Program-made: the position numbers and the translations under genes | Shown here: positions 1 through 64,000 of the stretch, one piece after another | Layout: each line of letters opens with the position of its first letter | How positions within the stretch are numbered: position 1 is the first letter of the stretch | Source: a virus | Taxonomy: Duplodnaviria; Heunggongvirae; Uroviricota; Caudoviricetes | DNA: 64,000 bases | Direction: 5' to 3' (one strand) | IMG/VR virus record: IMGVR_UViG_3300044638_009648 | Notes under the pieces: generated by a model | Told to the model about the DNA's origin: nothing | The model's input: only the letters and a program-made list of their open reading frames with translations | Database searches by the model: none

Positions 1-1700
1 GTACACAAACGCCAACCCCAACTCCAACAACCACACCAATTGTGTGTGGTTCTGGTATAACAACTGGAAATTATTATTACTATGATTGTTGTGGTAACTT
101 TATAAAAGGCTCCGGTCAAGAAACCTTAATCAATCTAAATTATAATTTACCATATTCTGGCGTTGACATCCTAAACGTACCTGCTACAACATTTTGTTCT
201 ACACCTACAAATACACCAACACCAACAACAACTCCTACCAACACCGCTAGTAATACACCAACGCCAACTTTAACTAGAACTCCTACAGCAACCCCAACAA
301 ACACCCCAACACCTTCTAGGGTAGTAAGTTTTGTTACCAAAAATGATTGTGATGTAATTACATTATTTCCTTTGGGGGTAGAGTGCCAGGGTATTAATCC
401 TTCAGCACCAGATGCTTTTGATGGTAAACTTCTTCTTAAAATAACTGGGGGGACAGCACCTTATAACATCAGTTGGGAAGGTGGTCAAAAAACCCCTTAT
501 TTGTTCAATTTGGGTGCTGGATTTTATGGCGTGACAGTAGTTGATTACTGGGGTGATTATACAGCAATTACCAATTGTCAATTAATCGGCCCTTCACAAA
601 CACCAACCAATACCCCAACACCAACCTTAACTCCAACTGCATCACCAACTATTCCAGGATTATGCTTGAATATCGTATGGCAAGACGGAACTGTTGTTCA
701 ATTAGAATTTGTATTCAACGGATACCTGAATGGAAAAGCATCATGGTTGAATATTGCAAATGGTTACGTATTGAAATGGACCCCAATCCTAGGATGGAGA
801 GTTACTGGTTACAGTTATCAAAATGGAATACTTGCAAGCAGCACAACTTCACCTATACCTTTGAGTGGATGGTTCGCTATCGGTGGTACTTACACAGCCA
901 ATATCAATGTAAATGAAGGAAATTGTACGACATTTGACTCCTTGTATTTTACACTAAGAACTAGCCCTGCAACTTGCGAAAATTCATGTAATGGTTCAAT
1001 AATTGTCACGCCATTCGGTGGTGTTGCGCCTTACACATATTCTCTAAATAATGGCGCGACAACACAAACCAGTAATATTTTCAGTAATGTATGTGGCGGC
1101 ACTTATGGGGTCACATTGATTGATTCAAATAATGATACTTATACACAAGCAGTTGTGGTTAGCAACGCTGCAATCATAACAAATTATTCCGTTGGGCTAC
1201 AAGTTGTAAACACAACTACACAGGGAAATACAAGACAACAACGCTGGCAAGTTTCTGTAACACCACCATTACCTTTTGGAGTTACACTTTCTTATAATTT
1301 AAACATTGCAATTGACCAACTTGAACAAGAACCAGGTGGAGGTATAATTGATTATCAAACAATTGTTAGGAAAAATACAACAAGTCAGTTTACTACTGCC
1401 CAATCAACTTCAAATATTAATCCTAGACCAGGCTGTTCTCCACAAACACAAACAGAAACTTTGCTCAACGAAACTTATCCTTTGACAATGACTGCTGGAG
1501 ATACCGTTAGTGGAACAAGTATTTCTCAAATTTTTGTTGATAACCCTCAAAATGTCGACGGGTGTTCAACTGTATTACGACAATCCATGATTGTGTCACT
1601 AAGTAATGTAAATATTCAAGGATGTGTCTGCTGTGCAGCAACATTCAACCAGGGTACGGCAACATTAAATCATACTGGACAAGCACAAAATTTTAACTAA
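1..1700 (+). CDS. 5'-truncated modular protein with repeated Pro/Thr-rich linkers; candidate virion or host-recognition protein
   Basis: The reading frame stays open back to base 1 (TQTPTPTPTTTP...), so the gene starts upstream of the window. It has three PT-rich linker tracts (TPTNTPTPTTTPTNT..., SQTPTNTPTPTLTPTASPT) separating Cys-containing globular segments. No enzyme motif was recognised. Confidence 0.5.
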   Translation, partial: TQTPTPTPTTTPIVCGSGITTGNYYYYDCCGNFIKGSGQETLINLNYNLPYSGVDILNVPATTFCSTPTNTPTPTTTPTNTASNTPTPTLTRTPTATPTNTPTPSRVVSFVTKNDCDVITLFPLGVECQGINPSAPDAFDGKLLLKITGGTAPYNISWEGGQKTPYLFNLGAGFYGVTVVDYWGDYTAITNCQLIGPSQTPTNTPTPTLTPTASPTIPGLCLNIVWQDGTVVQLEFVFNGYLNGKASWLNIANGYVLKWTPILGWRVTGYSYQNGILASSTTSPIPLSGWFAIGGTYTANINVNEGNCTTFDSLYFTLRTSPATCENSCNGSIIVTPFGGVAPYTYSLNNGATTQTSNIFSNVCGGTYGVTLIDSNNDTYTQAVVVSNAAIITNYSVGLQVVNTTTQGNTRQQRWQVSVTPPLPFGVTLSYNLNIAIDQLEQEPGGGIIDYQTIVRKNTTSQFTTAQSTSNINPRPGCSPQTQTETLLNETYPLTMTAGDTVSGTSISQIFVDNPQNVDGCSTVLRQSMIVSLSNVNIQGCVCCAATFNQGTATLNHTGQAQNFN

Positions 1701-1714
1701 AATATTTAATATAG

Positions 1715-3919
1715 ATGGGATACATTATCAAAAATACTTCTGGGTTAATTAACACTCGAATTACCGACGTGGGTAGAAGATATATTTCACAAGGAAATTT
1801 CAACATCGCATATTTTTCCTTGGGTGATAGTGAAGTAAATTATACTGCAGTTCCAAATTATTCTCAACCGAGAAATAATATTTTGATGCCAGCATATAAT
1901 GCTCAAAATGACACAGGAGTACCTGAATCAAACAAACAAAATATAAAGTACCCATTGTATGTGGAGGGTATCACAGGAAATACCTATGGAATTCCTTTCA
2001 TGGATGCTCAAGTTCAACCCATTTACAATTCTCAATCACCATTTGGGTTTTTTGAAAGCGGCAGTACTTATCCATTTTCAGTCGAAACGAGTTCAGCGTA
2101 TACCGTAACCTCGAATTATTATTTGGAAATGAACACCTTATCGGGGCAAACAAATCCTGTACAATTAATATATGATTCCTCCTCACCAATTCCAACTACA
2201 GGGACCCCAAACATAGGTGATTTAGTTGTAATTTATTTAGATAAAATTGGTTCAAAAAATTCTTTTTTGACTTCATCAGTTTTGACATATCAAATTCAAT
2301 CACTTTCGCCAAGTACAGGAACTGTAACCCAACCAACCTGGGATTTAACCCTCGATAGGCCAGTTCCAAATTTCACAGCATTAACTGCTGGTAATTTAGC
2401 TAGAGTTTATGTTTATCCTGCTGGAATGACTCAATTGTATGACTCTATAACACCAGCACCATATTGGCAAGATGATACTATAAATTTTGAATCCCCATGT
2501 GATATTTCTAACCGTGAGAACACTTTAATTTGGAACATGAATATTCCATGGAGTGAAAACCCTGCAGGTTTATTCAGTAATGTTTATTTGGATTATACAC
2601 AATATGGTTCAGTAACGTACATAGGCACAAAAGAATATCTAGGTTACCAAGAACCAAGTGGCCAAACCGATACTAGTCAAACATTTTATTATAATTCTTT
2701 TGACGAGAAAATAGTTGTTGAACCACAAGACCAAAAATTGATTTCTATTGTTCATTACACAAATCAATCAATTGATAATGTATATGGGGAAAAATTTGCA
2801 ACTTTACCCTTTGACCCACAAAATCCTACAAATCAAACAGGATTAGCCAGAAATTTCAAAATAAGTTTACCAACTTTAATGTGGCATAAATCTACCGGTA
2901 ACACAATTGGTGAAACATTTTATATTGACCCTCCTGGTTATGATTTGTGCGAACCTTTCTATATTCAATCTAAGGTCAATACAGACATGAATGACCCTGG
3001 AATAAGATATTATCATTTGTATGATACGAATCCAGATTCAAACAATAATTTGAACAGAGTTGGAAAAGTTTTTCCTGACCAAGAAATTGTTGTATTTGAT
3101 GACGAAGAAATATGTGCAGCATTGTCCTACAAGTCCAACAGAAATTGGACTTTACCTGCACCTCAATTGAGTTTATTGACACCTAACTCATGTTCTCCAG
3201 GTGAATTAATCCAAACGGGTATTCTTAAAAACTCCGAGGAAAAATTATGGGTGACCTATCTTTTTACAAATACTGGGTTTACTAATTCATTGCACTGTAA
3301 TTATTATTCAGTAATTTCGGGGCAAGATAATAGAAATGGTAATGTGCCGCAAAATGTTGGAATAAGATTTGGTGATGAGTTTCCTTTTCTAACTTCGGGG
3401 TCAACTTCAGGATTTACAGCGACTGGTCTGAAAATTCTTTGTCAATTCGTATCCGGTAATACAAGACCTACGTCAACTCAATGGAAAGAAATTGATGTAA
3501 CAAGTCAATTTACAGGTACATTAGTGAACGGGTATATTGTACCATCCGGGGTAACTTCCCAAGTATTCCAAGTAACCCTCAACGATTATTCTGGAGCAAC
3601 AACTTACAATTTAGGAAACTATTTGGACATACCTACTTTAGCTGAACCTAGTGTTTTAAATTTCGGTGATGAGTATTTTTTCTATGGAAATTTAGAGACA
3701 GATATAATGGCCACAATTTATGAAATGAGATACCTTGTGAATTTAGGAAACAATCAATTTACAACGACGTCAAACCCAACATTCCAACCAGGAACAAATC
3801 CATTCATAACTGAAATAGGGCTTTACAATAGTAACAAAGACCTTATGGTTATATCAAAATTGCAGTCACCAGTTAAAAGGCAAGGTGTACAACAATTTGT
3901 GGTAAAGTTAGATTTTTAA
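1715..3919 (+). CDS. Large hypothetical protein (734 aa), probably structural
   Basis: Long uninterrupted ORF with S/T/N/Y-rich beta-like composition, directly downstream of the PT-linker protein. No catalytic motifs seen. Confidence 0.5.
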   Translation: MGYIIKNTSGLINTRITDVGRRYISQGNFNIAYFSLGDSEVNYTAVPNYSQPRNNILMPAYNAQNDTGVPESNKQNIKYPLYVEGITGNTYGIPFMDAQVQPIYNSQSPFGFFESGSTYPFSVETSSAYTVTSNYYLEMNTLSGQTNPVQLIYDSSSPIPTTGTPNIGDLVVIYLDKIGSKNSFLTSSVLTYQIQSLSPSTGTVTQPTWDLTLDRPVPNFTALTAGNLARVYVYPAGMTQLYDSITPAPYWQDDTINFESPCDISNRENTLIWNMNIPWSENPAGLFSNVYLDYTQYGSVTYIGTKEYLGYQEPSGQTDTSQTFYYNSFDEKIVVEPQDQKLISIVHYTNQSIDNVYGEKFATLPFDPQNPTNQTGLARNFKISLPTLMWHKSTGNTIGETFYIDPPGYDLCEPFYIQSKVNTDMNDPGIRYYHLYDTNPDSNNNLNRVGKVFPDQEIVVFDDEEICAALSYKSNRNWTLPAPQLSLLTPNSCSPGELIQTGILKNSEEKLWVTYLFTNTGFTNSLHCNYYSVISGQDNRNGNVPQNVGIRFGDEFPFLTSGSTSGFTATGLKILCQFVSGNTRPTSTQWKEIDVTSQFTGTLVNGYIVPSGVTSQVFQVTLNDYSGATTYNLGNYLDIPTLAEPSVLNFGDEYFFYGNLETDIMATIYEMRYLVNLGNNQFTTTSNPTFQPGTNPFITEIGLYNSNKDLMVISKLQSPVKRQGVQQFVVKLDF

Positions 3920-3920
3920 T

Positions 3921-4520
3921 ATGGCAAAACTTCAGAAAAATTCACCCAAGGTTTTAGGTCTTGATGTGAGTACAAAAACAACTGGTATAGCATTGTTTGA
4001 TGTTGCAACAAGACAGTTGCTTGAATTAACTCACGTTTCACCATTACCTAAACCAAAGCCCGAAAGTAAAATTGAAGAACTTATATTAAAAAGTGGTATT
4101 TTTCGTCAGAAGTTGATGGAATATCAAGATTTAGGAATTACCAATGTTGTGATTGAAGAACCGCTACTTAATTCCAATAACATCAATACGGTAGGTACTT
4201 TAATGCGGTACAACACTTTAATTTGTAAAGAGGTTTTTGACGTTCTAGGAATCGTGCCTGAGTTTATCACAACCTATAATGCAAGGAAATTTGCATTTCC
4301 CGAACTTGTTCAACAAAATGATAGAGGAAAATTTGTTTTGTTTGGAGGTTATCCAAAGACAATTGACAAAAAAGAAATTATTTGGGAACACGTTGCAAAA
4401 AAAGAGCCACAAATTACCTGGCTTTATACAAGAAACAACACCCTGAAGAAAGAAAACTACGACATGACTGACAGCTATACCTGCGTTCTTGGTTATATGA
4501 GGTCAAAAAAGATTTGGTAA
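3921..4520 (+). CDS. RuvC-like Holliday junction resolvase (putative)
   Basis: N-terminal VLGLDVSTKTTGIALFD resembles the RuvC / phage resolvase motif around the first catalytic Asp (xLGIDPGxxxTGxAl). Size (199 aa) is typical. Confidence 0.5.
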   Translation: MAKLQKNSPKVLGLDVSTKTTGIALFDVATRQLLELTHVSPLPKPKPESKIEELILKSGIFRQKLMEYQDLGITNVVIEEPLLNSNNINTVGTLMRYNTLICKEVFDVLGIVPEFITTYNARKFAFPELVQQNDRGKFVLFGGYPKTIDKKEIIWEHVAKKEPQITWLYTRNNTLKKENYDMTDSYTCVLGYMRSKKIW

Positions 4521-4548
4521 TTCAAAAAAACTTTTCTACCTTCGTGGT

Positions 4549-4911
4549 ATGAAAATCAATGAACCACATTTTAAGGAACTTAACAAGTGCCTAAAATATT
4601 CTCCTCTGAAAATTGTTAACTCTAACATTAGGGGGGCAATAGAGGTTAAAAAATTTCGGGTCTATGCTATGCATGGATATAAAGAAAAGAAAATTGAGGT
4701 TGATGTTGTTTTTAAAGGCCAAATGCGTGCCTACCACGATAAATTTGGTACAATTTGGCATAATTCTATGGTTCTCAAAGAACCTTCCACATCGAAGATT
4801 AGAGTTTACAAGAATATTAGAACTAAAACCTACTTGTCAGTTGTCAATTTTCTCACAATTTTTCTTGGTGATGGACATTATTATGAAATCAAGAAAGTAT
4901 CCTGGGAATAA
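4549..4911 (+). CDS. Hypothetical protein
   Basis: ORF of 120 aa fitting tightly between its neighbours. The overlapping 4664..4921 ORF is taken as the alternative-frame artefact. Confidence 0.35.
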   Translation: MKINEPHFKELNKCLKYSPLKIVNSNIRGAIEVKKFRVYAMHGYKEKKIEVDVVFKGQMRAYHDKFGTIWHNSMVLKEPSTSKIRVYKNIRTKTYLSVVNFLTIFLGDGHYYEIKKVSWE

Positions 4912-5822
4912 TGGAAGATAAAAACGAAGTTTTAGTTGACCTCATCCGGGATGTTCTCGGAGATGAAAAGCAGCATTATGAATCCAAGGGACAGATATCT
5001 TTCGATTGTCCTGTTTGTGCCGCAGAAAAAGGTGTAGAAGGTGATGGTAAGGGAAACCTTGAAGTAAATTATTTCCGTGGGGTCTATAAGTGTTGGGCTT
5101 GTTCTGAAACTAGTGGCACCCAAGGAGTATTAGGTAAACTTTTCGACCAGTTTGGTAACAAAAAACAACGTCAATTATGGGAACTTCTTAAACCCGAAGA
5201 CGAAAGTGAAAAGGAGAAACCTAAAATCAAAGTTCGTTTACCCCAAGGCTATACCAAATTTAAAGACTCTAACATAAGGTTTATCCCCCACCGTGAGGCA
5301 ATTAATTATCTTTATTCACGAGGCATTACAGATGAGATGATTGATAAATATGACATTGGTTACACGGTTACGGGTGACTACGCCTATCGCATTATTGTAC
5401 CATCGTATGATATTGAAGAGGAGCTTAATTACTTTGTTGGTAGAGCTTGGGTGCCTAAGAAGATGAAATACAAAAACCCTGCTGTCCCTAAGGACGAAAT
5501 TATTTTTAACGAGAGTAGGATTGATTGGGAAAAAGATGTTTATCTTTGCGAGGGTGTTTTTGATGCCTTCTTTTTACCTAATCCAATTCCCATGCTGGGC
5601 AAGATGCTGTCGAACAAGTTGTTCGAAAACCTATACGAAAAAGTCCAGGGGGACATTCATATTTGCCTTGATGGTGATGCCTGGGATAACGCCCTTAGAT
5701 TATACCATAACTTGAATGGGGGTAGGTTGTACAATCGCATTAAAATCTTGAAGCTTCCAAAGGATAAAGATGCTTGCGATTTGAGGGGTGATATTGCTAA
5801 TTATTATTTTGAAATTAAATAA
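4911..5822 (+). CDS. DNA primase (zinc-ribbon plus TOPRIM)
   Basis: N-terminal Cys4 zinc ribbon (CPVC...x22...CWAC), TOPRIM glutamate motif YLCEGVFDAFF, and DxD motif CLDGDAWDNA. Confidence 0.72.
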   Translation: MEDKNEVLVDLIRDVLGDEKQHYESKGQISFDCPVCAAEKGVEGDGKGNLEVNYFRGVYKCWACSETSGTQGVLGKLFDQFGNKKQRQLWELLKPEDESEKEKPKIKVRLPQGYTKFKDSNIRFIPHREAINYLYSRGITDEMIDKYDIGYTVTGDYAYRIIVPSYDIEEELNYFVGRAWVPKKMKYKNPAVPKDEIIFNESRIDWEKDVYLCEGVFDAFFLPNPIPMLGKMLSNKLFENLYEKVQGDIHICLDGDAWDNALRLYHNLNGGRLYNRIKILKLPKDKDACDLRGDIANYYFEIK

Positions 5823-5823
5823 A

Positions 5824-6681
5824 ATGGATTTACATGAAATAGCTAAGGACATCAGAAATGTCGTTGAGCAAAAACGCCAAGAGCTCGGTCTTCAATTTTT
5901 TGAAGATGAACACAAATACTTGATGAAAGATTCGGATGGAAACATTCGTGAAAATTTCCCATCGGTATCAAAAATTCTTAAACATTTCTATACCCCTTTT
6001 CCAACGGAGGAAGCTGCACTAAAAAAAGCTGGAGGTGATTACATTGAGGCAGAACGTTTGATGGCTGAATGGGCTCAAGCAGGTAAAGAATCGACTAATT
6101 TAGGTAGTAGGGTACACTTTTATTTAGAAAAAGAACTTATCTCGCGTTATGGTGCTTACAAGGATGTTCGACAACCTATTTACGAATGTGATATTTTTGC
6201 TGAGGCAAAAAGTGATGCTATGATTCAAGCAGGCCATTCCTATCTTAATTTGTGTAATGAGCGCAATTTAGTGTTGCTTGATACTGAAATGGTTCTGGGT
6301 CATCCAGAATTAGGTTATACTGGTCAACCTGACAAGGTTTGGCTTACCTCTAATGCAAGTGGCACAGACTTTGGTTTGCTGATAACTGACTGGAAAAGCA
6401 ACAAGGAAAAAAATTTTCAAGTTAACTCCTACACAAAACCAATGCTACCACCATTTGAAGAGTATCCTGATAATGCCCTAGGGCATTATTACCTTCAACT
6501 ACCATTTTATGGTAAACTTCTAATCAAAATGCTTGAAGGTACCAAGTATGAAAACATCAAACTTTTAGGGTCTATTGTTGTATTACTCAAGGAAACTGAA
6601 GAATATCAAGAATTTCGTGTCCCTCGCCCCATAATCGATAGAATAATGACTATGGATATGTCCCTTGTTTTAAAAAAATGA
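5824..6681 (+). CDS. PD-(D/E)XK-type nuclease (putative recombination exonuclease)
   Basis: GQPDKVWL ... LLITDWKSNKEK matches the D...(D/E)xK core of the lambda-Exo/YqaJ/Cas4-like fold. Start set at the first ATG after the primase stop. Confidence 0.45.
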   Translation: MDLHEIAKDIRNVVEQKRQELGLQFFEDEHKYLMKDSDGNIRENFPSVSKILKHFYTPFPTEEAALKKAGGDYIEAERLMAEWAQAGKESTNLGSRVHFYLEKELISRYGAYKDVRQPIYECDIFAEAKSDAMIQAGHSYLNLCNERNLVLLDTEMVLGHPELGYTGQPDKVWLTSNASGTDFGLLITDWKSNKEKNFQVNSYTKPMLPPFEEYPDNALGHYYLQLPFYGKLLIKMLEGTKYENIKLLGSIVVLLKETEEYQEFRVPRPIIDRIMTMDMSLVLKK

Positions 6682-6717
6682 TTTGCCTATTTAGTTCATT
6701 TTTATTATCATTACATC

Positions 6718-7614
6718 ATGTCAAAATTTGAAAAAGTAAAAGAACAGTATCCAAATGTTGGTAACGCAATCTTTACCAAAATTTACAACGAAGATTGGAC
6801 ACCAACCAAAAAGTATTTTCCATATATGATAAAGCTTTGGGATTCAAAAAAAACCAATGGTTTTAATTTTACTAGCGCCAACCTTGTAAAGTTAATGAGG
6901 CAGTTTGATGAATTGTTACCATACATAGATGATAAAGATATTTCTTCGGCAAAATATCGTACCTACGGTGATATCGAACGAGCTATTCTAAAAGCAGAGG
7001 TAGTAAAAGAGGAGAAGACCTTTGTTAGAGATGAGCACGTTATGGTTTTAGAAGAAACTGATGAGTATATTTACCTAACACCAATAACGCACCGAGGCTC
7101 TTTAAAATATGGTGCAAATACCCGTTGGTGTACCGCATCCAAACACGATGAAAGTACTTTCAATAGATATAAAAATAATGGTTTTTTGACTTACTTGATT
7201 TCCAAGAATGATAAAACTCATAAGAATTATACAAAAATTTCATTCTGGTCAGAAGAAATTTCATCACCATTTTCTGGTGAAGTAATGATTTACAATGTTA
7301 TTGATGATGCGGTTGTCGATTCTCAAGTCATTGATGCTGGATGGGACATATCTGTTATATTTAAGTTGATTACTAAATTTCGTGAAAAAGCTTTCCTAAA
7401 GTTTAAAACTCAACAAGCGGAATCCAATGTCAAGCGAAAATTACAAGTTATGGGTGGTTTTGATTTTGCTGGGTTAGCATCAGATATTCAGTTTTTGGGT
7501 GATATGACTAATCAGTTCGCAACCCAATCTGCATTGGCTGCTGAAGCTGAGCTTGTGATTCAAGCATTCGTGGACAACATTAAACGACAATTAGTAGAAA
7601 CAACATTAAACTAG
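6718..7614 (+). CDS. Hypothetical protein; member 1 of an intragenomic paralog family (WC-[TI]-[AG] core motif)
   Basis: Segment HRGSLKYGANTRWCTASKHDESTFNRYKNNGFLTYLIS is shared in pattern with the proteins at 22781 and 24237 (see findings). Confidence 0.5.
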   Translation: MSKFEKVKEQYPNVGNAIFTKIYNEDWTPTKKYFPYMIKLWDSKKTNGFNFTSANLVKLMRQFDELLPYIDDKDISSAKYRTYGDIERAILKAEVVKEEKTFVRDEHVMVLEETDEYIYLTPITHRGSLKYGANTRWCTASKHDESTFNRYKNNGFLTYLISKNDKTHKNYTKISFWSEEISSPFSGEVMIYNVIDDAVVDSQVIDAGWDISVIFKLITKFREKAFLKFKTQQAESNVKRKLQVMGGFDFAGLASDIQFLGDMTNQFATQSALAAEAELVIQAFVDNIKRQLVETTLN

Positions 7615-7647
7615 TAAAAACAACATTAAACAACAAAGTATTAGCAA

Positions 7648-7854
7648 ATGGATAACGGATTAAAAATTGATTTAAAATCGGCTGAAACAGTCGTGTGCGA
7701 GCAATGTGCTAACACCACCTTTGGTGAGGTATTTTCATTTAAGAAGGTATCCAAACTCTTGACTGGCTCAAATCAAGATGCTTTGGTACCATTTCCAATG
7801 TATAAGTGTGAGGCTTGTGGTCACATAAACGATGAGTTTCTGATGCCAGAATGA
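7648..7854 (+). CDS. Small zinc-ribbon protein
   Basis: 68 aa with two CxxC pairs (CEQC ... CEAC). Confidence 0.4.
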   Translation: MDNGLKIDLKSAETVVCEQCANTTFGEVFSFKKVSKLLTGSNQDALVPFPMYKCEACGHINDEFLMPE

Positions 7855-8630
7855 TTAAACGACTAGTTCACTTCTCGGATTTACACATTCGTTTATTCAA
7901 GGACCACGACCTTTATCGAAGCATTTTGACTAATGCTTTATCTGAATGGGAGGTTTTGAAACCCGACCGTATTGTCTTTACGGGTGATTTGGTGCATTCA
8001 AAAAATCAGATGACACCAGAGCTCATTGAGTTCGTGGCTTGGATTCTTAGCGAGTGTTCCAAAATCGCTAAGACAGTGCTGATTATTGGTAACCATGATT
8101 TTTTGGAAAACAACATGGCTCGCCTTGATGCATTAACACCCATTATTGAGTCATTGAACGAAAACAACATTGTTTACTACAAAGACCGTGGTGTATACCA
8201 AGATGAAAACATAATGTGGGTGGTATATTCCCTTTTAAGCCATAACATTCCACCAGAAATTCCGACCACTGATTTGAAAAAAATTGGTTTGTTTCATGGT
8301 CCAGTCGTTGGTTTAACAACAAACATTGGTTACAAGTTTGAAGACGGTTTTGAGGTTTCGAAGTTTGAAGGGTGTGATTTGGTGCTCTGCGGTGATATTC
8401 ACAAACGTCAAGTATTTGATATCCCAGGGGGTAAGAAAGCATATATGATAGGTTCAACCGTACAACAAAATTTTGGTGAAAGTATTACAAAACATGGCTA
8501 TGGAGTATATGACGTAGAATTTGATGAATATACCTTTGTAGACCTGCCTAACACCAAACCATTTCTGTCGTTCAAGATTACATCATACCAGGATTTAGAG
8601 ACTGGCTCGGAAAAACTATTGAATCTATAA
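7851..8630 (+). CDS. sbcD: SbcD/Mre11-family metallophosphoesterase nuclease
   Basis: Calcineurin-like motifs in canonical order: HFSDLH, FTGDLVH, IGNHD, CGDIHK. Confidence 0.82.
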   Translation: MIKRLVHFSDLHIRLFKDHDLYRSILTNALSEWEVLKPDRIVFTGDLVHSKNQMTPELIEFVAWILSECSKIAKTVLIIGNHDFLENNMARLDALTPIIESLNENNIVYYKDRGVYQDENIMWVVYSLLSHNIPPEIPTTDLKKIGLFHGPVVGLTTNIGYKFEDGFEVSKFEGCDLVLCGDIHKRQVFDIPGGKKAYMIGSTVQQNFGESITKHGYGVYDVEFDEYTFVDLPNTKPFLSFKITSYQDLETGSEKLLNL

Positions 8631-8631
8631 A

Positions 8632-9471
8632 ATGAGCTCCAAAGCTGAAAAGAATATAACCCTCACATCACAGGAACTAAAAGACCTTGAATCCTATTGC
8701 AAACTCAATGGTTTCGAAGTTGAAAAAGTGGTGAAGGAGTCCTATCTTCAAGGCTTTAGAATTGAAAAATATGGGTTATTGGGAAATCCAGGCGCAGTTC
8801 ATGAAAAACAAGTGCTAAAAGAGGTAATTGTTGAAAAACGGGTGGAAGTCCCAGTAGAAGTTATAATCGAAAAAATTGTTATAGAATATGTCGAAATTGA
8901 AAAAGAAATCATCCGAGAAGTCCCTAGGGAAATTGTTGTTGAAAAAATCATTGAAGTCGTTAAAGAAATCCCAGTTGAGAAAGTTATTGAAAAAACTGTG
9001 GAAGTCATTAAAGAAATACCGGTCGACAGGATTGTTATACAAGAAGTCATCAAAGAAGTTCCGGTTGAAAAAGTCGTCACCCGAACCGAGTATATTACAG
9101 ACGAGTCAAAAGTCGCTGAACTCTTGGAGGAACTTGAACAACTTAGGAATTTATCCCCAACCATTATCGATAGGGAGGTCATCAAAGAAATCCAAGTTCC
9201 CTACGAAGTTGTTAAAGAAATTCAGGTGGTTAAAGAAGTCATAGTAGAAGTGCCCGTCGAGGTCATTAGGGAGGTTCTAGTTGAAAAAAAAACTTCTGAA
9301 GATACGCAACGACTGCATGAAACACTTGGCAAACTTCGTCAAAAATCTATTGATAAGGATGTTAAGATAAAAGAACTCGAGGATGAAATAAATTCGCTAA
9401 AGAGCTTACAACAGCAACAAAAGGCTGTATATTTAAGAGGTTCAAATTTGGACAATAAACTTTATAAATAA
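8632..9471 (+). CDS. Acidic repeat protein with about 11-residue EV(I)KE(I/V)PVEKV periodicity plus a C-terminal coiled coil
   Basis: Repeated KEIPVEKVIEKT / VEVIKEIPVDR / IVIQEVIKEVP units. It is inserted between sbcD and sbcC. Confidence 0.5.
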   Translation: MSSKAEKNITLTSQELKDLESYCKLNGFEVEKVVKESYLQGFRIEKYGLLGNPGAVHEKQVLKEVIVEKRVEVPVEVIIEKIVIEYVEIEKEIIREVPREIVVEKIIEVVKEIPVEKVIEKTVEVIKEIPVDRIVIQEVIKEVPVEKVVTRTEYITDESKVAELLEELEQLRNLSPTIIDREVIKEIQVPYEVVKEIQVVKEVIVEVPVEVIREVLVEKKTSEDTQRLHETLGKLRQKSIDKDVKIKELEDEINSLKSLQQQQKAVYLRGSNLDNKLYK

Positions 9472-9476
9472 AAAAA

Positions 9477-9815
9477 ATGGATATTTTAATTTGGTTTGTT
9501 CTAGCTTATGGCTTCACAAACATAATGGTGTGGGGCTCAATCTTTGCTGGCATGAGAAATAAAATTGCTTTGATGGGTGATGACATTCTTAATCCCTTGT
9601 TCCCAATTTTCAAGTTTATCTCAGGAATTTTGTCCTGTGTAATGTGCTTCTCAACTTGGGCGGGGTTCTTCTTAGGCTTGTTGATTTACTCGCCAACACA
9701 CGAGTATTTTCAACTAACGAAGGACATTTCATGGTTCTTTGATGGACTCCTCGCCTCGGGAGCTGTATGGGCAATAAACGCCATTATTGAATGGTTTGAA
9801 AATAACAGAAACTAA
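9477..9815 (+). CDS. Small integral membrane protein
   Basis: Three or four hydrophobic segments (ILIWFVLAYGFTNIMVWGSIFAG ...). Confidence 0.4.
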   Translation: MDILIWFVLAYGFTNIMVWGSIFAGMRNKIALMGDDILNPLFPIFKFISGILSCVMCFSTWAGFFLGLLIYSPTHEYFQLTKDISWFFDGLLASGAVWAINAIIEWFENNRN

Positions 9816-9816
9816 A

Positions 9817-9996
9817 ATGGGAAAAAAAACAAAGGAACACCGCAAGAAGGTAGCTGCTCGTAACGCTAAATTGAAAGGCGAAGAGCGTGCATACCAAAAA
9901 ATTATGAATGAAGCTTACCAGAAATATATTGAGCAACTCAAAGAAGCTCAAATGTCTGGGGAGACCAAATCTGAAGAAAGTTTCACTGCTCAGTAA
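9817..9996 (+). CDS. Small basic protein
   Basis: MGKKTKEHRKKVAARNAKLKGEER...; start moved to the first ATG after the upstream stop. Confidence 0.3.
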   Translation: MGKKTKEHRKKVAARNAKLKGEERAYQKIMNEAYQKYIEQLKEAQMSGETKSEESFTAQ

Positions 9997-10008
9997 TCTG
10001 GGTCTGAA

Positions 10009-12381
10009 ATGGACTTATTCAATCAACCCCCCCTTTTCGACTTAATTACTATGGAAGAAGATATCAAAAATATAGAGCTCGATAACCCCTACCTGCAGGT
10101 GGTTTGGGAGGATTTTGCTGAGAATTTTACTCAAGAGCGCATCAAGAGTGTCAAGCAATATTTCGGTAAGAAGTATTCAACTACCAATGTCAACATCATC
10201 ACCAAGACAAAGCAAACGCAAGAGATAAATCACACGGTGGATGTGTCCATGAATATTATGGACAAAAACTACCAGAGAGAACTTATGCGAGGATTTTTGG
10301 TGTCCAAAGACAACGGGGATTATTTCGATGAGATTATCAAGATAGACGATGTGGTTGACAATAAGTTGGCTCAGGGAGATTTTGATGTAAATCCGTTTCA
10401 AAAGTGGTATATCAAAAAAATCCACTTCTCAAATTTCCTTTCTTATGGTGAGAACCAGACCTTGGATTTTGAGAAGTGCAATGGAATTACGGTTGTCGAA
10501 TCTGACCCCCCTAACTTTGGGGGCAAGACCGTTTTGACCGTTGACCTATTGTTGTTCTTGTTTTTCAACACAACTACCAAGACGCAAAAAGCTGAAGAGA
10601 TTTTCAACAGGTTTAGAAATGATGATAAGGTATCGGTCCGAGGTGAAGTTGTTATCGATGGTGATGACTATGTAATTTCAAGAACCATTGAACGTAAGAT
10701 GTCCAAGAAGGGGGAATGGAATGTCAAGACCGATTTGGACTTTGTTAAAAAGCTAGCTGATGGAAGTTACCAGAATTTTGTTGGCGAGCAGCGACGAGAA
10801 ACCGAGAAGTTTATCAAGAACTCCATTGGTGAGATGGATGACTTTTTGATGACCATTCTAACAACATCCAGCAACCTGGAAGAACTCATTGACGCAAAAC
10901 CTACAGCTCGTGGTCAGGTATTATCAAGATTTATGGGATTGGAGTTTCTAAAGCGAAAGGAAGAAGCTGCCAAAGAGGTGGTATCGGAATTTACCAAAGG
11001 GATGCTAAGCAATGTGTACAACACCGAAACCCTCAAACAGGATATTGAAGATAATCAAGCTCTTATTAAGGTAACTCAAGAAGATACCGAAAAGACAACT
11101 GGGGAGCTTAAAGATGTTGATGATAGATTAGCAACTGGTCAGGAGTTTAAGGATGGATTGCTAAATGCAAAACATACCGAAATTGACCAGGAGCTGGTGA
11201 AACTAAATCCCTTGAACCTAAAATCCGATATCACAAACCTTGAGGGTGAAAAAGAACGCATCGAGGGTCAGATTAAAGGGATGGTTGTTAAAGAACCATC
11301 ATCCTATTACCATGAAGACCATCACGATAAAATCCGCCGGGAAATAAGTGATAAAAACATTGAGAAATCCACCATTCAGATAAAGCTCGAAGGCATTGAG
11401 TCTTTGGTGAAATCATTAGAGGGGGGGGTTAAGTGTGAACACTGCGGTATTGAGCTAATCAATGCTGAGTTAAACAAAGCTAAGATTGCCCAGAAGGATG
11501 AGCTTCTGGCAAGTCTGGAAAAAGTTTCTGTAGAACTTGTGGCTTTGGAAGAGAAGGAAAAATCATTCACCCAACTCAAAAAAGATTTCGAGGAGTACGA
11601 AAAAAACAAGCTTATCAAGGAAAAATTGGAGGTAGGTTTAGAAGCTCAAGTTTTGAAAATTGAACGAGCAAAAGATAACTTGAAACGATATGAGCAATCT
11701 CAAGAAAAGATTAAATCCAACCAGGAGATTGATGCGAAGTTGATTAAAGCTCAAATGCGTATTGACGAGCTTATCAACAAAAAGCGCGAGCTTGACCGCA
11801 AGATTACTCAAAATGGTAATGTTGTGAATAATGCAACTGATAAGATTGCTAAAAACCAAGACTTGATTGAAAAAATTAAATTGGAGTTTGAACGTGAGAA
11901 GTTGTTCAAGATTTACTTGGAGCTTTATGGCAAGAATGGTATCAGTAAGATTATCATGAAAACCATGATGCCAATTATCAACGAGGAACTCCAGCGTCTT
12001 TTGCAAGATTCCAGTTACTTCAACTTGGAGATTCGCATCAATGACAAGAATGAGGTTGAGTTTATTATGATTGATAATTCCACCGGTATTGAAAAACTGA
12101 TGTCTTCTGGTTCGGGTTATGAGCGTACCATCGCTAGTATGGCTTTGCGAGCTGTATTAAGCAAGATTTGTTCGCTTCCAAAGCCCAATTTAGTTATATG
12201 GGACGAAGTCTTTGGTAAGATATCAAATGACAACTTAGAGCTTGTTGGAGAATTTTTTAACAAAATTAAGGAGTACTTCGAAAAGATTTTTGTTATCACT
12301 CACAATCCTTTGGTATCAAACTGGGCAGATAACATTGTGAAAATCAAAAAAGAAGAAAATATTTCGAAAGTTTATCAGTGA
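10009..12381 (+). CDS. sbcC: SbcC/Rad50-family SMC-like ATPase
   Basis: Long central coiled coil with a CxxC zinc hook (KCEHCG). C-terminal signature-like SSGSGYERT, Walker B LVIWDEVFG and H-loop VITHNP are present. The N-terminal P-loop is degenerate (PPNFGGKT). Confidence 0.72.
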   Translation: MDLFNQPPLFDLITMEEDIKNIELDNPYLQVVWEDFAENFTQERIKSVKQYFGKKYSTTNVNIITKTKQTQEINHTVDVSMNIMDKNYQRELMRGFLVSKDNGDYFDEIIKIDDVVDNKLAQGDFDVNPFQKWYIKKIHFSNFLSYGENQTLDFEKCNGITVVESDPPNFGGKTVLTVDLLLFLFFNTTTKTQKAEEIFNRFRNDDKVSVRGEVVIDGDDYVISRTIERKMSKKGEWNVKTDLDFVKKLADGSYQNFVGEQRRETEKFIKNSIGEMDDFLMTILTTSSNLEELIDAKPTARGQVLSRFMGLEFLKRKEEAAKEVVSEFTKGMLSNVYNTETLKQDIEDNQALIKVTQEDTEKTTGELKDVDDRLATGQEFKDGLLNAKHTEIDQELVKLNPLNLKSDITNLEGEKERIEGQIKGMVVKEPSSYYHEDHHDKIRREISDKNIEKSTIQIKLEGIESLVKSLEGGVKCEHCGIELINAELNKAKIAQKDELLASLEKVSVELVALEEKEKSFTQLKKDFEEYEKNKLIKEKLEVGLEAQVLKIERAKDNLKRYEQSQEKIKSNQEIDAKLIKAQMRIDELINKKRELDRKITQNGNVVNNATDKIAKNQDLIEKIKLEFEREKLFKIYLELYGKNGISKIIMKTMMPIINEELQRLLQDSSYFNLEIRINDKNEVEFIMIDNSTGIEKLMSSGSGYERTIASMALRAVLSKICSLPKPNLVIWDEVFGKISNDNLELVGEFFNKIKEYFEKIFVITHNPLVSNWADNIVKIKKEENISKVYQ

Positions 12382-12408
12382 TGGTAGATTTATATCATAT
12401 TAGGATTG

Positions 12409-12423
12409 TATATTTGCAGAATG
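12409..12423 (+). promoter_or_regulatory. TATATTTG-N4-ATG: Bacteroidetes -7-type promoter element abutting the start codon
   Basis: Motif at 12409-12416, ATG at 12421. Confidence 0.45.
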
Positions 12424-12972
12424 GAAAACGATAACAACATGAAAGATTTTATTGCAATTATTTTCGGTGACTTTAACACCTCAAGAAAGGTTTATGATGC
12501 TATGTTAACAATAACACCGGTTGTTGAATCTGAAAATTTGAAATTTCAGTACAATGATTTGTCAATTATTTGTCATTTCCAGAGTAAGGAATCCCAACAA
12601 GAAATTCAAGAATTTTTTACAGTGGCTTTGTTTGAATTATGTGGAATGTTTTTTATTTCTGAAACAAAAAATATGTCAATTTTCATGGACCAACAAATGA
12701 CACAACATTTGATGAATCTCGAAGCCAGTGAAAACGTAAACATGGCAATCGATATGGACAAAGTTCGAAATGGACAAGATATATTTTTGGAACAAGATTT
12801 GCTTAATATTCCAATTGTATTTGACCAAGAAGATGAAGAGGATGATATTAAATTATTACAGAAAAAGCCCATGGAACCTTCCCTGGACCAACTTTTGGAG
12901 AAAATTCATATTTACGGATACAAATCACTTTCAGCGCATGAGCTCAAAATTCTTAATACCTACAGCAATTAA
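12421..12972 (+). CDS. Acidic hypothetical protein upstream of the sigma factor
   Basis: Start placed at the ATG 4 nt after a TATATTTG motif (ORF track start 12406). Confidence 0.45.
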   Translation: MENDNNMKDFIAIIFGDFNTSRKVYDAMLTITPVVESENLKFQYNDLSIICHFQSKESQQEIQEFFTVALFELCGMFFISETKNMSIFMDQQMTQHLMNLEASENVNMAIDMDKVRNGQDIFLEQDLLNIPIVFDQEDEEDDIKLLQKKPMEPSLDQLLEKIHIYGYKSLSAHELKILNTYSN

Positions 12973-12975
12973 TCT

Positions 12976-13776
12976 ATGAAAGACAAAATTACATCAATTC
13001 CCTTCAATCAAGAAGAAATCGCAACTTATCTCAAAGATATTCGCAAAATAAAAGTTATGACTCCTGAGCGTGAGCGCGAATTAGCTCAACGAATTTTATC
13101 AGGAAATATCTCTCTCGTAGAAAAACGAGAAATCGAACGTGAATTGCTTATTGGTAATCTTAGATTTGTTATTACTGTTGCAAAACAGTACCAAAACCAA
13201 GGTTTGGAATTGGCCGATTTAATTGCAGAAGGTAATTTAGGTTTACTTAAAGCTGTTGAAAAGTTTGATTGGTCGCAACAATTGCGATTTATTTCTTATG
13301 CGGTATGGTGGATTCGTCAAGCTATATTGCAATCGTTGAACGAAAATTCTAGAACAATTCGACTTCCGGTCAATGTTGTTCAAGAATTGCAAAAAGCAAA
13401 AAAACTCGTTGAAAATAACGGTCAAGACCTGCCCGATAAATTTGCGACTTTACCATATACAATAAATTATGATTCTCCATTAAATGAAGAAGGAGATACT
13501 TTGTTGGATGTATTAAAAAACCCAGATGCGGCAATGCCTGACTCTATTTTTGATACTAAAGAAATGTTGAAAGATAAGCTTTTAAACGTAATGAATATTT
13601 TAGATAATCGTGAACGAGTAATTATTGAGGATTACTTTGGTATTTCAGGTCAAACAAGAACTTTGGAGGACATCGGAAACGATTTTCAACTAACGAAAGA
13701 AAGGGTCCGTCAAATTAAAGAAAAAGCTTTACGAAAACTTCGTAATGAATCTGGACAATTGTTTGAATACCTTTAA
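12976..13776 (+). CDS. Sigma-70 family RNA polymerase sigma factor (regions 2-4)
   Basis: Region 2: DLIAEGNLGLLKAVEKFD and FISYAVWWIRQAI. Region 4: LEDIGNDFQLTKERVRQIKEKALRKLR. Confidence 0.85.
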   Translation: MKDKITSIPFNQEEIATYLKDIRKIKVMTPERERELAQRILSGNISLVEKREIERELLIGNLRFVITVAKQYQNQGLELADLIAEGNLGLLKAVEKFDWSQQLRFISYAVWWIRQAILQSLNENSRTIRLPVNVVQELQKAKKLVENNGQDLPDKFATLPYTINYDSPLNEEGDTLLDVLKNPDAAMPDSIFDTKEMLKDKLLNVMNILDNRERVIIEDYFGISGQTRTLEDIGNDFQLTKERVRQIKEKALRKLRNESGQLFEYL

Positions 13777-13827
13777 TTACTATTAATTACTATTTATTAG
13801 AATAAAACAAAAAAAAATAGTTTTATC

Positions 13828-14097
13828 ATGAAAGAATTTATAAAAAAGAATTTTACCATAATTGTTTTGATAATTGCGGTATTAAGCTTCTTCAAAAGCT
13901 GTGGGGACGCTAGAACTCTTGCTAACATCAATAAAAAAATGGAAACCTTGGTTACCAAAGAAGTTATGATGAAAGAGCTTAAAAAAGAAGGTTTGAAATC
14001 TGAAAAGAGAATGATTCAATCAACAGACAGGAAAATCCTAGACGTAAATAGACAAACACAAATTGATGAGGAATTAAAAAAATTAGAAAACGAATAA
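13828..14097 (+). CDS. Small membrane-anchored coiled-coil protein
   Basis: N-terminal transmembrane segment (FTIIVLIIAVLSFF) followed by a charged helical tail. Confidence 0.4.
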   Translation: MKEFIKKNFTIIVLIIAVLSFFKSCGDARTLANINKKMETLVTKEVMMKELKKEGLKSEKRMIQSTDRKILDVNRQTQIDEELKKLENE

Positions 14098-14098
14098 G

Positions 14099-14806
14099 AT
14101 GAATTGGTTTCAAAAAAATTTCAAAACAATCATTTATCTAGCATTTTTGATTCCAATATTAACGGTGGCATTTGTTTCTATTTCTCACGTTACTGCGTGG
14201 TATGGAATTACTAATCCATTCAGCTGGGCTATCTATCTTTCTATTGGTATTGAGATAGCTGCTTTGTCAGCATTGGCGGCAATTTCGGCAAATATGGGTA
14301 AAGTTGTATATGTCCCATTTGGAATTGTTACTTTTATTCAATTTTTGGGTAATATATTTTTTGCATATCAATTCATTCAAATTGATTCAAAAATTTTCTT
14401 GGATTGGGTGGAAATGGTTGACCCGGTTGTTAGTTATCTTGGTGTAGAATCTGGAAATCTAATTTCACATAAAAGATTTTTAGCTTTATTTGCTGGAGGT
14501 ATGCTTCCTTTGATTTCTTTATCTTTCTTACACATGCTTGTTAGATTTGAAGATGAGGAAAAGAAAAAAACACCAAATATTATAGATAATTTGGATTTAG
14601 ACGAATTATCAAAAAAAGCTGGAAAACAGGAAGCTCAAAATTTTGAGGAAAAATATACACCAACTTTGGAAGACTTAGAAAAACTACAGTCGGTTCTGGA
14701 TAAAATGCAATCAAAAACACCAGAAATTCCAGAAAATGAGATTTTATCCGAAGAAACTGAAGACAATCCAACAAAGATAAATCGGTTAACATATACTAAA
14801 GTTTGA
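14099..14806 (+). CDS. Integral membrane protein (holin/spanin neighbourhood possible)
   Basis: Several transmembrane segments; located directly upstream of the amidase. Confidence 0.45.
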   Translation: MNWFQKNFKTIIYLAFLIPILTVAFVSISHVTAWYGITNPFSWAIYLSIGIEIAALSALAAISANMGKVVYVPFGIVTFIQFLGNIFFAYQFIQIDSKIFLDWVEMVDPVVSYLGVESGNLISHKRFLALFAGGMLPLISLSFLHMLVRFEDEEKKKTPNIIDNLDLDELSKKAGKQEAQNFEEKYTPTLEDLEKLQSVLDKMQSKTPEIPENEILSEETEDNPTKINRLTYTKV

Positions 14807-15423
14807 TGGACGACATTATTTTTTATGGTAAATTTAAAACAGCTGGTAAGAACAAGAAAAAAAATCAAATAGTTCTTTGTCACAGTTCGAGAGAGGTTGG
14901 AGAATATCTAACCTCTTTGCGCTTAAGATACCTCGGAAAATATGAAAAAATTCCCCATTTTATTATAACCAGAGAAGGGAAGGTTTTACAATTGCTATCG
15001 TTAAATTCCAACACCAAATTTCTTGGTGATAGTAGGCTACAAAAGGAAAGTATTGTTGTTTGTTTGGAAAATTTGGGTTGGCTTACCAAAAAGCCGCTAA
15101 GTGCTACCTATTTGAATTGGATTGGTAATATTTATAAACAAGAGGTTTATGAAAAAAGGTGGAGAGATTACGGATTATGGCAACCATATACTGACGTTCA
15201 AATACAGAAAACATCTGAATTATGTCAGTGGTTGTGTGATGAGTTATCAATCCCCCGGAAGTTTGTAGGACACAATACTAAAATTGAAGGTATTGAGTTA
15301 TTCAGTGGAGTATGTTCACGTAGTAACTTTGACCAAAGGTTTACAGATTTAAGTCCTGCGTTCAATTTTAATAACTTCAAAAAAATATTTGAATATGAAG
15401 AATTTGATGAACGAAAGATATGA
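14803..15423 (+). CDS. N-acetylmuramoyl-L-alanine amidase, T7-lysozyme/PGRP (amidase_2) type (putative endolysin)
   Basis: VLCHSS ... HFIITREGKV ... SIVVCLEN parallels T7 lysozyme IFVHCSAT ... YHFIIKRDGTV ... SIGVCLVG. Confidence 0.55.
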   Translation: MMDDIIFYGKFKTAGKNKKKNQIVLCHSSREVGEYLTSLRLRYLGKYEKIPHFIITREGKVLQLLSLNSNTKFLGDSRLQKESIVVCLENLGWLTKKPLSATYLNWIGNIYKQEVYEKRWRDYGLWQPYTDVQIQKTSELCQWLCDELSIPRKFVGHNTKIEGIELFSGVCSRSNFDQRFTDLSPAFNFNNFKKIFEYEEFDERKI

Positions 15424-16009
15424 TGAAATAAAAAGCTTAGTTAAGAAAGCTAGGCTTTTAAATGAAGCCCTAAATGCTGAAAAATTAGGGCAATTGGATG
15501 TCGCAACTGATATCGAAGATAAAATCCAAGATGATGTTGCTACAACAAACACATCAACACTGGGAACTGGCGGTGAGTCCCAGTTAACTACTTTAAACGC
15601 TAAGGAAGCAAAAGAAGAATTTGAAACGAAATACAGAATTTCCGGAAACATATTTGCCATCCATGGACCGACCAAAGCCTCTACAGATATAACAACAGAT
15701 GATAAAAATGCTTTTCAAGACACCATAGAAGAGTTCAATAATGAAGTTTCCGATTTTGCTGAATTCAATCAATTGAACGTTTACTCGAACACAGTTGAAT
15801 GGTCTGGAAAATTGATTGATAAAGATTTCGAGTTTCTTTTCACAATTGGAGAAAGTTCTGGTGTCTATATTGACGGCATTTTGATAAAATTGGACGAGGA
15901 AACAAAAACTACAATTGATAAGTTGTATGATTATTACGCTAAATTCAAAGCCAGATGGGCAAAAGTTTTAGCTACACGAAAACAAGTTGGTTATGAAGAA
16001 GAACTTTGA
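15389..16009 (+). CDS. Hypothetical acidic protein
   Basis: ORF only; the start is uncertain because it overlaps the amidase 3' end. Confidence 0.4.
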   Translation: MNMKNLMNERYDEIKSLVKKARLLNEALNAEKLGQLDVATDIEDKIQDDVATTNTSTLGTGGESQLTTLNAKEAKEEFETKYRISGNIFAIHGPTKASTDITTDDKNAFQDTIEEFNNEVSDFAEFNQLNVYSNTVEWSGKLIDKDFEFLFTIGESSGVYIDGILIKLDEETKTTIDKLYDYYAKFKARWAKVLATRKQVGYEEEL

Positions 16010-16379
16010 AAATATTTTAATTTTTTTAAGTAAAAATTTTAACAAAATTGGTATAACACTTTTAATTTTATTCGGTTTATATTGGATAATTTTTATACTC
16101 ACACCTTCGATAAAAATGTCGAGTGTTGCTGTAGAAGAAATAAAAAAATTGGACGAAGAAATTGGAACCATCAAATTGGAACAAAACATTCTTTATACGG
16201 AAATTCAACAATACGAAGAAAAAATTGAAGGTCTTGATGAAAACATTACAAAAATAAACACAACACAAAATAAAATCGCAGGTCAATATGGCGAAAAAAT
16301 TAATGCTGCTAGGAGTTATGATTATCAGCAGCTTGTCTCTTTTCTCTCAGAACGTTACTCCGACCCAGGAGTTCATTAA
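15987..16379 (+). CDS. Hypothetical membrane/coiled-coil protein
   Basis: TM segment ITLLILFGLYWIIFIL followed by a coiled coil. Confidence 0.3.
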   Translation: MVMKKNFENILIFLSKNFNKIGITLLILFGLYWIIFILTPSIKMSSVAVEEIKKLDEEIGTIKLEQNILYTEIQQYEEKIEGLDENITKINTTQNKIAGQYGEKINAARSYDYQQLVSFLSERYSDPGVH

Positions 16380-16704
16380 AATTCCAGTTCCAACTGTACG
16401 AAAAATTGTTGTAGACCTTGTTAAAGGTGATTCAGCAATTGCTCAACTTGAACAATCTAATCTCATGGTGACTGAACTTGAGAAAAAAACAACTTTACAA
16501 GATAATTTGATTACAAATTATAAGCAGATTGACGCTAACAATAAAATTATAATTACCAATTTAGAACGCAAAGTTGATGTTGTTGAAAAGGAATTTAAAA
16601 CTGTGGCAAAAGAACTGAAAAGACAAAAAGTAAAATCTAAAATTACAAATCTTGCAGGTTCAGCTGTCATTTTGACCTTAACGTTTTTTTTAATCACCAA
16701 ATAA
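16288..16704 (+). CDS. Secreted or membrane-anchored coiled-coil protein
   Basis: Signal-peptide-like MAKKLMLLGVMIISSLSLFSQ and a C-terminal TM segment. Confidence 0.4.
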   Translation: MAKKLMLLGVMIISSLSLFSQNVTPTQEFIKIPVPTVRKIVVDLVKGDSAIAQLEQSNLMVTELEKKTTLQDNLITNYKQIDANNKIIITNLERKVDVVEKEFKTVAKELKRQKVKSKITNLAGSAVILTLTFFLITK

Positions 16705-16949
16705 TGGCACTTAATAACTCAGACATGAAAGAAATTGAAGTTTTAATTCGTAAAGAAATTAAAACTTTTTTCGATAATCAAACCGTAAAACAGTTTGAGG
16801 ATAAATTTATGGAAAAAATTGCTAAGGAAATAAAAAGAGGTAAGTTAGAAGGTGAAGTAAAAGAACTTGTAATTAAAATGTTTCGAGAATTCTACCAATT
16901 CATGTGGATGAATAGGAGCTACTGGGAACCAAAACTAAAAAATGCATAA
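16704..16949 (+). CDS. Small hypothetical protein
   Basis: 81-aa ORF packed between neighbours. Confidence 0.3.
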   Translation: MALNNSDMKEIEVLIRKEIKTFFDNQTVKQFEDKFMEKIAKEIKRGKLEGEVKELVIKMFREFYQFMWMNRSYWEPKLKNA

Positions 16950-17728
16950 TGAGAAATATTAAAGATGTATTTAAAAAAGCGATAGATGACGCTTATACGA
17001 AACAAACAAATATAAAGCTTAACTCCAATATTGTTGGGGATGCTTTAAAATACCAACAAGATATGAAAGAGGATAAGAAAAAAATTGAATCTCAGGAAGC
17101 TACAGGAGCTTCGTCTGCTGGTCAGTATTCGGCACCATTATTTACAAAAGAAGAAACTAAAGAAAGTGAAAAACTCAAAGGTGGCTTAGCGGATACCTCT
17201 TCCTTATATGACATCGCTGCAAAACATGTTGAGGATAAAACTGTGAAAAAACAAAGCCCGGAAAGAATATCAAAAATGTTGTCCCATCTGACGCAACAAT
17301 TAATCAAGGGCATTAAAGTTGAAATGGAACATACCGACGATGTTAAAGTCGCTAAGGAAATTGCAATGGACCACTTGGCAGAGGACCCAAATTATTATAC
17401 AAAACTTAAAAGAATTGAGGAGGGTAAAGTTGAAGCTACAGAAGCTACAACAACAGCTTCTACCGGAGCTTATTCCACACCAGCATTTATTGCAAAGGGA
17501 AGTAAAAATTGGAGAGGTGGTAAGAAACCTATTTACAAGGGGGGTAAATTTGTTCAAATTAAAAAAAAGTGTTTGACTTTTCCATATTGTAATCAAGGAG
17601 CTGGTGCTGTAGATTACCCAAAAAAATTAAAGGAAAGTCAAGCATTTAGGAATGCAAGTCAAAGACTCGGGTTGTCTGAAGAAGTTGTTTTGAATATTTT
17701 GAATAAAATAAGTAACAATAAAAAGTAA
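16949..17728 (+). CDS. Hypothetical protein
   Basis: 259-aa ORF with no recognisable motif. Confidence 0.45.
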   Translation: MRNIKDVFKKAIDDAYTKQTNIKLNSNIVGDALKYQQDMKEDKKKIESQEATGASSAGQYSAPLFTKEETKESEKLKGGLADTSSLYDIAAKHVEDKTVKKQSPERISKMLSHLTQQLIKGIKVEMEHTDDVKVAKEIAMDHLAEDPNYYTKLKRIEEGKVEATEATTTASTGAYSTPAFIAKGSKNWRGGKKPIYKGGKFVQIKKKCLTFPYCNQGAGAVDYPKKLKESQAFRNASQRLGLSEEVVLNILNKISNNKK

Positions 17729-17775
17729 GCTGCTCTATTTCATAAAAAAAGATATTTATTAAGAAAACCATACTA

Positions 17776-19110
17776 ATGGAAAATTTTGAAAAGAAAATTA
17801 ACAAGATTGTTGAAAAAGCTTTAAAAGAAGCTATAGATGAAAGAGGCAACAACGTTGCTACTGAATTATTAAGAAAAGCTTTGATTGAAAGTGCTGAAAT
17901 AGGCGAAAAGCTAAAAGGAAATCAAGATAAGTTGGATGTCGCAGCCCCCAAAGGGAAGTTGACCTCCGCCGATTTCAAAAAACTGCGTGATATGAAAGAG
18001 GTAACTTTTGGTGATGATGAAGATGATGAGGTCGAACCTTACGGAGATTTCAAAACTGAAAAACCAAAAGTTCATGATATGAAGGAAAATAAATATGGCG
18101 AAAACAAAGCTGCTAAATTTATTGAATATTTGAAAAATTATCCTAAAGATACTGAAGAAAGAGATACTTTTGATAGAAAACCAAGTAAAGTTATTGGGGT
18201 TTATTCTGATATAGATAAACAAAGAATGGAAGAAGATGAAACCATGGAAGGTAATGCTTTTACCGGTGCCCTTGCAAAAGCTAAGGAAGAAGGTAAAGAT
18301 TCATTTGATTTCGAAGGTAAAAAATATTCTGTTAAAGAATCTAAAACTACAAAAGGTTCTAAAGCCGCTAAAGTAGATAAGAAAATTTTAAGAATGTCTG
18401 AATCTGAGGTTGTAGATATGATTGAAAAAATCGTGATGGAAGAAAAATCTAATATGCAAAAAAAGAGTTCTGCTGTTGAACCTGATTTCAATAAAGTTTC
18501 ATCTAAGAATAAAGAATTTGGTAGCGAACATCTTAAAGATGTGATGAAGAAAATGAAAGACTATCTAAAAACTGGCTCGGAAGGGGAATATGAAATGAAC
18601 CCTGAAAATTTTCCAGTGGGAAATGGTGAAATGAAAGAAATGCCCAAAAAAGCTTACACACCATCTGATGCTGTTGATGAGTATATTGATGCATTTGCTT
18701 ATCCAGGTCAAACAAATTTAGTTTATGATGAAATTAAACCAAATGATGAGTGGATTGAAGCAAACTTAGTGGGTTCATCAAAAACTGGTAATGCTCAGGT
18801 TGATGAAGACGGCAATGCTTTAGGTAATGTTGTTCCATCTAAGACTGGAGAAAAATTCTATAAGAATTACAAAGACAATCTTTATGGTGCGGAGCAAATG
18901 AATGCTTCATATAAGCGTTATCCACAACCTGTTGACCAAGCTGGTGAAGATACTGAAGATGGTGCTTTAGCGTTAAAAAAAGGTGCTGCAAAAGCGCAAA
19001 AAGTGTTGAACCAATTAGAATCCACAAAAAAGGTTAAAACCGAAAAAGTTTTGAGTGAAGAATTTGAAAGAATGAAAAAAATTATTTCTTACAATTCAAA
19101 GACTCAATAA
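17776..19110 (+). CDS. Highly charged hypothetical protein (scaffold or internal-protein-like composition)
   Basis: 444 aa, very K/E/D rich. Confidence 0.45.
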   Translation: MENFEKKINKIVEKALKEAIDERGNNVATELLRKALIESAEIGEKLKGNQDKLDVAAPKGKLTSADFKKLRDMKEVTFGDDEDDEVEPYGDFKTEKPKVHDMKENKYGENKAAKFIEYLKNYPKDTEERDTFDRKPSKVIGVYSDIDKQRMEEDETMEGNAFTGALAKAKEEGKDSFDFEGKKYSVKESKTTKGSKAAKVDKKILRMSESEVVDMIEKIVMEEKSNMQKKSSAVEPDFNKVSSKNKEFGSEHLKDVMKKMKDYLKTGSEGEYEMNPENFPVGNGEMKEMPKKAYTPSDAVDEYIDAFAYPGQTNLVYDEIKPNDEWIEANLVGSSKTGNAQVDEDGNALGNVVPSKTGEKFYKNYKDNLYGAEQMNASYKRYPQPVDQAGEDTEDGALALKKGAAKAQKVLNQLESTKKVKTEKVLSEEFERMKKIISYNSKTQ

Positions 19111-19155
19111 CCTGGAAAAAAAATAAAAAGTAATTATAATTCTCCATAGGAAACT

Positions 19156-19626
19156 ATGGAGAATTTTTTTAACTGGATGTCTAAACCTATCCCGAGCCAC
19201 GAAGTAGAAGTATGGTTTCAAATCCATAACATTTTCCCTGAAAAGGTTGAATTATATGGCGATATATTTCAATCGCTGTCAATTGTAATTAGAGAAACCT
19301 ACTTAGGGGATTCTGTTAGTGAGACTAGAATAGTTTTAACTACTGAAGACATTACTAATCATTTTGACTGGTGCTGGAAAAAAACACTCAAGGATTTTGA
19401 ATTGGAAAATTTATCTATAGACGCTGAGGGAAATCATAAAGATTATTTTAAAAATTTTTTTAATGACAGTTTCTATCGTCAAAATTCTGGTGATGTAAGA
19501 AATTCTATACCAAAATTTATAAATGAGCTTTTTGATTTGAATAAACCATTTGCAAAATCGGATTTAGACATTTTAACTGAAATTTATAAACTATTAGATA
19601 AACACGTAAGTTATTCTAACTCTTGA
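19156..19626 (+). CDS. Hypothetical protein
   Basis: 156-aa ORF. Confidence 0.4.
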   Translation: MENFFNWMSKPIPSHEVEVWFQIHNIFPEKVELYGDIFQSLSIVIRETYLGDSVSETRIVLTTEDITNHFDWCWKKTLKDFELENLSIDAEGNHKDYFKNFFNDSFYRQNSGDVRNSIPKFINELFDLNKPFAKSDLDILTEIYKLLDKHVSYSNS

Positions 19627-19694
19627 CCCATATAATATGCTTGATTATATTCTAGTATATTGTTTATAAACATAAAATTAATTAAAAGAAAAAA

Positions 19695-19868
19695 ATGGAA
19701 ACATTAGAGCAAATTAAAGCCCTTACTGAATCCTTGACAGTTGACGCTGAAAAGTTTTATAAAGGCAACAAAAGTGCTGGAACAAGAGCACGTAAATCAG
19801 CTCAAGAATTGAAAGCTTTGCTTCAACAATTCCGTCTCGAAATTCTTGAGGAAGGTAAGAAAAAGTAA
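19695..19868 (+). CDS. Histone H1-like small DNA-binding protein (Bacteroidetes type)
   Basis: 57 aa (below the ORF-track cutoff): METLEQIKALTESLTVDAEKFYKGNKSAGTRARKSAQELKALLQQFRLEILEEGKKK. It matches the short 'histone H1' family of Bacteroidetes (xxxDAEKFYxKxNxAAGTRxRKxxQExKxL). Confidence 0.55.
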   Translation: METLEQIKALTESLTVDAEKFYKGNKSAGTRARKSAQELKALLQQFRLEILEEGKKK

Positions 19869-20046
19869 AAATGTTACAAATAGAGGCTTTATTCCTTTTT
19901 ATATTCATTTTTACTACTCAAATAATATTGAAAAATATTATTAAAATAACGGGTACCCTACTCGGAAAAGAATTTTTTTTTTCTGGTAGGGACCTTTTAT
20001 TTCTTTATCTTTGCTTAAGCTATTTTATAACTTATTTATATTACAT

Positions 20047-20475
20047 ATGAATTTTTACACTGTTTTAGAACCTTTTATGGAATATTTTTTTTCCATAAGA
20101 AAATTAGAAAATTACTTATCATTTGATTTGGTTATCCCCAAAAGTTGGGGTATGCCTAAATCAGTTTCTCAAGATAATCAAATAGTTCCTTTTGAATCTT
20201 CAAGTTCTGAAAATATGAGGGGAATTAGTTTAGTTTGTGAAGCTACCCCTGAAGAAACTGATAAAGCGATTAAAGCTATTCTTAAAATTATTAGGGTGAA
20301 TAAGGAAAGAGAAGAAAAGGAAATTCTATTTAACGATGTTGTATTAACTCTGAAAAAAACATTTGAAAGTTCAGATTTAACACATCTAAAAAAACTCCAA
20401 TTTCACTTTGAAACTGACAAACCAAAAGAACTAGAAGAAGATGGACAAACAAAAACTATTGGATTGGCTGAATAA
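20047..20475 (+). CDS. Hypothetical protein
   Basis: Start moved to the internal ATG, downstream of a TATCTTTG motif at about 20003. Confidence 0.35.
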   Translation: MNFYTVLEPFMEYFFSIRKLENYLSFDLVIPKSWGMPKSVSQDNQIVPFESSSSENMRGISLVCEATPEETDKAIKAILKIIRVNKEREEKEILFNDVVLTLKKTFESSDLTHLKKLQFHFETDKPKELEEDGQTKTIGLAE

Positions 20476-20583
20476 TGAAAAGAAAAAAGATTCCGCCGAA
20501 ATTGAAAAACAAAAAAGAGATTTCGCAAATCAAATGCGAGCAATTAAAAAAGAAGATTTATTTAAACAAAGAAAAAAAACATT

Positions 20584-20838
20584 ATGGATGAGAATCAAAA
20601 ACCTGATTTGGGGCATTTAGAAAAGTTGGCAATCTTATCAGACAGTTTCCAAGATTTATTCCCTAATGGTAGTAGTTTAGTGGTATTCGAACTGTTTGAA
20701 GATGATTATCGAAAAATGCAGAAACACTTTAGAAGTGTTGACCACCATCATGAACAATTCACCGTGGAAATATCAGGGGTAGATTTTCACTTCATGTTAA
20801 AAAAAGAGGTGATTTCTACGGACGAGGAGAAGTCGTAA
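20584..20838 (+). CDS. Hypothetical protein
   Basis: 84-aa ORF. Confidence 0.3.
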   Translation: MDENQKPDLGHLEKLAILSDSFQDLFPNGSSLVVFELFEDDYRKMQKHFRSVDHHHEQFTVEISGVDFHFMLKKEVISTDEEKS

Positions 20839-21460
20839 ATCTTTGGTAAAGTGTTTTTTTATCAAGACCCAACTCAGAAAGTAAATTTAGTAAATATTTT
20901 TTTTGGGCTGTAGATTCATCTTTTATGAACATACAGTCCTTTCTTTTTATAATGTAAAAGTATTGGGATATTGAATCTATAAATCTTTTAGCTTCATCAA
21001 TATTTTTCACGGTAAACAAACTTAGATTTGCTTCAATTTGTACTATGATTTTATTATTGAGGGAAGAAATCATTTTTAACCCGTCTCCCTTCAAATAATT
21101 TTTTATGAAAAATTGTATATCAATTTTTTCATTTTTTTGGGTATCGAAAATTTTTTCAGGAACTTTATAATCCGTAATTTTCAAAAAATCGTAGGAGTCG
21201 TTTTCAAGAACTACTCTGATGTTTCTACCTAACTCATCTGTTTTATAAACATCAAAAAAATCTACAGATTTATTTTGTAGAAGAGCCAGCTCAAAGTTAC
21301 ATAATTTAGCGTTTTCAATTTTTTTATCAAAAATAATTTCTTTGGATTCATCAATCAACGTTTTATAGAATTTTTCAGCATTTTTCAAATTACTAAATTT
21401 CTTTATTATTTTTTGTCGGGTCTTATTTTTAAACAACACAACATAATATTTGGGTACCAT
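20816..21460 (-). CDS. Hypothetical protein (minus strand)
   Basis: 214-aa ORF convergent with upstream genes and divergent from dnaJ. Confidence 0.45.
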   Translation of the reverse strand: MVPKYYVVLFKNKTRQKIIKKFSNLKNAEKFYKTLIDESKEIIFDKKIENAKLCNFELALLQNKSVDFFDVYKTDELGRNIRVVLENDSYDFLKITDYKVPEKIFDTQKNEKIDIQFFIKNYLKGDGLKMISSLNNKIIVQIEANLSLFTVKNIDEAKRFIDSISQYFYIIKRKDCMFIKDESTAQKKYLLNLLSELGLDKKTLYQRFTTSPRP

Positions 21461-21464
21461 TTGA

Positions 21465-22388
21465 ATGAAAAATTATTTTGAAATATTAGGCGTCTCAGAA
21501 GATGCTAACGATGATGAGATTAAGAAACAATATAGATTATTATCAAAAAAATACCACCCTGACATAAATCCTGGCGGGGCAGATAAATTCAAAGAAATTG
21601 CCGAAGCTTACGATGTTTTATCTGACCCAGATAAAAAAATAAGATACCAACAACAAAAAAACAACCCTTTCAACGGTGGACCATTTGAAGAATTCTTCAA
21701 AAATGTTTACTCCAGTGGGCCTGAATTTCACCACAAAAGAAAAGTTGCTGATAAAATCATAAAACTACCAGTAAGTGTTTCAGAATCTTATAGAGGGATT
21801 TCTAAACAAATTAATTATCAAAGAAACATCGCCTGTACGGATTGCAATGGAAATGGCGGTGAAAACATACCATGTAGTCAATGTCAAGGTTCAGGATTCT
21901 TTTTTCAAATTTTGGGCTCAGGATTTTTCCAACAAAAGCTAAGAGTGGCGTGTCCATCTTGCCAGGGAAAGGGAAAAATCATAGTGTCTTATTGTGGCAC
22001 GTGTTCCGGAGTTGGTACAAAGTCAAATTTTGAAACTATAAATGTTAATCTACCCAAAGGTATTGATGACGGGCAATTTATGAAACTTGAAGGTAAAGGA
22101 GATTTTATCCAGGGAATGTACGGTGACCTAGTTTTACAAACCACAATGCAACAAGATGGTGAGTTCCAAAAAATGGGCGTTGATTTGATTTATAATTTAA
22201 TTTTAGACTTAGAAACTATTAAGGGTGAAATATTTCAAATCCCTCATCCTGATGGTGAATTGAAAATTGGTGCGCCGCAAATTATTGACACAAATAAACC
22301 GCTAAGATTAAAAAATAAAGGTTTCCCCGGGGGGGACATGTATGTCAAGATTAATGTCGTATATGATAAATCAAAACAGGTTGACTAA
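21465..22388 (+). CDS. dnaJ: DnaJ/Hsp40 co-chaperone (J domain, CR zinc finger and C-terminal domain)
   Basis: J domain with YHPDINP (HPD motif), followed by four CxxCxGxG zinc-finger repeats (CTDCNGNG, CSQCQGSG, CPSCQGKG, CGTCSGVG). Confidence 0.85.
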   Translation: MKNYFEILGVSEDANDDEIKKQYRLLSKKYHPDINPGGADKFKEIAEAYDVLSDPDKKIRYQQQKNNPFNGGPFEEFFKNVYSSGPEFHHKRKVADKIIKLPVSVSESYRGISKQINYQRNIACTDCNGNGGENIPCSQCQGSGFFFQILGSGFFQQKLRVACPSCQGKGKIIVSYCGTCSGVGTKSNFETINVNLPKGIDDGQFMKLEGKGDFIQGMYGDLVLQTTMQQDGEFQKMGVDLIYNLILDLETIKGEIFQIPHPDGELKIGAPQIIDTNKPLRLKNKGFPGGDMYVKINVVYDKSKQVD

Positions 22389-22464
22389 GTAATTAAACAA
22401 CTTATAGGTTGTGTAAATTACTGAAGCTAGACCATAGACACTAAAAATTAACATCCAACTCCAT

Positions 22465-22725
22465 GTGTTGGAAATATTTAAGATAGATTTGTTTTTACAA
22501 CTTGAGCATGCCATAATATTTATAAATATGAAAAGTTTAATTCGAAGATTTCTTTTAGAATATATTAAAGAACAATCTATGAATCAATCTTTTGAGGTTG
22601 ATGAAGAAAAAAAATTTGTTAAACCTAGAAAATGGTCTGCTTCTTATTGTAAGAAAACTTCTTGTGATAAAATGGGTTTTTCTCAAAAGGCATCTTGCAG
22701 ACCCTACAAAAACTGCTACAAATAA
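22465..22725 (+). CDS. Small hypothetical Cys-containing protein
   Basis: 86-aa ORF. Confidence 0.3.
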   Translation: MLEIFKIDLFLQLEHAIIFINMKSLIRRFLLEYIKEQSMNQSFEVDEEKKFVKPRKWSASYCKKTSCDKMGFSQKASCRPYKNCYK

Positions 22726-22780
22726 TTTCTAAGGATATTGCACATTTCATTTTGGTGACGTAAGTTTGCACCACTTATAA

Positions 22781-24202
22781 ATGATTTCGATGGTAACCAT
22801 GACAAAATCAAAAAATGCGCTCTCTCGTTTTGAGTTCTTGTTCAACAAGTATGTCAACCTTGAGAAATGGATGAGTTCTGAATATGAACTAAACTTTTTC
22901 CCTTATTATAATAGCGTGTTTGAAACAATCACATCCAAAGTGAATGTTGCAGATTTTTTTACCATCATTTTGTTTGACCCTACAACCCGTTTAAATGGTA
23001 TTACAGAACTTTACATCCAAAAGATGCTCGAAAATAAGACTCTTAATTTATCAGACTTGTGTGGTAAAATAAAAGTTGGTGAATATTCCGAGTGGTTAAT
23101 CAAACAGTTTTTGAATGTAGTATCCAACCAATCTAATGATAGTTCCGGTCAAGCTCGTGAAACTCTTTTACTGCGTGTTCGTTTTATTGAAGACCTCTAT
23201 AAGGTGCAAGAAAACCTTACGAAGTTTCATAGGTTCAAAAACCGTCTTATTGAAGATAATAGAGACATTAATAAACTTACGATTGGGGATTTGGAGTTTC
23301 TGATGTCGGAGTATTCTCTGGAAAAAACTAAGGCTACGGCAGAGGAGAAAGAGTCGGCAAAGAGTTCGTATTCATATCCTGGTTCGGAAATCGTTTTCAA
23401 AGGACTTAAATGGACAGTTGTCAAAATTAGTCAATTGAACGACTTGGCCAAAGATGCTGCATGTTTCTTTGGGGGTTATGATTTGAAACCAACAATGGGT
23501 GAAACAGCCTGGTGCACAGCCTCTCCTGGAACTTACAACCGTTACAACTATCATGCAGAAAAAGGTCCTTTGTATGTAGTGCTCCCTAATGAATGTGATA
23601 CGTTTGGAAAAAAAACAGGACTACCGTCAGTTAGGTATCAATTTCACTTCTCCACAAATCAATTCATGGACAAACACGACAAGAAAATTATTTTGACGGA
23701 TTATCTCAATGGTCCTATGTTGGAGCTTAAAGAATTTTTCAAACCTGAATTCGCTGCTGGATTGATAGGTAATGGTGGTGAAGAACTTTTGATTGATGAT
23801 TTTGAAAACGGTTCGGTTGGTAAGTACATTAAGTTGTATGGTCTTGATGATTTGTTTGATATTATTCCAGATACCTTGACCAAGATACATGTTAAAAATA
23901 GCAAAGCTGGTGTATCTCTGATTTTACCGGCCTCAATCACCCGGTTTAAAAATCTAACATCAATTTACTTCAAGAACTGTCTGTCAGAAATCCCTGAAGA
24001 AATCTGTTCACTTGAAAATCTTGTTTTTATAGCATTAGAGGGTAATCAAAATCTCAAGCAACTACCTGAAAAAATTATCGACTTACCAAAACTCTTATTC
24101 TTAAATCTAAAGGGTTGCTCTAATCTCACTCTCTCCGATTACTTTAAATCTAATAGTTTTGAGTTTGGTCCTGGTCTATGGAAAGGAAAAGCTATGATAT
24201 GA
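22781..24202 (+). CDS. Paralog family member 2: N-terminal WCTAS-motif domain fused to C-terminal leucine-rich repeats
   Basis: ETAWCTASPGTYNRYNYHAEKGPLYVVL core. C-terminal LRRs: LTSIYFKNCLSEIPEEICSLENLVFIALEGNQNLKQLPEKIIDLPKLLFLNLKGC. Confidence 0.55.
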   Translation: MISMVTMTKSKNALSRFEFLFNKYVNLEKWMSSEYELNFFPYYNSVFETITSKVNVADFFTIILFDPTTRLNGITELYIQKMLENKTLNLSDLCGKIKVGEYSEWLIKQFLNVVSNQSNDSSGQARETLLLRVRFIEDLYKVQENLTKFHRFKNRLIEDNRDINKLTIGDLEFLMSEYSLEKTKATAEEKESAKSSYSYPGSEIVFKGLKWTVVKISQLNDLAKDAACFFGGYDLKPTMGETAWCTASPGTYNRYNYHAEKGPLYVVLPNECDTFGKKTGLPSVRYQFHFSTNQFMDKHDKKIILTDYLNGPMLELKEFFKPEFAAGLIGNGGEELLIDDFENGSVGKYIKLYGLDDLFDIIPDTLTKIHVKNSKAGVSLILPASITRFKNLTSIYFKNCLSEIPEEICSLENLVFIALEGNQNLKQLPEKIIDLPKLLFLNLKGCSNLTLSDYFKSNSFEFGPGLWKGKAMI

Positions 24203-24236
24203 GTGTAATATAAGCTACAACAACATATTTATTATT

Positions 24237-26096
24237 ATGAAATTACTTAATATCTTAAATGGTACTCTTATAGTAGAGGTTTCTGAGAGCCTTAAGAAAA
24301 AGCTTTTGGATAAATTTAAACTTGAAACTCAAGACACTGAGAAAGATATTCTCGAATATATTGAGAGCTTCGAAAAATACCAACGGTCGCTTCCAGCTGA
24401 CCAGCGAGACATCACGCGTTACGATTTCAAAACTCTGAAGTCCTTAATTGACTCGATAGAAAATGGTAAAACTCGTAAAGCTGATGTGAATTCTGCGATT
24501 ACTAGTATAATCAAAAAAACACAGGAAAAAAAAGAAGTTTTTTCGTTACCAGAGTTACAGTTAGCGGTAAAAAAGTTTTTTGAAATTCAATCTGAAATAA
24601 AAGATGCTAACAAAGATATTAATAAGTTCAGTTATTTAAAACTCATACAATTTCTGGAAAAAAATTACGAGGACTTATTAACTCAGAAATTATTAAACAA
24701 ATTCAAACCGGAAAACCAAATTCTCACAAACGAGCAAATTTTATCTTATATTTCAGAATATATTGAAAATTTTAATGATATACCCTTTGATACGCCAGGT
24801 GCTGATTTAATGTCCTTTACCCAATTTGAACATTTAATTGATGCGATGATTGCAAAAAGAGGTCTTGGAAAAAAAACCAAAACTGAATTAAAAGATATTC
24901 CTCCTATCTATGATGATGGCGAAGACTTCAAAATTTATGCACCAACAGGAAAGGAACACTGTATCAAACTAGCCCATGGGCGTACTTGGTGTATTGGCTG
25001 GCTTGGTGGTCGAAACTTGTATTACAATTATCGAATAGGGAATGAAAGAACCATTTATTATGTTATAGACGAATCTTTAGACTACGAAGACCGTTATTTC
25101 GCAAATGTGATTTTGGTTGACCCAAGGGGTGGTACTTCTTTTGCTGACAAGACCAATTCTAGACCATTTGATGGCAGTGTGAATTTGCCTTGGGACGAAA
25201 TCTCTGGTTTCATTCCAAAGTTAAAAAATCTAAAAAATTTATTCGTTTCTAGACCCCTTAGCGAGGATGAAATCGAAATGCGGGACAGATATCAAAACAT
25301 AGAGTATGATAGACGTGGCAATAGAAGATTACCCAATAATCAAACCCCGATGGAATATTTTGATTCTCCAGAAAAGATTGCACAATGGATGGAAATTAAA
25401 GGGCCTGAGTTATTTGATGAAGATTACGCTAGTTTACCCCAAGAATTGAAAAAGAAGTACGTTGCTCTTGGATTTGATTTAACACCCGGTCAAATTGCTA
25501 CCTCTGAAGCTTCTGTTTTGAATTATTACGCTAAGAGAAAAATTGAGAATATTAAACAGAGCACTTTAAATAAGCTTGATGATGGTGATATTGCTTTATT
25601 AAATTCCCCAATTTTTAAGCAATTGAAACAGGAGTTGAAACCTCGTTTCAGTCAAGGTCTTTCAAGAAACTCAGACCCATCTGAATTTGAAGTACTTGGT
25701 TTTAGTAGAAACAGTGAAGTGGGTAAGTTTTTAAAGTTGTACAGTTTGGAAGACTTTATTGAATTCATCAATCCCAATGTAGAATCTATAACAATTCAAG
25801 GTGACGATTCTAATGTTAAAATCAAAATACCTAGAGCTATAGTTGAATTTAAAAATTTGGGAAGTTTAGTTTTGTCGAATGGTGTTATCGATGAAATACC
25901 GGACTACATTTGTGAACTCAAAAATTTGAAATTCTTAGGTTTACAGAATAATCCCGGAATCACTAGATTACCTGATTGTGTTGCAGATTTACCTTTACTT
26001 GAAATTCTAAATTTGCAAGGTTCGGATAATGTTGTTATTCCTGAATCAGTTAAAAATAGATTCTCAGAGGACTTAGGTCCTGGCATTTGGACGTAA
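24237..26096 (+). CDS. Paralog family member 3: WC-motif domain fused to C-terminal leucine-rich repeats
   Basis: HGRTWCIGWLGGRNLYYNYRIGNERTIYYVID core. LRRs: LGSLVLSNGVIDEIPDYICELKNLKFLGLQNNPGITRLPDCVADLPLLEILNLQG. Confidence 0.55.
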   Translation: MKLLNILNGTLIVEVSESLKKKLLDKFKLETQDTEKDILEYIESFEKYQRSLPADQRDITRYDFKTLKSLIDSIENGKTRKADVNSAITSIIKKTQEKKEVFSLPELQLAVKKFFEIQSEIKDANKDINKFSYLKLIQFLEKNYEDLLTQKLLNKFKPENQILTNEQILSYISEYIENFNDIPFDTPGADLMSFTQFEHLIDAMIAKRGLGKKTKTELKDIPPIYDDGEDFKIYAPTGKEHCIKLAHGRTWCIGWLGGRNLYYNYRIGNERTIYYVIDESLDYEDRYFANVILVDPRGGTSFADKTNSRPFDGSVNLPWDEISGFIPKLKNLKNLFVSRPLSEDEIEMRDRYQNIEYDRRGNRRLPNNQTPMEYFDSPEKIAQWMEIKGPELFDEDYASLPQELKKKYVALGFDLTPGQIATSEASVLNYYAKRKIENIKQSTLNKLDDGDIALLNSPIFKQLKQELKPRFSQGLSRNSDPSEFEVLGFSRNSEVGKFLKLYSLEDFIEFINPNVESITIQGDDSNVKIKIPRAIVEFKNLGSLVLSNGVIDEIPDYICELKNLKFLGLQNNPGITRLPDCVADLPLLEILNLQGSDNVVIPESVKNRFSEDLGPGIWT

Positions 26097-26133
26097 AATT
26101 TCAATTTGAGCTTTATGTGCTCTTAGTTTATCG

Positions 26134-26148
26134 TATCTTTGTTTCATG
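26134..26148 (+). promoter_or_regulatory. TATCTTTG-N4-ATG promoter/start arrangement
   Basis: Motif at 26134-26141, ATG at 26146. Confidence 0.45.
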
Positions 26149-26418
26149 GAAGTTGATGTGAAAATTTACGTATCAAATTTGAAAAAATTTTTTAGTGAAA
26201 ATCCTAAGGACTTAACTAATCTGATTCCGATTAGCATGTCTGATGAGTTTTTCAATCAGATTGAACAAATTGCTTATTCAAATCACGAAGAAGGTAAAGA
26301 AATTGGTTTGACACGCCAACAATTAATAGACCTCTGTGTAAAGCTTAACGGTAACCCCCCAAAAAAAGGGGATGAAGTTTTTGTAGAGCTACCCTACGGA
26401 AAATTTTTTCTTAATTGA
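26146..26418 (+). CDS. Hypothetical protein
   Basis: ATG 4 nt after a TATCTTTG motif. Confidence 0.4.
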   Translation: MEVDVKIYVSNLKKFFSENPKDLTNLIPISMSDEFFNQIEQIAYSNHEEGKEIGLTRQQLIDLCVKLNGNPPKKGDEVFVELPYGKFFLN

Positions 26419-26484
26419 AAAAAAAAGTTTGCAGGAATAAAAATTTGTTTTATCTTTGAAGTGTAATTCAAAAACAAAAACAAA

Positions 26485-27240
26485 ATGAACTCACTCTCTC
26501 TCCAAAACCTCGGCAGCAAAGTGCCCTCACTTTTTGCCAACACAGCATCACCCAAAGTATCTGACAAATATGCTTTTGTTCCGACTTTGGAAATTATCGA
26601 GAAGTTTGAACAAGATGGTTGGAAGATTGCCAGCGCTATCCAAAAGGGAAAATCGCAATTCCATGCTCACGAAATTCGTTTAAGCAACGGTCAACTACCT
26701 GCAGTTGGTGATTCATTGATTCAGGCTGTAATCCAGAACTCCCACGACGGCACCAAGCCTTTGCACATTCAAGCTGGACTGTTCCGCCTCGTATGTTCAA
26801 ACGGTCTTACGATACCTACTGCGGCTGCTGTAGATTTTAAACTCCGCCACAAAGGGTTGGAAATGGGAGATATTCGTCGCATCACTGATGAATTTGCTAA
26901 AACCATCCCACAACTTCAGACTAAGGTTGAGATATTCGAAACAAAGGTTATGACTGAACAGGAGAGCGTAGATTTTGTTAACAAGGCTATGATGCTTCGT
27001 TGGAACCAGGGTTCGCTTCCTAAAATCGATGTTGAGTCTTGGTTGGAACCTTTGCGTAAAGAAGACCAGGACCCTACCATGTGGAAGGTGTTTAACCGGG
27101 TCCAGGAGAAGTTTGTTCGTGGTGGAGAGCAGGTTCAAAACCAGAAGGGTCGTTTTATCAAGATGCGTGAACTTAAGAACTTCGATGTTGTAAACCGTAT
27201 TAATACCGACCTTTGGGAGCTTGCTGAATCTTACTGCTAA
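26485..27240 (+). CDS. DUF932-like phage/plasmid protein (putative)
   Basis: NSHDGTKP ... RLVCSNGLT resembles the NSxDGS / VCxNG pattern I associate with DUF932. It is followed by an intrinsic terminator. Confidence 0.45.
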   Translation: MNSLSLQNLGSKVPSLFANTASPKVSDKYAFVPTLEIIEKFEQDGWKIASAIQKGKSQFHAHEIRLSNGQLPAVGDSLIQAVIQNSHDGTKPLHIQAGLFRLVCSNGLTIPTAAAVDFKLRHKGLEMGDIRRITDEFAKTIPQLQTKVEIFETKVMTEQESVDFVNKAMMLRWNQGSLPKIDVESWLEPLRKEDQDPTMWKVFNRVQEKFVRGGEQVQNQKGRFIKMRELKNFDVVNRINTDLWELAESYC

Positions 27241-27260
27241 TAATAAACTTAATAAAACAC

Positions 27261-27287
27261 GGGGGATGGGAAACCATCCCCTTTTTT
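27261..27287 (+). terminator. Intrinsic terminator
   Basis: GGGGGATGG-gaaa-CCATCCCC followed by TTTTTT. Confidence 0.75.
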
Positions 27288-28914
27288 GACTATGGAAAAA
27301 AAAGAAATTTACAAAATAGTAAACGAGCGTTACGAGGTTATTTTGCACCAAGATAATTCAGAAATTAATTTACCGAACTACATCGACTATAAATCAAAAA
27401 TAAAAAAAACGGGATTAGCATGGTACCAAAAAGAAAAGTTTATTAATTCTCAAGAAAAGTTTGTAGAACATTTTGCTAATAAATTAGCTTCTGTTCATTC
27501 TAATATTAGCACAGCTGTAATTGAAAAAACTGGTGATAAAGTTTCATTAAAATTTTTTCATAACGAAAAGTACAGGATTGTTGGGAATCACTGGTTTCAA
27601 AAAAATCGGTCTATGATGTTTATCACTCTTAATATAAAGACTGGTATTTTATATTCTGGTTCAATTTTTGGCTTACATAATAAAAAACGCAAAAAGAAAA
27701 TTCATACCAATAAATTTTGGGGTTCCCTTGAGAATATTTTTGAAACTGTGGCACTTGAAATGGCTGACAAGTCCAATTTTCAAAACCGTAAAATTTTTTT
27801 AGATAACCTAATAAAATTGTTCTTCGAACAGATTCCTGATTGGCCATGTAATCAAAGCTCTCCAGAAAATTTTACAATACATCAATTAAAGGGTATGAAT
27901 TTTTACCGGTACTTTCTTTCAAAAAAGGGAGTCAAAATACCTGATAACTTTAATACTTTTGATGGTTATGATTTTTATGTGCCAAGCAAATACTTTAAAA
28001 AAACCGACAACAAATATATTGATGCTCTGCTCTTATTTAGAAATCTCACTGGAGATAAGTTTCGTAAAGCATTTCATGAACTAGGTACCCATCGTCCAAC
28101 CCTGTATGCATTGAAGTTTGTTGTTGATTTGGTTGGTAAGACTAGGATTGAACAAAACTATGAATACCTTAAAAAATACCTTAAGTATAAACACGACGTG
28201 CATCCCATTGAAGACACTTCTTTTCTTACTGATACAGAGCGCAAAAACATATGGTTGATATTAACCAAAACTACCCATGAACTTGCAACTATCAGAGACC
28301 ACGTCAAGTTTCTGGCTTTTTTAAGGGAAAAAGGGCTAAACTTCAAATGGAAGGCCAAAAATGAAACTGAGTTTGCCATAGAACATAAATTGTTATCTGA
28401 CAATTATGCTAAGATTCTATACGGGGTCACACATCGTGTCTACCCTGAGAAATACCATGAATGGTTCAAGGAGCCAGTAGAAGTGGGGGGTAAAAAATAT
28501 GTGGTTCAAATTCTTGATAAGCATGATGAGTTTTATCATGAAAGTGATTTCCAGCAAAACTGCGTGAAGACTTATATTAGTAATCCTGGTAGTTTTATCA
28601 TTTCAATTCGTTATGATAAAGAACGAGCAACGGTTGAATATAACATTAGTCAATCAGAAACTCTTTGGCACATCGATAGAATTCAAGCATTGGGTAGGTT
28701 TAATAAAATTCTTTCCAATAGTTGGGATGTTGTCTTAGAAGCCGTAGACAAAATGGTTGTTGAAATGATTGGTGAGTATGGGTACAATATGACCCTTAAC
28801 ATAGAGAAATTTGGTAATACTCGAGAATTCGAATTAACTTTTAATACCTCCGGTAGACCAATTTGGGATAATCCTCTTGAATTGGTTGAAATTGATGATT
28901 ATTTTCCTTTTTAG
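27286..28914 (+). CDS. Large hypothetical protein (542 aa); possible distant member of the WC-motif family
   Basis: QQNCVKTYISNPGSFIISIRYDKERATVEY loosely echoes the C-x-x-x-Y...G-x-x-[YF]-[VIL]-[VIL] pattern of the paralogs. Confidence 0.45.
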   Translation: MTMEKKEIYKIVNERYEVILHQDNSEINLPNYIDYKSKIKKTGLAWYQKEKFINSQEKFVEHFANKLASVHSNISTAVIEKTGDKVSLKFFHNEKYRIVGNHWFQKNRSMMFITLNIKTGILYSGSIFGLHNKKRKKKIHTNKFWGSLENIFETVALEMADKSNFQNRKIFLDNLIKLFFEQIPDWPCNQSSPENFTIHQLKGMNFYRYFLSKKGVKIPDNFNTFDGYDFYVPSKYFKKTDNKYIDALLLFRNLTGDKFRKAFHELGTHRPTLYALKFVVDLVGKTRIEQNYEYLKKYLKYKHDVHPIEDTSFLTDTERKNIWLILTKTTHELATIRDHVKFLAFLREKGLNFKWKAKNETEFAIEHKLLSDNYAKILYGVTHRVYPEKYHEWFKEPVEVGGKKYVVQILDKHDEFYHESDFQQNCVKTYISNPGSFIISIRYDKERATVEYNISQSETLWHIDRIQALGRFNKILSNSWDVVLEAVDKMVVEMIGEYGYNMTLNIEKFGNTREFELTFNTSGRPIWDNPLELVEIDDYFPF

Positions 28915-28917
28915 AAT

Positions 28918-29247
28918 ATGTTTATTAAACCTCACCCCTACATAAAAAAAGTTGAAAGCAACTTAGATTTTATGTTCTCACTTTTCAGAGTGACCAATGT
29001 AAAAATTGAAAATACCCCAAGCTCAAAACACGAAATAGTTTATATTAATTCTGCTTATCCAGCCAAAGATTATAACGAAATTATTTACAAAACAGAGGGT
29101 GGAATCTATTTATTGTATAAGACAACAGGAAGTCCTGGCTATTATTCTCTGGAATGTTATTTTCCTGCTGATAAACATAACCAGGTTAAAATATTCCTTA
29201 ATTCAATTATTAAAAAAAATGACACAGTTAACAGCACAAGAAGTTAA
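28918..29247 (+). CDS. Hypothetical protein
   Basis: 109-aa ORF whose 3' end overlaps the thioredoxin start. Confidence 0.3.
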   Translation: MFIKPHPYIKKVESNLDFMFSLFRVTNVKIENTPSSKHEIVYINSAYPAKDYNEIIYKTEGGIYLLYKTTGSPGYYSLECYFPADKHNQVKIFLNSIIKKNDTVNSTRS

Positions 29248-29530
29248 AGAAAAAATTGAAAATAAAGAATCTTTCGTTTTGGATTTGTTTGCCACATGGT
29301 GTGGTCCATGTAAAGTATTGATGGGAAATCTTAACGCATTGGAAAAAAATAATAATGACCTTTCAATGCCAATTTATTCCTTAGATATTGATACTGATAG
29401 AGATTTTGTAATGGAGCTTGGTATTCGCTCTGTGCCTACACTTAAGATGTATAAGGGGGGGGAAGAAGTTTTCTCGAACGTTGGTGTTTTGAGTCAATCG
29501 CAACTCCTTGAAGTAATGGGTAGGTATTAA
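29219..29530 (+). CDS. trxA: Thioredoxin
   Basis: WCGPC active site (FATWCGPCKVL) and thioredoxin length. Start placed at the internal ATG (MTQLTAQEV). Confidence 0.8.
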   Translation: MTQLTAQEVKEKIENKESFVLDLFATWCGPCKVLMGNLNALEKNNNDLSMPIYSLDIDTDRDFVMELGIRSVPTLKMYKGGEEVFSNVGVLSQSQLLEVMGRY

Positions 29531-29812
29531 ATGGAAACCCATGTTATTGTCTTCACAATGAAAGGTTGTCCGCATTGTGATGATTTCAAAGAAATGTTAA
29601 AAAAAGAGGGTGTTGAGTTTATTGATAGAGATATTGAGATTCATAAAGAAGAGTATGATGTATTCGTTGAAGTAACTGAAAACGATTACGTTCCCGCTTT
29701 GCTTATTATTGAAGAAGAGGCAGAAAATCATAAATCTTTTTTGTATGCACCAGACCGTGATTACAACGAGCTCACGGAAGCTGTGGATATAATCAAGAAG
29801 CACATTAAATAG
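29531..29812 (+). CDS. Glutaredoxin/NrdH-like redoxin
   Basis: CPHC active site near the N-terminus (FTMKGCPHCDDFK); about 93 aa. Confidence 0.65.
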   Translation: METHVIVFTMKGCPHCDDFKEMLKKEGVEFIDRDIEIHKEEYDVFVEVTENDYVPALLIIEEEAENHKSFLYAPDRDYNELTEAVDIIKKHIK

Positions 29813-29889
29813 AATTTTAGGTTAATTCCAATTGTTTAAATTGGTTTGAAACCTATTAAATTAGTATTTATAGTATCCAAAGAAACTGA

Positions 29890-32800
29890 ATGCCTAGCAA
29901 TATAACTATATTTCCTAGTAACTTAGTTCCTCAACCTTTAAGGAGACCGAATATTGTTTTTGAATATTCAGTGTCAACGATGAAGCTTGAGGTTCTTTTT
30001 GCTGCGGCTATTCAAATTGCAAATCAACTCCTTATAGCACCACAATCTGGTTGTACTGAATTTTCAATTGCTGCGACGAGTAGTCCAAGTGCTACTGTTC
30101 AATATACTGATTGTAATACTGGAGAATCAAAATCTATTGTTGTTCCTAATGGTTCTACATGGTACCGATGCGCAAGAACTGGAACTGTTTCAACAACATC
30201 TGGAACTTCAACAAATACCAGCTTAGGTGCGTGTTACCCGAAAGTCCAAATTTATAGTGGTCTTACCGTTAACAATTATCTTAGCATTGGCGGAGTTCAA
30301 GTTTTAAACGGTACGGGAAATTGGTTAGGTCCGGGAACAAATATTACTGGAGCTCAAGGGGCTCAAGGAGCAACTGGCGCACAGGGAGCAACCGGCGCTC
30401 AAGGAGCACAAGGAGCTACAGGCTCACAAGGGGCAGTTGGGGTCCAGGGTGCTCAGGGGGGCACCGGAGCACAAGGCCCCAGGGGTAATCAAGGTGCTCA
30501 AGGCGCTATCGGTTCACAAGGAGCTACGGGAGCCCAAGGACTTCTAGGGACTACAGGCGCTCAAGGGGCAACTGGCTCCCAAGGAGCTACTGGAGCCCAA
30601 GGTCCTCGAGGGCCTCAGGGAGCAATTGGTGCACAAGGTGCTGTTGGTGCGCAAGGGACCCAAGGACCTAGAGGTAACCAAGGAGCTCAGGGTGCTGTGG
30701 GGTCTCAAGGTGCTACTGGAATCCAAGGTAGTAGAGGACCTCAGGGTGATTCAGGAGCCCAAGGTGCGCAAGGTGGTACAGGAGTACAAGGTCCTAGAGG
30801 TAACCAAGGTGTGCAAGGTGCTACTGGAGATTTGGGTGGACAAGGAGCCCAAGGTGCTGCTGGACCAAAAGGGGATGGTGGTGCGTCTGGAGCGCAAGGA
30901 GCTACAGGAGGTCAGGGTCCACGAGGTCCTCAAGGTGCTGTTGGTTCACAAGGTGCACTCGGAGCTCAGGGAGCTCAAGGAACTGTCGGCCCACAAGGAG
31001 CCCAAGGTGCCACGGGTGCACAAGGAGCCACCGGAGCCCAAGGTTCCAGAGGACCCCAGGGTGCCCAAGGAGCCCAAGGAGTGCAAGGTGCGGTCGGTGC
31101 CCAAGGCGATAAAGGGAATACAGGTGCTCAAGGTGCTCAAGGTGCCACTGGTGCTATTGGCTCACAAGGAGCTAGAGGACCGCAAGGAGCCCAAGGAGCA
31201 ATAGGTTCTCAAGGAGCCACAGGAGCACAGGGACCTAGGGGTCCTCAGGGTTCTATTGGCGCACAAGGAGCAACTGGACCAACTGGTGCCCAAGGCACTG
31301 TTGGACCTAAAGGAGAAGGTGGTGCCTCAGGAGCTCAGGGAGCCACAGGAGCACAAGGCTCAAGAGGAAATCAAGGGGTTCAAGGAGCCACAGGTTCTCA
31401 AGGAGCTACTGGAGCTCAAGGACAATTAGGTCCCCAGGGTGTACAAGGAGCAATCGGTTCCCAAGGTGCGACAGGAGCACAAGGTGCAAGAGGACCTCAG
31501 GGAGCTCAAGGCGCAACTGGAGCTCAGGGAGCAACTGGAGCGCAAGGGGCCAGTGGACCCCAGGGAGCTATAGGTATACAAGGAGCCACAGGAGCCCAAG
31601 GAGCTCAGGGAGCTCGAGGTCCACAGGGTTCTGTTGGTGCTCAAGGAGCACAGGGTGCTTTAGGTGCTCAAGGTGCTGCCGGTCCAAAGGGAGACGGCGG
31701 CGCAACTGGTTCTCAAGGAGCTACTGGAGCTCAAGGACAATTAGGTCCCCAGGGTGCACAGGGAGCAATCGGTTCGCAAGGTGCCACAGGAGCACAGGGT
31801 GCAAGAGGACCACAAGGAGCTCAAGGAGCTACGGGAGCTCAAGGAGCCACAGGAGCCCAAGGTTCAAGAGGACCCCAAGGAGCTATCGGTGCTCAAGGAG
31901 CACAAGGAGCCACAGGTGCTCAAGGTTCAAGAGGTCCGCAAGGTCCTGTCGGAGCCCAAGGAGCACAAGGAGCCACAGGTGCTCAAGGTTCAAGAGGTCC
32001 GCAAGGTGCCATTGGGTCTCAGGGTGCTACCGGCGGACAAGGGGCTCAAGGTGCTGCTGGTCCCAAAGGCGATGGTGGTGCATCAGGCGCAACTGGAGGC
32101 CAAGGAGCACAAGGTGCTAAAGGTCCTCAGGGTTCTAATGGCGCTCAAGGAGCCCAAGGAGCAACTGGTGCCCAAGGACCAAGAGGTCCCCAAGGAGCTA
32201 TCGGAGCCCAAGGTGGTACTGGTAACACAGGAGCTCAAGGAGCCAAGGGTCCGCAGGGTCCATTAGGCTCTCAAGGAGCAACGGGTAATACAGGAGCTCA
32301 AGGCGCTAGAGGACCTCAAGGAGCAACTGGTTTTGAGGGAGCAACTGGCTCAACAGGTGCTCAAGGTCCACGCGGACCTCAAGGTGCTGGCGGGTTTCAA
32401 GGTGCTACCGGAAATCAAGGAGCACAAGGGGCTGTTGGTCCAAAAGGCTCGGCCGGCGCTCCTGGTAATCCAGGTGCAACTGGCGCACAAGGAGCTAGAG
32501 GACCACAAAGTGATGCTGCCCCCGTTGCTGGAGCTCAAGGAGGTACTGGTGCGCAAGGCAGCAGAGGCCCCCAGGGCGCTCAGGGGGCCCAGAGTGGTAC
32601 AGGATTCCAAGGGGCACAAGGCGCTAGAGGTCCACAAGGAGCACAAGGAGCACAAGGTGCCACAGGGAACACAGGGGCTCAAGGGGCTCGAGGCCCTCAA
32701 GGAGGTAAAGGTGGCACAGGTCCAGTAGGAGCAATAGGTGCTCAAGGTTCCCGTGGTCCTCAAGGCCTAGTGGGTGCTCAGGGTGCTACTGGATTTTCAG

Positions 32801-33771
32801 GTGCACAAGGGGCAAGAGGTCCCCAAGGAGCAACAAATGGAGCTTTACAAGGTGCTACAGGAGCTCAAGGTTCCAGGGGACCACAGGGAGCTACAGGTTT
32901 TCAAGGTTTTCCTGGTTTTACTGGATTTCCGGGTGCCAATGGACCCCAGGGTGCTCAGGGAGCCCAGGGTGCTAGAGGTCCACAAGGAGCTCAAGGGGCA
33001 CGAGGTCCTCAAGGTGCACAGGGTGGCACGGGTCCTGTGGGTAACACTGGAGCAAGGGGTGCCCAAGGGGCAACGGGTAGTCAAGGATTCCAAGGAGCAC
33101 AAGGTTCTTTAATTCTTGGACCTCAAGGGGCACAGGGTGCCACAGGAGCTACCGGTGCTCAGGGACCCACTGGTCCAACCGCACCAAGTTGTGTTGCACA
33201 TTTTGTGTCTAACTGTTATAGTAGTGACGTGGATGCTTGTGGTGCGAAATCTCCAGGCGATTATCAAACGATTTATTCCCCTTGTGCTGTTTTGGCAAAC
33301 GGTTGCCGCCTTTGGGCAGACTCTTTATGTACAACTGGTTGCCCTTGTGACCCTGGGTTTGAATACATATCTGACGGTGTTAATGTTTGGTTAGTAGACG
33401 CTAACTGCGAATTAGCTAATGAGACACCCTGTACCTCTGTTTCTGATGGTAGATTAAAAACAAACGTGTTAACCATTGATAATTCTTTGGAATTATTGCT
33501 GAAGTTGGAACCTGTAGAATTTGATTGGAAAGAAATAACTCCGGAATACAAATATTTTGTGGAGAAAGGTATTACCCACTCTGTTGGGTTTATTGCTCAG
33601 CAAGTAAAAACTGTTGTTCCCGAAATTGTTCAAATGCGACCAAACGGATATTATACGGTTGATTACCCCCGAGTTAACGCTTTACTTGTTGAAGGTATAA
33701 AGGAACAACAAGTATTTATTGAGGACTTGGAAAAAGACATAACTGAACTTGAAAAATTATTTGAATTGTAA
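29890..33771 (+). CDS. Collagen-like fibre protein 1 (1293 aa) with Cys-rich module and C-terminal peptidase S74 intramolecular-chaperone domain
   Basis: About 940 residues of uninterrupted Gly-X-Y ([16 protein letters not shown]...). The C-terminus SDGRLKTNV ... [16 protein letters not shown] matches the endosialidase / tail-fibre auto-cleaving chaperone domain (S-D-x-R-L-K-x-N). Confidence 0.85.
30349..33180 (+). repeat. Gly-X-Y (GGN-GCN-CAR) triplet-repeat tract of fibre 1
   Basis: Direct 9-nt periodicity visible in the sequence. Confidence 0.9.
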
Positions 33772-36700
33772 TGGCTATTGATGTCATCATTTATCCCACT
33801 GGTGTGACTGGTAATGCAATCCCTCAAATTATTTTTGAGGATGCTGCTGGTGCCAAAATGGGTTTGATATATGAGGGGCCAAATTTAAGGTTTTCAGCTT
33901 CAACATCCATATCCTTGGTAACGGTAAGCCCAACGTCTGTTATTACTTCGGGTACTAGCGTTAGTAACGCCACAACTGGTATTTGGGCTGGGGAAACTTT
34001 GATGATTAACACCATTGGTGAATGGGTGGGACCACCCTTTAATATTCAAGGTTCTCAAGGAGCTCAAGGAGCAATAGGTTCCCAAGGAGCCCAAGGTGCT
34101 CAAGGAGCTCAAGGTGCTAAAGGAGCGCAAGGTGCCATAGGACCTCAAGGCGCCCAGGGTGCTCAAGGTGCTCAAGGCGCCCAAGGCGGTGTACAAGGTG
34201 CGCAAGGAGGCACTGGCGCTCAAGGAGCACAAGGTGCTCAAGGAGCACAAGGTGCTGTACAAGGAGCCCAAGGAGCTACCGGTGGCCAGGGAGCTCAGGG
34301 AGCACAGGGAGCACAGGGAGGTGTCCAAGGAGTCCAGGGTGCAACCGGAGCTCAAGGTGCCCAAGGAGCCGCTGGAACCCAAGGAGGAGTTCAAGGGGTG
34401 CAAGGTGCCACAGGAGGTCAAGGAGCTCAAGGAGCTACCGGTGCTCAAGGAGCAACTCAAGGTGCTATCGGTCCCCAAGGGGCACAAGGAGCACAAGGTG
34501 CCGCGGGAACTCAAGGTGGTGTCACTGGAGCTCAAGGAGCAAAAGGATTTCAAGGAGCACAAGGAGCACAAGGTGCCCAAGGTGGCGTCACTGGAGCCCA
34601 AGGAGCTCAAGGAGCGCAGGGGGCACAAGGTTCCCAGGGAGCTCAGGGTGCACCTCAAGGTGCTACAGGAGGTCAAGGTGCCCAAGGTGCACAAGGTGGA
34701 ATTGGTGCTCAGGGTGGAACTACTGGTGCCCAAGGTGCTCAAGGTGCTACAGGAGCTCAAGGTGCTACAGGAGCTCAAGGAGCAACTCAAGGTGTCCAGG
34801 GTGCCACAGGTTTTACAGGAGGTCAAGGTGTCCAAGGCGCACAGGGTGGTGTTCAAGGAGCCCAAGGTGCCATAGGAACACAAGGTGCTACTGGAGGTCA
34901 AGGAGCGCAAGGGTCTCCCACAGGAGGTCAGGGAGCTACAGGCTCACAGGGTGCACAAGGTTCTCAAGGGGCCCAAGGACTAGCAACAGGCTCTCAAGGG
35001 GCACAAGGTGCCCAAGGAGGACAAGGAGCTCAGGGAGCCCAAGGTGGCGTAACTGGAGCTCAAGGAGCTCAAGGAGCTCAAGGCGCTCAAGGTGCTATTG
35101 GTGCCCAGGGTGGTGTTGTCGGAGCCCAAGGTGCTATAGGAGCGCAAGGTGCTACGGGAGCTCAAGGTGCACAAGGTGGTGTTACAGGTGCTCAAGGAGC
35201 TACAGGCGGACAAGGAGCTCAAGGAGCAACCGGTGCTCAAGGATTACCTACAGGAATTCAAGGCACAACAGGCGCTCAGGGAGCTCAAGGTGCTACTGGT
35301 GCCCAAGGTTTACCCACAGGAGCCCAAGGTGCTCAAGGAGCCACTGGAGCTCAAGGTGCTACTGGTGCCCAAGGATTGCCCACGGGAAACCAAGGTGCTC
35401 AAGGTTCCCAAGGAGCACAAGGGGCTCAAGGTGCACAAGGTGGTGTAACAGGCGCTCAAGGAGCCCAAGGTGCCCAAGGTGCCACTGGTGCCCAAGGTGC
35501 ACAGGGTGGTGTCACTGGAGCCCAGGGCGGGACAGGTGGACAAGGAGCACAAGGCGCTCAAGGAGCCACAGGTTCTCCCCAAGGAGCTCAGGGAGTTCAA
35601 GGGGCTACTGGTGCCCAAGGACAAGTTGGTGCGCAAGGTTTACCCACAGGAGATACCGGAGGTCAAGGAATTCAAGGGTCACAAGGTGCCACTGGTGCCC
35701 AAGGCTCCGTACAAGGAGCCACAGGCTCTCAAGGTATTACAGGAGCACAAGGTGCCGTAGGAGCCCAAGGTGGTCCAACTGGAGCTCAAGGAGCCACAGG
35801 AGCACAAGGTGCACAAGGAGCCACAGGAGCTCAAGGAGGTATAACAGGTGCTCAAGGAGCACAAGGAGCCCAAGGAGCTCAAGGCGCAACGGGTGCTCAA
35901 GGAGGTCCAACAGGTTCTCAGGGTGCCCAGGGAGCTCAAGGCGCTCAGGGTGCCACAGGTGCAACTGGAGGTATTACTGGGGCCACAGGGGCACAAGGTG
36001 CTCAAGGACCCCAAGGTGCTCAGGGTGCCACAGGGGGCGTTACTGGAGCTACTGGAGCTACTGGTGCACAAGGACCACAAGGTGCTCAAGGTGCTGCTGG
36101 ATTACCCCAAGGCGCACAAGGACCACAAGGTGCTCAAGGTGCTCAAGGTGCTAAAGGAGCGCAAGGTGCCATAGAAGGTGCCGATGGTCTTCAAGGTTCT
36201 CAAGGACCCCAAGGAGCTCAAGGAGCTCAAGGAGGCGGAACAGGTGCTCAAGGCGCACAGGGACCCCAAGGAGCACAAGGAGCTACTGGTGCTCAAGGAG
36301 GACCTATGGGTGCCACAGGAGCACAAGGAGCACAAGGAGCACAAGGTGCCACAGGAGCGCAAGGTGCTGTCGTAGGTGCTCAAGGAAACACACCGTTTCC
36401 AGGCGCTACAGGAGGAACTGGAGCACAAGGATTGCCAACTGGAGGTCAAGGATTTCAAGGTAGCCAAGGATTTCAAGGAGCTACTGGTGCCCAAGGAGGT
36501 GCACAAGGAGCACAAGGAGCAATAGGAGCCCAAGGGGCTCAAGGAGCCACAGGGGCTCAGGGAGGCGTAACAGGTGCTCAAGGTGCACAAGGCGCACAAG
36601 GACCACAGGGTGCCACAGGTGCTCAAGGAGGCCCAACAGGAGCCCAGGGTTCTTTAGGTCCCCAGGGTGCACAAGGAGCACAAGGAGCGACAGGTGGTGT

Positions 36701-37358
36701 GACAGGTGCACAAGGTCCCCAAGGTGCACAGGGAGCACAAGGCCCCCAAGGGGAAAATAGTGCAACCCCTGGCTCACAAGGAGCTCAAGGTCAAGTAGGT
36801 GAATTACCTGGAGCACAAGGTGCATCCAATGCAACAACAGGAGCCCAGGGGGCTACACCTGGAGCAGGACCACAGGGAGCTCAGGGAGCACAAGGTTCTG
36901 AAGGTATAAAAGGACCCCAAGGTGCGCAAGGACCTAGTACAGGAGGGCCTCCAGGACCCCAAGGTGCCCAAGGAGCCCAAGGTGCACAAGGACCAACTGG
37001 ACCAACTGGACCACCCTCAGATTATAGATTAAAAACTAATGTTATCCCATTGACAAATGTTACAAGTAAAGTTATTGACATGCGAGGGGTCAAATTTGAA
37101 TGGCTAGAAAATATCCCCCAATTGGAACATATACCAGAAGCCCAACATTTTTATCTCAAGGGAAAAAGTATTGGATTTATTGCCCAAGAAATTGAAAAAA
37201 TATTTCCAGAATTAGTTTTGGAAGATAGATATGGGTATAAGAACATTCAGTACGATATTTTAGTTGCCATTGGCGTTGCTGCTGTAAAAGAAAATAATGA
37301 AAGAATTATTCTATTGAAAAATAAAATCAAACCCTTAAAATCATTTATAGGTGGCTGA
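33771..37358 (+). CDS. Collagen-like fibre protein 2 (1195 aa) with C-terminal S74 chaperone domain
   Basis: Gly-X-Y repeats with frequent one-residue register interruptions (GGVTG, GLPTG, GATQG). C-terminus [14 protein letters not shown] ... [16 protein letters not shown]. Confidence 0.85.
34048..37016 (+). repeat. Gly-X-Y triplet-repeat tract of fibre 2
   Basis: Seen directly in the sequence. Confidence 0.9.
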
Positions 37359-40300
37359 GAATATCATTATTTTTCCCGGAAGTGCTATGTTTGAATTTGT
37401 TGACTCTGGGTCAACAACTTCGAACTGGACTTTTATTGATTCAGGAACAGGATTGAGATTTCAGAATAATTCCTATGATTTATTAGACATTGTTGATAAT
37501 AGTATCAGCTTTAGAGTTAGATATGCCAATTTGTATGTAGATTCCATAACAAACAATTTTGGAAAAATTATTGATGGAACTGGATGGTTAGGAAACCAAA
37601 ACGCTGGGCCCCAAGGTGCACAAGGTGCTAAAGGACCAACTGGTGCAACTGGAGCAACTGGTGCGATAGGAAATATAGGTGCTCAAGGTGCTCAGGGGGC
37701 TACTGGTCCAACCGGAATCCAAGGGGCTACAGGAGCTCAAGGTGCTCAAGGATTTCAAGGAGCTCAAGGAGCTCAAGGTGCTAATGGAGCTCAAGGAGCT
37801 ACAGGACCACAAGGCGCTCAAGGGTTTCAAGGCGCTCAAGGGGCACAAGGAGCAATTGGTGCACAAGGTGCTCAAGGATTTCAAGGAGCTCAAGGAGCTC
37901 AAGGTGGTATTGGTTCCCAAGGAGCCCAGGGGGGTCAAGGATTTCAAGGAGCTCAAGGTGCTCAAGGCGCGGTAGGAGCTCAAGGAGCCCAAGGTGGTCA
38001 AGGATTTCAAGGTATAACCGGAAGCCAGGGAGCAGTTGGAGCACAAGGTGCTCAAGGAGGTCAAGGATTTCAAGGTGCCCAAGGAGCACAAGGTGGAACG
38101 GGAGCGCAAGGAGCGCAAGGAGCGCAAGGAGCTCAAGGTGTTTTGGGTATACAAGGGGCAGTCGGAGCCCAGGGCGCACAGGGAGGTCAAGGATTCCAAG
38201 GTGCTCAAGGAGCCCAAGGTGCAACTGGTGCCCAGGGAGCACAAGGAGGTCAAGGATTTCAAGGAAATATAGGTTCTCAAGGTTCAACTGGAGCACAGGG
38301 TGCTCAAGGTGGACAAGGATTTCAAGGAGCTCAAGGTGGTCAAGGATTTCAAGGAGCTCAAGGAGCCCAAGGAGCCCAAGGAGTCCAAGGTTCTGTGGGT
38401 GGACAAGGAGCGCAAGGAGCACAGGGTGCACAAGGAGGTCAAGGATTTCAGGGAGCAACTGGTGCCCAAGGAGCTATTGGTGCCCAGGGCGCACAGGGAG
38501 GTCAAGGATTTCAAGGAGCAACTGGTGCTCAAGGAGCTGTTGGTGCCCAAGGAGCACAGGGAGGTCAAGGAGCACAAGGAGTTTTAGGAACACAAGGTTC
38601 CGTTGGGGCACAAGGTGCCCAAGGTGCTCAGGGATTTCAAGGGGCTCAAGGAGTGCAAGGTGCTACAGGCGCCCAAGGAGCACAGGGAGGTCAGGGATTC
38701 CAAGGGGCACAAGGAGCGCAAGGTGCAGTAGGAGCACAAGGCGCACAGGGCGGTCAAGGATTCCAAGGTAATGTTGGTGCTCAGGGTGCGGTAGGAGCTC
38801 AAGGAGCTCAAGGTGGTCAAGGATTTCAAGGTGCTACTGGAGCCCAAGGTGCGGTAGGAGCTCAAGGTGCCCAAGGTGGTCAAGGATTTCAAGGAGCGCA
38901 AGGAGCAAATAGTGTAACTGGCGCACAAGGCGCACAGGGTGGTCAGGGTGCTCAAGGTATTCCTGGATTCCAAGGAGCCCAAGGCGCCACAGGAGCTCAA
39001 GGAGCTCAAGGATTCCAAGGCGCCCAAGGAGCTCAAGGAGCCGTCGGAGCACAAGGAGCACAAGGTGGACAAGGTTTCCAAGGTGGTACTGGAGCCCAAG
39101 GAGCAACAGGGGCACAAGGAGCCCAAGGTGGTCAAGGATTTCAAGGAGCCCAAGGGGCTCAAGGAGCAACAGGGGCACAAGGAGCCCAAGGTGGTCAAGG
39201 ATTTCAAGGAGCCCAAGGAGCCCAAGGAGCAACTGGAGCTCAAGGCGCTCAAGGAGGTCAAGGATTCCAAGGAGCCCAAGGAGCTACGGGGGCACAAGGT
39301 CCCGTTGGGGCACAAGGTGGTCAGGGAGCTCAAGGTGTGTTAGGTACTCAAGGTACTGTTGGTGCCCAGGGAGCACAAGGTGGTCAAGGATTTCAAGGTG
39401 TTGCTGGAAATACAGGTGAAGTTGGAGCACAGGGTGCTCAAGGCGCTCAAGGATTCCAGGGAGCCCAAGGAGCAGGCGGTGGTACTGGACCACAAGGTGC
39501 TCAAGGCGGTCAAGGATTCCAAGGAGCTCAAGGAGCTACAGGAGCTACAGGAGCGCAAGGGGCACAAGGTGGACAAGGTTTCCAGGGAGGTACTGGCTCA
39601 ACAGGTTCACAAGGTTCACAAGGAGCTCAGGGTGGACAAGGATTCCAAGGTCCTCCAGGTGATTCGGGAGGAACTGGCTCAGTTGGAGCTCAAGGTGGTC
39701 AAGGAGGGCAAGGACTTCCAGGAGTTACAGGACCACAAGGTTCACAAGGAGCTCAGGGTGGGCAAGGTTTTCAGGGAGCACAGGGGCCTATTGGTTCACA
39801 AGGTTCGCAAGGAGCTCAAGGTGGTCAAGGTTTTCAGGGTAATGTAGGTGCAACAGGCGCTCAAGGCGCTCAAGGTGCTCAAGGAGGTCAGGGATTCCAA
39901 GGAGCAACTGGAGCAGTGGGTCCACAAGGTGCGCAAGGTTCCCAGGGTGGACAAGGATTTCAAGGGGCTATAGGTTCCCAAGGGGCGACTGGAGCTCAAG
40001 GAGCCCAGGGAGCTCAAGGATTCCAGGGTCCACTGGGTGCTCAGGGTGCTACCGGGGTTCAAGGGGCTCAAGGTGGGCAAGGATTCCAAGGAGCACAGGG
40101 CACTCTAGGTCCGACAGGAGCTCAAGGAGCCACGGGTGCCCAAGGATTCCAAGGTGCCACCGGAGCCAAGGGTTTAGCGGGGTCAACCGGAGCACCAGGT
40201 TCACCAGGTCCTCAGGGAGCTCAAGGAGCTCAGGGAGCACAAGGATTCCAAGGTGCTCAAGGTGGCCAAGGATTTCAAGGTGCTGCTGGTGCAATTACTA

Positions 40301-40770
40301 TAGGAGCACAAGGCCAACAAGGAGCGCAAGGAGCCAAAGGAAGTGTAGACGGGGCTCAAGGTGCCTCTGGTGGTACAGCAACGGGTTTTCAGGGCGCGCA
40401 AGGAACAACAGGTCCAAGTGGAGCTCCAGGCCCAACGGGTCCCTCAGATTACAGATTGAAAAAAAATGTCGAAAATATTACTTCAGCACTAGACTTGGTT
40501 CAAAAACTTAGGGGTGTAAGATATAATTGGATACCTGGTATAAACAAAGATACTAGTGCTGTTGAAATTGGGTTTATTGCCCAAGAAATTGGTGAATATA
40601 TTCCTGAAGTTTTATTTGGTTCAGAAAATACACAATATGGTGTGAGATATAAGGAAGTTGTTGCTGTTACAATTGAAGCTATCAAAGAGCAAGAATCCAA
40701 AATCAGTGAACTTGAAAAGAGATTACAAGCAGTTTTGGATAAAGCACAACAAAAAGGTCTGATTATTTAA
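37351..40770 (+). CDS. Collagen-like fibre protein 3 (1139 aa) with C-terminal S74 chaperone domain
   Basis: Gly-X-Y repeats organised as a 7-triplet (21 aa / 63 nt) higher-order unit ...[13 protein letters not shown].... C-terminus [13 protein letters not shown] ... [16 protein letters not shown]. Confidence 0.85.
37603..40443 (+). repeat. Gly-X-Y triplet-repeat tract of fibre 3 (63-nt higher-order periodicity)
   Basis: Seen directly in the sequence. Confidence 0.9.
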
Positions 40771-41762
40771 AAATAATCTGGGAAAGAACTATTAATATTT
40801 TTTTCAGTTTTACTCCAATCAGGATAATCTGGAGCGAATGCTCGAAAACACTCTTCTTCATCTTGGAGCATAGAAAGATAATATCCATAAAATTCAAAGT
40901 TTGTTGAATAATACTTTCTGTTTTCATAGACAAAATCTTTCAAGAAATCAAAAAATTTGGATTTATCTAGTTTCAATTTTACATGACCGCTTTTATAATT
41001 TTTAGATGGTGGCACATATTCTGGTCTACTCCCGAAATAATCTTCTAACTCACTCATCACATTTTCATAAACCTCAGCATGATATGCATTGTTGTATGAA
41101 CTCTCATGAATGTAGTATAATTTACTTTTAATTTCGCTTGCTTGGTCTTCAAGTTGACTTAGGACACTTTTAGCACTTTCCTCGTCTTTGAAAATTTCAG
41201 GAAGATTTTCTAAATTCAATTTTAAATTTTCATTATTGTTCTGCTCTTCGGCAATTTCTTCAAGCAATTCTGTATCTGCATTTATTATTTTTTGTTCCGA
41301 AATTATTGCTTCAAAAAGTAATTGTAAGTTTTCAGATGTTAAAACTTCAATAACATCTCGATACAAATCATCAGTTGTATAATCTGACCAATCAACCATT
41401 TCACCATCCAAAATAGTTTCAACGGTTTTTGGTGACAAAGAATTTCTACTCTCACAAAATAACTTAGCAAAATCTGAAAAATCGGGAACACTAATATAAT
41501 ATTCCATATCCTCAGTATTTTTTATGTCCACAAAAGAATCGGATGCGATTTCCAAAAATCTTTCAGGATTCAAATTTGACAAAAAATATAGATACTGATT
41601 GTAGTATTCTTCTGTTTCCGAAGTGTTAAAATCCAAACTTTCGAATTTTCCTTTCTTATCTATAAATTTGTAGAAAAGTTGAATATCATTACTAAAAATA
41701 GTAAGATAGTTTTCAACTTCTCCGTTATTATATTTTTCTATAATTTTATCTGATGCATTCAT
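40767..41762 (-). CDS. Acidic hypothetical protein (minus strand)
   Basis: 331 aa, D/E/Y/F rich; convergent with the fibre genes. Confidence 0.5.
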
Positions 41763-41823
41763 ATTTTATAAATACAAAAAAAGGGTGGATTTCACCACCC
41801 TATAGAGTTGAGAATGTTTTTGA

Positions 41824-41964
41824 TTATTTTTTATTATAATATTTTTCAACCGTTTTTTTTATGGCATCTTTAACATTCTCCTGAACAGTAACACGTTGAG
41901 CCGCAGCTTTGGCAGCAACCTGCTCTGGTGTTTGATTTCCTTTGTGCTTACATCCACAACCCAT
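41824..41964 (-). CDS. Candidate small protein (46 aa) beginning MGCGCKHKG
   Basis: Hand-translated minus-strand ORF below the track cutoff, in an otherwise empty 280-nt gap. Confidence 0.2.
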   Translation of the reverse strand: MGCGCKHKGNQTPEQVAAKAAAQRVTVQENVKDAIKKTVEKYYNKK

Positions 41965-42040
41965 ACTTTATATCTATTTTGAAGTTTATATCAATAAATA
42001 TAAGATTAGTTTTATATTTATCAATTAGAACATTATTAAA

Positions 42041-43048
42041 ATGGATACAGATTATTTAAGATATCATAAAGAATGGGAATTAGGTCCTGATTTAAGCGAA
42101 TTGGGAAAACGTGCAAATGCTTTATTTCAATTTCTTATTGAAAGTGGCGAGCTGAAACAAGCAGATGATGATACCCAGGAAGAGATTAACAGATTACAAA
42201 AAAGAAAATTCGAGCTAGAAAAAGAAATCGAAAAATCTGATTCACCAACTCCAGAATTAGTATCGCAACTTGGTCAAATTGAACAAGAATTAGAAGCTTA
42301 TTATGAAGAATATTCAGATGTGTATGATATTGAACTGGATGATGAAACCTACTATGACCATGTTCATCTTTTCAATATCCCTAAAATAGAACAATCTTAT
42401 ATGGTTGGGGAAGATTTCGAAATGGAAGATGCGGCAACCGAATATTTGAAACAACTTTTTGATGATATTGGTTACAGCCATTTACCAGATTGGCTTCTCG
42501 AAAGTGCAATAAATGAAGATGATGTTGTATCTACCTTTAAAGAATCGTTTGAGCAATCGGTTCGTGAAGAACCCGAAAATTATTTAGATGATAGTGATAA
42601 AGAATTAACCAATTTACAAAAAAGATATTTTCAAAGTTACTCAAAACAACTAGAAAATCTAAATAAAAAAATTAGTGCTATCCAAGAAATTTTGAAGAAT
42701 ACTAAAGATGATGAAAAAAAAGAAATGCTCAAAAATTTTTCAGAAAGTCTTGATAGAGAGTTTGAATATTTAGATGAAAAGATAACAGAAATTACTGATA
42801 ATCCAGAGGGTGATTATAAACCAGAAGCTATAGAAGATTTGATTGAGTTAATGGTTGACCGTGCGAAAGATGATGTAATAGGTACTATGAAAGAATATGA
42901 TTTAGAAATGGAAAATTATATTGATAAAGATGAAGTTGTTCGTTTGGTTCTCAGAAATGATGGTTTAGAAACTATGTCAAGTTATGATGGTCAAGTGAAT
43001 GAAGAAATTGTTGATGGTACGGTTTTCTACATAATTCGTGTTGAATAA
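42041..43048 (+). CDS. Highly acidic hypothetical protein
   Basis: 335 aa, D/E rich, coiled-coil-like. Confidence 0.45.
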   Translation: MDTDYLRYHKEWELGPDLSELGKRANALFQFLIESGELKQADDDTQEEINRLQKRKFELEKEIEKSDSPTPELVSQLGQIEQELEAYYEEYSDVYDIELDDETYYDHVHLFNIPKIEQSYMVGEDFEMEDAATEYLKQLFDDIGYSHLPDWLLESAINEDDVVSTFKESFEQSVREEPENYLDDSDKELTNLQKRYFQSYSKQLENLNKKISAIQEILKNTKDDEKKEMLKNFSESLDREFEYLDEKITEITDNPEGDYKPEAIEDLIELMVDRAKDDVIGTMKEYDLEMENYIDKDEVVRLVLRNDGLETMSSYDGQVNEEIVDGTVFYIIRVE

Positions 43049-43075
43049 AAAAAAAATATATGCTATATTTTATTA

Positions 43076-43849
43076 ATGAGCAGAAAAAAACAACATTTTA
43101 AACTTAAACCAGATTGGATGTTTTCTCAACCAATCGATTTTGAGTTTAACAAGTATACACTTTTGGATTACATACAAAAATGCGAGACCAGTTTTGATAA
43201 TTTTAAAATTTATCCCGACTTCGTTGAAGTTTCTCTGCATTTGGCAAATTTGCAATCTTTGATGAAAGAAAGAACTCTATTACTTACTAATAAAAAATTT
43301 GAACACCCTGATGATGAAATTTTAGTAAAAGAATTGTACCCAAAAAGGATTACAGGTTTGACCGAAGATGAATTTGTTGAAATTGAAAAAACAATTATGT
43401 ATTCAGGAAATAGATTATTGGATACTTTCAACATTGGTAAATCAATTTGGTCAATAGTATATGAATCCACAGCAATCAATTTGAAAAAAAACAAAAAAAC
43501 TTTGAACTCTGGGAGAGGTTTTGTTTATTTGCCAATTAAAGATGATAAAAAAGTTTTAGTTTGGGAATTTTTTTTAAAAAAATATAAAGGTGATACAAAA
43601 ATGTATTTGAAACTCATCTGGGAAGGAGACCCACAAGGATTAAAGATTTTTGACATATGTTTAGAAAAAACAACTTGGTTGGACCAAGAAATTTATAAAT
43701 TACCAATGTTCGAAGTCATAAGTAATAATAAATTTCCATTGGAAGAAACTCTAATACCTATAATTAAACGAAAAGTTTTTGGGTACATATACCAAACGGT
43801 ACCTACCAAAGAAATTTTACATTTTGATAGTTCCAAATTAATTTCTTAA
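43076..43849 (+). CDS. Hypothetical protein
   Basis: 257-aa ORF. Confidence 0.45.
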   Translation: MSRKKQHFKLKPDWMFSQPIDFEFNKYTLLDYIQKCETSFDNFKIYPDFVEVSLHLANLQSLMKERTLLLTNKKFEHPDDEILVKELYPKRITGLTEDEFVEIEKTIMYSGNRLLDTFNIGKSIWSIVYESTAINLKKNKKTLNSGRGFVYLPIKDDKKVLVWEFFLKKYKGDTKMYLKLIWEGDPQGLKIFDICLEKTTWLDQEIYKLPMFEVISNNKFPLEETLIPIIKRKVFGYIYQTVPTKEILHFDSSKLIS

Positions 43850-43858
43850 ATTTGTTCC

Positions 43859-44056
43859 ATGGGATTCACAAAACGATTTATTAGCAAAGAAGAAACAAAA
43901 ACAAATCTTATTAACAAATCAATTTCATCTCTTTTCAAAAAAGGAGACGTTTTTGTTTTTTATGACGATTTGTCTCTTAGAGTTTATGAAAGTTACCTTT
44001 TAGGTTTGACAGACCAAGAATTATTTAATATGTTTGAAAAAGAAATAATAAATTAA
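43859..44056 (+). CDS. Small hypothetical protein
   Basis: 65-aa ORF. Confidence 0.3.
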   Translation: MGFTKRFISKEETKTNLINKSISSLFKKGDVFVFYDDLSLRVYESYLLGLTDQELFNMFEKEIIN

Positions 44057-44058
44057 TT

Positions 44059-44268
44059 ATGAAATGCATCAAAGCCCTCCGGGACAACAACAGTTATAAA
44101 AAGGATTACATTACCCGAGTTGAAAATAAAGAAGCAGATTTAAAAGTTTCAACTGGATATTGGACATTTATCCCTAAATTAGAATGGAAGATTGAAACTC
44201 GTGGTGAGACAATTTCTGCACCACCAAAAACTTCCACCAAAAAAAACAAAACAAAAAAACAGAAATGA
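44059..44268 (+). CDS. Small protein with basic KKNKTKKQK tail
   Basis: 69-aa ORF. Confidence 0.3.
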   Translation: MKCIKALRDNNSYKKDYITRVENKEADLKVSTGYWTFIPKLEWKIETRGETISAPPKTSTKKNKTKKQK

Positions 44269-44462
44269 TGGAAGTTGACCAGCAAACCCTGAAAATCTTG
44301 TTAGACAAATTGAATCGTCCAGTCCATATAAGTTACATTGCTAGATATATTTTGAAGCAGGAGGTTGATTTGACTATGAAAGTGATTAATCAATTGATTG
44401 CTCAAGGTCAAGTTGAAGAAAGTCAATCCGGAAAGGAGTATTATGTTCGTAAGTCAAGCTAG
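44265..44462 (+). CDS. Small hypothetical protein
   Basis: 65-aa ORF. Confidence 0.3.
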   Translation: MMEVDQQTLKILLDKLNRPVHISYIARYILKQEVDLTMKVINQLIAQGQVEESQSGKEYYVRKSS

Positions 44463-44657
44463 TATTTTCAATAAACATCATTGGGCTTTTTCTCTCAGAG
44501 TATTCAAATTACCAGTATTTGCATTTCAACTTTCAAAAGAATCTTTTTGGTTTAGAATTTTTGGTCATGGTTTGTCAGCAACATCTAAACCTTTGTTTAG
44601 TGTTAGAAACGGGTATAAAAAATATTTGAAACTGGGTAAATTTTATTTTGTATTTTT

Positions 44658-45824
44658 ATGAAGATTAAATTAGAATATGTATGGCTTGACGGTTATTCCC
44701 CGGAGCCTAATCTTAGAAGTAAGGTTAAAGTAATAGACACACCTCACCAGGAAGGTAGAATTACCTTGGATGATTGCCCTGAGTGGAGCTTCGATGGTTC
44801 GTCAACGCGACAAGCTGAAGGCAAGTTTTCTGACTGCATTTTGAAACCGGTGAGAGTTTATGAAAATATCCTTAACAAAGGGTATTTGAAATCATACTTT
44901 GTTTTGTGTGAGGTTATGAACCCTGATGGTACGCCTCACATTACCAACACCAGAGCAAATGTGGGTGAAGAAGAAGTAGGTCTTTGGTTCGGTTTTGAGC
45001 AAGAGTATACCATCTACCAAAACGGTAGACCTCTAGGATTTCCCAAGAACGGTTATCCCGAACCCCAGGGCAAATACTACTGCGGTGTGGGCAACGGACA
45101 GGTTCACGGACGAGAGTTTGTTGACAATCACATGGAGATGTGCATCAAAGCTGGAATTGAAATCACCGGAACCAACGCAGAAGTGTTGCTAGGTCAGTGG
45201 GAGTTCCAGGTTTTCAGCAAAGGAAAACTCAAAGCTGGTGATGACCTTTGGATGGCTCGTTATATTCTCCTGCAGATGAGCGAAGAGTACGGATTCAAAA
45301 TCGAATTCCACCCCAAACCAGTACAAGGTGATTGGAATGGTTCTGGACTTCACTGCAACTTCTCTAATGATAGAATGCGTGAAGAGGGGGGTGAAGAATA
45401 CTTCAATAACATCTTCCGTTCTTTTGATGTGCGTCACCAAGAACACATCCAAAACTATGGTTCGGAAAACAACCTTCGTTTAACTGGTAAACATGAAACG
45501 CAATCCATTGACACATTCAGTTGGGGTGTTTCGGACCGTGGTGCTTCAATCCGTGTTCCACTAGCTACTTCTAAGGAATGGAAAGGATATGTTGAAGACC
45601 GTCGTCCAGCATCGAATGGTGACCCTTATAAGATTGTTCGTGTAATTGCTGAGGCTTTGGACTTTGCTCTGCAGTTGGACAAAATAAATCACACAATAAA
45701 CAGCAAGATTGATGTTGAAAAAGCTAAGGAAATGCTTGCTTTTCTTGGTATTAACTACAATTTAGATAACCGTCATGATTACGACGAAGAAGAGCGTACC
45801 ATTGATAATATTGGAAAGGAATAA
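44658..45824 (+). CDS. glnII: Glutamine synthetase type II (eukaryote-like GSII)
   Basis: Near-colinear match to GSII over the whole length: FDGSSTRQAEGKFSD ... LCEV ... FEQEYT ... GFPKNGYPEPQGKYYCGVG ... GTNAEV ... QWEFQ ... RLTGKHETQSIDTFSWGVSDRGASIRVP ... KGYVEDRRPASNGDPY. Confidence 0.9.
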   Translation: MKIKLEYVWLDGYSPEPNLRSKVKVIDTPHQEGRITLDDCPEWSFDGSSTRQAEGKFSDCILKPVRVYENILNKGYLKSYFVLCEVMNPDGTPHITNTRANVGEEEVGLWFGFEQEYTIYQNGRPLGFPKNGYPEPQGKYYCGVGNGQVHGREFVDNHMEMCIKAGIEITGTNAEVLLGQWEFQVFSKGKLKAGDDLWMARYILLQMSEEYGFKIEFHPKPVQGDWNGSGLHCNFSNDRMREEGGEEYFNNIFRSFDVRHQEHIQNYGSENNLRLTGKHETQSIDTFSWGVSDRGASIRVPLATSKEWKGYVEDRRPASNGDPYKIVRVIAEALDFALQLDKINHTINSKIDVEKAKEMLAFLGINYNLDNRHDYDEEERTIDNIGKE

Positions 45825-46453
45825 TGAGTAAACCTTATATTCAACAACATTTAACCTATACAGAAGACGGTAGGTTGATGGACGAGACCGGACAAGCGGT
45901 CATGATGGAATGGGAACGTCCCATAATGGCACAAGCCGCTGAGGTTATCTGCAGAAAAGGTGGTAGAGTATTGAACGTAGGTTTTGGTATGGGTATTATC
46001 GATACCGAAATTGAGAAGTATGAAATTCAAGAACATTGGATTATTGAACCTCACTTGGATGTGTTTACCAAGATGATGAATGATGGTTGGCATTTGAAAC
46101 CCCATGTGAGAATCCTGCATGGTGACTGGCAGTGGTTTATGAAATACCTTCCAGAGTTTGATGGGGTTTACATTGACACCTGGAACGAGGAGATTTATGA
46201 TTTTCTTCGCAACTCACCAGCATTTTTGAAAAAAGATGGTATTCTGTCGTTCTTCAACAATCCAAGAGCTGATGAGAAAGGTCTGCACATGACCCAGGAG
46301 CACTATGATATTTTAAACCCAATTTTCAATATTGAGTTTGAAACAATTCAACTTGAAGATATCGATGGACCTGAAATGCAAACTGCTGATGGTAGATACT
46401 ATTGGCATCCCGATTGGAAAACCTATTACTGTCCCATTTTAACTTTGAAATAA
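45824..46453 (+). CDS. Class-I SAM-dependent-fold protein with spermidine-synthase-like (aminopropyltransferase) architecture
   Basis: VLNVGFGMGIIDTEIEKYEIQEHWIIEPHLDV ... ILHGDWQWF ... FDGVYIDTWNE parallels vLiiGgGDGGvlREv ... EID ... gDg ... FDVIIvDSSDP. The Asp of the GGGDGG motif is absent. Confidence 0.45.
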   Translation: MSKPYIQQHLTYTEDGRLMDETGQAVMMEWERPIMAQAAEVICRKGGRVLNVGFGMGIIDTEIEKYEIQEHWIIEPHLDVFTKMMNDGWHLKPHVRILHGDWQWFMKYLPEFDGVYIDTWNEEIYDFLRNSPAFLKKDGILSFFNNPRADEKGLHMTQEHYDILNPIFNIEFETIQLEDIDGPEMQTADGRYYWHPDWKTYYCPILTLK

Positions 46454-46454
46454 T

Positions 46455-46754
46455 ATGTCTGAAAACAAAGGAAATTTTGAACTGAAAACTATTTTAAGGT
46501 CAGATGTTAAGAAAATGTCTGAAAACCAACAAAATTATGAATATGTAAATCACCCTAACCATTATGGAGGAGCATCGAATGTTTATGAAGTCATCAAGGT
46601 TATTGAAGCCCTTGAAATGGATTTTCATCTCGGCAACACTTTTAAGTACATTGCTAGAGCAGGAAAAAAAGAAACTGATAGAGAAATTCAAGATTTAAAG
46701 AAAGCTCTCTGGTATCTTCAACGAAAGATTCAACTTTTAGAATCGAAACAATGA
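46455..46754 (+). CDS. DUF3310-family phage protein (putative)
   Basis: VNHPNHYGG ... VIKVIEAL ... GNTFKYIARAGKK ... DLKKALWYL resembles the DUF3310 consensus. Confidence 0.45.
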   Translation: MSENKGNFELKTILRSDVKKMSENQQNYEYVNHPNHYGGASNVYEVIKVIEALEMDFHLGNTFKYIARAGKKETDREIQDLKKALWYLQRKIQLLESKQ

Positions 46755-46918
46755 TAGTATACCTTCTATGGGGTGTAATATTTGGTATGATGTTTCATTT
46801 AGCAATGTTAACATCCAAGCAAGAAGTAGTTTTCACTGAAATTCTTATAGTCATTTTGGCTTGGCCAGTAATGTTATTGTTCATTGCTATCGGTGTTATA
46901 AATGAATTGATGAAATAA
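46751..46918 (+). CDS. Small two-TM membrane protein (55 aa)
   Basis: Hand-translated ORF whose ATG overlaps the upstream stop (ATGA); hydrophobic throughout. Confidence 0.3.
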   Translation: MIVYLLWGVIFGMMFHLAMLTSKQEVVFTEILIVILAWPVMLLFIAIGVINELMK

Positions 46919-46984
46919 ATATTTTTTTGGTGGATAAGAAATTTTGTTGTAGCTTTGAGGTGTTGAATCATTAAAATTAAAAAA

Positions 46985-47296
46985 ATGACCCAATCACAAC
47001 AAATTGAGGTAGTCCGAAAAGTCGTAGAGGATTACTGCTCGAAAGAAATGTACCTCACCCATGGTTTTATGCCATCGGACGAGGAGTATCAACACATTCT
47101 CAGCATTGGAGAGAGTATCCTTTGTACAAAATGGAATGTCGGACACCCTGGTGGTGGATTTGTGAAAGCCGTAGTTGATAACAATTTACAACTAGCTTAC
47201 AATAGGGCTGATTTTATTAATCGCAAATATTTGCAATTATACGTTGGCCTTATCCAAAGTGTTTCGTATCCGCAAGAACTAACTTCTAAATCTTAA
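46985..47296 (+). CDS. Hypothetical protein
   Basis: 103-aa ORF. Confidence 0.4.
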   Translation: MTQSQQIEVVRKVVEDYCSKEMYLTHGFMPSDEEYQHILSIGESILCTKWNVGHPGGGFVKAVVDNNLQLAYNRADFINRKYLQLYVGLIQSVSYPQELTSKS

Positions 47297-47300
47297 ATCA

Positions 47301-47564
47301 ATGCCTGATTTTACTGCTGAAATTGATATTGACCCGGATGAGTTTGTGTCCGAATGTTCATCATCTGAAATCAAACGTCTTATCAAAGTTCTGATTGAAG
47401 ATGGTCACATCATGCCTCACATGATAAAAACCGATGAAGACCCAAATCTACCAAATATCCTCGATGAAGAGTGGGATGTGATTTGTGAAAAGATTCGTAA
47501 GTCTCGATTGGTTATACCTCAGAGTGATGAGGAAACAATTCGTGAAATATTTAAAAAATTGTAA
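47301..47564 (+). CDS. Hypothetical acidic protein
   Basis: 87-aa ORF. Confidence 0.4.
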   Translation: MPDFTAEIDIDPDEFVSECSSSEIKRLIKVLIEDGHIMPHMIKTDEDPNLPNILDEEWDVICEKIRKSRLVIPQSDEETIREIFKKL

Positions 47565-47565
47565 A

Positions 47566-47748
47566 ATGAATGATTTACAATGGTGGGGTTATCTTCATGT
47601 TGAGGGTTCTCTACAAGTAAAACGATACTTTGGTCCTGAAGACGTTAAGGAAGCTATGGAAAGCCCCTTCGTAGCTTTAGTTTATGGACCCTTCATAGCG
47701 GACGGTATAGAACAAGCTCTGCAGATTTTATCGGAACACTTGGGTTAA
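47566..47748 (+). CDS. Small hypothetical protein
   Basis: Start moved to the ATG after the upstream stop (MNDLQWWGY...). A terminator follows. Confidence 0.35.
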   Translation: MNDLQWWGYLHVEGSLQVKRYFGPEDVKEAMESPFVALVYGPFIADGIEQALQILSEHLG

Positions 47749-47774
47749 GTGTGTTTTTGTTTTTCATGGGAAAC

Positions 47775-47801
47775 CTCCATCTGCAAAGGTGGGGGTTTTT
47801 T
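47775..47801 (+). terminator. Intrinsic terminator (weaker stem)
   Basis: CCTCCA ... TGGGGG (one G-U pair) followed by TTTTTT. Confidence 0.45.
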
Positions 47802-47818
47802 ATTTCAGTAATTTTTAA

Positions 47819-47833
47819 TATCTTTGTACTATG
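47819..47833 (+). promoter_or_regulatory. TATCTTTG-N4-ATG promoter/start arrangement
   Basis: Motif at 47819-47826, ATG at 47831; immediately downstream of a terminator. Confidence 0.5.
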
Positions 47834-48451
47834 ATTGACAACCTATATCAAATCAAGTCCCTGCTTAACTTCGAAAAGGATGGGGACTTTTACATGCTTT
47901 ACGTTTTGAAGCGTAAGAAAGACCAAACCACTGACAAGTCCAACCACCAATCCGTTAGGACAATTAAGACTTATTGTGTTGAAAGTGTTGAATACCTTGA
48001 GAAACGATATGATGAGATAAAAGAACTTTGTGAGATGTTCAAAGCCAGGGCATATATTCATGTTCAAAAGCAAAGTCACCACGACGTATCATTGAATATG
48101 TTGGTTGCTCTAGCAGAGCGTATTCGTAATGGTCAACACCGCCAGCAACACTTATTTGATTCTGTTGTGGGTCAATTGAAAACTTTGGAAAAGCGATGGA
48201 TTATTGATATCGATGGAATATCAATTGATGGTTTTGCTCATGCTCCTTTCTATAAGGAAATGCGTCGGTACATAAGTGAACTGCAAGATGAAACTGGTAA
48301 GGAAGTTGAGATGACTTTCATCCCAACTAGGGCTGGGTTTCATATTATTGCCTCACCTTTTAATCTACAAAAGTTCAAAGAGCGTTATCCCGAGGTTGAA
48401 GTGCATAAAAAAAATCCGACACTTTTGTTTCTTCCAGATAGTTTAAATTGA
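47831..48451 (+). CDS. Hypothetical protein; first gene of the RNA repair cassette
   Basis: ATG 4 nt after a TATCTTTG motif; function unknown. Confidence 0.45.
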   Translation: MIDNLYQIKSLLNFEKDGDFYMLYVLKRKKDQTTDKSNHQSVRTIKTYCVESVEYLEKRYDEIKELCEMFKARAYIHVQKQSHHDVSLNMLVALAERIRNGQHRQQHLFDSVVGQLKTLEKRWIIDIDGISIDGFAHAPFYKEMRRYISELQDETGKEVEMTFIPTRAGFHIIASPFNLQKFKERYPEVEVHKKNPTLLFLPDSLN

Positions 48452-48452
48452 T

Positions 48453-48467
48453 TATCTTTGTAAGATG
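48453..48467 (+). promoter_or_regulatory. TATCTTTG-N4-ATG promoter/start arrangement
   Basis: Motif at 48453-48460, ATG at 48465 (RNA ligase). Confidence 0.5.
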
Positions 48468-49538
48468 AATATTGAAACACTCAATCGGTATCACGAAGAT
48501 GGATTGCTGTATAAACAAACCCATCCCACACTCCCTTTGACTATATGGAACTATAATGAAAAAGTCCAGTACGAAGGGTTGTGGGATGAGGTGACTCTGC
48601 AATGTCGAGGTTTAATTACTGAAGATACTACCGGTACGATTTTGGTTCGCCCTTTCAATAAGTTCTTTAATTACGAGGAGGTTGTTGGAAAGGGTATGAT
48701 ACCTACAAAAGGTGACTATGTGTACATCCAAGAAAAGATGGATGGGTCCTTGGGTATTCTTTTCAACTACAAAGATGAATGGATTATGGCAACTCGTGGT
48801 TCATTTACCTCTGAACAAGCCATAAAAGGTCTTGAGATTGTTAAATCTAAGTATTTCTTGGTTTCATGGGCTAAGGAATATGCTTACTTGGTAGAAATCA
48901 TCTACCCTGAAAACCGTATCGTTGTTGACTACGGTGAGGAAAAGGTAACTTTTTTATCTGTGGTTTTGAATGAGAGTTGGAAATGGAAACCAACGGACGA
49001 CACTGAACTACACTGGACTACCGCAAAGATGATTCTACATGCTAACGGTGTTAAAGATAATTTGGTAAAAACCGAACAACACTTCAACTTCTCTGATGAG
49101 TTATACAAGTCGTTGAAAGAAAAGAACGAAACCAACAAAGAAGGTTTTGTTCTTAGATTCCAACCTGGTAACTTCAGGATGAAAATTAAGTTTGAAGAAT
49201 ATGTTCGTCTCCATAAAGTTATGACCAACCTGTCGACAACTGCGGTTTGGGAGGTATTATCCAACGGTGGTAATATTGATGACTTGTTGAAGGATGTGCC
49301 TGATGAGTTTTATTCCAAAATCAATGACTATGAGAAATCTTTGATTATTCAGTTTAACAACTTGGAAGAGGAATACCAAAACCACTTTGATTCTATCAGA
49401 AGATTGGGTAATAGAAAGTTATTTGCTCAGTGTGCGGTCATGTTTCAACACCCATCAATATTGTTTGGTATGTTGGATGGTAAAAACATTTCTTCTATAA
49501 TTTGGAAGATTATCAAGCCGGAATTTCGTAAGTTGTAA
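48465..49538 (+). CDS. ATP-dependent RNA ligase, Rnl1-like
   Basis: Nucleotidyltransferase motif I VYIQEKMDGSLGILF (compare T4 Rnl1 KEDGSL); 357 aa. Confidence 0.62.
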   Translation: MNIETLNRYHEDGLLYKQTHPTLPLTIWNYNEKVQYEGLWDEVTLQCRGLITEDTTGTILVRPFNKFFNYEEVVGKGMIPTKGDYVYIQEKMDGSLGILFNYKDEWIMATRGSFTSEQAIKGLEIVKSKYFLVSWAKEYAYLVEIIYPENRIVVDYGEEKVTFLSVVLNESWKWKPTDDTELHWTTAKMILHANGVKDNLVKTEQHFNFSDELYKSLKEKNETNKEGFVLRFQPGNFRMKIKFEEYVRLHKVMTNLSTTAVWEVLSNGGNIDDLLKDVPDEFYSKINDYEKSLIIQFNNLEEEYQNHFDSIRRLGNRKLFAQCAVMFQHPSILFGMLDGKNISSIIWKIIKPEFRKL

Positions 49539-49547
49539 AACAATTCG

Positions 49548-49562
49548 TATCTTTGTTGTATG
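49548..49562 (+). promoter_or_regulatory. TATCTTTG-N4-ATG promoter/start arrangement
   Basis: Motif at 49548-49555, ATG at 49560 (phosphoesterase). Confidence 0.5.
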
Positions 49563-50207
49563 AAAATCGTATTAGAAAAAGGACAGGGTCTGTTTTTCAC
49601 ATCAGACACTCACTACAACCACGGGAACATTTGTCGTGCCACCACCAAATGGGTGGGTGCTGACAACCTGACCCGTGATTATAAGTCCTTGGACCATATG
49701 AACGATACGTTGGTGAATCGAATCAATGAGATGGTGGGTGAGAACGATATCTTGGTTCACTTGGGTGACTGGTCGTTCGGTGGATTTGAATCTATTGCTG
49801 AGTTCCGTAGTCGGATTCTTTGTAAGAACATTCACCTGACTTTCGGTAACCACGACCACCACATCCGTAGAAACAAGGGTGATATCCAAGACATCTTTTC
49901 ATCTTGTCAGGACTACCTTCACTTGGATATTCGCAAGCCCATGGGCAAAGAGGTTTTGAAATATTCGATGGTGTGTATGCACTATCCGATTGCCTCATGG
50001 GACGGAATGAATGACGGTGTTGTTCACCTTCACGGACACGTTCACCTTCCACCCAACCTTCGTATCAACGAGGGTAGAGCCATGGATGTTGGTGTTGATG
50101 GAAACGACCTTTACCCAATTTCTTTTGAGGAAATCCGAAACATTATGAAAGACCGTCCTTGCCGAAAATTGACTTTACCTAAAGACCACCACGAAAAAAG
50201 ATTGTAA
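49560..50207 (+). CDS. Calcineurin-like metallophosphoesterase (candidate 3'-phosphatase / 2',3'-cyclic phosphodiesterase)
   Basis: DTHYNHG, HLGDWSFGG, FGNHDHH, HLHGHVH motifs. Confidence 0.7.
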   Translation: MKIVLEKGQGLFFTSDTHYNHGNICRATTKWVGADNLTRDYKSLDHMNDTLVNRINEMVGENDILVHLGDWSFGGFESIAEFRSRILCKNIHLTFGNHDHHIRRNKGDIQDIFSSCQDYLHLDIRKPMGKEVLKYSMVCMHYPIASWDGMNDGVVHLHGHVHLPPNLRINEGRAMDVGVDGNDLYPISFEEIRNIMKDRPCRKLTLPKDHHEKRL

Positions 50208-50211
50208 AATT

Positions 50212-50631
50212 ATGATACCAAAAATATTAACGTTAGTAAGGGGATTGCCAGGAAGTGGTAAATCAACATTTGCAAATTTTATTTGGAATGAGTATGCAAT
50301 ATGTGAAGCTGATAAGTTTTTTTATGATTCGGAAGGACATTATGTATTTGATGCAAGTAAATTAAGGGAAGCTCATAAGTGGTGTAGAGATGAAGTTGAA
50401 ACCCGTATGAAGGATAATGAAGTAAACCCACAATACTATCCTGAAATTGTAGTATCCAATACATTTACTCAAGAGTGGGAAATGGAAGAGTATTTTAAAT
50501 TAGCTGAGAAGTATGGATATATGGTATTCACTATTGTAGTGGAAAACCGACATGGTGGAGTAAATCAACATGGAGTACCTGAAGAAAAGTTAGAGCAAAT
50601 GAAAAATAGGTTTGAAATCAAAATAATTTAA
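50212..50631 (+). CDS. Polynucleotide 5'-kinase (T4 Pnk kinase-domain-like P-loop kinase)
   Basis: MIPKILTLVRGLPGSGKSTFANF parallels T4 Pnk [22 protein letters not shown]. Confidence 0.7.
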   Translation: MIPKILTLVRGLPGSGKSTFANFIWNEYAICEADKFFYDSEGHYVFDASKLREAHKWCRDEVETRMKDNEVNPQYYPEIVVSNTFTQEWEMEEYFKLAEKYGYMVFTIVVENRHGGVNQHGVPEEKLEQMKNRFEIKII

Positions 50632-50632
50632 A

Positions 50633-50968
50633 ATGGAAAAAAAACTAGGAAAAATTGAATCGGTGAGATTCGGACATGGTGGTTACCAAGACGCATGTAT
50701 TGGTTTGTCGGTCACTCTAGGCGGTACTGGTTGGGGTGTGGGAGACTTTAAAGGGAGTTGGGACCCAGAGATGATTAAATCCTCTGAGCACACCCAATGG
50801 ACAGAAAAGGATAGAACAAACAACATCGATGAAACAGTTCGTTTTGTATCAAAACTTTTGAGTAATGCAAAAGTTAACAGTGTGGATAGACTTAAAGGCG
50901 TACCAGTTGAAGCAACTTTTGATGGTAATCTTTTGAAAGAGTGGCGAATTTTAACTGAAGTGCTATGA
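50633..50968 (+). CDS. Hypothetical protein
   Basis: 111-aa ORF. Confidence 0.4.
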   Translation: MEKKLGKIESVRFGHGGYQDACIGLSVTLGGTGWGVGDFKGSWDPEMIKSSEHTQWTEKDRTNNIDETVRFVSKLLSNAKVNSVDRLKGVPVEATFDGNLLKEWRILTEVL

Positions 50969-51210
50969 TTGATATTTTAAAACTTAAAATTGGTGACAGA
51001 GTTCATTATGTGAGGGACAACGACCCAAACCATTTTGAAAACGGTATGGTAAAAGAAATTCCTGACCACACCAATACATCAGTTAGGGTTGTTTACAACT
51101 GTGCCGGAAAGTGGAATAATTTTATGAACTATACCTCGGCTCTTACTCATTTGAGTAATTTAAGATTGGGTTGGAAACACGATAAAACCTTTAACACTAA
51201 AAAGAAATGA
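50965..51210 (+). CDS. Hypothetical protein
   Basis: 81-aa ORF. Confidence 0.35.
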   Translation: MIDILKLKIGDRVHYVRDNDPNHFENGMVKEIPDHTNTSVRVVYNCAGKWNNFMNYTSALTHLSNLRLGWKHDKTFNTKKK

Positions 51211-51418
51211 AATATAATCGATGTGAAATCTATGCTCAGTATTATATCTTTCCCACCATTAAGGTAACCCACGACAGACTTCTTAACGGAGACAAAGAGA
51301 TTATTCTCTGCTGGTTGAAATGGGAATGGATTTTGGCTTGGTAAATATCTTAATTAACCACCCCCCCTTGAAAGAGTGGAATTTTTTTATTAAATTTTTA
51401 TTATCTATTTATTTAATA

Positions 51419-51667
51419 ATGAAAAAACTATTATTTTTATTTTTACTTGTGTCTTTCACAAGTTTATTTTCTCAGGAAAGCAAAATAACTTACTTAAGAG
51501 CTCACCAAGCATCGATGGGCGTCAGACCTGATGAAAACAGTCCTGTAACGGAGTGGATTTTTGATGGTAGGGGTGTCCCGGATGGTGTTTATTATGGTGT
51601 TGTTAGCATCATTTTGAACAATGAGGTGGTATCTTATCCATTTCATGTTTCAATTTTTCACAAATAG
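51419..51667 (+). CDS. Small secreted protein
   Basis: Signal peptide MKKLLFLFLLVSFTSLFSQ; start placed at the internal ATG. Confidence 0.4.
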   Translation: MKKLLFLFLLVSFTSLFSQESKITYLRAHQASMGVRPDENSPVTEWIFDGRGVPDGVYYGVVSIILNNEVVSYPFHVSIFHK

Positions 51668-51690
51668 GCATTTGACCCTTTCATTCAAGT

Positions 51691-51951
51691 TTGTTATTAT
51701 TTAACAAAATCAATACAATGAAAATGAATTTACCACCAATTCTGGATTGGGGGGTTAGGCTGATAAGCTTATTCCTTATCCTATTTCTCTCAGTTGAAAT
51801 AGACAAGTTTGCTTTTGGAATGATGAACTCGAAGAACACAATTTCTTTTGGACTTGGAGTTTCGTTGTTCCTCGGAAGTAATATTCTTGCCTTTTTTACC
51901 CTTTATGAACTTTATAAATCAACTCTTAACAAACACTTCAAAAACAATTAA
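51691..51951 (+). CDS. Small membrane protein
   Basis: Two hydrophobic segments. Confidence 0.35.
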   Translation: MLLFNKINTMKMNLPPILDWGVRLISLFLILFLSVEIDKFAFGMMNSKNTISFGLGVSLFLGSNILAFFTLYELYKSTLNKHFKNN

Positions 51952-51954
51952 AAA

Positions 51955-52827
51955 ATGAATCCAATTGCTAAAATTATCTTGTGGGGCGGTATTGCCCTTG
52001 TTGCCATTCTTTCATTCTTCGGATGTGAGCGTATCGACGCTGGACATGTCGGCGTTAAAGTTGACATGTACGGTGATGGTAAAGGTGTAAACGATGTTAC
52101 TGAAGTAACTGGATGGGTATTTTACAACCCCTTGAGCACCAAAATTGTAGAGTTCCCAACCTATGTTCAACATATTGAATACACTCGCAAAGTTGATGAA
52201 TACGGTGAGGTGATTAGCGACGAATCTTTTGTTGTAAACTCTAAGGATGGTTCTGAATTCCACGTGTCACCAATTCTGAACTACTCAGTAAAACGTGAAA
52301 AGGTACCATATATCTTCAGTAAGTATCGAGTTGAACTCCCACAAGTTGAGCAAGGATTTCTCAAAACTGCTGTTTACGATGCATTCCGTATTGTAGCGAA
52401 CTCATATACTGCTGATGAACTTATCGGTAACCGTGAGAAGTTTGAACTTAAAGTTCGTCAGGTGCTCCAAAAGCAACTTGAACCCGAAGGTTTCATACTT
52501 TCTCAGTTCACCTCAAACCTGGTCTATCCTGAAACTTTTAAGAAAGCAATCGAAGCGAAGAACAACGCTGTGCAAGCCGCACTTCGTGCAGAAAATGAGG
52601 TAAAGACCGCAGAAGCTCAAGCAAAAATCAAAATTGCAAAAGCTGAAGGTAACGCTCAAGCTATGCTCACATCAGCAAAGGCAGAAGCTGAAGCTAACCG
52701 ACTCAAGCAACAAACCATTACTCCAATGCTGCTTCAGTTAGAGTGGATAAACAAATGGGATGGCCGTGTTAGTCAGTATTCTTTGGGTAATGGAGCTTCC
52801 CCGATGATAATGTTACCAAACAAGTAA
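51955..52827 (+). CDS. SPFH/Band-7 (stomatin/prohibitin/HflC-like) membrane protein
   Basis: N-terminal TM segment, SPFH-like core, and a C-terminal Ala/Glu-rich helix AEAQAKIKIAKAEGNAQAMLTSAKAEAEANR typical of this family. Confidence 0.65.
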   Translation: MNPIAKIILWGGIALVAILSFFGCERIDAGHVGVKVDMYGDGKGVNDVTEVTGWVFYNPLSTKIVEFPTYVQHIEYTRKVDEYGEVISDESFVVNSKDGSEFHVSPILNYSVKREKVPYIFSKYRVELPQVEQGFLKTAVYDAFRIVANSYTADELIGNREKFELKVRQVLQKQLEPEGFILSQFTSNLVYPETFKKAIEAKNNAVQAALRAENEVKTAEAQAKIKIAKAEGNAQAMLTSAKAEAEANRLKQQTITPMLLQLEWINKWDGRVSQYSLGNGASPMIMLPNK

Positions 52828-52845
52828 TTATTCAAAATACCTCCA

Positions 52846-53061
52846 TTGAAAATAGAAGGCATGCTTTCTATCCCATCGAAAATTTTGTATTCCCAAATCT
52901 TTTTTTCTCATTTATCTTTTGTGATATTTATAGATATGACACTAGAGCAAGCAAAACAAATCCTTAGGGACCACGGAAAACCATCATGCACTTGCAAATA
53001 CGGTGGTAGTGCCGAGGTTATGATTGAAGAAGCTAAGAAATTAGTTGGGCAATCAAACTAA
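52846..53061 (+). CDS. Small hypothetical protein
   Basis: 71-aa ORF followed by a terminator. Confidence 0.3.
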   Translation: MKIEGMLSIPSKILYSQIFFSHLSFVIFIDMTLEQAKQILRDHGKPSCTCKYGGSAEVMIEEAKKLVGQSN

Positions 53062-53067
53062 ACAAAG

Positions 53068-53096
53068 ACCCTCACTTTAAAAGTGGGGGTTTTTTC
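53068..53096 (+). terminator. Intrinsic terminator
   Basis: ACCCTCACTT-taa-AAGTGGGGGT followed by TTTTT. Confidence 0.7.
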
Positions 53097-53130
53097 TTTA
53101 TTCAGGTATTTATATTAAAAGAAATTTTAT

Positions 53131-53499
53131 ATGAACTCAGAAGTAATTGCAAAGTTGGTTCAAATACAAAACCAGTTCCGTTTTATGCACTGGCAGACCC
53201 AATCTTATGCAAAACATAAAGCGTATGGGAAAATTTATGAAGACCTTACGGATTTAATTGATGGTTTTGTCGAATCTTGTATGGGTAAACATGGTAGACC
53301 AGAGTATATCGGTGGTTTAACACTTGAATTCGAAGACCTATCAGAGATAAGTCTTCAGCAATTTGTTGATGACACAGTGGATTTTTTAATTAGCTTTGAC
53401 CAACTTTTTGATGAAGTTACCGATTCAGATTTATTAAATGTCAGAGATGAAATGCTCCAACTTATAAACAAAGGAAAATATCTATTCACACTAGAATGA
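53131..53499 (+). CDS. Hypothetical protein
   Basis: 122-aa ORF. Confidence 0.4.
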   Translation: MNSEVIAKLVQIQNQFRFMHWQTQSYAKHKAYGKIYEDLTDLIDGFVESCMGKHGRPEYIGGLTLEFEDLSEISLQQFVDDTVDFLISFDQLFDEVTDSDLLNVRDEMLQLINKGKYLFTLE

Positions 53500-53882
53500 A
53501 AAAAAACATTAGAATTACCGAAAAAGCTTTGAGTCATTTAATTGACAACGTCATCAATGAGAAAAAAGTTGTCAAAGAATTTAAGAAAAAAGACGTTGAT
53601 AAAGTAATCGAAGAACAATTTTCAAGATACCAGCTTAGTTCTGGAGAAGTATTTGAAATTCAACATGCATTGAATGATTATTTCAAAATGAAAAAGGTAC
53701 CTATGAAAGTTACTATCGATGAAAGATGGGGACCTGATTCGGTCAAAGCTCTGAAGAAATTCCAAGAAATGGAAAAAATGGAAGTTGATGGTATTCCTGG
53801 TCCAGATGTTTACGACAGAATGGTTGAATTAGGCGTGAGAGGTAATTTCTTCACGAGACTATTAAAGAATTTCGGTGTGTAA
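53496..53882 (+). CDS. Protein with a peptidoglycan-binding (PG_binding_1-like) domain
   Basis: DERWGPDSVKALKKFQEMEKMEVDGIPGPDVYDRMVEL matches the G..T..A...FQ...GL..DG..G..T pattern. Confidence 0.5.
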   Translation: MKKNIRITEKALSHLIDNVINEKKVVKEFKKKDVDKVIEEQFSRYQLSSGEVFEIQHALNDYFKMKKVPMKVTIDERWGPDSVKALKKFQEMEKMEVDGIPGPDVYDRMVELGVRGNFFTRLLKNFGV

Positions 53883-53889
53883 TAATTAA

Positions 53890-53943
53890 ATAAAAAAAAA
53901 TAAAGGGGACTAAAGTAATAATTTTACTTCGTCCCCTTTTTTA
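53890..53943. terminator. Bidirectional intrinsic terminator between convergent genes
   Basis: A-run, AGGGGAC, 20-nt loop with inner stem, GTCCCCT, T-run. Confidence 0.7.
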
Positions 53944-54257
53944 ATTTCTAACTCTTTAGCGGAACCACCCTGAATCTCAAGAATGAGTCTGCCTTCACCA
54001 CAGTAATTTTTACAATTTTCTTCTTTACAAGGTGGGCAATCATGAAAAATTTTAGATATTGTTGTTCCCTCGATGAAAATAATATCTAATGGAATGATGC
54101 ATTTTTTCATCCAAAAACAATTTTCATCCTCATCCATCAAAAACAACATTCCGTTGAACTCGTCTGTAAATCTTCTATTCATCATTCCTTGAGCTTTCTC
54201 GAACTTGCTCGTGACGACTTTGACATGGAATATATTTTCCCCTATTTTTAACCTCAT
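53910..54257 (-). CDS. DUF192-family protein
   Basis: GMLFLMDEDENCFWMKKCIIPLDIIF matches the DUF192 core (GMLF ... FWMKNT.IPLDI.F). Confidence 0.55.
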   Translation of the reverse strand: MRLKIGENIFHVKVVTSKFEKAQGMMNRRFTDEFNGMLFLMDEDENCFWMKKCIIPLDIIFIEGTTISKIFHDCPPCKEENCKNYCGEGRLILEIQGGSAKELEIKKGDEVKLLL

Positions 54258-54270
54258 AGTAATTATAAAT

Positions 54271-54696
54271 ATGAAGGAGAAAATTTATGTTGGAGTAATA
54301 GTCAAAGTAAATGATGAAGTTTTACTTTGTAAAAGGTCTACCAAGGGCTCACTTCCTGGTATGTGGTCTGTTCCAGCTGGAGGTGTTGAAGAAGGTGAAA
54401 CGACTAAAGAAGCCGCTGTTAGAGAGTTTCACGAAGAAACTGACATAATAATTGCATCAGATGATTTAAACTTTGTTGGTCTAGTGCCTAGGACCTCACG
54501 AGACGGAAAGTTTATTAAGGGTTGGATGTATGTTTATCTTTTAGAAAGTAACGCTTTCCTTTATCCAGATTTAGAAAATGCTAAAGACGGTTCAGAACAT
54601 TCTGAGTGTGGTTATTTTACTTTTGAGGATATGTTAGAGTTGAACACTGAAAAGTTTTTTAAAAAGTTATTAGAAGCAATTTTAAATAAGGTTTAA
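54271..54696 (+). CDS. Nudix hydrolase
   Basis: Nudix box GGVEEGETTKEAAVREFHEETDI. Start placed at the internal ATG to avoid overlap with the minus-strand gene. Confidence 0.8.
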   Translation: MKEKIYVGVIVKVNDEVLLCKRSTKGSLPGMWSVPAGGVEEGETTKEAAVREFHEETDIIIASDDLNFVGLVPRTSRDGKFIKGWMYVYLLESNAFLYPDLENAKDGSEHSECGYFTFEDMLELNTEKFFKKLLEAILNKV

Positions 54697-54793
54697 CTTT
54701 TTGGAAGTTAGCATATATTTATTATCTTGACCGAGAGGTTGAAACACCCCCACAAAAAGTTCTACAAGCCATTTGACAAATCCTATATTTGTT

Positions 54794-54801
54794 TTATCTT
54801 T
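54794..54801 (+). promoter_or_regulatory. TATCTTTG -7-type element upstream of the tRNA/ncRNA block
   Basis: Motif in the intergenic region after the Nudix gene, about 40 nt before a hairpin and about 110 nt before the candidate tRNA. Confidence 0.35.
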
Positions 54802-54839
54802 GTGGAACGCTCGGAAGAAGGACTAAGGTCCCTTTCACA

Positions 54840-54887
54840 TCCCACAACGAGTGCTCGAGAGAACATGGTAGTTGTGGGATTTTTTTC
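54840..54887 (+). terminator. Hairpin plus T7 run (terminator or leader structure)
   Basis: TCCCACAAC ... GTTGTGGGA followed by TTTTTTT. Confidence 0.6.
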
Positions 54888-54911
54888 CGGGGGTCGTTCT
54901 TAAAAATATAG

Positions 54912-54985
54912 TGCGGATTAGAGTTCTGGTGAACTCGGAAGTCTCATAAGCTTTCTTCAGGGTTGTTCGATTCAGCCATCCGCTA
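54912..54985 (+). tRNA. Candidate tRNA-Met(CAU)
   Basis: Hand-folded cloverleaf: acceptor TGCGGAT / ATCCGCT (1:72 mismatch); D stem GAGT / ACTC; anticodon stem GAAGT / GCTTT (two G-U pairs) with loop CTCATAA (U33, CAU anticodon); T stem GGTTG / CAGCC with T-loop TTCGATT. The variable loop is 6 nt, one longer than usual. Confidence 0.4.
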
Positions 54986-55860
54986 CAAAAAAAAGTTTGA
55001 TAAGGTACTTGACAAAATCAAAACCGTTATTATACTTTAACAACAAGTCAGGGAAACTTGACGAGTTCTTTGAATTACAAAATAGGCGGTTTAGCGTCTT
55101 TAGATAACCCCAGCGATGGGACTAAAAGGGATGAAGGGTTTAGCGACCTTGGTAATCTCGCAGGACTTCGGTCTTGACAACTAAACAAAGTACCTACGGT
55201 TGAAACCCTGACGGCAAGTGCTGAGGGGATGATGCCACACCGATTTCGTGGAGAGTCGGGGTTGCGGTGGAGACACCAATAGGAAAAGGTACAGGTGACG
55301 GTTTGAGACATCCCGCCGGGTGTTGTAAAGCTGGGTACCAGTCCGAAGGGTTACCACGGGGTTAAACCTACCGTAGTCCTGAGTGACCGTGAACTGGCGG
55401 GTTCACAGAGAGGTGTGAAGCATTTTGTTCCCAAAAGGAGCGGAACTTCTCCCGAAGCACATCTTTCATTCTTCCACAAAGCTACATATCAATGAATGAT
55501 ATTCTAAGATACAAGCAAAAGTCTTCGGGCGTTGATACTGAAAGGTGTCTAATCCTTCAGGTCATCGGACCAATGAAGGCATCAATCGGACCGCAAGTCC
55601 CTTGGTGTTAATTGTGAAACTACTCGTGGGACGGCCATCCCTTAGTGAGCTCGCAAGGCTCAAGAGATAGGAGTATCAGTTGAGTTGGTGTCAACGAAAA
55701 GAGTGGTAGACTCAAATTACCGACACTGGTTGGATACAACAGGCAACTGTTGTGGACCGAGTGGGGAAAGGATAATCCCACTAAAGACTGACCATCTAAG
55801 CTCGTAGTCTCAGAGCATTAGCCGAACCCCCTTCCGTAAGGTTGGGGGTTTTTTTATTTT
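54986..55860 (+). ncRNA. Candidate large structured non-coding RNA (unclassified)
   Basis: About 0.9 kb with no plus-strand ORF. It is markedly GC-enriched relative to flanks (hand count of one 128-nt stretch is about 57% G+C). Many local hairpins, and it ends in a strong intrinsic terminator. Confidence 0.3.
55825..55857 (+). terminator. Intrinsic terminator closing the GC-rich RNA block
   Basis: AACCCCC-ttccgtaagg-TTGGGGG followed by TTTTTTT. Confidence 0.7.
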
Positions 55861-55888
55861 AATATTTGGTAATATAAAAACTCTTTCG

Positions 55889-55903
55889 TATATTTGTTGT
55901 ATG
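55889..55903 (+). promoter_or_regulatory. TATATTTG-N4-ATG promoter/start arrangement
   Basis: Motif at 55889-55896, ATG at 55901. Confidence 0.45.
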
Positions 55904-56215
55904 AAAAAACAAACCACTATGAAATTCAGTTTTCACCAGGTTCAGGTCGAACACGAAAAGTTTGGTTCGCTTGTTCAGGAAAGCTTTTTGAACTTTACCC
56001 AGTTCAAGCTCTTTTTGATGCAAATTCATGGTGCCTTGGAAATGAAAGAAGCCCTTTCGTTTTACAATGGTAGTGACATGTTAATTTACATCCCATACAA
56101 GTTTCTGGTTGATTCAATTATTTTGACTAAGAGCCAAGAAGCGGATGGTGAAACCAACATCTCTGAACACTTCCGCTCGAAAATTGAAGCCTTGGTTACT
56201 AAAGAAGAGTCCTAA
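55901..56215 (+). CDS. Hypothetical protein
   Basis: ATG 4 nt after TATATTTG; terminator downstream. Confidence 0.4.
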   Translation: MKKQTTMKFSFHQVQVEHEKFGSLVQESFLNFTQFKLFLMQIHGALEMKEALSFYNGSDMLIYIPYKFLVDSIILTKSQEADGETNISEHFRSKIEALVTKEES

Positions 56216-56262
56216 CCTCTCTGTTAGGTGGTGGAGCGTCTAACAACCTGTTAGGCCCATTG

Positions 56263-56289
56263 AAGGCCGGATTATTCCGGCCTTTTTTA
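56263..56289 (+). terminator. Intrinsic terminator
   Basis: AAGGCCGG-attatt-CCGGCCTT followed by TTTT. Confidence 0.7.
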
Positions 56290-57081
56290 GTCAAACAAAT
56301 CAGTTATAATAAAACTACGCTTCTGCAAAAGATATAATTTTAATAAATTACCAATTCTTTCTCTATCTCCCCACACATCTTTTACATGATGGCCGATATT
56401 ATCTTCAAGGATTTCATAGTCAAGATTATTAACTATTATTACCCTATCGAAAATATTTTCATATTTAGGTAGTGCCTTAATTTCCTCATCATTTTCTTCT
56501 TTGTTGCGGTATAGTTCATTTAAACCTGGTTCAGTAAAAAAATCAGCATAAATTGCAATTTCGATTTTGTCGTAACTATCAATACTTCCAGCACCGTCAC
56601 ATTCATCACAGTTAAGACGACCCTCTCCCATGCAAATTTCGCACTCAATTTCACCTTCTCCATAACATTTTGGACATTCTATTTCATCTCCCACATAACC
56701 CGAACCATCACATTCATAACACTCTACCTTCCCTCCATCACAATTACCGCAATCATCAGTACCACTTCCATCGCACTCACCACACTCAATTACAGTCTCA
56801 TCGTTGTGTAAAGCATATGAAAATACCATTCCAACATCCGGTATCATTGAATTAACTTCCTCTAAAGTTAAATTTGATTCCAAATTTTCAGAGATAAAAT
56901 AAGTGTAGAAATATAAATAAAAAAAAGCTTCGTCGGGAAATAAATTTATCACAGATGCCATATGGCGAATTTTTCTTAAAAAAATATCAGAAAAAGGGAG
57001 TCGCCCATTTGTTGAATATTTTTCCTTAGCAACCTGTGGTGCCATACCGCCGGCAATTCTGAAAATTTTTTCTTTTGTCAT
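56287..57081 (-). CDS. Cysteine-rich protein with DnaJ-CR-like CxxCxGxG zinc-finger repeats
   Basis: CGECDGSG, CGNCDGGK, CYECDGSG, CPKCYGEG, CEICMGEG, CDECDGAG. Confidence 0.55.
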   Translation of the reverse strand: MTKEKIFRIAGGMAPQVAKEKYSTNGRLPFSDIFLRKIRHMASVINLFPDEAFFYLYFYTYFISENLESNLTLEEVNSMIPDVGMVFSYALHNDETVIECGECDGSGTDDCGNCDGGKVECYECDGSGYVGDEIECPKCYGEGEIECEICMGEGRLNCDECDGAGSIDSYDKIEIAIYADFFTEPGLNELYRNKEENDEEIKALPKYENIFDRVIIVNNLDYEILEDNIGHHVKDVWGDRERIGNLLKLYLLQKRSFIITDLFD

Positions 57082-57165
57082 TGTAATTATTCAATAAATA
57101 TTCGAAAAAAATAAATGATAATATTAACTTTTTGAAGAAACTTTTCTACATTTAAATAAAAAACC

Positions 57166-57576
57166 ATGGAAGTCACGGTAACCAAAGAAGAAATTTTAAA
57201 AAATTCAAATAACTATGAGCTCGGGAAATTGGTCAGACAAAAGTATTGGGACCTTTACAAGAACGAAATTGAAGAGAATCCAGACGAACACGTAGGTTTA
57301 GTAATCGGTCCAGACGGTAAAATAAAAAGGGTTGTCAAAGCCGAAGAAATGAACCAATCATGTGAAATTTGTGGTGAACCAACCTACATGATTTCAACAG
57401 AACACTTGATTGGTAACAACCATTTAGCTTGTTCCCTCAATGATGAAAATTCCTATGATTTATGTATTATTTGTGGTAATCCAACTTCATACAAAAAAAA
57501 CACACACATTGATTTAAGAGTTGGTTTCATCGAAGGTGCTGGTCAAAGTTGTGATGAGAGTTGTAGAAAAAAATAG
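57166..57576 (+). CDS. Hypothetical Cys-containing protein
   Basis: 136 aa with CEICGEP ... CIICGNP pairs suggesting a zinc ribbon. Confidence 0.4.
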   Translation: MEVTVTKEEILKNSNNYELGKLVRQKYWDLYKNEIEENPDEHVGLVIGPDGKIKRVVKAEEMNQSCEICGEPTYMISTEHLIGNNHLACSLNDENSYDLCIICGNPTSYKKNTHIDLRVGFIEGAGQSCDESCRKK

Positions 57577-57612
57577 TTTGAAATTAACTTTTTTTTGATT
57601 ATATTTTGATTC

Positions 57613-58860
57613 ATGAATACAAAGAAACCATCAGCTATTGTATATGGTTGGCACACATCAGGGGAAACAGTATTAATATCAGACATTTATTGGGAAGAAG
57701 GTCTTCATGATGAAGTTAACATATATTCCTTACCATACACAAATAATGTAATTGAAGATTATACCAAATTCAAACCTGATTTGATAATTAGTTTCGGTGA
57801 AGAAATTGAAATTCCTCATTTTCATTTAACAAGATTTCACATTCATTATGATGAACTCATTCCGGATATTATCCTTGCTAATGTAATTGTTTGTCAATCT
57901 GTTTTTAGAAGCTCAACTAACTTCAGACCACGGTTTTCAATATTTACACCAACCTATAAAACTGGTGAAAGAATTTTTAGAACATACGAAGGTTTGAAAA
58001 ACCAATTATACAATAATTGGGAATGGGTTGTTGTTGACGATTCTCCTGATAATGAAACTTGGGAAAAATTAAGGGAAATTGCATCGAAAGATTATAGAGT
58101 TAAACTTCATAGAATATATCCTTTAACTGGTGGAAATGTTGGCCTAGCTAAAAATAGGGCTGCGCATCTTTGTGACGGGGATTGGATTGTTGAACTTGAC
58201 CACGATGACACATTGACAAGTGAATGCTTATCTACAGCAAATGATGCCATTGCCGCTTACCCCGACGCTGGTTTTATTTATACGGATTGTGCGGAAATGT
58301 ATGATGATGAAGAACCTAAATATTACGACCACGATTGGACAGGTAATTGGTATGCTAGGGAAGATAATTTTTTTGATTTCGGTTATGCTGGGCACACCTG
58401 GGTTGAAGTCGATGGTGAAACTAGACTGGCACACCATTACCCAGATATTAATCCATTAACAATTAGATTTAACATTTCTATGCCTAACCATGCTAAAATG
58501 TGGGATAGAAAGGTTTATCTGGAAATGGGGGGGCACAATAAATTCATCCCTGTTGCCGATGATTTGGAGATTAATATTCGCACTTTTTTGAATACTAAAA
58601 TGATTCACATAAAAAGGGTATTGTATTTGCAGTTCAATAACAGAAACAGTACCGTGGATAATAATTCAACAGATATTAATCGTCGTGCCAGATTAATCAA
58701 AGACCATTATGACAAAGCGGTTCATGACAGAATCGAAGAGTTAGGTTTTGAGGATTGGAATTGGGATAGTGAAAAACTTCACTCCCAAAAATTTCAAAAC
58801 TCCGGTGGTCCTCGCCGTTATTTTGAGGATGAACAAGTAATGAATTACATTTATGAATAA
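57613..58860 (+). CDS. Family-2 (GT-A fold) glycosyltransferase
   Basis: FSIFTPTYKTGERIFRTYEGLKNQLYNNWEWVVVDDSPDNET, the canonical GT2 N-terminus with DxD. Confidence 0.7.
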   Translation: MNTKKPSAIVYGWHTSGETVLISDIYWEEGLHDEVNIYSLPYTNNVIEDYTKFKPDLIISFGEEIEIPHFHLTRFHIHYDELIPDIILANVIVCQSVFRSSTNFRPRFSIFTPTYKTGERIFRTYEGLKNQLYNNWEWVVVDDSPDNETWEKLREIASKDYRVKLHRIYPLTGGNVGLAKNRAAHLCDGDWIVELDHDDTLTSECLSTANDAIAAYPDAGFIYTDCAEMYDDEEPKYYDHDWTGNWYAREDNFFDFGYAGHTWVEVDGETRLAHHYPDINPLTIRFNISMPNHAKMWDRKVYLEMGGHNKFIPVADDLEINIRTFLNTKMIHIKRVLYLQFNNRNSTVDNNSTDINRRARLIKDHYDKAVHDRIEELGFEDWNWDSEKLHSQKFQNSGGPRRYFEDEQVMNYIYE

Positions 58861-60013
58861 CAAAAAAGCAAAAATTGTACTTAATGCAATGGTGGCCAAT
58901 GAGGCCAGAACCATTACCAGAATGTTGGAATCTGTATATCAATACATTGATTATTGGGTTATACAGGACAATGGTTCTAAAGATGGTACACAGGACATAA
59001 TTAGAAACTTCTTTGAGGAAAAAGGAATACCAGGTTTTTTATATGAAACCGAATGGTTGTTTCCTGGATTCAACAGAGACCATGCTTTACAAGAATGTTT
59101 GAAAGCTGACCATGGTTGTGATTGGATTTTGCGAATGGATGCAGATGAAAGATTGGAAGTGGACTCTGATTTTGATTGGTCAATATTGGAAGATACAAAT
59201 ATTGATTCTTTTAATATCATTGTCAGAAGTTTCAACACTAGGTATTTCAGGACCTGGATGTGGAATGCCCGCAGACCTTGGTTTTTTCAACATGACAAAC
59301 GGCATGAAACAATTCATCTGCCAGAGGTTGGTGAATCATTCCAACGAATTACACTACCTGAAAGTTTTAGACACATTGTTACCAATGATGGACAAACTTG
59401 GTTTGCACCCAGGAAGTTTCTAAGAGATGCCCTGGAACTTGAAATTGATAAAGTTGTGGGTAACACCATACTTGAAGACCATTATCATTTATGGTATGTC
59501 GGGAAAAGTTATGCTGATTGTTACGGAAAACCTGATGAATTAGCTTTTGGAAAAGACCACTCTGATGAATATGCTCGTAGGGCAATTTATTACTTTAAAC
59601 ATTTTCTTAGGGTATCTCATAATTATTGGGAAACCAAAAAACCTGCAAGACATGATGAAATGGCTTACATGACTTTCATTCTTATTGCTGCAGCAATGGA
59701 TTTTCGTGGAGAAACTGAAGAAGCGTTGGGTATGTTTCCACAAGCCAAAGCATTTGCTCCTGAACGAAATGAACATTTGTTGTATTGGGCTATAATGTTG
59801 GAAAAACATGGAAAACATGATAAAGCATTAGAATTGGTTGATATGATGATGGTACCGGAAAAGAAAAATCCATTCCCTAATTTATGTTTTCTGATTGAAA
59901 ATCGTGCTTATACTGACACCTCAAATTTTTTGGTGGAGTGGAAAGAACACTTATTAAAAAGAATCAATGAACCTATTTTAAGTAACGAAGGTGTTGTCTT
60001 TGATTTCGAATAA
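58853..60013 (+). CDS. Glycosyltransferase family 2-like protein
   Basis: KIVLNAMVANEARTITRMLESV ... WVIQDNGSKDGT. Confidence 0.55.
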   Translation: MNNKKAKIVLNAMVANEARTITRMLESVYQYIDYWVIQDNGSKDGTQDIIRNFFEEKGIPGFLYETEWLFPGFNRDHALQECLKADHGCDWILRMDADERLEVDSDFDWSILEDTNIDSFNIIVRSFNTRYFRTWMWNARRPWFFQHDKRHETIHLPEVGESFQRITLPESFRHIVTNDGQTWFAPRKFLRDALELEIDKVVGNTILEDHYHLWYVGKSYADCYGKPDELAFGKDHSDEYARRAIYYFKHFLRVSHNYWETKKPARHDEMAYMTFILIAAAMDFRGETEEALGMFPQAKAFAPERNEHLLYWAIMLEKHGKHDKALELVDMMMVPEKKNPFPNLCFLIENRAYTDTSNFLVEWKEHLLKRINEPILSNEGVVFDFE

Positions 60014-61103
60014 AAAATACGATTTTGTTATTGTAGGTTCTGGATTTTTTGGGGCAACATGTGCTTATGAACTTTCTAAAAAGTACAAGTGTTTAGTAAT
60101 CGACAAACGTTCTCACGTTGGTGGTAATTGTTACACTGAAAATTTAGAGGACATCCACATCCATAAGTATGGTGCTCACATTTTCCACACTTCAAATAAA
60201 GAAATTTGGGATTGGGTAAATCAATTTGCAGAATTTAAGCAGTTTGTTAACTCTCCAATTGCAAATTATAATGGCGAGCTTTATTCTCTCCCTTTTAACA
60301 TGTGGACCTTTTACCAACTTTGGGGTGTAAAAACTGCTGAAGAAGCTAAAGCTAAAATAGAAAGTCAAAAGTATACTGGTACAATAACTAATCTTGAGGA
60401 GCAAGCCCGAAGCATGGTTGGTGATGACATATACTACAAGCTTATAAAAGGTTATACTGAAAAACAATGGGGAAAAAAATGTACGGAACTTCCAGCGTCT
60501 ATTATAAAAAGATTACCTGTAAGATTTACTTGGGATAATAATTACTTTAACGACAAGTATCAGGGAATTCCAATCGGTGGGTACACTCAGATTTTCGAAA
60601 AATTACTTTCTGGAATAGAAACTCACCTCAACGTAGATTTTTTTGAAAAGAGAAATTACTATGAGTCCATCGCCCACAAGATTATTTATACTGGACCAAT
60701 TGACCAGTTCTTTGATTATGAATTTGGAAGATTGGAATATAGGAGTTTGCGGTGGGAAAATACATACATTTATACTGACAGTTTTCAAGGTCACCCTGTT
60801 GTTAATTACACTGACGAGCAAACTCCATTTACCAGGATATTAGAGCATAAGTTTTTTGATTATCAAAATCAAAAACGAAGTTATGTGAGTAAAGAATTTC
60901 CTTGTGATTATACTGGAGATAATGAACCTTACTATCCGATTAGAGATAATCACAACGTAGAGGTTTATCAAAAGTATAAAGAGCTTGCAGAAAAAAAATC
61001 TCAATATCTATTTGGCGGTAGGTTAGGAACTTATGCTTATTACGACATGCATCAGGTTATTGCCCAAGCATTAAATACGGTTAGTAAGCTGACTCAAACT
61101 TAA
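59991..61103 (+). CDS. glf: UDP-galactopyranose mutase
   Basis: FAD-binding YDFVIVGSGFFGATCAYEL ... VIDKRSHVGGNCYTE ... IHKYGAHIFHT and overall colinearity with Glf. Confidence 0.88.
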   Translation: MLSLISNKKYDFVIVGSGFFGATCAYELSKKYKCLVIDKRSHVGGNCYTENLEDIHIHKYGAHIFHTSNKEIWDWVNQFAEFKQFVNSPIANYNGELYSLPFNMWTFYQLWGVKTAEEAKAKIESQKYTGTITNLEEQARSMVGDDIYYKLIKGYTEKQWGKKCTELPASIIKRLPVRFTWDNNYFNDKYQGIPIGGYTQIFEKLLSGIETHLNVDFFEKRNYYESIAHKIIYTGPIDQFFDYEFGRLEYRSLRWENTYIYTDSFQGHPVVNYTDEQTPFTRILEHKFFDYQNQKRSYVSKEFPCDYTGDNEPYYPIRDNHNVEVYQKYKELAEKKSQYLFGGRLGTYAYYDMHQVIAQALNTVSKLTQT

Positions 61104-61377
61104 TGTCTGTGGCGCACAGAGTATCTTTGCTTATTAAAGATATTGTCTTGCTGATGGTTTGTGTAATAATGTTGGATATTGCGCCTTGATTTACCTCAGG
61201 GTTTTTTGTTACGACATTAACACCATAAACCCAGTCGCACATAGCGGTCTTAATTGGCGCACTAAAAATAAATGTAAGAGTAATTGAATCTACTTCATTC
61301 AACGAAGAATTATTTTTCAAAAGATTTGACAAAATCTTTTCTACAGATTTTTTCATTATCAAATTTTTGTCTGCCAC
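61081..61377 (-). CDS. Hypothetical protein (minus strand); possible GTG start
   Basis: ORF only. Confidence 0.25.
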   Translation of the reverse strand: MADKNLIMKKSVEKILSNLLKNNSSLNEVDSITLTFIFSAPIKTAMCDWVYGVNVVTKNPEVNQGAISNIITQTISKTISLISKDTLCATDIKFESAY

Positions 61378-61437
61378 TTTGCATAATTTTCTACAAATAT
61401 AAATACTTTGTTTGTTGTTTACATAAAAATTTTTTTA

Positions 61438-61452
61438 TATCTTTGAACTATG
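61438..61452 (+). promoter_or_regulatory. TATCTTTG-N4-ATG promoter/start arrangement
   Basis: Motif at 61438-61445, ATG at 61450 (umuD-like). Confidence 0.5.
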
Positions 61453-61767
61453 AATTTTGTAGAAGCAGCACTTAAAATAAAAGCTCAGACAACTGGATTT
61501 GCCTCACCGGCAGAAAGCTACGTGGACAAACGATTAGACCTCAACGATTTAATCGTTAGGGATGCGTATTCTACTTTTTATTTTAGATATAAGGGACCCA
61601 AAACTCTTGGTGTTGAAACCGATGATGTGTTGGTAATTGACAGGTCAATTCAACCTGAGATTGGAGATTTAGTTGTATTGACGGATAAATTATGTTTTAA
61701 AATCAGACCCTACGAAGGTCAAACCAATCTTTGGGGTAAAGTTTCGTGGGTTTTAAAGAAAAAATAA
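61450..61767 (+). CDS. umuD: UmuD-like protein (peptidase S24 fold) apparently lacking the catalytic Ser and the Cys/Ala-Gly cleavage site
   Basis: GFASPAESYVDKRLDLNDL versus E. coli GFPSPAADYVEQRIDLNQL. ASGDSM is replaced by YKGPKT, and the cleavage-site CG by TG (hand alignment). Confidence 0.65.
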   Translation: MNFVEAALKIKAQTTGFASPAESYVDKRLDLNDLIVRDAYSTFYFRYKGPKTLGVETDDVLVIDRSIQPEIGDLVVLTDKLCFKIRPYEGQTNLWGKVSWVLKKK

Positions 61768-62011
61768 TATGGTTGTTATTGGAATTATTATTATCTTACT
61801 CTTGATTGAGATAAATCATAATGTAAAAAAATCAAATGAAAAAAATTCTAGATAAATTTGACCAAATCAGATTGGGTCACAAACTACATCAGTTGCAAAA
61901 ACGTCACAATCGAGCTGAAATGAATGGTTATGGTGATAAGTTAGAAATTTATACTCGTAGAATTGAGGAAATTCAAGAAAAGCTTCGACACATTAAAAGT
62001 GATAAACACTA

Positions 62012-63214
62012 ATGAATCGGAAAATTGGAATTATTGATTGCGATTCATTTTATGTGAGTTGCGAGAGAGTATTTAATCCAGTATCAATCGGTAGACCAAC
62101 AGTGGTTCTTTCAAATAACGACGGTTGTGTAATCGCTCGTAGTAAAGAAGCCAAAGCACTTGGTATTAAAATGGGTGAACCCTTCTTTCAAAAAAAGGAT
62201 TTTATGGAAGAGCATCGCTTTTGTGTTTATTCTTCAAACTACAATCTATATGGTGATATCTCAGACAGAGTTATGGCTGTCATTAAGGAGTTTGCTAGAG
62301 AGGTTGAGGTATATTCTATTGATGAAGCGTTTGTTGATTTTTCAAATATTCAAGATAAAGACCTTAAACATACTTTAGAGGTTATCCGAGAACAGGTTTG
62401 GCAGAGAGTTGGAATTCCGGTTTCAATAGGAGTTGGTCCTAACAAAACATTAGCTAAATTAACTTCACATATTGCAAAACAACAACCATCCTATCATGGA
62501 ATATGTAGTTATTGGGAGTTTGATAACTTTAGGAACGACCTTTATGAAATACCTTTAGAAGAAATATGGGGAATTGGTAGAAAATGGACTAAAAAATTCA
62601 AAGAGATTGGGGTTGAATCGATTGGTCAATTTGTTATGTTAAGTGATAATCACGTTAGAAAAATAACAAATGTTAATGGTGTCCGAGCTAAAGCCGAAAT
62701 ACTAGGCATGTATTGTCACCCAGTAAGGCCCATACCAAAGTTTAAAAGAAACATTGCATCAACACGTTCTTTTGGGCAAGACGTGGAAAACTTAAATGAA
62801 ATTGAGCAAGCAATGTATTCTTATATTCAGAATGGTGTAAGAAAGCTGGAAGAGAATGGTGCTGAAACTAATCGTGTGACAATATTTGTAAACGGCAACG
62901 TAAACAAAGGAGACAATCATTTTGCTTCCAAACAATTCAACCTTCAAAGCCAAACCAAAAACACGATTGAAATTTGGAGTCAAGTACATCCTTACTTAAA
63001 AGATTTGTTTCGGACTGGAAACAAATATAAAAAGTGTGGAATAATTTTTCACAATTTAGTTCCGGAAAACCAATACCAGACATCTTTATTTTCCCAAGAA
63101 ATAGAGCCAGTAAAGCCACCGTTATTTAATAGTATGAAGTGGGAGATGAAACAAGATTTTAAAACTCAACACTATACAACTTCCTGGGATGAAATTCCTG
63201 AGGTTTTTGTTTAA
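62012..63214 (+). CDS. umuC: Y-family translesion DNA polymerase UmuC
   Basis: [19 protein letters not shown] ... [29 protein letters not shown] is near-identical in pattern to the UmuC N-terminus. Confidence 0.85.
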
Positions 63215-63246
63215 AATGTTGTGATATTTATAGAAATAATTTTGTT

Positions 63247-63981
63247 ATGAAAAAAGTTTTACGAGAGGAAATTGAAAAACAAAAAAGATTGATGAATATT
63301 AGAGAACAAAGTAGTATTGTTGATTACATTGTCTCTAGTCTGGGTTCGATTTTTTCCTCTGATGAAGAAGGAAAGGTAAAAGAAAAAAAAGAAAAAGAAA
63401 AACCGATACAAGCTTTTTCAACTGTCTTTAAAGAAATTATTGATAATATAGAAGGTGGGTATTATCACCCAAACATGGTTAAAGATGGTAGGTTATCTAA
63501 AAAAGGTGGTATGGGTGATTCCGGAGAAACTATGTTTGGAATTGATAGAAAACATGGTGGTGACTTGAATAAATCAATATATGGGCAAAACTTTTGGAGT
63601 ATTATTGACAAATCAGGTGCCAAAAAAAAATGGCCTTGGAATTATAGGGGGGGACAGTATGAAGCAAGATTAGTCAACCTTGCAACGAGTATAATGAGTG
63701 ATGCCTACCAAACGTACTCAAGGAGATACTTAACCTCAGAGGCCAAAAATATTGTAGACAGAGATAAAGGACTTTTGCTCCACATGGGTTATGCTGCATG
63801 GAATGGGCCAGGTTGGTTTAAAAAATTCGCAAACTCAATAAACCAGGAAGTCGAAAGGAAAGTAAAAGACCCAAAAAAACTTTTCAAAAAAGGTCTCGAA
63901 GATAGAAAGAACTCAGGTTCTGCTACAATAAGTAATTCTGCTGAAAAAATCAAAAAAATTTTAGGAAATACTTCTGTTTAA
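63247..63981 (+). CDS. GH108-like lysozyme/muramidase (putative)
   Basis: IEGGYYHPNMVKDGRLSKKGGMGDSGETMFGID matches the GH108 N-terminal motif (EGGY ... DPGG.T.yGI). Confidence 0.5.
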   Translation: MKKVLREEIEKQKRLMNIREQSSIVDYIVSSLGSIFSSDEEGKVKEKKEKEKPIQAFSTVFKEIIDNIEGGYYHPNMVKDGRLSKKGGMGDSGETMFGIDRKHGGDLNKSIYGQNFWSIIDKSGAKKKWPWNYRGGQYEARLVNLATSIMSDAYQTYSRRYLTSEAKNIVDRDKGLLLHMGYAAWNGPGWFKKFANSINQEVERKVKDPKKLFKKGLEDRKNSGSATISNSAEKIKKILGNTSV

Positions 63982-64000
63982 TTATTTTCTGTAATACTGT

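Follow-up and report, generated by a model that had tools for sequence, protein, structure and literature searches.

A 64,000-nucleotide stretch of phage DNA (the window) contains eight genes in which the octamer TA(T/A)(C/A)TTTG lies exactly four nucleotides before the ATG (the N4 arrangement). We propose that these boxes are Bacteroidota-type promoters that give predicted leaderless mRNAs, with a probability of about 0.8. The window is part of a jumbo phage of roughly 316 kb with a Bacteroidota host. Its promoters would be of the host phylum's sigma-A type, combining TAnnTTTG at -12 to -5 with a T-rich or TTTG element around -33. RNA polymerase would initiate at the A of the ATG, producing a 5'-pppAUG mRNA without a leader, and the ribosome would recognize the 5'-terminal AUG directly. 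Other genes would use an A-rich leader free of Shine-Dalgarno sequences. Often placed directly after a terminator hairpin or within the 3' end of the gene upstream, such compact promoter-ATG units would provide single genes with their own transcript. The genes affected would include an RNA ligase, a phosphoesterase and a umuD-umuC-like pair. The analysis established the octamer and how far it is enriched, the additional promoter elements, the double peak in spacing, the conservation of the layout in orthologues and the relationship of the phage sigma factor to Bacteroidota sigmas. From these results we infer the transcription start position, leaderless translation and the sigma factor that reads the box.

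An octamer at a fixed distance from start codons

A preliminary description of the window listed seven genes with this arrangement. All seven are present, with ATGs at 12421, 26146, 47831, 48465, 49560, 55901 and 61450. An eighth site of the same pattern, absent from that list, is located at 43847 (TAAATTTG, ATG at 43859). All eight matches are on the gene strand. A comparison with shuffled controls, as suggested in the description, revealed enrichment: eight matches are found on the + strand, compared to a mean of 0.46 and a maximum of 3 in 100 dinucleotide shuffles, none of which reached eight. TAnnTTTG by itself is not enriched (96 versus 82 expected); only its spacing to ATG is. In the histogram of TAnnTTTG-N(d)-ATG, nine matches fall at d = 4 and 0-3 at each other d; Markov shuffles averaged 0.6 and never exceeded 4, and the count on the minus strand was 0. 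The ninth match, TAGTTTTG at 25867, is intragenic and out of frame, and is probably due to chance.

The exact N4 box is found at 8 of 74 gene starts and at 1 of 1092 other ATGs (Fisher p = 1.6e-9). One-mismatch N4 boxes (3921, 4549 and 43076) occur at 3 of 74 starts, which does not exceed the background of 1.6%. The reported lack of Shine-Dalgarno sequences is essentially right, as Shine-Dalgarno-like 4-mers are depleted at gene starts (4 of 74 versus 9.1 expected). The genes at 26146, 43859, 47831, 48465, 49560 and 61450 are predicted to be expressed as leaderless mRNAs, with 12421 and 55901 as possible additions.

Promoter features and the predicted transcription start

Bacteroidota sigma-ABfr promoters, described in B. 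fragilis, F. johnsoniae, B. thetaiotaomicron and F. psychrophilum, contain TTTG at -33 and TAnnTTTG or TAHHTTTG at -7 (PMC6847099, PMC7366714, PMC9723704). The octamer is identical to this -7 consensus, as the preliminary description had stated. In start-site maps, TAnnTTTG is located at -12 to -5, 4-5 nt before the transcription start, and the -7 element in F. johnsoniae and F. psychrophilum is T-12 A-11 T-8 T-7 T-6 G-5 (PMC6847099, PMC9723704). Because the published maps place TAnnTTTG at -12 to -5, the A of the ATG is the predicted +1 at N4 sites. Transcripts should begin at the AUG, a start extrapolated from other Bacteroidota.

To the features imposed by the search, 47 unique N4 sites in 24 orthologue groups add several others. 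T is found at -10 in 86% of the sites and at -15 in 93%, the latter within a T tract that spans -17 to -15. Positions -36 to -33 are T-rich, the base at -32 is G or T, and 83% of the sites have a pyrimidine at -1. These sequence features support that N4 sites behave as complete Bacteroidota sigma-A promoters. In the eight window sites G is absent at -10 and -9, and the canonical TTTG at -36 to -33 is found in only three or four. The -33 signal is also found in leadered promoters from these phages, 74% of which have A at the predicted +1, five bases beyond the box G. The initial proposal, Bacteroidetes-type -7 promoters with transcripts starting at the AUG, was supported by every computational test run, with the start itself being predicted.

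The sequences preceding the start codons are also distinct. Between -20 and -1, N4 genes contain 22% A and 54% T, compared to 46% A in other genes. The other genes have A at -3 in 59%, and N4 genes lack such an A-rich upstream context. In orthologues of the sigma operon the same box is found at a variable distance from the start, and therefore acts as a promoter and not as an element tied to the start codon.

Box-to-start spacing in related phages has two peaks, one a sharp spike at N4 and the other a hump spanning N13-29. N4 was counted 37 times in RNA-ligase loci, 11 times in sigma loci and 8 times in the window, each beside the N13-29 hump. Only the hump, and 0 N4 sites, was found in the Bacteroidota genomic loci sampled, a small set of loci around rpoD that are not independent. 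Of the recognizable boxes upstream of ORFs in this phage clade, between about a quarter and 40% are at N4, and the arrangement was found again in dozens of related contigs. The N4 layout is rare in the host phylum and conserved in related phages.

Conservation at individual genes

The orthologue sets for the RNA ligase and the UmuD-like protein were gathered by protein similarity alone, and the motif was not a selection criterion. In orthologues of these two genes, the phosphoesterase and phrog_14949, the length of the N4 spacer is held while its sequence drifts. All features described below are on the + strand.

A terminator-like hairpin with a T-run (47768-47801) is located directly upstream of the phrog_14949 gene (47831-48451), a leaderless candidate with box TATCTTTG and spacer tact before the ATG (47819-47833). 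The T-run fills the -33 region of this promoter, and the order of hairpin, promoter and ATG is likewise present in orthologous loci. Orthologues contain TATCTTTG or TACCTTTG with tcct, tttt or ttct as the spacer, and one relative has a leadered form. The adjacent candidate encodes an Rnl1-like RNA ligase (48465-49538); its promoter (TATCTTTG, taag, ATG; 48453-48467) reaches into the 3' end of the gene before it. Its orthologues keep TA..TTTG-N4-ATG down to 64% amino-acid identity, with TC, TG, AC or TA as the inner two box bases and taag, taga, ttaa, tcgt, tttc, ttcc or ggga as the spacer. The metallophosphoesterase gene (49560-50207) is also a candidate (TATCTTTG, ttgt, ATG; 49548-49562). Spacers in its orthologues are taat, tcgt, tgat, tatt and tctt, and in one of them (L030) the box is placed behind a terminator. 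An AAA_33 P-loop kinase (50212-50631), which does not have its own -7 box, completes an RNA-repair cassette of ligase, phosphoesterase and kinase.

The UmuD-like gene (61450-61767) is a leaderless candidate with TATCTTTG, aact and ATG at 61438-61452, and is followed by a Y-family polymerase (62012-63214). The N4 geometry is found in 19 of 19 orthologous loci: nine have ATG, seven have GTG, still at N4, and three have a mismatch at G-5. The earlier annotation of these genes as an RNA repair cassette and a UmuD-like gene was confirmed. Its proposal that they form a specific gene class was too strong, because orthologues in other relatives have leaders. The leaderless layout shifts between lineages and is not a fixed gene class.

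Two additional candidates encode small proteins. The gene at 43859-44056 (65 aa) is preceded by TAAATTTG and ttcc (43847-43861), with TTTG at -36 to -33. N4 is kept in its orthologues with different boxes, TAGATTTG-tcct-ATG in L005 and TAAGTTTG-tccc-ATG in L001. The gene at 26146-26418 (90 aa, no assigned function) has an intergenic box (TATCTTTG, tttc, ATG; 26134-26148) with T at -15; a search for relatives found none. A box of the same type nearby (TATCTTTG, 26451-26458) is leadered, with an A-rich N26 spacing, and serves a DUF932 gene at 26485.

The leaderless status of the remaining two genes is ambiguous. The gene at 12421-12972 (DUF6576), with TATATTTG, caga and ATG at 12409-12423, is the first in the operon that holds the phage sigma factor. 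In about 50 relatives, the orthologous gene has this box followed by an A-rich leader of 12-25 nt. The first residue of the L153 orthologue aligns with window codon 7 (12439), and the identical sequence is called as 183 or 177 aa, depending on the gene caller. The gene at 55901-56215 has TATATTTG, ttgt and ATG at 55889-55903, with TTTG at -36 to -33. Upstream of it, tandem boxes TATATTTG and TATCTTTG (54784-54802) precede a non-coding transcript that contains an RNA of no known type, tRNA-Met and GOLLD; a terminator hairpin with T7 (55831-55855) ends the GOLLD RNA. Orthologues in L252 and L253 have ATA at N4. In both the 12421 and the 55901 genes, an in-frame ATG at codon 7 corresponds to the orthologue start, after an 18-nt leader. 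These genes may be leadered, or both starts may be used.

The preliminary description also included two looser variants. At 57600-57615, the degenerate box TATATTTTG, which has one extra base within it, is followed by attc and the ATG of a glycosyltransferase (57613). It stands as a weak variant, with a degenerate TATAWTTTD at N4-5 in orthologues. At 63237-63249, TAATTTTG is located two nucleotides from the ATG of 63247; it is not supported as a leaderless promoter, since orthologues do not have a conserved box. A palindrome, GATATT-N9-10-AATATC, is conserved in its place.

The phage sigma factor and alternative explanations

The window encodes a sigma factor of 266 aa (12976-13776, + strand). 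Pfam regions 1.2, 2 and 4 are found in it; it lacks region 1.1 and has a shortened region 3. Among cellular proteins it is closest to Bacteroidota primary sigmas, with 42-49% identity over the full length, which identifies it by sequence as a homologue of the Bacteroidota primary sigma. Region 2.4 is FISYAVWWIRQAILQSL, the Bacteroidota type, compared to the canonical FSTYATWWIRQAITRAI. The region 4.2 recognition helix contains K in 120 of 120 homologues (TKERVRQIK) and R in cellular sigmas (TRERVRQIK). Since the region 2.4 signature is kept, sequence does not discriminate between the host and phage sigmas as readers of the box. The same box precedes the phage-sigma operon across the family, so the N4 boxes are most likely read by host sigma-A, at least in early infection; the phage sigma, which has the same -7-recognition residues, may read them later.

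It is also possible, but unlikely, that N4 promoters are a phage-specific class, such as middle or late, for the phage sigma only, with leadered boxes left to host sigma-A. The phage does encode a primary-type sigma, one that is conserved family-wide, with K for R in the 4.2 helix and a shortened region 3. N4 sites also tend to be T-richer at -16 and -15 (at -15, 19/21 versus 18/32 leadered, p = 0.013 uncorrected). However, this difference is lost on correction for eight positions, and at -15 is not reproduced in sigma loci. The Bacteroidota-type region 2.4 suggests that -7 specificity is probably shared; the -7 and -33 consensus is identical in leaderless and leadered sites, and orthologous genes switch between the two forms with the same box. 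Less plausibly, the promoters are real but N4 reflects genome compaction, with translation mainly from read-through and transcription starting elsewhere, for example inside the ORF for downstream genes. Four of the eight promoters (12409, 43847, 48453 and 49548) are partly inside the upstream gene, and therefore read-through transcripts could also carry the 12421, 43859, 48465 and 49560 genes. Gaps are only 9-39 nt and nearly all genes are co-oriented. Compaction, however, predicts a spread of short spacings, but almost nothing is found at N0-3 or N5-11, and a length of four is kept despite spacer drift, even with a GTG start. The pyrimidine at -1 and A at +1 fit an initiation site, several N4 sites directly follow terminator hairpins, and N4 genes do not have the A-rich context of internal starts elsewhere in the genome.

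A translational operator would be expected to keep a fixed distance from the start codon, and the octamer could be an operator of a phage regulator or a 5' UTR RNA element instead of a promoter. This is very improbable: the octamer is the phylum's -7 consensus, accompanied at -33 by a second element and at the start by a pyrimidine-purine signature, it drives orthologous genes from N12-25, it is found upstream of non-coding RNA genes, and it is not palindromic. Hardly any weight remains for coincidence in an AT-rich genome or wrongly called starts. The starts at 12421 and 55901 are possibly wrong, and 25867 resembles a chance match, but no alternative ATG lies close to the start in the other six genes. 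The N-termini of orthologues align at the N4 ATG in these six genes, except at 26146, for which no relatives were found. For the whole set, the shuffle counts, the Fisher test and the recurrence in related contigs effectively refute this explanation.

The predicted leaderless transcription from Bacteroidota-type promoters has parallels in known systems. The N4 sites share with sigma-ABfr promoters the -7 consensus, the T-rich/G signal at -36 to -32, AT-rich tracts upstream and a predicted +1 located 5 nt after the G. In Bacteroidota, however, leaderless mRNAs are uncommon: leaders exceed 10 nt in 87% of F. johnsoniae transcripts (PMC6847099), 5' UTRs below 10 nt account for only 3.7% in B. thetaiotaomicron (PMC7366714), and leaderless mRNAs for 5.5% in F. 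psychrophilum (PMC9723704). The N4 fraction in the phage clade is larger, and the promoters are on a phage with its own sigma of the same type.

Leaderless mRNAs can arise from a -10 element directly before the AUG, as in lambda cI from PRM, and some Thermus phages and mycobacteriophages commonly make such transcripts. Among cellular organisms, they occur often in Actinobacteria, Deinococcus-Thermus and archaea (PMC3160421). The similarities include a melting element about 5-12 nt before the start, +1 at the A of the AUG, the absence of a Shine-Dalgarno sequence and leader, and a strong preference for AUG. Here, in contrast, the element is of the -7 TAnnTTTG type and not a Pribnow box, and leaderless status is predicted. 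An earlier in-silico survey found leaderless genes in 1 of 37 Bacteroidetes genomes, at 2.4%; the -7 TAnnTTTG promoter type was undetectable by its approach (PMC3160421). Like the sigma-70 family factors of jumbo phages, the sigma factor is conserved in a large family, here of contigs of about 230-320 kb. It is no divergent late sigma, being homologous over nearly its full length to the primary sigma of the host phylum, and retains the lineage-specific region 2.4.

Spacing of -7 boxes and start codons

The pattern TA[TA][CA]TTTG-N4-ATG, in which a -7 box ends exactly four bases before a start codon (an N4 site), is found eight times in the window, always on the + strand. Across 100 dinucleotide-preserving shuffles of the window, the pattern averages 0.46 occurrences and never exceeds 3. 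The search recovered all seven starts listed in the preliminary description, with ATG at 12421, 26146, 47831, 48465, 49560, 55901 and 61450, as well as one that it did not list, with the box at 43847 and the ATG at 43859. The positional enrichment expected from that description is therefore present, and ATGs that are not gene starts are rarely preceded by the box. An exact N4 box is located in front of 8 of the 74 gene starts and 1 of the 1092 other ATGs (Fisher p = 1.6e-9). The octamer TAnnTTTG alone is not enriched in the window (96 versus 82 ± 9 expected). The spacing, not the octamer itself, is the unusual feature. When TAnnTTTG and ATG are separated by 0 to 30 nt, nine sites are found at 4 nt and zero to three at each other distance; second-order Markov simulations gave a mean of 0.6 sites at 4 nt and never more than 4. 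The minus strand of the window contains no TAnnTTTG-N4-ATG site. The ninth site, at 25867 (TAGTTTTG), falls within a gene and is probably a chance match. For N4 boxes with one mismatch, found at 3921, 4549 and 43076, there is no excess over background.

Published start-site mapping indicates what this spacing would mean. In F. johnsoniae, the -7 element is T-12 A-11 T-8 T-7 T-6 G-5 with consensus TAHHTTTG, and 4 or 5 nt separate it from the transcription start (PMC6847099). The F. psychrophilum element is likewise located at -12 to -5 (PMC9723704). All eight window sites fit TAHHTTTG and lack G at both -10 and -9, in agreement with the Bacteroidota-type -7 element proposed earlier. Because four bases follow the G of the box, the mapped -12 to -5 position makes the A of the ATG the predicted +1.

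In four sequence sets, we surveyed how far TAHHTTTG is from the first ATG of ORFs with 60 aa or more. The window has eight N4 pairs and six others, which are scattered. The viral loci around the RNA ligase gene have 37 N4 pairs and a hump at N16-29, and the loci around the phage sigma gene have 11 and a hump at N13-24. In 80 Bacteroidota genomic loci, a small set that is all around rpoD and hence not independent, there are no N4 pairs and a hump at N19-34. The spacing has two peaks, and among the sets compared the N4 peak is specific to phages. Counted by orthologue group, N4 accounts for ~40% of the box-plus-ORF pairs when the window and the RNA-ligase loci are taken together (21 versus 32); this share is inflated, as the gene used to choose these loci is itself predicted to be leaderless. 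The share is ~23% in the sigma loci (7 versus 23).

The cellular set agrees with the published rarity of short leaders. Leaders are longer than 10 nt in 87% of F. johnsoniae transcripts (PMC6847099), 5' UTRs shorter than 10 nt make up 3.7% in B. thetaiotaomicron, and leaderless mRNAs make up 5.5% in F. psychrophilum (PMC9723704). An earlier survey of leaderless genes, which was blind to the TAnnTTTG promoter type, reported almost none in Bacteroidetes (PMC3160421). The phages phiKZ and AR9 have been reported to be without leaderless transcripts.

Promoter elements and the phage sigma factor

A promoter profile was built from 47 unique TAnnTTTG-N4-ATG sites in front of ORFs of at least 50 aa, weighted by 24 orthologue groups. 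The sites came from the window and 72 related viral contigs reached via the RNA ligase. T is found at -10 in 86% and A or C at -9 in 82%. A T tract occupies -17 (73%), -16 (79%) and -15 (93%), and -24 to -21 is A-rich. T is present in 58-76% at -36 to -33, followed by G or T at -32 (G in 39%), which we read as the -33 TTTG element, expected ~19-21 bp upstream of the -7 box. Only three of the eight window sites have TTTG exactly at -36 to -33, and two more have TTTC or a T-run there; the Bacteroidota -33 element has been described as weak (PMC6847099). A pyrimidine is located at -1 in 83%. All of these profile features go beyond the search pattern, suggesting more than an octamer alone. The -1 pyrimidine, together with the prevalence of A at the predicted +1 of leadered phage promoters, indirectly supports the predicted start position. 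A scan of the window for sigma-70 TTGACA/TATAAT promoters showed no meaningful enrichment (86 versus 69 ± 10), as expected for Bacteroidota.

The -36 to -32 profile is common to N4 sites, to leadered promoters of the same phages, in which the box is 12-30 nt from the ATG, and to promoters from Bacteroidota genomic loci. A search for an upstream signature dividing leaderless from leadered promoters, taken as a stand-in for phage versus host sigma, found only a marginal T excess at -16/-15, which is not robust and is too little to define a separate promoter class.

The window encodes a 266-aa sigma-70-family protein at 12976-13776 (+). It contains the Pfam regions r1_2, r2 and r4 and lacks region 1.1, as Bacteroidota sigmas do. 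Apart from ~20 aa missing in region 3, its alignment with Bacteroidota sigmas (286-291 aa) covers the whole length. Its closest cellular relatives are almost all Bacteroidota primary sigmas, with 42-49% identity over the full length, and include proteins of Bacteroidales, Muribaculaceae, Alistipes, Cytophagaceae, Saprospiraceae, Chitinophaga and Fulvivirga. The lineage-specific sequence of region 2.3-2.4 is common to both, being FISYAVWWIRQAILQSL in the phage and FISYAVWWIRQSILQAL in Bacteroidota, compared to FSTYATWWIRQAITRAI in canonical Firmicutes SigA. Unlike the Bacteroidota primary sigma, the phage protein has the ~20-residue deletion in region 3 and K in place of R in the region 4.2 helix (TKERVRQIK). 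The region 2.4 signature and the 4.2 K are both kept in all 120 phage sigma homologues retrieved. The phage sigma is a trimmed version of the primary sigma of Bacteroidota, and the shortened region 3 and invariant K hint at an altered use of the -33 or an extended element. In a search for a solved Bacteroidota sigma/RNA polymerase structure on which contacts could be mapped, the top PDB matches inspected were Firmicutes SigA.

Nearly all ORFs in the window are on the + strand, and its GC content is ~33%. Forty-eight contigs, up to 315,966 bp long, encode a protein identical to the phage sigma, so the element is a jumbo phage. Searched with Megablast, 18 kb of window sequence had no match among deposited phages, and none of these is close at the DNA level; tblastn with the phage sigma and a Glf-like protein found only distant or contaminant matches and no cultured relative. 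The sigma relatives, the depletion of Shine-Dalgarno sequences, the A-rich leaders and the SprB repeats in one window gene together give indirect support for a host in Bacteroidota, whose RNA polymerase uses -33/-7 promoters.

The preliminary description left it open whether host or phage sigma reads these boxes. Because a box of this type is conserved in front of the sigma operon, host sigma-A is its likely reader early in infection, since the phage sigma would be absent before its own expression except if virions carry it. Later, the box may be taken over by the phage sigma, whose region 2.4 is the same. That the phage carries a copy of a host-type primary sigma raises the question of temporal control.

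Orthologue comparison of individual sites

Orthologues were gathered by protein similarity alone. The gene at 48465 (+) encodes a T4 Rnl1-like RNA ligase, and its relatives retain TA..TTTG-N4-ATG down to 64% amino-acid identity. The inner bases of the box (TC, TG, AC, TA) and the spacer (taag, taga, ttaa, tcgt, tttc, ttcc, ggga) vary among them. In five loci (L001-L005) a terminator instead of a gene end is found upstream, and one relative, L022, is leadered. At 56% identity or less, the gene is coupled to an upstream ORF and has no box. Orthologues of the metallophosphoesterase at 49560 (+), the phrog_14949 member at 47831 (+) and the gene at 43859 behave in the same way, keeping N4 with varying sequence. 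For the UmuD-like gene at 61450 (+), which precedes a Y-family polymerase gene at 62012, the N4 geometry is found in 19 of 19 loci, with nine ATG, seven GTG and three with a mismatch at G-5. A constant N4 length with a free spacer and a change of start codon is predicted if the transcription start must be the first base of the start codon. In L242-L248, seven of the related viral loci, the UmuD-like gene has GTG exactly four bases after TATTTTTG; if these mRNAs are leaderless, their 5' terminus would be 5'-GUG.

Orthologue N-termini align at the N4 codon for 43859, 47831, 48465, 49560 and 61450. No viral relatives of 26146 were found, so it could not be compared with orthologues. These six starts (26146, 43859, 47831, 48465, 49560 and 61450) are well-supported candidates for leaderless genes.

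The seven starts listed earlier fared unequally: five are kept, and 12421 and 55901 are ambiguous, since their orthologues start at codon 7. The first is a DUF6576 gene (+), which ends 4 nt before the sigma gene and is the first gene of the sigma operon. In about 50 relatives it has the same -7 box and an A-rich leader of ~12-25 nt. In the closest relative, L153, the start residue matches window codon 7, and the identical sequence is called as 183 or 177 aa by different gene callers. Only two viral relatives of 55901 were found. They have ATA at the N4 position, and their start is an ATG that corresponds to codon 7 of the window gene, with an 18-nt leader in front of it. Both genes may be leadered, dual-start or recently converted to leaderless.

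Two looser variants had also been proposed. The one at 57613 is weak, with an extra base in the box and only a degenerate TATAWTTTD in orthologues. The one at 63247 is rejected, as TAATTTTG-N2 is not kept in orthologues. A conserved palindrome, GATATT-N9-10-AATATC, is located upstream of 63247, just after the umuD/umuC-like pair (63215-63246 in the window, where the copy is imperfect, and L272-L275). The palindrome may act as an operator or form a hairpin.

The ligase and phosphoesterase, together with an AAA_33 P-loop kinase at 50212 (+), form an RNA repair cassette. The proposal that N4 sites mark a specific gene class is too strong. Ligase, phosphoesterase and phrog_14949 orthologues are leadered in some relatives, so the N4 state differs from one lineage to another and does not follow function.

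Predicted initiation at the start codon and other features

The best-supported reading is that polymerase starts at the AUG and produces a leaderless mRNA, the start being predicted from the geometry. RNA polymerase with a Bacteroidota-type sigma would bind the -33 and -7 elements and initiate at the A of the AUG, and the resulting mRNA with a 5'-terminal AUG would be translated without the A-rich leader used by other genes. Regions upstream of ordinary window genes are 46% A, with A at -3 in 59%. A-rich upstream regions of this kind are the Bacteroidota pattern (PMC6847099). Shine-Dalgarno-like 4-mers are depleted in the window, being found at 4 of 74 starts versus 9.1 expected, which largely bears out the absence claimed in the preliminary description. 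The N4 genes have neither Shine-Dalgarno enrichment nor an A-rich leader as an upstream translation signal. From -20 to -1 they are 22% A and 54% T, versus 46% A for other genes, which is consistent with translation without an A-rich leader.

Three other explanations were considered, and each is given a low probability. The arrangement could have arisen by chance. In leadered phage promoters, the fifth base after the G of the box, the predicted +1, is A in 74%. An ATG would then fall there by chance (0.74 × 0.45 × 0.04) in ~1.5 of ~113 promoter groups, and 34 N4 groups are observed. The close packing could instead reflect genome compaction, with translation from read-through transcripts. Many N4 sites are located directly behind a GC-rich hairpin and T-run, the latter overlapping the -33 region, as at 47768-47801 (+) and 55831-55855 (+). 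Finally, the octamer could be a protein or RNA operator, bound at a fixed distance from the start codon; the N4 sites have the -33 profile of leadered promoters in addition to the octamer.

Previous work has established the Bacteroidota -7/-33 promoter, leaderless mRNAs and, in this phylum, a low leaderless background. A phage clade with a frequent, sharply defined and conserved N4 geometry appears to be new; no report of leaderless promoters in Bacteroidota phages was found within the searchable literature. With a quarter to 40% of its recognizable promoters predicted to give a 5'-AUG, the clade would provide natural, conserved test substrates for leaderless initiation in Bacteroidota. With TAHHTTTG-N4-ATG/GTG as a simple rule, gene starts and transcription units could be called in Bacteroidota phages that are uncultured, and N4 units would be very compact promoter-plus-start modules for engineering in the phylum.

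Bacteroidota ribosomes do not use Shine-Dalgarno pairing, and how they choose start codons is only partly understood. It is conceivable, although we consider it quite unlikely, that the clade moved a large part of its sigma-A-type promoters to the leaderless geometry on purpose, keeping genes translatable when leader-dependent initiation is blocked. The block would come from phage takeover of the host or from host defense, and the affected genes would include counter-defense RNA repair (ligase, phosphoesterase) and umuD/umuC-like damage-tolerance genes. Translation in infected cells would then run in a mode of its own that favors mRNAs with 5'-terminal AUG or GUG; the ribosomes of this phylum already disregard Shine-Dalgarno sequences.

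Several other features are found in the window. A full-length GOLLD RNA (Rfam RF02032, 301 bits versus a gathering score of 150) is located at 55408-55816 (+), and the hairpin and T-run at 55831-55855 also end this RNA. It is in a non-coding stretch, 54697-55900, 3' of tandem sigma-A-type -7 boxes at 54784 and 54795. Between these boxes and a tRNA-Met(CAT) at 54912-54986, upstream of the GOLLD match, is an unassigned RNA of ~105 nt ending in a hairpin and T-run (54807-54911). The variable 5' half of GOLLD may span 54987-55407, and a minus-strand ORF at 55075-55311 is probably spurious. Intergenic stretches of ~190-300 nt without an assigned feature, called from a crude gene list, are found at 9816-10008, 16010-16287, 47565-47767 and 61104-61400; some may hold missed small ORFs, such as minus-strand 61081-61434.

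Three consecutive collagen-like (GXY repeat) tail-fiber genes occupy 29890-40770 and encode 1139-1293 aa from the first start codon. The 29.9-40.8 kb block (45-55% GC versus 33% for the genome) was considered as foreign DNA and rejected, as its GC reflects the collagen-like repeat composition. Cargo genes include a full DnaJ with J, CXXCXGXG and C-terminal domains (21465-22388), a glutamine synthetase-like gene (44658-45824), an SPFH/Band 7 protein (51955-52827) and a NUDIX hydrolase (54271-54696). Further cargo includes two proteins with C-terminal leucine-rich repeats (22781-26096) and one with SprB repeats (42-1700). A cluster of likely cell-surface glycan genes is found at 57613-61103, with family-2 glycosyltransferases at 57613 and 58853 and a UDP-galactopyranose mutase-like gene at 59991-61103 that is ~58% identical to glf annotated in Streptococcus phages.

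Follow-up and report, generated by a model that had tools for sequence, protein, structure and literature searches.

We analysed a stretch of 64,000 nucleotides of Caudoviricetes DNA (IMG/VR record IMGVR_UViG_3300044638_009648; the window, from here on), in which a short open reading frame encodes a protein of the Hc1 family. The frame is followed closely by two further small genes and preceded by a gene for a protein of 156 amino acids (Table 1). The 57-aa product is METLEQIKALTESLTVDAEKFYKGNKSAGTRARKSAQELKALLQQFRLEILEEGKKK, with a mass of 6.5 kDa, a pI of 9.4 and 12 lysines and arginines against 9 aspartates and glutamates. Most genes of the window lie in order on one strand, at 30-39% G+C, and besides those listed in Table 1 they encode an SbcC-like nuclease subunit, an RNA ligase, a DNA polymerase and an amidase.

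Table 1. Features of the window discussed in the text, with positions counted from the first nucleotide of the window.
Feature	Position	Strand	Details
Sigma-70-family factor	12976..13776	+	regions 2 and 4; PHROG 351, 182 bits
156-aa protein	19156..19626	+	conserved DxxxHFxWCW motif; syntenic upstream neighbour of Hc1
Sigma-70-type promoter-like site	19623..19651	+	-35 TTGACC 19623-19628, 17-nt spacer, -10 TATATT 19646-19651
Leader motif (A)ATAAAC	19666..19671	+	about 25 nt before the Hc1 ATG
Hc1-family (PF07432) gene	19695..19868	+	ATG 19695, TAA 19866-19868, 57 aa
59-aa hydrophobic protein gene	19871..20050	+	open frame in relatives
RNA hairpin	19944..20002	+	inside the 59-aa ORF; U-rich run after it in the window
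142-aa protein	20047..20475	+	overlaps the 59-aa ORF by 4 nt (ATGA-type junction)
DnaJ, full-length	21465..22388	+	J domain, CXXCXGXG, C-terminal domain
Three consecutive giant genes (1293, 1195, 1139 aa)	29890..40770	+	collagen-like G-x-y repeats
Glutamine synthetase-like gene	44658..45824	+	Gln-synt_N and Gln-synt_C domains
TAT(C/A)TTTG boxes	47819..47830, 48453..48464, 49548..49559, 55889..55900, 61438..61449

The length of the Hc1 reading frame proves nothing by itself, since in DNA of 31% G+C a frame of 57 codons stays open by chance about 1% of the time per start (our own arithmetic). The sequence of its product is far more telling. It matches the Pfam Hc1 model (PF07432) with an E-value of 6.3e-22 and 77.6 bits, against a gathering cut-off of 23.5, and residues 1-56 of the protein are aligned with positions 1-57 of 57, i.e. 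with the full model. Among 5.8 billion proteins, a word-indexed search retrieved 1010 homologues, of which more than 1000 carry the PF07432 domain. The selection test was made on the first 52 codons of 86 related loci and the window, which comprise 52 distinct nucleotide versions. Among these the first, second and third codon positions were variable at 30, 19 and 51 of 52 sites, the mean pN was 0.136 compared with a mean pS of 0.665, and the median dN/dS was 0.10. The start of the protein (MET[LV]) is kept in all relatives compared. The Pfam match, the excess of third-position variation and the low dN/dS identify the ORF as a genuine gene, which is under strong purifying selection in its frame. 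With its 57 codons it does fall under common ORF cut-offs, as a chance ORF or a pseudogene in AT-rich spacer DNA would. That reading is refuted by the same three lines of evidence and by the intact ORF in every related contig examined, and we give it practically no credence. An antisense ORF of 61 aa over the same gene gains no support from the pattern of codon-position variation. There is no Hc1 paralogue in the window, and PHROGs has no family for the protein.

The first-pass annotation had described this ORF as an unannotated gene with the motifs DAEKFY, KGNK, AGTRARK and QELKAL, and had proposed a database comparison. The ORF exists as described, all four motifs are present in its translation, and the full-length PF07432 match and the homologues above supply the expected similarity. 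The word unannotated has to be dropped: an identical protein is found on at least 59 contigs in the public gene calls of JGI, ENA and NCBI, with PF07432 already precomputed.

The closest cellular relatives of the phage protein are short proteins labelled "histone H1". All five organism-named homologues from the profile search are of this kind and belong to Bacteroidota, i.e. Pedobacter panaciterrae, a Cyclobacteriaceae MAG, a Mucilaginibacter sp. and two from Sphingobacterium. The Mucilaginibacter protein, encoded on a 3.7-Mb contig, has the highest identity to the phage protein among the chromosomal ones (61%), and a scan of the genome collection with a narrower alignment returned a single locus, again in Mucilaginibacter. 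The short Bacteroidota proteins (e.g. those of Mucilaginibacter sp. P0366, HZY35967.1, Pedobacter panaciterrae and Sphingobacterium thermophilum) are 43-61% identical to the phage protein and resemble it in length (57-62 aa) and in having a single PF07432 domain. Those named in the profile search measure 58-62 aa, with identities of 45-61%. They have a core motif in common with it, KF-x-KGN-x-(S/A)AGTR-x-RK...Q-x-(L/I)K...R-x-E. The proposed Bacteroidetes-type "histone H1" identity has therefore held up, in that the protein is a full-length short member of the Hc1 family whose organism-named cellular homologues are all Bacteroidota. The phage copy differs from these in its setting. It is fixed in a phage-specific block made up of the 156-aa gene, Hc1, the 59-aa membrane-protein gene and the 142-aa gene, whereas the one cellular copy examined, on a bacterial MAG contig, has unrelated neighbours, namely glycosyltransferases and a 5'-nucleotidase. 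No experimental study of any short Hc1-type protein was found in the literature searched.

The domain is shared with Hc1 (HctA, about 125 aa) of Chlamydia trachomatis, whose N-terminal domain is what the Pfam model describes. According to PMC2848022 (which refers to Pedersen 1996 and Remacha 1996) and PMC3469542, dimerisation of chlamydial Hc1 is mediated by its conserved N-terminus; DNA is bound by the Lys-rich C-terminus, which is also the part that resembles eukaryotic H1. The protein brings about condensation of DNA and repression of transcription as well as translation (PMC2848022, PMC3469542), and both RNA binding and translational repression have been described for chlamydial Hc1 and Hc2 (PMC2848022). 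The phage protein lacks the Lys/Ala-rich C-terminal half that is responsible for DNA binding in the chlamydial protein (PMC2848022, PMC3469542); it has no Lys-rich tail and ends at residue 57 with GKKK. With the HctA equivalog model of NCBIfam (NF051889) it reaches 19.2 bits against a cut-off of 100, and the alignment is restricted to profile positions 5-55 of 121. As judged by these alignments, the phage protein is the N-terminal Hc1 domain and GKKK only, like the Bacteroidota proteins.

Nor is the protein a linker histone. Hc1 is the sole Pfam family matched at E-values up to 1, with no linker-histone H1/H5 domain among the matches, and the predicted fold is a two-helix hairpin as opposed to the winged helix of linker histones. 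"Histone H1" is a historical database label, and on proteins of this type it should not be taken as homology to the eukaryotic linker histones. The condensation and shut-off functions of chlamydial Hc1 are not transferable to the tail-less phage protein without experiments. The roles suggested in the first-pass annotation, i.e. compaction, packaging or interference with host nucleoid proteins, are weakened, as the protein is without the Lys-rich DNA-binding tail.

Members of the same family are also carried by other phages. These are the "histone H1" of Synechococcus phage S-SRM01 (QPX48246.1) and Hc1-like ORFs of three uncultured huge phages (LR756500, LR745206 and LR756502). They are 37-51% identical to the protein of the window over 75-91% of its length, and belong to different lineages and hosts, S-SRM01 being a T4-like cyanophage and the huge phages exceeding 460 kb. 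The gene that follows the Hc1 copy of S-SRM01 is unrelated to the 59-aa membrane ORF, and its "histone H1" is not discussed in the paper on S-SRM01. A phage-encoded nucleoid-associated protein with an experimentally established function is TF1, an HU-like protein of Bacillus phage SPO1. It illustrates the same concept, a small DNA-architectural protein of host type that is kept by a phage, although its fold and family are unrelated to those of Hc1.

A single-sequence AlphaFold2 model of the phage protein is a two-helix hairpin, with helices at residues 2-22 and 26-56 and a pLDDT of 90.6. Sequence and profile searches of the PDB, as well as Foldseek, gave only insignificant matches to coiled coils or hairpins. 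Foldseek matches in BFVD are also weak, and the best of these include viral proteins named "Histone H1". Residue conservation was assessed in an alignment of 58 representatives of clusters at 50% identity. K20, N25, A28, R31, R33, Q37, K40 and R47 all occur in the phage protein, and each of them is either invariant or conserved to at least 88% among the 58 sequences; the invariant or near-invariant polar set comprises K20, N25, R31, R33, K34, Q37, K40 and R47 along with D17 and E49. Hydrophobic a/d stripes run along helix 1 (positions 4, 7, 11, 14, 18 and 21) and helix 2 (28, 32, 36, 39, 43, 46 and 50). Positions 10 and 42 are hydrophobic as well, as would be expected of a four-helix bundle formed by two hairpins. 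With a spacing of i+4/i+3, R33, Q37, K40, Q44 and R47 share a single face of helix 2. Because dimerisation alone does not explain the invariant Arg and Lys residues at the surface, a contact with nucleic acid is implied. We infer both dimerisation and DNA contact from the conservation patterns and the model of the monomer, and consider that the protein is most likely a dimeric, helical-hairpin nucleic-acid-binding protein.

The gene neighbourhood of Hc1 is highly stable. In 86 loci that were picked via Hc1, the 156-aa gene lies directly upstream in all 86, the 142-aa gene is present in 85 at a constant offset of 348-381 nt, and DnaJ is found in 82; the offsets of the neighbours are nearly constant. 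The Hc1 proteins of these 86 loci are 75-86% identical to that of the window (median 80%) whereas the medians for 13 neighbour proteins are 35-60%, a comparison that is biased since the loci were selected on Hc1 similarity. Within the block, no gene is conserved more strongly than Hc1 in these 86 loci. A reciprocal set, picked via a neighbour, removes part of the bias. A profile of the 156-aa protein matched at least 475 contigs of IMG/VR, and in 80 of 80 loci picked from these an Hc1-family ORF of at least 69 bits ends 230-270 nt downstream. In more distant relatives, with Hc1 proteins 55-63% identical, the gene order is kept: the genes for the amidase and for proteins of about 440 and about 155 aa come before Hc1, and a small ORF, a gene for a protein of about 150 aa and DnaJ come after it. 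We interpret Hc1 as a core gene that is inherited vertically in a widespread lineage of jumbo phages.

The 156-aa protein has no family match in Pfam or PHROG and no PDB relative by profile, and its single-sequence AlphaFold2 model is poor (pLDDT 44.5). The 142-aa protein has no Pfam or PHROG match. In one related contig (L006, positions 5463..5930) the homologue of the 156-aa gene carries an in-frame stop, which may reflect an error of sequencing, a pseudogene or recoding. After the 444-aa gene of the window there is a hairpin of 12 bp with a T-run behind it (19138..19165, + strand). This terminator-like element would sequester the start of the 156-aa gene, because the ATG at 19156 is inside its 3' arm.

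The Hc1 gene was said earlier to lie in an AT-rich, intergenic-looking stretch. On the upstream side this is correct, as positions 19627-19694 form a true spacer of 68 nt; downstream, the description fails, since positions 19871-20050 hold a conserved small gene. The spacer carries most of a promoter-like site of the sigma-70 type that has 10 of 12 consensus matches; its -35 element shares nucleotides with the stop codon of the 156-aa gene. When 51 distinct upstream regions of related contigs are aligned, a TT(T/G)AC element is seen to be conserved, with a TAnnnT-like element 16-18 nt downstream of it. The leader motif AATAAAC is kept in at least 90% of these 51 regions, and elsewhere in the window it is not a recurrent upstream motif. 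The remainder of the Hc1 leader is A-rich and has no Shine-Dalgarno sequence.

The small gene downstream starts 2 nt past the Hc1 stop codon, and its own stop codon overlaps the ATG of the next gene at 20047. In all 52 distinct related sequences the frame of 59 aa stays open and can be aligned. It has a dN/dS of 0.38, and its product a conserved motif, (L/I)S(I/L)SY(I/L)(I/L)TY. The protein is strongly hydrophobic (GRAVY 1.22), probably with two membrane-spanning segments, and has no Pfam or PHROG family. The gene is uncalled in the closest contigs and called in more distant relatives.

Within this gene lies an RNA hairpin with a minimum free energy of -26.8 kcal/mol (z = -5.8 against shuffled sequences). 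Across 50 distinct sequences its partners can pair in 78.9% of cells, compared with 32-44% when the partners are slid. Both sides change in 17 of 22 pairs, with pairs of the core stem switching between AU, GC and CG, and the covariation score was reached by none of 500 shuffles. Some of the compensatory changes lead to different amino acids (e.g. N/S/G in the 3' arm), so that selection acts on the structure of the RNA. There is no Rfam family for the hairpin, no second copy in the window, and no counterpart in two more distant relatives (contigs L170 and L172). An intergenic terminator in spacer DNA was considered and rejected, since the hairpin sits inside the conserved 59-aa ORF. The U-rich run that follows it in the window resembles the canonical terminators of the phage, and in other subclades this tail is less U-rich. 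We describe the hairpin as a putative terminator- or attenuator-like element, which may instead be a processing or stabilising site.

No phage in INPHARED is similar to the window at the DNA level. An identical Hc1 gene, with neighbours that are 92-100% identical, is present on a metagenomic contig of 315,966 bp, and related IMG/VR contigs reach 326 kb. The identical gene and the size of these contigs show the window to be part of a jumbo phage. Its three consecutive giant genes encode collagen-like proteins with 27-32% glycine that are also rich in Ala and Gln, each ending in an endosialidase-chaperone (Peptidase_S74) domain. These proteins are probably fibres. Their genes raise the local G+C content to 50-59%.

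The phage can be likened to a recently described group. Perez-Hernandez et al. (Arch Virol 2025; PMC12619734) reported 25 "moraphages", which are aquatic jumbo phages of 200-307 kb with predicted hosts that are mostly Bacteroidota, especially Flavobacteriia. These carry DnaJ/DnaK and, in nine of them, glutamine synthetase; PF07432 proteins were also reported, and a role in genome compaction was speculated upon (PMC12619734). A PF07432 protein, DnaJ, glutamine synthetase and a genome above 200 kb are all found in the window or its 316-kb contig. Given the same gene set and the same size class, it is probable that the phage belongs to or near the moraphage lineage. The occurrence of Hc1-family genes in aquatic jumbo phages is therefore correct as an observation, and is largely known since that publication. 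Perez-Hernandez et al. treat the PF07432 protein as a homologue of linker histones, and their paper does not mention an architecture of the N-terminal Hc1 domain only, the status as a core gene or the operon partners (PMC12619734).

Signals in the window itself bear on the host. A Shine-Dalgarno-like 4-mer at -20 to -4 precedes only 2 of 50 genes. The sequence TAT(C/A)TTTG ends exactly 4 nt before the ATG in at least five genes (starts at 47831, 48465, 49560, 55901 and 61450), which suggests that their transcripts may be leaderless or near-leaderless. We take these boxes to match TAnnTTTG, the -7 box of the Bacteroidota sigma-A. Overall TANNTTTG is not enriched in the window, with 96 occurrences found against 82 +/- 9 expected, and only the position before ATGs is striking. 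Several of the TAT(C/A)TTTG boxes are preceded by terminators with a GC stem and a U-tract. The first-pass annotation had pointed to Bacteroidetes as the host phylum. This finds support from the organism-named homologues, the translation and promoter signals and the published host prediction for similar jumbo phages (PMC12619734), and the host is probably a member of the Bacteroidota.

What might such a protein do? The explanation that fits best as a whole, to which we give about an even chance of being right, is that Hc1 is a nucleoid-associated protein made by a jumbo phage of Bacteroidota and expressed from a small operon of its own. Two Hc1 hairpins would pack via their hydrophobic stripes (positions 4, 7, 10, 11, 14, 18 and 21 of one helix; 28, 32, 36, 39, 42, 43, 46 and 50 of the other), forming a dimer or four-helix bundle. 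The assembly would show the basic residues of the hairpin tip (K20, K26, R31, R33 and K34) to nucleic acid, and would also present the R33-Q37-K40-Q44-R47 stripe of helix 2 and the short KKK tail. In the infected cell it could then coat, bridge or condense DNA, either organising the phage genome of about 316 kb or silencing the host nucleoid. The conserved sigma-70-type promoter would drive an operon of Hc1, the 59-aa membrane protein and the 142-aa protein, genes that are separated by 2 nt and -4 nt, respectively. In the subclade of the window, the hairpin in the second gene may be an attenuator or an mRNA-stabilising end that keeps the output of Hc1 above that of the downstream genes. Two points count against the protein part of this explanation. 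The net charge of Hc1 is only +3, and by analogy with chlamydial Hc1, where the passages cited above assign DNA binding to the Lys-rich C-terminal domain, the expected DNA-binding part would be missing here. Against the step that involves the hairpin stands its absence from more distant relatives.

Being little more than the dimerisation domain, the phage Hc1 might, instead of acting on DNA by itself, form mixed dimers with the short "histone H1" of the host, and so poison or redirect the organisation of the host nucleoid. The phage and host-phylum proteins do have the same single-domain architecture and are up to 61% identical, dimerisation of chlamydial Hc1 takes place through the N-terminal domain (PMC2848022), and the hydrophobic stripes are conserved across the phage and cellular members. 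However, the host proteins are equally short, so the phage Hc1 is not a truncated, dominant-negative form, and the invariant basic residues that are kept in the phage clade argue for retained ligand binding; we consider a modulator of this kind unlikely. Alternatively, the protein could enter the capsid together with the DNA, neutralising charge and helping to pack the genome of about 316 kb. A small basic protein encoded by a core gene of a phage with a very large genome would suit this task, and the idea has been raised for moraphages (PMC12619734). It is made improbable by a net charge of +3, which is weak for a polycation, and by the make-up of the gene block (sigma factor, amidase, DnaJ and unknowns), in which no head or packaging genes are recognised.

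The ligand could also be RNA. A Rop-like dimer of helical hairpins might bind structured RNA, possibly the hairpin downstream in its own operon, and act as a regulator of translation. Here the predicted two-helix hairpin fold, the covarying RNA hairpin 76 nt past the Hc1 stop codon, and the RNA binding and translational repression by chlamydial Hc1 and Hc2 (PMC2848022) all point in the same direction. But more distant relatives have the Hc1 protein and lack the hairpin, and cellular homologues occur in unrelated gene contexts, which leaves regulation through RNA a slim prospect. To return to the nucleoid-associated protein that we favour, a bolder version of it is that the tail-less Hc1 is a self-sufficient DNA-organising dimer of helical hairpins, acting through its Arg/Lys/Gln stripe, that is fixed as a core gene in an abundant lineage of freshwater jumbo phages, is expressed from a unit of its own and has its output tuned by the hairpin. 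We put this forward tentatively and hold it to be rather doubtful in full. If true, it would be the founding example of an Hc1-type phage "chromatin" protein, used for handling genomes of 300 kb or for taking over the host nucleoid.

The phage lineage offers a clean handle on this protein family, namely a single small core gene that is the most conserved one locally, with hundreds of natural variants. If the protein binds and compacts DNA without a Lys-rich tail, the assignment of dimerisation to the N-terminal and DNA binding to the C-terminal domain of Hc1 will need revising. A DNA-compacting Hc1 would also be a new family among the phage-encoded nucleoid proteins. For annotators, it is worth noting that an ORF cut-off of 60 aa hides two adjacent conserved genes at this locus.

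Some further features were seen in the window and in related contigs. Positions 22781..26096 (+) encode a pair of proteins of 473 and 619 aa with a common C-terminal PHROG 6688 segment, for which the precomputed Pfam record of matching contigs holds weak or faint leucine-rich-repeat matches; a DUF932 protein follows the pair (26485..27240, +). In contigs L170 and L172 a DruA-family gene (PF14236, a component of Druantia defence) lies a few kb downstream of the Hc1 block, at 8372..9547 and 8682..9851, respectively. The only tRNA gene of the window is a tRNA-Met with anticodon CAT (54912..54986, +), and TATATTTG and TATCTTTG boxes are located about 115-125 nt upstream of it, at 54784 and 54795. 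Approximately 420 nt downstream of the tRNA gene sits a GOLLD RNA (Rfam RF02032; 55408..55816, +), which covers positions 1-416 of 416 of the model with 301 bits against a gathering threshold of 150 (E 3e-85).

Follow-up and report, generated by a model that had tools for sequence, protein, structure and literature searches.

Three paralogous giant collagen-like proteins with C-terminal Peptidase_S74 domains, probable fibres of a large freshwater phage

Three consecutive giant genes in a 64,000-nucleotide stretch of viral DNA (the window; IMG/VR record IMGVR_UViG_3300044638_009648) are likely to encode three paralogous homotrimeric collagen fibres, chaperoned by Peptidase_S74 domains and anchored by their N-terminal heads, of a large freshwater phage. 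The source of the DNA is most likely such a phage, as yet uncultivated; its best matches are uncultured phages of 484-735 kb, and its phage context genes include SbcCD, a primase, a sigma factor, Amidase_2, an RNA ligase and one tRNA. The first-pass annotation, made from the sequence alone, had described three giant genes of 1293, 1195 and 1139 aa, and both their coordinates and their lengths were reproduced exactly. The features of the array are as follows.

29846..29874, + strand, sigma-70-like promoter consensus match (TTGAAA-17-TATAGT), 15 nt upstream of the fibre 1 start
29890..33771, + strand, fibre 1 gene, 1293 aa (head, collagen domain, Cys-rich tip, S74 domain)
29890..30348, + strand, fibre 1 N-terminal head, aa 1-153, starting MPSNITIFP and ending [11 protein letters not shown]
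30349..33180, + strand, fibre 1 collagen domain, aa 154-1097, 309 triplets, 45 units of 21 aa
33181..33441, + strand, fibre 1 Cys-rich tip module, aa 1098-1184, 87 aa with about 10 Cys
33442..33768, + strand, fibre 1 Peptidase_S74 domain, aa 1185-1293, site SDGRLK
33771..37358, + strand, fibre 2 gene, 1195 aa
33771..34049, + strand, fibre 2 head, aa 1-93, from MAIDVIIYP to [11 protein letters not shown]
34050..37016, + strand, fibre 2 collagen domain, aa 94-1082, 305 triplets in 43 runs, 45 units
37017..37355, + strand, fibre 2 Peptidase_S74 domain, aa 1083-1195, site SDYRLK right behind GPTGPTGPP, no tip domain
37351..40770, + strand, fibre 3 gene, 1139 aa, GTG start
37351..37605, + strand, fibre 3 head, aa 1-85
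37606..40443, + strand, fibre 3 collagen domain, aa 86-1031, 313 triplets, 45 units of 21 aa
38752..38940, + strand, 189-nt segment of fibre 3 (3 x 63 nt, 63 aa), missing in frame from the near-identical assembly L011
40444..40767, + strand, fibre 3 Peptidase_S74 domain, aa 1032-1139, site SDYRLK right behind GAPGPTGP

The three genes are best read as one operon of old paralogues. The stop of fibre 1 and the start of fibre 2 share the overlap TAATG and fibres 2 and 3 overlap by 8 nt, which is consistent with an operon and with translational coupling, and no terminator-like site was found at either junction. For fibre 3 the GTG start is backed by its orthologues, in which the [10 protein letters not shown]-terminus is conserved. 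The promoter candidate upstream of fibre 1 agrees with the consensus at 10 of 12 positions and is a consensus match only; weak consensus matches on the + strand are also present inside the array genes. The GC3 of the array genes is 0.20-0.23 versus 0.31 in the neighbouring genes, and their codon usage is native.

The collagen domains span 944, 989 and 947 aa in fibres 1, 2 and 3, and all exceed the gathering score of the Pfam Collagen family (PF01391, cut-off 27.2 bits) with 400, 213 and 333 bits (E = 1e-122, 4e-64 and 1e-101). Together they hold 2,781 residues within triplets over a total span of 2,880, close to the 2,900 first estimated. The sequence is GAQ-rich and almost uncharged, with only 2-6% Pro; the Pro content climbs toward the C-terminus, where the last decile holds 11 of the 35 prolines of fibre 2. 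All three stalks follow a common plan of about 45 units, each of seven triplets: identity at a lag of 21 residues lies above that of triplet shuffles with z = 8 to 11, the first periodic mark falls in unit 3 in each protein, and the marks occupy the matching third of the unit. The same codon recurs between units about as often as in the shuffle expectation (0.41 versus 0.39, 0.454 versus 0.446 and 0.52 versus 0.46), i.e., synonymous sites have been randomised and the periodicity is kept at the level of the protein. The seven-triplet period is thus held by selection and not by recent duplication.

Within this plan the repeat grammars are distinct, as the first-pass annotation had recognised. 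Fibre 1 is nearly perfect Gly-X-Y, with a longest unbroken run of 240 triplets, and bears every 21 aa the mark (P/A/S)RGPQ, in its fuller form G(P/A/S)RG(P/N)Q, so that the Arg residues are spaced by 21 aa (12 times) or 42 aa (nine times), which accounts for the periodic PRGPQG seen before; GPKG(D/E)GGA repeats recur at intervals of 126-147 aa. In fibre 3 the mark is GGQGFQ every 21 aa, and 33 of its 38 Phe residues share one phase of the unit, in agreement with the proposed seven-triplet unit with one Phe. The single-residue breaks reported for fibre 2 number 38 (T in 23 cases and Q in 12), often with Gly-Gly just before them. They are strictly periodic: 37 of the 43 runs have exactly seven triplets and then one extra residue (random placement gave a mean of 2.5 such runs and a maximum of 13 over 20,000 trials), resulting in a period of 22 aa (66 nt). 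Neither this regularity nor the seven-triplet period of fibre 1 had been noticed previously.

At the other end of the stalks, Peptidase_S74 (PF13884) was found at the extreme C-terminus of each protein, where it scores 50.6, 45.7 and 50.9 bits (cut-off 22); the first-pass annotation had overlooked it in all three. The site S-D-x-R-x-K, a Ser with a Lys five residues on, is present in fibres 1, 2 and 3 and in all orthologues, and from the endosialidase literature we take this Ser and Lys to be the catalytic residues. Sequence matches of the domain in the PDB, both aligning at the SDxRxK of the fibres, are the C-terminal chaperone of S16 gp37 (6F45, with SDRRIK) and MYRF (7DC3). A tblastn search with the domain matched 540 phage records, mostly annotated as tail fibre, and the PHROG matches of the fibres were mainly to tail fibre and collagen-like minor tail families.

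The heads are divergent and related, as first proposed, with 25-28% identity, a common N-terminal strand MAxN(I/V)xI(I/F/Y)P and a G-x-W-x-G motif; that of fibre 1 carries a Cys-containing insertion relative to the other two. Neither the heads nor the fibre 1 tip had a match in the Pfam scan, and the heads had no PDB sequence match outside the collagen part. The AF2 model of the fibre 2 head is all-beta at low confidence (pLDDT 46), and that of the tip from the single sequence (pLDDT 38) is unusable. The Cys-rich module of the tip is real; it is 28-45% identical between orthologues, compared with 73-76% for the head and S74 domain of the closest orthologue (L001), and by these identities it evolves faster than its flanks. 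In all orthologues 83-87 aa lie between collagen and cleavage site in fibre 1, compared with 0 aa in fibre 2 and 2 aa in fibre 3, and the fibre 1 orthologues have a globular insert of 123-135 aa that fibres 2 and 3 do not have.

Based on this architecture, assembly would start with the trimerisation of three C-terminal S74 domains, which would fix the register of the chains beside the Pro-richest triplets; the triple helix would then zip in the N-terminal direction, and S74 would finally cut itself away at the Ser of SD(Y/G)RLK. Each fibre would be about 270 nm long, at about 6 nm per unit. In mature fibres 2 and 3 a small N-terminal head, rich in beta structure, would be followed by about 270-280 nm of bare triple helix, whereas mature fibre 1 alone would retain the 87-aa Cys-rich module as a distal knob, which is the best adhesin candidate of the array. 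The suggestion that the fibres diversified in receptor specificity is accordingly plausible for fibre 1 only, with its fast-evolving tip, since fibres 2 and 3 would have no C-terminal domain after the predicted cleavage. The heads probably dock the fibres to the particle.

The design of the array is shared by relatives. Two related lineages, L001 and L002, carry all three genes in synteny, as one-to-one orthologues that keep their grammars, and in a third (L102) genes like those of fibres 1 and 2 are adjacent and again keep theirs. Where orthologues of fibre 2 have lost a Gly (six triplets and four residues), the period of 22 aa is still kept. The idea that the grammars reflect ongoing diversification is therefore rejected. 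The family formed by the window and these three lineages has a motif head ending in G-x-W-x-G, GAQ-rich collagen and a C-terminal S74 domain, with stalks of about 39-49 seven-triplet units. The unit counts of fibres 1, 2 and 3 are 45.0, 45.0 and 45.1 in the window, 44.9, 44.8 and 45.9 in L001, and 48.7, 49.1 and 39.3 in L002; the two genes compared in L102 (fibre 1-like and fibre 2-like) have 43.7 and 42.8. A profile of the head found only 12 matches in 1.84 billion representatives, which, except for one, are truncated fragments, several of them visibly head plus GAQ collagen; the exception (P0005) consists of short repeated matches and appears unrelated.

The earlier remark that the array is exposed to recombination and contraction holds in part. 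No exact direct repeat is longer than 59 nt, and with randomised synonymous sites the array is poorly suited to recombination. Nevertheless, fibre 3 of L011 lacks exactly 3 x 63 nt, showing that unit-wise contraction does occur, although the boundaries of the missing segment share only 17 nt of exact homology.

Independent homotrimers would account for the matching unit counts of fibres 1 and 2 across lineages only if selection favours equal length. An alternative, which we regard as unlikely, is that the three proteins co-assemble, either in a heterotrimer or in a laterally registered bundle of homotrimers, with the extra residue of fibre 2 forming a conserved bulge. C1q A/B/C and type IV collagen are heterotrimers whose chains carry interruptions of differing length at matched sites, and here the adjacency and translational coupling of the genes would favour equimolar synthesis, the unit counts agree within a phage and co-vary from one phage to another, and all three proteins place their marks alike from unit 3 onwards. 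The co-variation, however, is drawn from only four lineages, and within these fibre 3 of L002 is 10 units below its partners; L011 lost three units in fibre 3 only. Moreover, the 87-aa tip of fibre 1 would bring its S74 domain out of line with those of fibres 2 and 3, and only the fibre 1 orthologues have the insert of 123-135 aa. Identity between the S74 paralogues is only 28-41%, and to our knowledge the S74 domains characterised so far are homotrimeric.

A counterpoint to homotrimeric virion fibres is the gene context. The flanking genes encode LRR proteins, DUF932, thioredoxin, glutaredoxin, a Gln-synthetase-like protein and unknowns, with no tail or baseplate module found among them, and the immediate neighbours (thioredoxin, glutaredoxin, DUF932 and unknowns) include no recognisable tail genes. 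A possible adhesin cluster, with a SprB-repeat protein and proteins of 734 and 1256 aa, lies at least 26 kb upstream. The three proteins could thus be non-virion products, released by lysis or displayed during infection, that build a collagen-like matrix outside the cells, alter the host cells or make them aggregate; fibres 2 and 3 would have no receptor-binding domain once cleaved, and the periodic Phe could promote self-association. This we hold to be improbable, and somewhat more so than co-assembly: as read by eye, the N-termini are unlike signal peptides or membrane anchors, the docking-like N-terminal motif is conserved and also occurs in another collagen-fibre lineage, L046 (hhalign probability 89%), and S74 is typical of viral fibres and spikes (PMC12220804).

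For fibre 2, the strictly periodic and conserved frame shift every 22 aa, often preceded by the turn-favouring Gly-Gly, might alternatively indicate stacked polyproline-II or polyglycine-II segments with GGxT turns in place of a triple helix. Gly-rich folds of other kinds exist in the snow-flea antifreeze protein and in the PGII sandwich of phage S16 gp38, and we know of no characterised precedent for a triple helix with 38 one-residue insertions. Such a fold is nevertheless very improbable, because the head, S74 domain and unit count are those of fibres 1 and 3, a chain reversal needs more than one extra residue, Gln at every Y position would be expected to crowd a PGII sheet, and the Pfam Collagen match is strong. 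Finally, that the array is an artefact of collapsed or chimeric repeats is scarcely credible: many related contigs do stop within or beside it, and large protein collections hold only truncated fragments of these proteins, but its full 10,881 nt differ by one base across three independent assemblies from different samples and pipelines, two more assemblies that cover part of it differ at 3-8 bases, and it has intact reading frames, no exact repeat beyond that of 59 nt, and synteny in diverged relatives.

The favoured homotrimeric fibres share their C-terminal S74 domain, the Ser-x4-Lys of SDxRxK and the expected role of trimerisation followed by self-cleavage with phage fibres and spikes such as the K1F endosialidase, T5 pb1, S16 gp37 (6F45) and GA-1 gp12. 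The shafts of these are triple beta-helices or otherwise beta-structured, in contrast to some 300 collagen triplets here, and in fibres 2 and 3 nothing globular stands between stalk and cleavage site. Polinton-like viruses and virophages also join collagen repeats to a C-terminal endosialidase chaperone (S74) in their fibre proteins, which have one or two Pfam collagen domains and in some cases an N-terminal domain of the adenovirus type (PMC12220804). Both groups, however, are small eukaryotic viruses, whereas the phage stalks are three to ten times longer, belong to three paralogues with periodic marks and carry heads of another family with no Pfam match. The proteins EPclA-D of E. coli O157 and the PHROG "collagen like minor tail" families likewise build a trimeric phage fibre on a Gly-X-Y shaft; the domains PfN (PF08400), Pf2 (PF03406) and PfC (PF06820) of EPclA-D were absent from Pfam scans of the proteins, heads and tip. 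"Bacteriophage collagen", the subject of Smith et al. in 1998, reportedly concerns collagen-like tail fibre proteins of phages, and we know of no seven-triplet super-period or periodic interruption described for the collagens of cultured phages or prophages.

Outside the phages, Bacillus BclA of the exosporium nap, C. difficile BclA and Pasteuria Pcl also combine an N-terminal anchor, a Thr/Gln-rich and Pro-poor collagen filament and a C-terminal trimerisation nucleus, and form hair-like layers. Their stalks are cellular and much shorter, and their C-terminal domain is C1q/TNF-like and retained, whereas here it is S74, with no C1q match in the Pfam scan, and its removal is predicted. Mimivirus resembles this phage in having tandem collagen-like genes (for example R239-R241) and a very large genome; it also has the collagen-modifying enzyme L230, but it is a eukaryotic virus, no hydroxylase was found in the window, and neither an S74 domain nor a head of similar kind is known to us from Mimivirus collagens. 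In L046, a related phage lineage, the collagen genes adjoin those for a 2OG-Fe(II) oxygenase and for an enzyme containing GT25. Type IV collagen and the kink of C1q resemble fibre 2 in having non-triplet interruptions, often hydrophobic, inside a triple helix, but these are irregular in spacing and length, unlike an extra residue every seven triplets, repeated some 38 times and conserved across lineages.

Collagen on this scale was first called exceptional for a phage. This is true relative to cultured phages and prophages, as the longest collagen domain of E. coli prophages has 322 aa with a single interruption (PMC3368898), but not relative to uncultivated viral contigs, in which giant collagen ORFs are frequent: IMG/VR holds at least 120 stretches with at least 65 uninterrupted triplets and at least 13 ORFs with at least 300 triplets, counts that are lower bounds. 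The kind of fibre, collagen with S74, is already known, and its size and strictly periodic design are unusual. Published host-guest peptide propensities make a gradient of stiffness among the fibres plausible, in line with the diversification in stiffness first suggested. The marks of fibre 1 would act as stabilising GPR-GPQ clamps, Gly and Phe in X positions of fibre 3 could form a soft and/or sticky ring, and the one-residue insertion of fibre 2 could make a regular bulge or kink. The marks would thus probably give the phage fibres of equal design that differ in stiffness or lateral stickiness.

The operon of three giant collagen-like fibre genes, each ending in an S74 chaperone, is real, robust and conserved, and it is laid out as follows:

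29890-33771, + strand, F1 gene, 1293 aa
33771-37358, + strand, F2 gene, 1195 aa
37351-40770, + strand, F3 gene, 1139 aa, GTG start

The ORF listing thus bears out the coordinates and lengths of the three consecutive, overlapping genes proposed in the first-pass annotation. At the F1/F2 junction (TAATG) one base is common to the F1 stop and the F2 start, F3 overlaps the end of F2 by 8 nt, and its GTG start is supported by the conservation of the N-terminus MAENIIIFP in its orthologues. A promoter-like site lies 15 nt upstream of the F1 start, no terminator-like site was found at the F1/F2 or the F2/F3 junction, and weak + strand promoter consensus matches occur inside F1 and F2. The numerous alternative-frame and minus-strand ORFs of 108-336 aa within the array (30626-40000, both strands) were rejected as genes, being by-products of the stop-poor repeat. 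The jump in GC content, from about 0.35 in the surroundings to 0.50-0.59 across the array, hinted at horizontal acquisition, which was rejected: the rise comes only from the Gly, Ala and Gln codons, and since GC3 is low in the collagen parts (0.20-0.23, versus 0.31 in ten neighbouring genes) and the preferences for A/T-ending codons are alike, the genes are native to this genome.

Each protein consists of an N-terminal head (153 aa in F1, 93 aa in F2 and 85 aa in F3), a collagen domain and an S74 domain, to which F1 adds a fourth part, an 87-aa tip with about 10 Cys between collagen and S74; F1 is also the only Cys-rich fibre (14 Cys). The heads begin with M-(A/P)-x-N-(I/V)-x-I-(I/F/Y)-P, end with G-x-W-(L/V)-G directly before the first triplet and are 25-28% identical between paralogues, in agreement with the earlier view that they are divergent but related. 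Direct counting gave 309 Gly-X-Y triplets in F1, 305 in F2 and 313 in F3, within collagen domains spanning 944, 989 and 947 residues that match Pfam Collagen at E = 1e-122, 4e-64 and 1e-101, so that all three proteins do consist mostly of such triplets. The first-pass annotation did not contain the S74 domain, yet all three C-termini match Peptidase_S74 "chaperone of endosialidase" at 46-51 bits (cut-off 22), starting with SDGRLK or SDYRLK. From the endosialidase literature, we take the Ser of this motif to be both the nucleophile and the cleavage site, with the Lys five residues on as its partner. The motif aligns to SDRRIK of the C-terminal chaperone of phage S16 gp37 (PDB 6F45), and the domain also matches MYRF (PDB 7DC3). 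Proline rises toward the C-terminus (11 of the 35 prolines of F2 are in the last decile), and the Pro-richest triplets of F2 and F3 ([17 protein letters not shown]) directly abut the S74 Ser; judged by this sequence, both fibres would keep no C-terminal globular part after cleavage, and the same holds for every orthologue.

A super-period of seven triplets is common to all three stalks. Autocorrelation peaks at 21, 22 and 21 aa in F1, F2 and F3, respectively, and at 63, 66 and 63 nt in their DNA, and when the sequences are laid out in period-long rows the register is kept for about 40 units. Within each unit stands a mark that differs between the fibres:

F1 unit: G(P/A/S)R-G(P/N)Q-Gxx-GxQ-GAx-Gxx-GAQ, with 22 of 28 Arg in one phase
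F2 unit: seven triplets followed by a single added residue (23 T, 12 Q), with 37 of 43 runs exactly seven triplets long
F3 unit: [17 protein letters not shown](V/T)-GAQ, with 33 of 38 Phe in one phase

The 7-triplet (63-nt) unit that had been noticed in F3 is therefore confirmed by both of its autocorrelation peaks, and the single-residue register breaks noticed in F2 proved not only real but periodic; the extra residue usually stands in the contexts GG(V/P/I)T, GLPT or GA(V/T)Q. Against 1,000 triplet shuffles, identity at lag 21 was higher, with z = 8.4 to 10.6, and F2 breaks placed at random gave a mean of 2.5 runs of seven and a maximum of 13 in 20,000 trials. The first mark falls in the third unit in F1, F2 and F3 alike, and the stalk length divided by the protein's own period is 44.95, 44.95 and 45.1 units. 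With the collagen triple-helix rise of 0.286 nm per residue, the stalks would measure about 270 nm (F1), 283 nm (F2) and 271 nm (F3).

Such a period could be left behind by recent tandem amplification, an explanation that was rejected by synonymous randomisation. For pairs of units that agree in the amino acid at a position, the codon was also the same with a frequency of 0.41 in F1 (codon-shuffled control 0.39 ± 0.017), 0.454 in F2 (0.446 ± 0.018) and 0.52 in F3 (0.464 ± 0.016), i.e., about as often as in the shuffles, and the period is therefore selected rather than a relic of recent duplication. The DNA of different units is just 60-70% identical, and exact direct repeats in the 10.9-kb array reach no more than 59 nt. 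The only clearly recent duplication, and the one exception to the rejection, is a local one of 315 nt (5 units) in F1 at 31393-31989, with 84% matches. Each mark recurs about 40 times and is maintained by selection.

The three fibres are conserved in architecture and periodicity. Two related IMG/VR contigs, L001 and L002, have the flanking genes and the three-gene order of the window, with F1, F2 and F3 orthologues of 1411, 1192 and 1156 aa in L001 and of 1501, 1288 and 1007 aa in L002; in a third contig, L102, an F1-like and an F2-like gene are adjacent. Orthology is one-to-one: heads are 42-73% identical between orthologues versus 21-31% between paralogues, and S74 domains 44-80% versus 28-41%, and since orthologues are closer than paralogues the triplication predates these lineages. 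The grammars are conserved as well, with RGPQ in the F1 and GGQGFQ in the F3 orthologues, while the 22-aa period of the F2 orthologues survives even the loss of a Gly (6 triplets + 4 residues, e.g., SSVQ). The F1 tip is 28-45% identical between orthologues, whereas the flanking head and S74 of the closest orthologue, L001, reach 73-76%; by sequence the tip would behave like a fast-evolving adhesin. The F1 orthologues of L001 (2253-6488) and L002 (5494-9999) have an extra globular insert of 123-135 aa after about seven triplets (GGGQPTIYGP...NAAVGAQG) that is absent from the F1 of the window. Pfam scans of the heads, the F1 tip and this insert gave no match even at E <=1, and a PDB profile search with the heads matched collagen segments only; the top PDB match, the "spindle/axial fibril" 8ZXL, was rejected as a viral relative, as it comes from a study of recombinant collagen assembly (PMC13377044). 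AF2 models of the F2 head (10-sequence alignment, pLDDT 46) and of the F1 tip with S74 (single sequence, pLDDT 38) were too poor to use.

The number of units, rather than of residues, is equal in F1 and F2 within each of four lineages, and it varies between lineages.

Units per stalk in the four lineages
Window: F1 45.0, F2 45.0, F3 45.1
L001: F1 44.9, F2 44.8, F3 45.9
L002: F1 48.7, F2 49.1, F3 39.3
L102: F1 43.7, F2 42.8; F3 lies outside the fetched stretch

The F3 count agrees with those of F1 and F2 in the window and in L001, but not in L002. The matched counts, which from four lineages are a lead and not a result, could reflect selection for equal physical length, with the extra residue of F2 bulging out, or else unit-by-unit lateral alignment or a heterotrimer. 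A simple F1/F2/F3 heterotrimer could account for the equal counts, but the tip between collagen and S74 is found in F1 only, as is the globular insert of L001 and L002, and the F3 of L002 is short. We regard as improbable the more specific reading that the 7-triplet unit (~6 nm, the 7/2 helix repeat) is a register that aligns F1, F2 and F3 unit by unit in a heterotrimer or registered bundle, with the extra residue of F2 as a regular bulge. If true, a natural collagen would here, for the first time, have strictly periodic +1 interruptions, and the result would be a new collagen super-structure, e.g., a regularly kinked or supercoiled filament of ~270 nm.

Judging from the behaviour of S74 domains and from collagen folding, the fibres would be trimers that are cleaved, and F2 would be triple-helical in spite of its interruptions. 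The S74 domains of three chains would trimerise first and set the one-residue stagger beside the Pro-richest triplets; the triple helix would then zip toward the N-terminus and the chaperone cut itself off, in a role akin to that of the removable procollagen C-propeptide. Docking is likely the task of the head, whose N-terminal strand is conserved; the first ~30 residues of the head are shared with the heads of L046, a separate Pro-rich phage collagen lineage (hhalign probability 89%). The host-guest peptide data of Persikov and Brodsky reportedly place Arg in Y and Pro in X as most stabilising in the absence of hydroxyproline, with Ala in X and Gln in Y as good neutral choices and Gly and Phe in X among the worst. 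By analogy the periodic marks probably set the fibre mechanics: F1 would be periodically clamped, F2 periodically broken and F3 periodically softened, three exposed Phe forming a ring at every 6 nm; the predicted order of stability is F1 > F3 > F2. Seven triplets are the exact repeat of the 7/2 collagen helix, and the marks would line up along one face if the helix is 7/2, the true symmetry of a Pro-poor helix being uncertain.

A collagen-like phage fibre with S74 is of an already known kind. Collagen-like shafts were described in phage fibres as early as 1998, several PHROGs families ("collagen like minor tail" and tail fibre) are matched by F1-F3, and the combination of collagen with S74 was described for polinton-like viruses (PMC12220804). 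The cultured cyanophage S-SCSM1 gave the best S74 match; its fibre is not collagen-like and was rejected as a collagen-like relative. What sets F1-F3 apart is the size, the conserved 7-triplet super-period, the strictly periodic +1 interruption, the head family without Pfam or PDB sequence match, and the fact that F2 and F3 lack any domain at the distal end. The first-pass annotation had called the scale of the collagen exceptional, and this stood only in part: each stalk is about three times as long as the longest collagen domain of E. coli prophages, 322 aa (PMC3368898), but a scan of IMG/VR for at least 65 uninterrupted GGN-NNN-NNN codons gave at least 120 matches, and among the matches listed at least 22 ORFs had 250 triplets or more and at least 13 had 300 or more. 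Among the matches listed, the head motif was present in 5 of 129 ORFs and an S74-like site in 12 of 129. Other periodic non-triplet units were found in L034 (17 aa) and L062 (14 aa), some of which are possibly not collagen. The L046b protein, which has an S74 domain, is built of 10 triplets plus "PQ" (32 aa), and this 10-triplet + 2-residue period could point to a design principle, so far undescribed, that is general among viral collagen fibres. The collagen array of L046 (IMGVR_UViG_3300046010_015054, minus strand, ~2729-5736) is also flanked by a 2OG-Fe(II) oxygenase (PF13640) and by a protein of 795 aa in which both GT1 and GT25 domains occur, a pair that resembles the collagen hydroxylase/glycosyltransferase pairs of the Mimivirus L230 kind.

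Assembly error as the source of the array is effectively excluded by near-identical independent assemblies. The exact F2 protein is encoded on at least eight contigs (NCBI, JGI and ENA assemblies), and across its full 10,881 nt the array is identical save for a single base in three of these assemblies, with 3-8 differing bases in two partial ones. In L011 (ERZ27272048 k141_128433), F3 is without exactly 189 nt in frame, i.e., three 63-nt units (window 38752-38940), which is probably a real variant because the 17-nt exact homology at the boundaries is too little for a collapse by a k = 141 assembler. Contigs of related phages (L019-L024) very frequently break off within the collagen array or at its edge, and large protein collections hold only cut-off heads or S74 ends of these proteins (P0001-P0028). 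The locus is a systematic break point of metagenome assembly, and the family is therefore under-represented in protein databases. A head profile gave just 12 matches among 1.84 billion representatives; P0005 aside, they are truncated fragments, several visibly head plus GAQ collagen, and the short repeated matches of P0005 appear unrelated. An S74-based search of a large protein collection returned only contig-end fragments of 93-197 aa, exact look-up there found none of F1, F2 and F3, and a word-indexed homologue search with the F2 head gave no match; the collection evidently lacks these full-length low-complexity proteins. The array flanks had no DNA similarity match among 50,697 phage records, tblastn with the F1 head against phages gave none, tblastn with an F1 collagen segment gave none either (for which the low-complexity filter of BLAST is suspected), and the F3 head had no match in IMG/VR.

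The array lies outside any recognisable tail module, among the following features:

42-1700, SprB-repeat protein
1715-3919, 734-aa protein without family match
22781-24202 and 24237-26096, two adjacent C-terminal leucine-rich-repeat proteins, whose position upstream of the array is conserved among relatives
29099-29530 and 29531-29812, thioredoxin and glutaredoxin, directly upstream of F1
44658-45824 and 45824-46453, glutamine-synthetase-like gene, then a guanidinoacetate N-methyltransferase-like Pfam match
48465-49538, 49560-50207 and 50212-50631, RNA ligase (T4 Rnl1-type), metallophosphoesterase and AAA_33 kinase-like protein
57613-58860, 58853-60013 and 59991-61103, GT2, GT2 and UDP-galactopyranose mutase in a row

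Together with a 1256-aa protein just upstream of the window (L014, 3645-7415), in which Cys-containing modules are joined by (Pro-Thr)n linkers, the SprB-repeat and 734-aa proteins may be an adhesin or fibre cluster of the phage. Thioredoxin and glutaredoxin genes usually serve nucleotide reduction; here they could be tied to the disulfide handling of the F1 head and tip, or their position could be coincidence. The same pairing with F1 is seen in the near-identical contigs L008-L010 and L013. The glutamine-synthetase-like and guanidinoacetate N-methyltransferase-like genes are an unusual metabolic pair for a phage, and the row of RNA ligase, metallophosphoesterase and AAA_33 looks like an RNA repair set. 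From its genes the phage may make galactofuranose-containing glycans, for which the collagen stalks, rich in Thr with 40-61 Thr per stalk in the Y position, are conceivable targets; further sugar-modifying genes (GT1, methyltransferases, DegT- and PglD-like) lie upstream of the window in L014 and L015. The window also encodes a RuvC-like nuclease, a primase-like protein, SbcD/SbcC, a sigma-70-type factor, Amidase_2, a DnaJ-like protein, a DUF932 protein, one tRNA-Met and a Y-family polymerase. The best matches of the SbcC-like protein are in uncultured phages of 484 and 735 kb, and an identical DUF932 protein is found on a contig of 0.2-1 Mb; the source is a large uncultivated phage that occurs in many metagenome samples, among them lake samples such as JGI 3300002835 and 3300034062 and ENA ERZ27272042, and the SprB repeat hints at a possible Bacteroidota host.

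To our knowledge, collagen biophysics lacks a natural, evolutionarily tuned series of one scaffold with different periodic perturbations. F1-F3 are such a series, with the same length, unit and flanking domains and with differing marks: F1 has a putative stabilising clamp, F3 a putative soft spot of Gly/Phe and F2 an insertion of one residue. Short constructs of a few units, with S74 as a removable trimerisation tag, could reveal what the marks do to stability, bending and self-association, and might also be of use as modules for collagen design that do without hydroxyproline. It is chiefly through its selected periodic design, and through unit counts that match, that the array is relevant to structural biologists of collagen and of phages. 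Filaments about twice the length of the T4 long tail fibre may occur on some large freshwater phages. With a knob on only one of the three filaments, the bare collagen threads might serve capture, spacing or entanglement.

Follow-up and report, generated by a model that had tools for sequence, protein, structure and literature searches.

The window, a stretch of 64,000 nucleotides from a virus of the class Caudoviricetes (IMG/VR record IMGVR_UViG_3300044638_009648), encodes three tandem collagen-like proteins, each of which ends in a domain of the peptidase S74 family. The best explanation, and one that we consider probable as a whole with its mechanism included, is that these are paralogous fibre proteins of an uncultured large tailed phage, trimerized by their S74 domains, which would then excise themselves. 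The three open reading frames (ORFs) lie on the plus strand and overlap slightly: the ATG of fibre 2 overlaps the stop codon of fibre 1 (TAATG), and fibre 3 begins with a GTG that gives an 8-nt overlap with the end of fibre 2. All three share one architecture, consisting of a short N-terminal head, about 305–313 Gly-X-Y triplets, and a C-terminal domain of 108–113 residues (Table 1).

Table 1. Coordinates of the fibre genes, their domains and their predicted catalytic sites
Feature	Position	Strand	Description	Basis
Fibre 1 ORF	29890..33771	+	1293 aa; head, collagen, Cys-rich tip, S74	PF01391 E 1e-122, PF13884 E 2.4e-13
Fibre 1 N-terminal head	29890..30348	+	153 aa, 4 Cys	Alignment of heads
Fibre 1 collagen-like domain	30349..33180	+	309 Gly-X-Y triplets; uninterrupted run of 240; 21-residue super-period
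Fibre 1 Cys-rich tip module	33181..33441	+	87 aa, 10 Cys; between rod and S74
Fibre 1 S74 domain	33442..33768	+	109 aa	PF13884 E 2.6e-15; model and Foldseek (7dc3, 3gw6, 3gud); PDB profile matches
Fibre 1 predicted catalytic site	Ser1185 33442-33444; Lys1190 33457-33459	+	Scissile bond Val1184-Ser1185
Fibre 2 ORF	33771..37358	+	1195 aa; head, collagen, S74	ORF, Pfam matches
Fibre 2 collagen-like domain	34050..37016	+	305 triplets; ~40 units of 7 triplets + 1 residue; 22-residue period
Fibre 2 S74 domain	37017..37355	+	113 aa	PF13884 E 9e-14; alignments
Fibre 2 predicted catalytic site	Ser1083 37017-37019; Lys1088 37032-37034	+	Scissile bond Pro1082-Ser1083
Fibre 3 ORF	37351..40770	+	1139 aa; head, collagen, S74	ORF, Pfam matches
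Fibre 3 collagen-like domain	37606..40443	+	313 triplets; runs of 145 and 153; 21-residue super-period
Fibre 3 S74 domain	40444..40767	+	108 aa	PF13884 E 1.4e-15; model pLDDT 86.7; Foldseek
Fibre 3 predicted catalytic site	Ser1032 40444-40446; Lys1037 40459-40461	+	Scissile bond Pro1031-Ser1032

The C-terminal domains belong to the S74 family

On everything that sequence can test, the three C-terminal domains belong to the S74 family. The first-pass annotation had placed domains of about 110 residues beginning S-D-x-R-L-K at 33442, 37017 and 40444; translation and a six-frame scan locate them at exactly these positions, with lengths of 109, 113 and 108 residues. It had also named in advance a significant match to PF13884 (Peptidase_S74, chaperone of endosialidase) as the result on which the assignment should stand or fall. 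Such a match was obtained for all three, at 56.9, 52.0 and 57.7 bits for the isolated domains of fibres 1, 2 and 3 and at 50.6, 45.7 and 50.9 bits for the full-length proteins, which is more than twice the gathering cut-off of 22 bits. Each match begins at profile position 1, on the Ser, and each domain occupies the extreme C-terminus, ending 0–2 residues before the stop codon of an ORF of more than 1100 aa. The family comprises 191,722 representative proteins at E<=0.001, and the PHROG families that carry the same domain are nearly all tail-fibre or baseplate families.

Solved structures lead to the same assignment. A profile of the three domains and their homologs matched phage S16 gp37 with its chaperone (6f45, 5e-15), a tail fibre (8jov, 6e-11), the ICA domain of MyRF (7dc3, 1.4e-9) and the released chaperone of the GA-1 neck appendage, gp12 (3gud, 0.009); in the last of these, SD.RLK aligned onto SDERHK, the first residues of the released chaperone. 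AlphaFold monomer models of the C-termini of fibres 1 and 3 (pLDDT 75 and ~87, respectively) both show a small alpha/beta unit followed by a terminal helix of 33–35 residues. When these models were compared with the PDB using Foldseek, the only significant matches were 7dc3, 3gw6 (the K1F endosialidase chaperone) and 3gud, and for fibre 3 they ranked in that order, with 7dc3 at E 8.6e-6 and TMq 0.72. The proposed identity as an endosialidase/T5 pb1-type chaperone is thus supported by profile, C-terminal position, invariant Ser and Lys, solved relatives and fold.

Within the window the S74 domains of the three paralogs are 36–39% identical to one another. Orthologous S74 domains share 74–81% identity in close relatives and 48–61% in L017, the most distant genome. 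Without exception, paralogs and homologs share the S, D, R and K of the motif, a G.IAQ strand-helix element, one Pro, one Tyr and a KE pair. The pattern IGFIAQE(I/V)...(F/I)PE(L/V), previously ascribed to all three fibres, is present in fibres 2 and 3, but fibre 1 reads VGFIAQQV...VPEIV. Nor is this region the single helix it had been taken for: in the models a beta-strand ends at GF, and AQEI forms a short helix.

Predicted catalytic site and self-cleavage

A six-frame scan for SD.R[LIFVM]K returned the starts of the three domains and one further match, unrelated, at 11228 on the minus strand. We estimate that about 0.5 chance matches to this hexapeptide are expected in six frames of 64 kb, so the motif is not significant alone; by itself it could be due to chance, but the PF13884 profile matches are significant and the domain is therefore not a chance occurrence. 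The motif reads SDGRLK in fibre 1 and SDYRLK in fibres 2 and 3. Translation of 33442-33771 yields 109 residues that begin SDGRLKTNV and end EKLFEL at the stop codon. In each fibre the Ser stands at the domain start with a Lys five residues on, the spacing of the Ser1264/Lys1269 dyad in T5 pb1. Among database homologs that cover the site, SD.R.K is found in 38/38 fibre-1-like and 32/32 fibre-3-like sequences (70/70), and it is retained in all fibre-2 orthologs as well. A domain that served trimerization alone would not need an invariant Ser, which favours cleavage. The Pro that precedes the Ser in fibres 2 and 3 appears normal for the family, since Pro occupies this position in 14/123 motif instances from the 147 newly retrieved proteins among the 150 best S74 representatives.

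The mechanism is best described for T5 pb1, in which Thr1263-Ser1264 is the bond cut, Lys1269 activates the Ser, and an S1264A mutant blocks cleavage (PMC4690869). The pb1 chaperone is a trimeric coiled coil with a flanking alpha/beta domain, and it covers the receptor-binding end until it departs (PMC4690869). In T5 and K1F, the upstream triple beta-helix or interdigitated domain supplies an Arg, from a neighbouring chain, and an Asp, which act as a folding sensor and position the scissile bond, so that cleavage follows only after correct folding (PMC4690869). By analogy with these chaperones, we infer that the fibres of the window trimerize and cleave themselves. The beta-helix folding sensor was not found upstream of the Ser in fibres 2 and 3, where collagen adjoins the Ser and the visible 40 upstream residues contain no Arg, and the Cys-rich module upstream of the Ser in fibre 1 has no detectable similarity to the T5/K1F sensor domains. 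To judge from these sequences, cleavage of fibres 2 and 3 must have another trigger or may not occur: the scissile bond may be held in place by the collagen helix, or the S74 domain may be retained as a distal knob.

Collagen-like rods and their junctions

PF01391 (Collagen) matches roughly 1000 residues before the S74 domain in each protein, with E-values of 1e-122, 4e-64 and 1e-101 for fibres 1, 2 and 3. The rods are about 945–990 residues long and consist mostly of G-A-Q triplets, with Pro at only 5–17% of X positions and little charge. Given this scarcity of Pro and charge, the stability of the triple helix is an assumption of our reading. The rise per residue in collagen is 0.286 nm, at which the rods would be ~270–280 nm long.

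A super-period of seven triplets is common to all three rods. The lag is 21 residues in fibres 1 and 3; in fibre 2, where one extra residue (G-x-x-x-G) follows each seventh triplet, about 40 times, it is 22. In fibre 3 the super-period carries a Phe (GGQGFQG). Rod lengths are matched within a genome and co-vary between genomes: the triplet counts of fibres 1/2/3 are 309/305/313 in the window, 312/302/311 in contig L016, 356/344/356 in L012 and 376/368/375 in L003. In the distant relative L017 they are 331/323/273, fibre 3 being much shorter.

Pro is more frequent in the last triplets before the junction than elsewhere in the rod. No tip domain separates the collagen of fibres 2 and 3 from the catalytic Ser. 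The fibre 2 rod ends in ...GPTGPTGPP directly before the Ser, and that of fibre 3 in ...GAPGPTGP, the catalytic Ser forming the Y position of the last triplet. The type of junction differs by paralog, and each type is kept in five genomes, as ...GPQGP(P/L) followed by SD in fibre 2 and as ...GAPGP(T/A)G(P/A) followed by SD in fibre 3. A junction of the fibre 3 type, G-x-x-G-P-S followed by D, also occurs in 13 further, more distant protein clusters. Among the 150 best S74 representatives, collagen adjoining the S74 motif was seen in none, and no characterized relative with the exact collagen-to-Ser junction was found.

N-terminal heads and the Cys-rich tip of fibre 1

The heads of fibres 1, 2 and 3 are 153, 93 and 85 aa long and share a core with N-I-x-I-F-P at its start and G-x-W-x-G-P just before the rod. 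In fibre 1 this core is extended by a Cys-containing insertion of ~60 aa; the N-terminus of fibre 3, read from its GTG start, aligns with the heads of fibres 1 and 2. The heads, proposed to serve in attachment, gave no Pfam, PHROG or protein-database match.

The module between the collagen and the chaperone of fibre 1 had been described as carrying 8 Cys within about 80 residues; its location proved right, but it holds 10 Cys in 87 residues. Cys is absent from fibres 2 and 3. Across five genomes the module measures 81–87 residues with even Cys counts (10, 14, 12, 12 and 12), has a Cys within five residues of the catalytic Ser, and is hypervariable, at 28–45% identity versus 59–79% for the adjoining S74 domain. 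It is modelled as a small beta-rich domain (pLDDT ~66–88). Neither Pfam nor PHROG gave a match to it, and the PDB fold matches were confined to the S74 part. The hypervariability and the even Cys counts in five genomes fit the suggestion that it could be a disulfide-stabilized receptor-binding tip, and after cleavage the module would probably form the distal or receptor-binding end of fibre 1.

Genomic context and related loci

The window belongs to a large tailed phage and carries genes for a primase, an exonuclease, an SbcCD-like nuclease, a sigma factor, an RnlA-like RNA ligase and a UmuC-like polymerase, as well as tRNA-Met, a glutamine-synthetase-like protein, LRR proteins and a SprB-repeat protein. 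The "DNA polymerase" at 62012 was rejected as a phylogenetic marker because it is a UmuC-like Y-family polymerase. A scan for promoters and terminators as operon signals returned nothing decisive.

No close isolated relatives emerged when 21 kb of flanking sequence was compared by megablast with 50,697 phage records. Using tblastn with the S74 domains, the only matches in isolated phages were below 46% identity and began at the Ser; in the two that were translated, S-SCSM1 and CRP-227, the sequence upstream of the Ser is that of a beta-rich fibre and not collagen. One of the fibre proteins is present verbatim on the NCBI metagenome contig JBFDBU010011267.1, and orthologs of the fibre 1 ORF are present in contigs L003, L012, L016 and L017. 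The gene order orf542-orf109-thioredoxin-glutaredoxin-fibre 1-fibre 2-fibre 3-orf331(-)-orf335 is kept in four other metagenomic or IMG/VR contigs, in one of which the fibre 2 head is only 46% identical.

A model for assembly and maturation

We propose that the S74 domains of three identical chains would trimerize through the long C-terminal helix. This would bring the three Gly-X-Y chains into register at their Pro-richer C-terminal ends and nucleate zippering of the triple helix from the C- to the N-terminus. Within the trimer, the Ser, activated by the Lys five residues downstream, would cut the bond immediately before it, which is Val-Ser in fibre 1 and Pro-Ser in the other two fibres, and the chaperone would then depart. 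Mature fibre 1 would end in the disulfide-rich, hypervariable 87-residue tip, probably a receptor-binding structure; in mature fibres 2 and 3 the end would be bare collagen. If fibres 2 and 3 are indeed cleaved, their lack of a globular tip is odd for a receptor-binding fibre. Because the S74 paralogs have diverged much further from one another than orthologs have, each domain could select its own chain from among similar G-A-Q rods; the diverged S74 lineages thus probably keep three compositionally similar, co-expressed chains from mixing.

Alternative readings

In public gene calls the rod regions are broken up into many small ORFs and the S74 part appears as a protein of 90–190 aa, and for this reason the fibre genes look unannotated. 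Taken at face value, such calls would mean that a GC-rich repeat produces the long Gly-X-Y ORFs by accident and that the S74 matches belong to short stand-alone genes. We give this almost no credence: at every locus head, rod and S74 domain lie in one frame without a stop; head, junction and S74 are kept in five genomes while rod length changes by whole triplets; the Pfam Collagen match reaches 1e-122; and the short "proteins" begin inside the rod or the tip, as P0004 does within L002 3573-8399. Free-standing S74 chaperone genes, which the database homologs of 90–190 aa had seemed to represent, were likewise rejected, since their loci show them to be C-terminal pieces of ORFs of 1100–1600 aa mis-split by gene callers. 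A more serious alternative grants the trimerization and disputes the cleavage, so that fibres 2 and 3, and perhaps fibre 1 as well, would keep their S74 domains as the distal knob of the mature fibre. In none of the five genomes do fibres 2 and 3 have a further globular domain at the C-terminus, the upstream beta-helix of T5 and K1F with its Arg/Asp sensor is absent, and a precedent for a phage collagen with a kept trimerization domain exists in EPclA with its PfC domain (PMC3368898). Even so, we think retention unlikely, because the invariance of SD.R.K in the fibre-3-like homologs, in all fibre-2 orthologs and across the whole alignment is hard to explain without catalysis, and because Pro at P1 is common in the S74 family.

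The remaining alternatives concern which chains associate and where on the virion they reside. One chain of each fibre might enter a heterotrimeric collagen, with the three diverged S74 domains acting as a heterotrimeric registration module like procollagen C-propeptides or C1q A/B/C. This would explain the length-matched rods, and it is in keeping with triplet counts that co-vary between genomes, the super-period common to all rods, the head core shared by the three fibres, and gene overlaps suggestive of coupled translation. The rods themselves speak against it: the extra residue that recurs every 22 residues in fibre 2 is absent from fibres 1 and 3, the interruptions of fibres 1 and 3 fall at different positions, fibre 3 of L017 is much shorter than its partners, and the 87-aa module confined to fibre 1 would prevent a common S74 trimer from nucleating the helices in register. 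To our knowledge, moreover, all solved S74 assemblies are homotrimers, and 7dc3 and 6f45 each comprise one distinct sequence over three chains. In view of the mismatched interruptions and the extra module of fibre 1, we judge the heterotrimer highly improbable as an account of the length matching. The broader idea that the length-matched fibres co-assemble, whether into a heterotrimer or into a bundle packed side by side, with the anciently diverged S74 domains as self-excising modules for chain selection and registration, is improbable too. A different proposal keeps the S74-processed trimers and moves them from the tail to the capsid or another virion surface layer as long hairs, which alters the location of the fibres only and leaves the mode of action of S74 unchanged. 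The cluster is indeed flanked by thioredoxin/glutaredoxin and unknown genes, outside any recognizable module for tail or baseplate; rods of ~270–280 nm would make very long tail fibres; a uniform coat would be a fitting role for three fibre types of matched length; and the heads match no known fibre adaptor. Since the genes sit among DNA-metabolism and redox genes without a recognizable tail module, the designation "tail fibre" is not established. On the other side, the PHROG families with the same S74 domain are almost all tail-fibre or baseplate proteins, and the closest isolated-phage matches are virion tail fibres. A location on the capsid or another surface layer seems to us a real possibility, though the less likely one.

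Relation to known S74 and collagen proteins

The domains resemble the chaperones of K1F endosialidase (3GW6), T5 pb1, GA-1/phi29 gp12 (3GUD) and S16 gp37 (6F45) in their PF13884 match and extreme C-terminal position, in S-D-x-R-x-K with equal Ser-Lys spacing, and in an alpha/beta unit followed by a long helix, which in those proteins forms a trimeric coiled coil (PMC4690869). They differ in what precedes them. Characterized S74 chaperones fold a triple beta-helix or beta-prism whose residues join in cleavage, whereas here the domain follows collagen (fibres 2 and 3) or a Cys-rich module (fibre 1). At 108–113 aa they are also smaller than the 133 C-terminal residues that form the T5 pb1 chaperone, a difference in size which suggests that long beta-hairpin tentacles of the T5 type are absent here. 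Structurally, both models come closest to the ICA domain of MyRF, a eukaryotic S74 homolog (E ~8e-6, TMq up to 0.72). In MyRF the S74 domain releases a transcription factor from a membrane protein and has no collagen or virion role.

The combination of collagen with S74 has already been reported bioinformatically, and the present fibres are a further case of it; the S74 biology itself is not new. In polinton-like viruses, domain annotation has identified collagen repeats fused to a C-terminal chaperone of endosialidase (PMC12220804), and both domains are enriched in giant-virus genomic islands (PMC13620141). The polinton-like fibre proteins share with ours the order of PF01391 and C-terminal PF13884 (PMC12220804), but they belong to eukaryotic viral elements, carry one or two collagen Pfam matches and are described from domain annotation only, whereas the window encodes three tandem paralogs of ~310 triplets in a tailed phage. 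Experimentally, EPclA and EPclB of E. coli O157 prophages have been shown to form trimeric collagen rods with a C-terminal trimerization domain (PMC3368898). That domain is a retained PfC, not S74, and is accompanied by a PCoil coiled coil, neither of which is found in the fibres of the window; a Pfam scan of the full fibres returned PF01391 and PF13884 only, and of the heads nothing, so that PfN and PfC are both absent. A review of prokaryotic collagens makes no mention of S74 (PMC8968730). Against this background, the direct junction of collagen to the catalytic Ser is an uncharacterized sub-variant.

The fibrillar procollagens of animals offer a functional parallel. Their C-propeptide selects and registers three chains, nucleates folding from the C- to the N-terminus, and is then removed. 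The propeptide is a functional analogue only (see also PMC5353611): its removal requires a separate proteinase, whereas here removal would be autocatalytic, and the Pfam scan of the full fibres gave no match indicating homology to it. Were the fibres to co-assemble after all, they would represent a viral, autocatalytic counterpart of procollagen assembly, with fibres of ~270 nm, two types of which end in bare collagen.

With the annotation presented here, three "hypothetical" regions, shredded by public gene callers into dozens of small ORFs, can be interpreted as virion fibres for which a maturation step is predicted; the annotation also provides exact candidate residues for mutation. The collagen-to-Ser junction, with the helix in register up to the Ser, is widespread and uncharacterized. 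It could show whether an upstream beta-helix sensor is necessary for S74 cleavage, and it would be a compact, self-removing trimerization and registration tag for recombinant collagens.

Annotation of the fibre genes and the S74 family

With automatic gene calling, the collagen ORFs end up as numerous partial or out-of-frame genes, both across the three tandem fibres of the window (29890-40770) and in the public calls for four related loci (L001-L004). The S74 intramolecular-chaperone ends consequently appear in the protein database as "hypothetical proteins" of 90-190 aa, and because of the same fragmentation we found no protein database entries matching the fibre heads (N-terminal domains). 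Some S74 family members in the representative library are giants (P0104, P0110 and P0156): they are 5145-5473 aa long, and a single protein can have as many as 18 matched stretches. Many of the best 150 of 191,722 S74 representatives (E<=0.001) carry two S74 copies per protein, indicating that internal S74 domains are common and that the C terminus is not their sole position.

Genes accompanying the fibre cluster

The Cys-rich fibre 1 is immediately preceded by thioredoxin and glutaredoxin genes, the best conserved of the neighbourhood (74-84% identity; present in 5/5 genomes, namely the window and four contigs with orthologous fibre clusters). One possible role of their products is in reducing nucleotides, the use seen in T4-like phages; another is a link to the 14 Cys of fibre 1. 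Elsewhere, two glycosyltransferase genes followed by one for UDP-galactopyranose mutase (E 5e-76) are predicted from sequence to form a phage-encoded galactofuranose glycosylation module, which could act either on polysaccharide of the host surface or on the Thr-rich fibres. Among the remaining cargo, the SprB-repeat protein points weakly to a host in the Bacteroidota.

Features of the window
Feature	Position	Strand	Basis or detail
SprB-repeat protein	42-1700
Two LRR proteins	22781-26096
Thioredoxin and glutaredoxin genes	29219-29812		Pfam PF00085, PF00462
Collagen rod, fibre 1	30349-33180	+	Gly-X-Y triplet counts
Collagen rod, fibre 2	34050-37016	+	Gly-X-Y triplet counts
Repeat units, fibre 2	34194-36704 (aa 142-978)	+	7 triplets plus one extra residue
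Collagen rod, fibre 3	37606-40443	+	Gly-X-Y triplet counts
Glutamine-synthetase-like protein	44658-45824
tRNA-Met	54912-54986
Two family-2 glycosyltransferases, then UDP-galactopyranose mutase	57613-61103		PF03275 (mutase)
UmuC-like Y-family polymerase	62012-63214

Organization and length of the collagen rods

Fibre 2 consists of approximately 40 units, each with exactly seven triplets and one residue more, either Q or T (e.g., GGVQG, GLPTG), so that G-x-x-x-G interruptions recur with a strict 22-residue period. In fibres 1 and 3, which lack the extra residue, the super-period is 21 residues (7 triplets). Fibre 1 orthologs in L002 (3573-8399), L003, L004 and L012 contain a non-collagen insert of approximately 130 aa (GGGQPTIYGPYWWTWVADSTFNG...), located in the rod past the first few triplets and absent from fibre 1 of the window.

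Gly-X-Y triplets in fibres 1, 2 and 3 number 309, 305 and 313 in the window, 312, 302 and 311 in L016, 356, 344 and 356 in L012, and 376, 368 and 375 in L003; the distant relative L017 has 331, 323 and 273. Triplet number is nearly equal across the three rods of a genome and co-varies between genomes, which suggests that matched fibre length is under selection.
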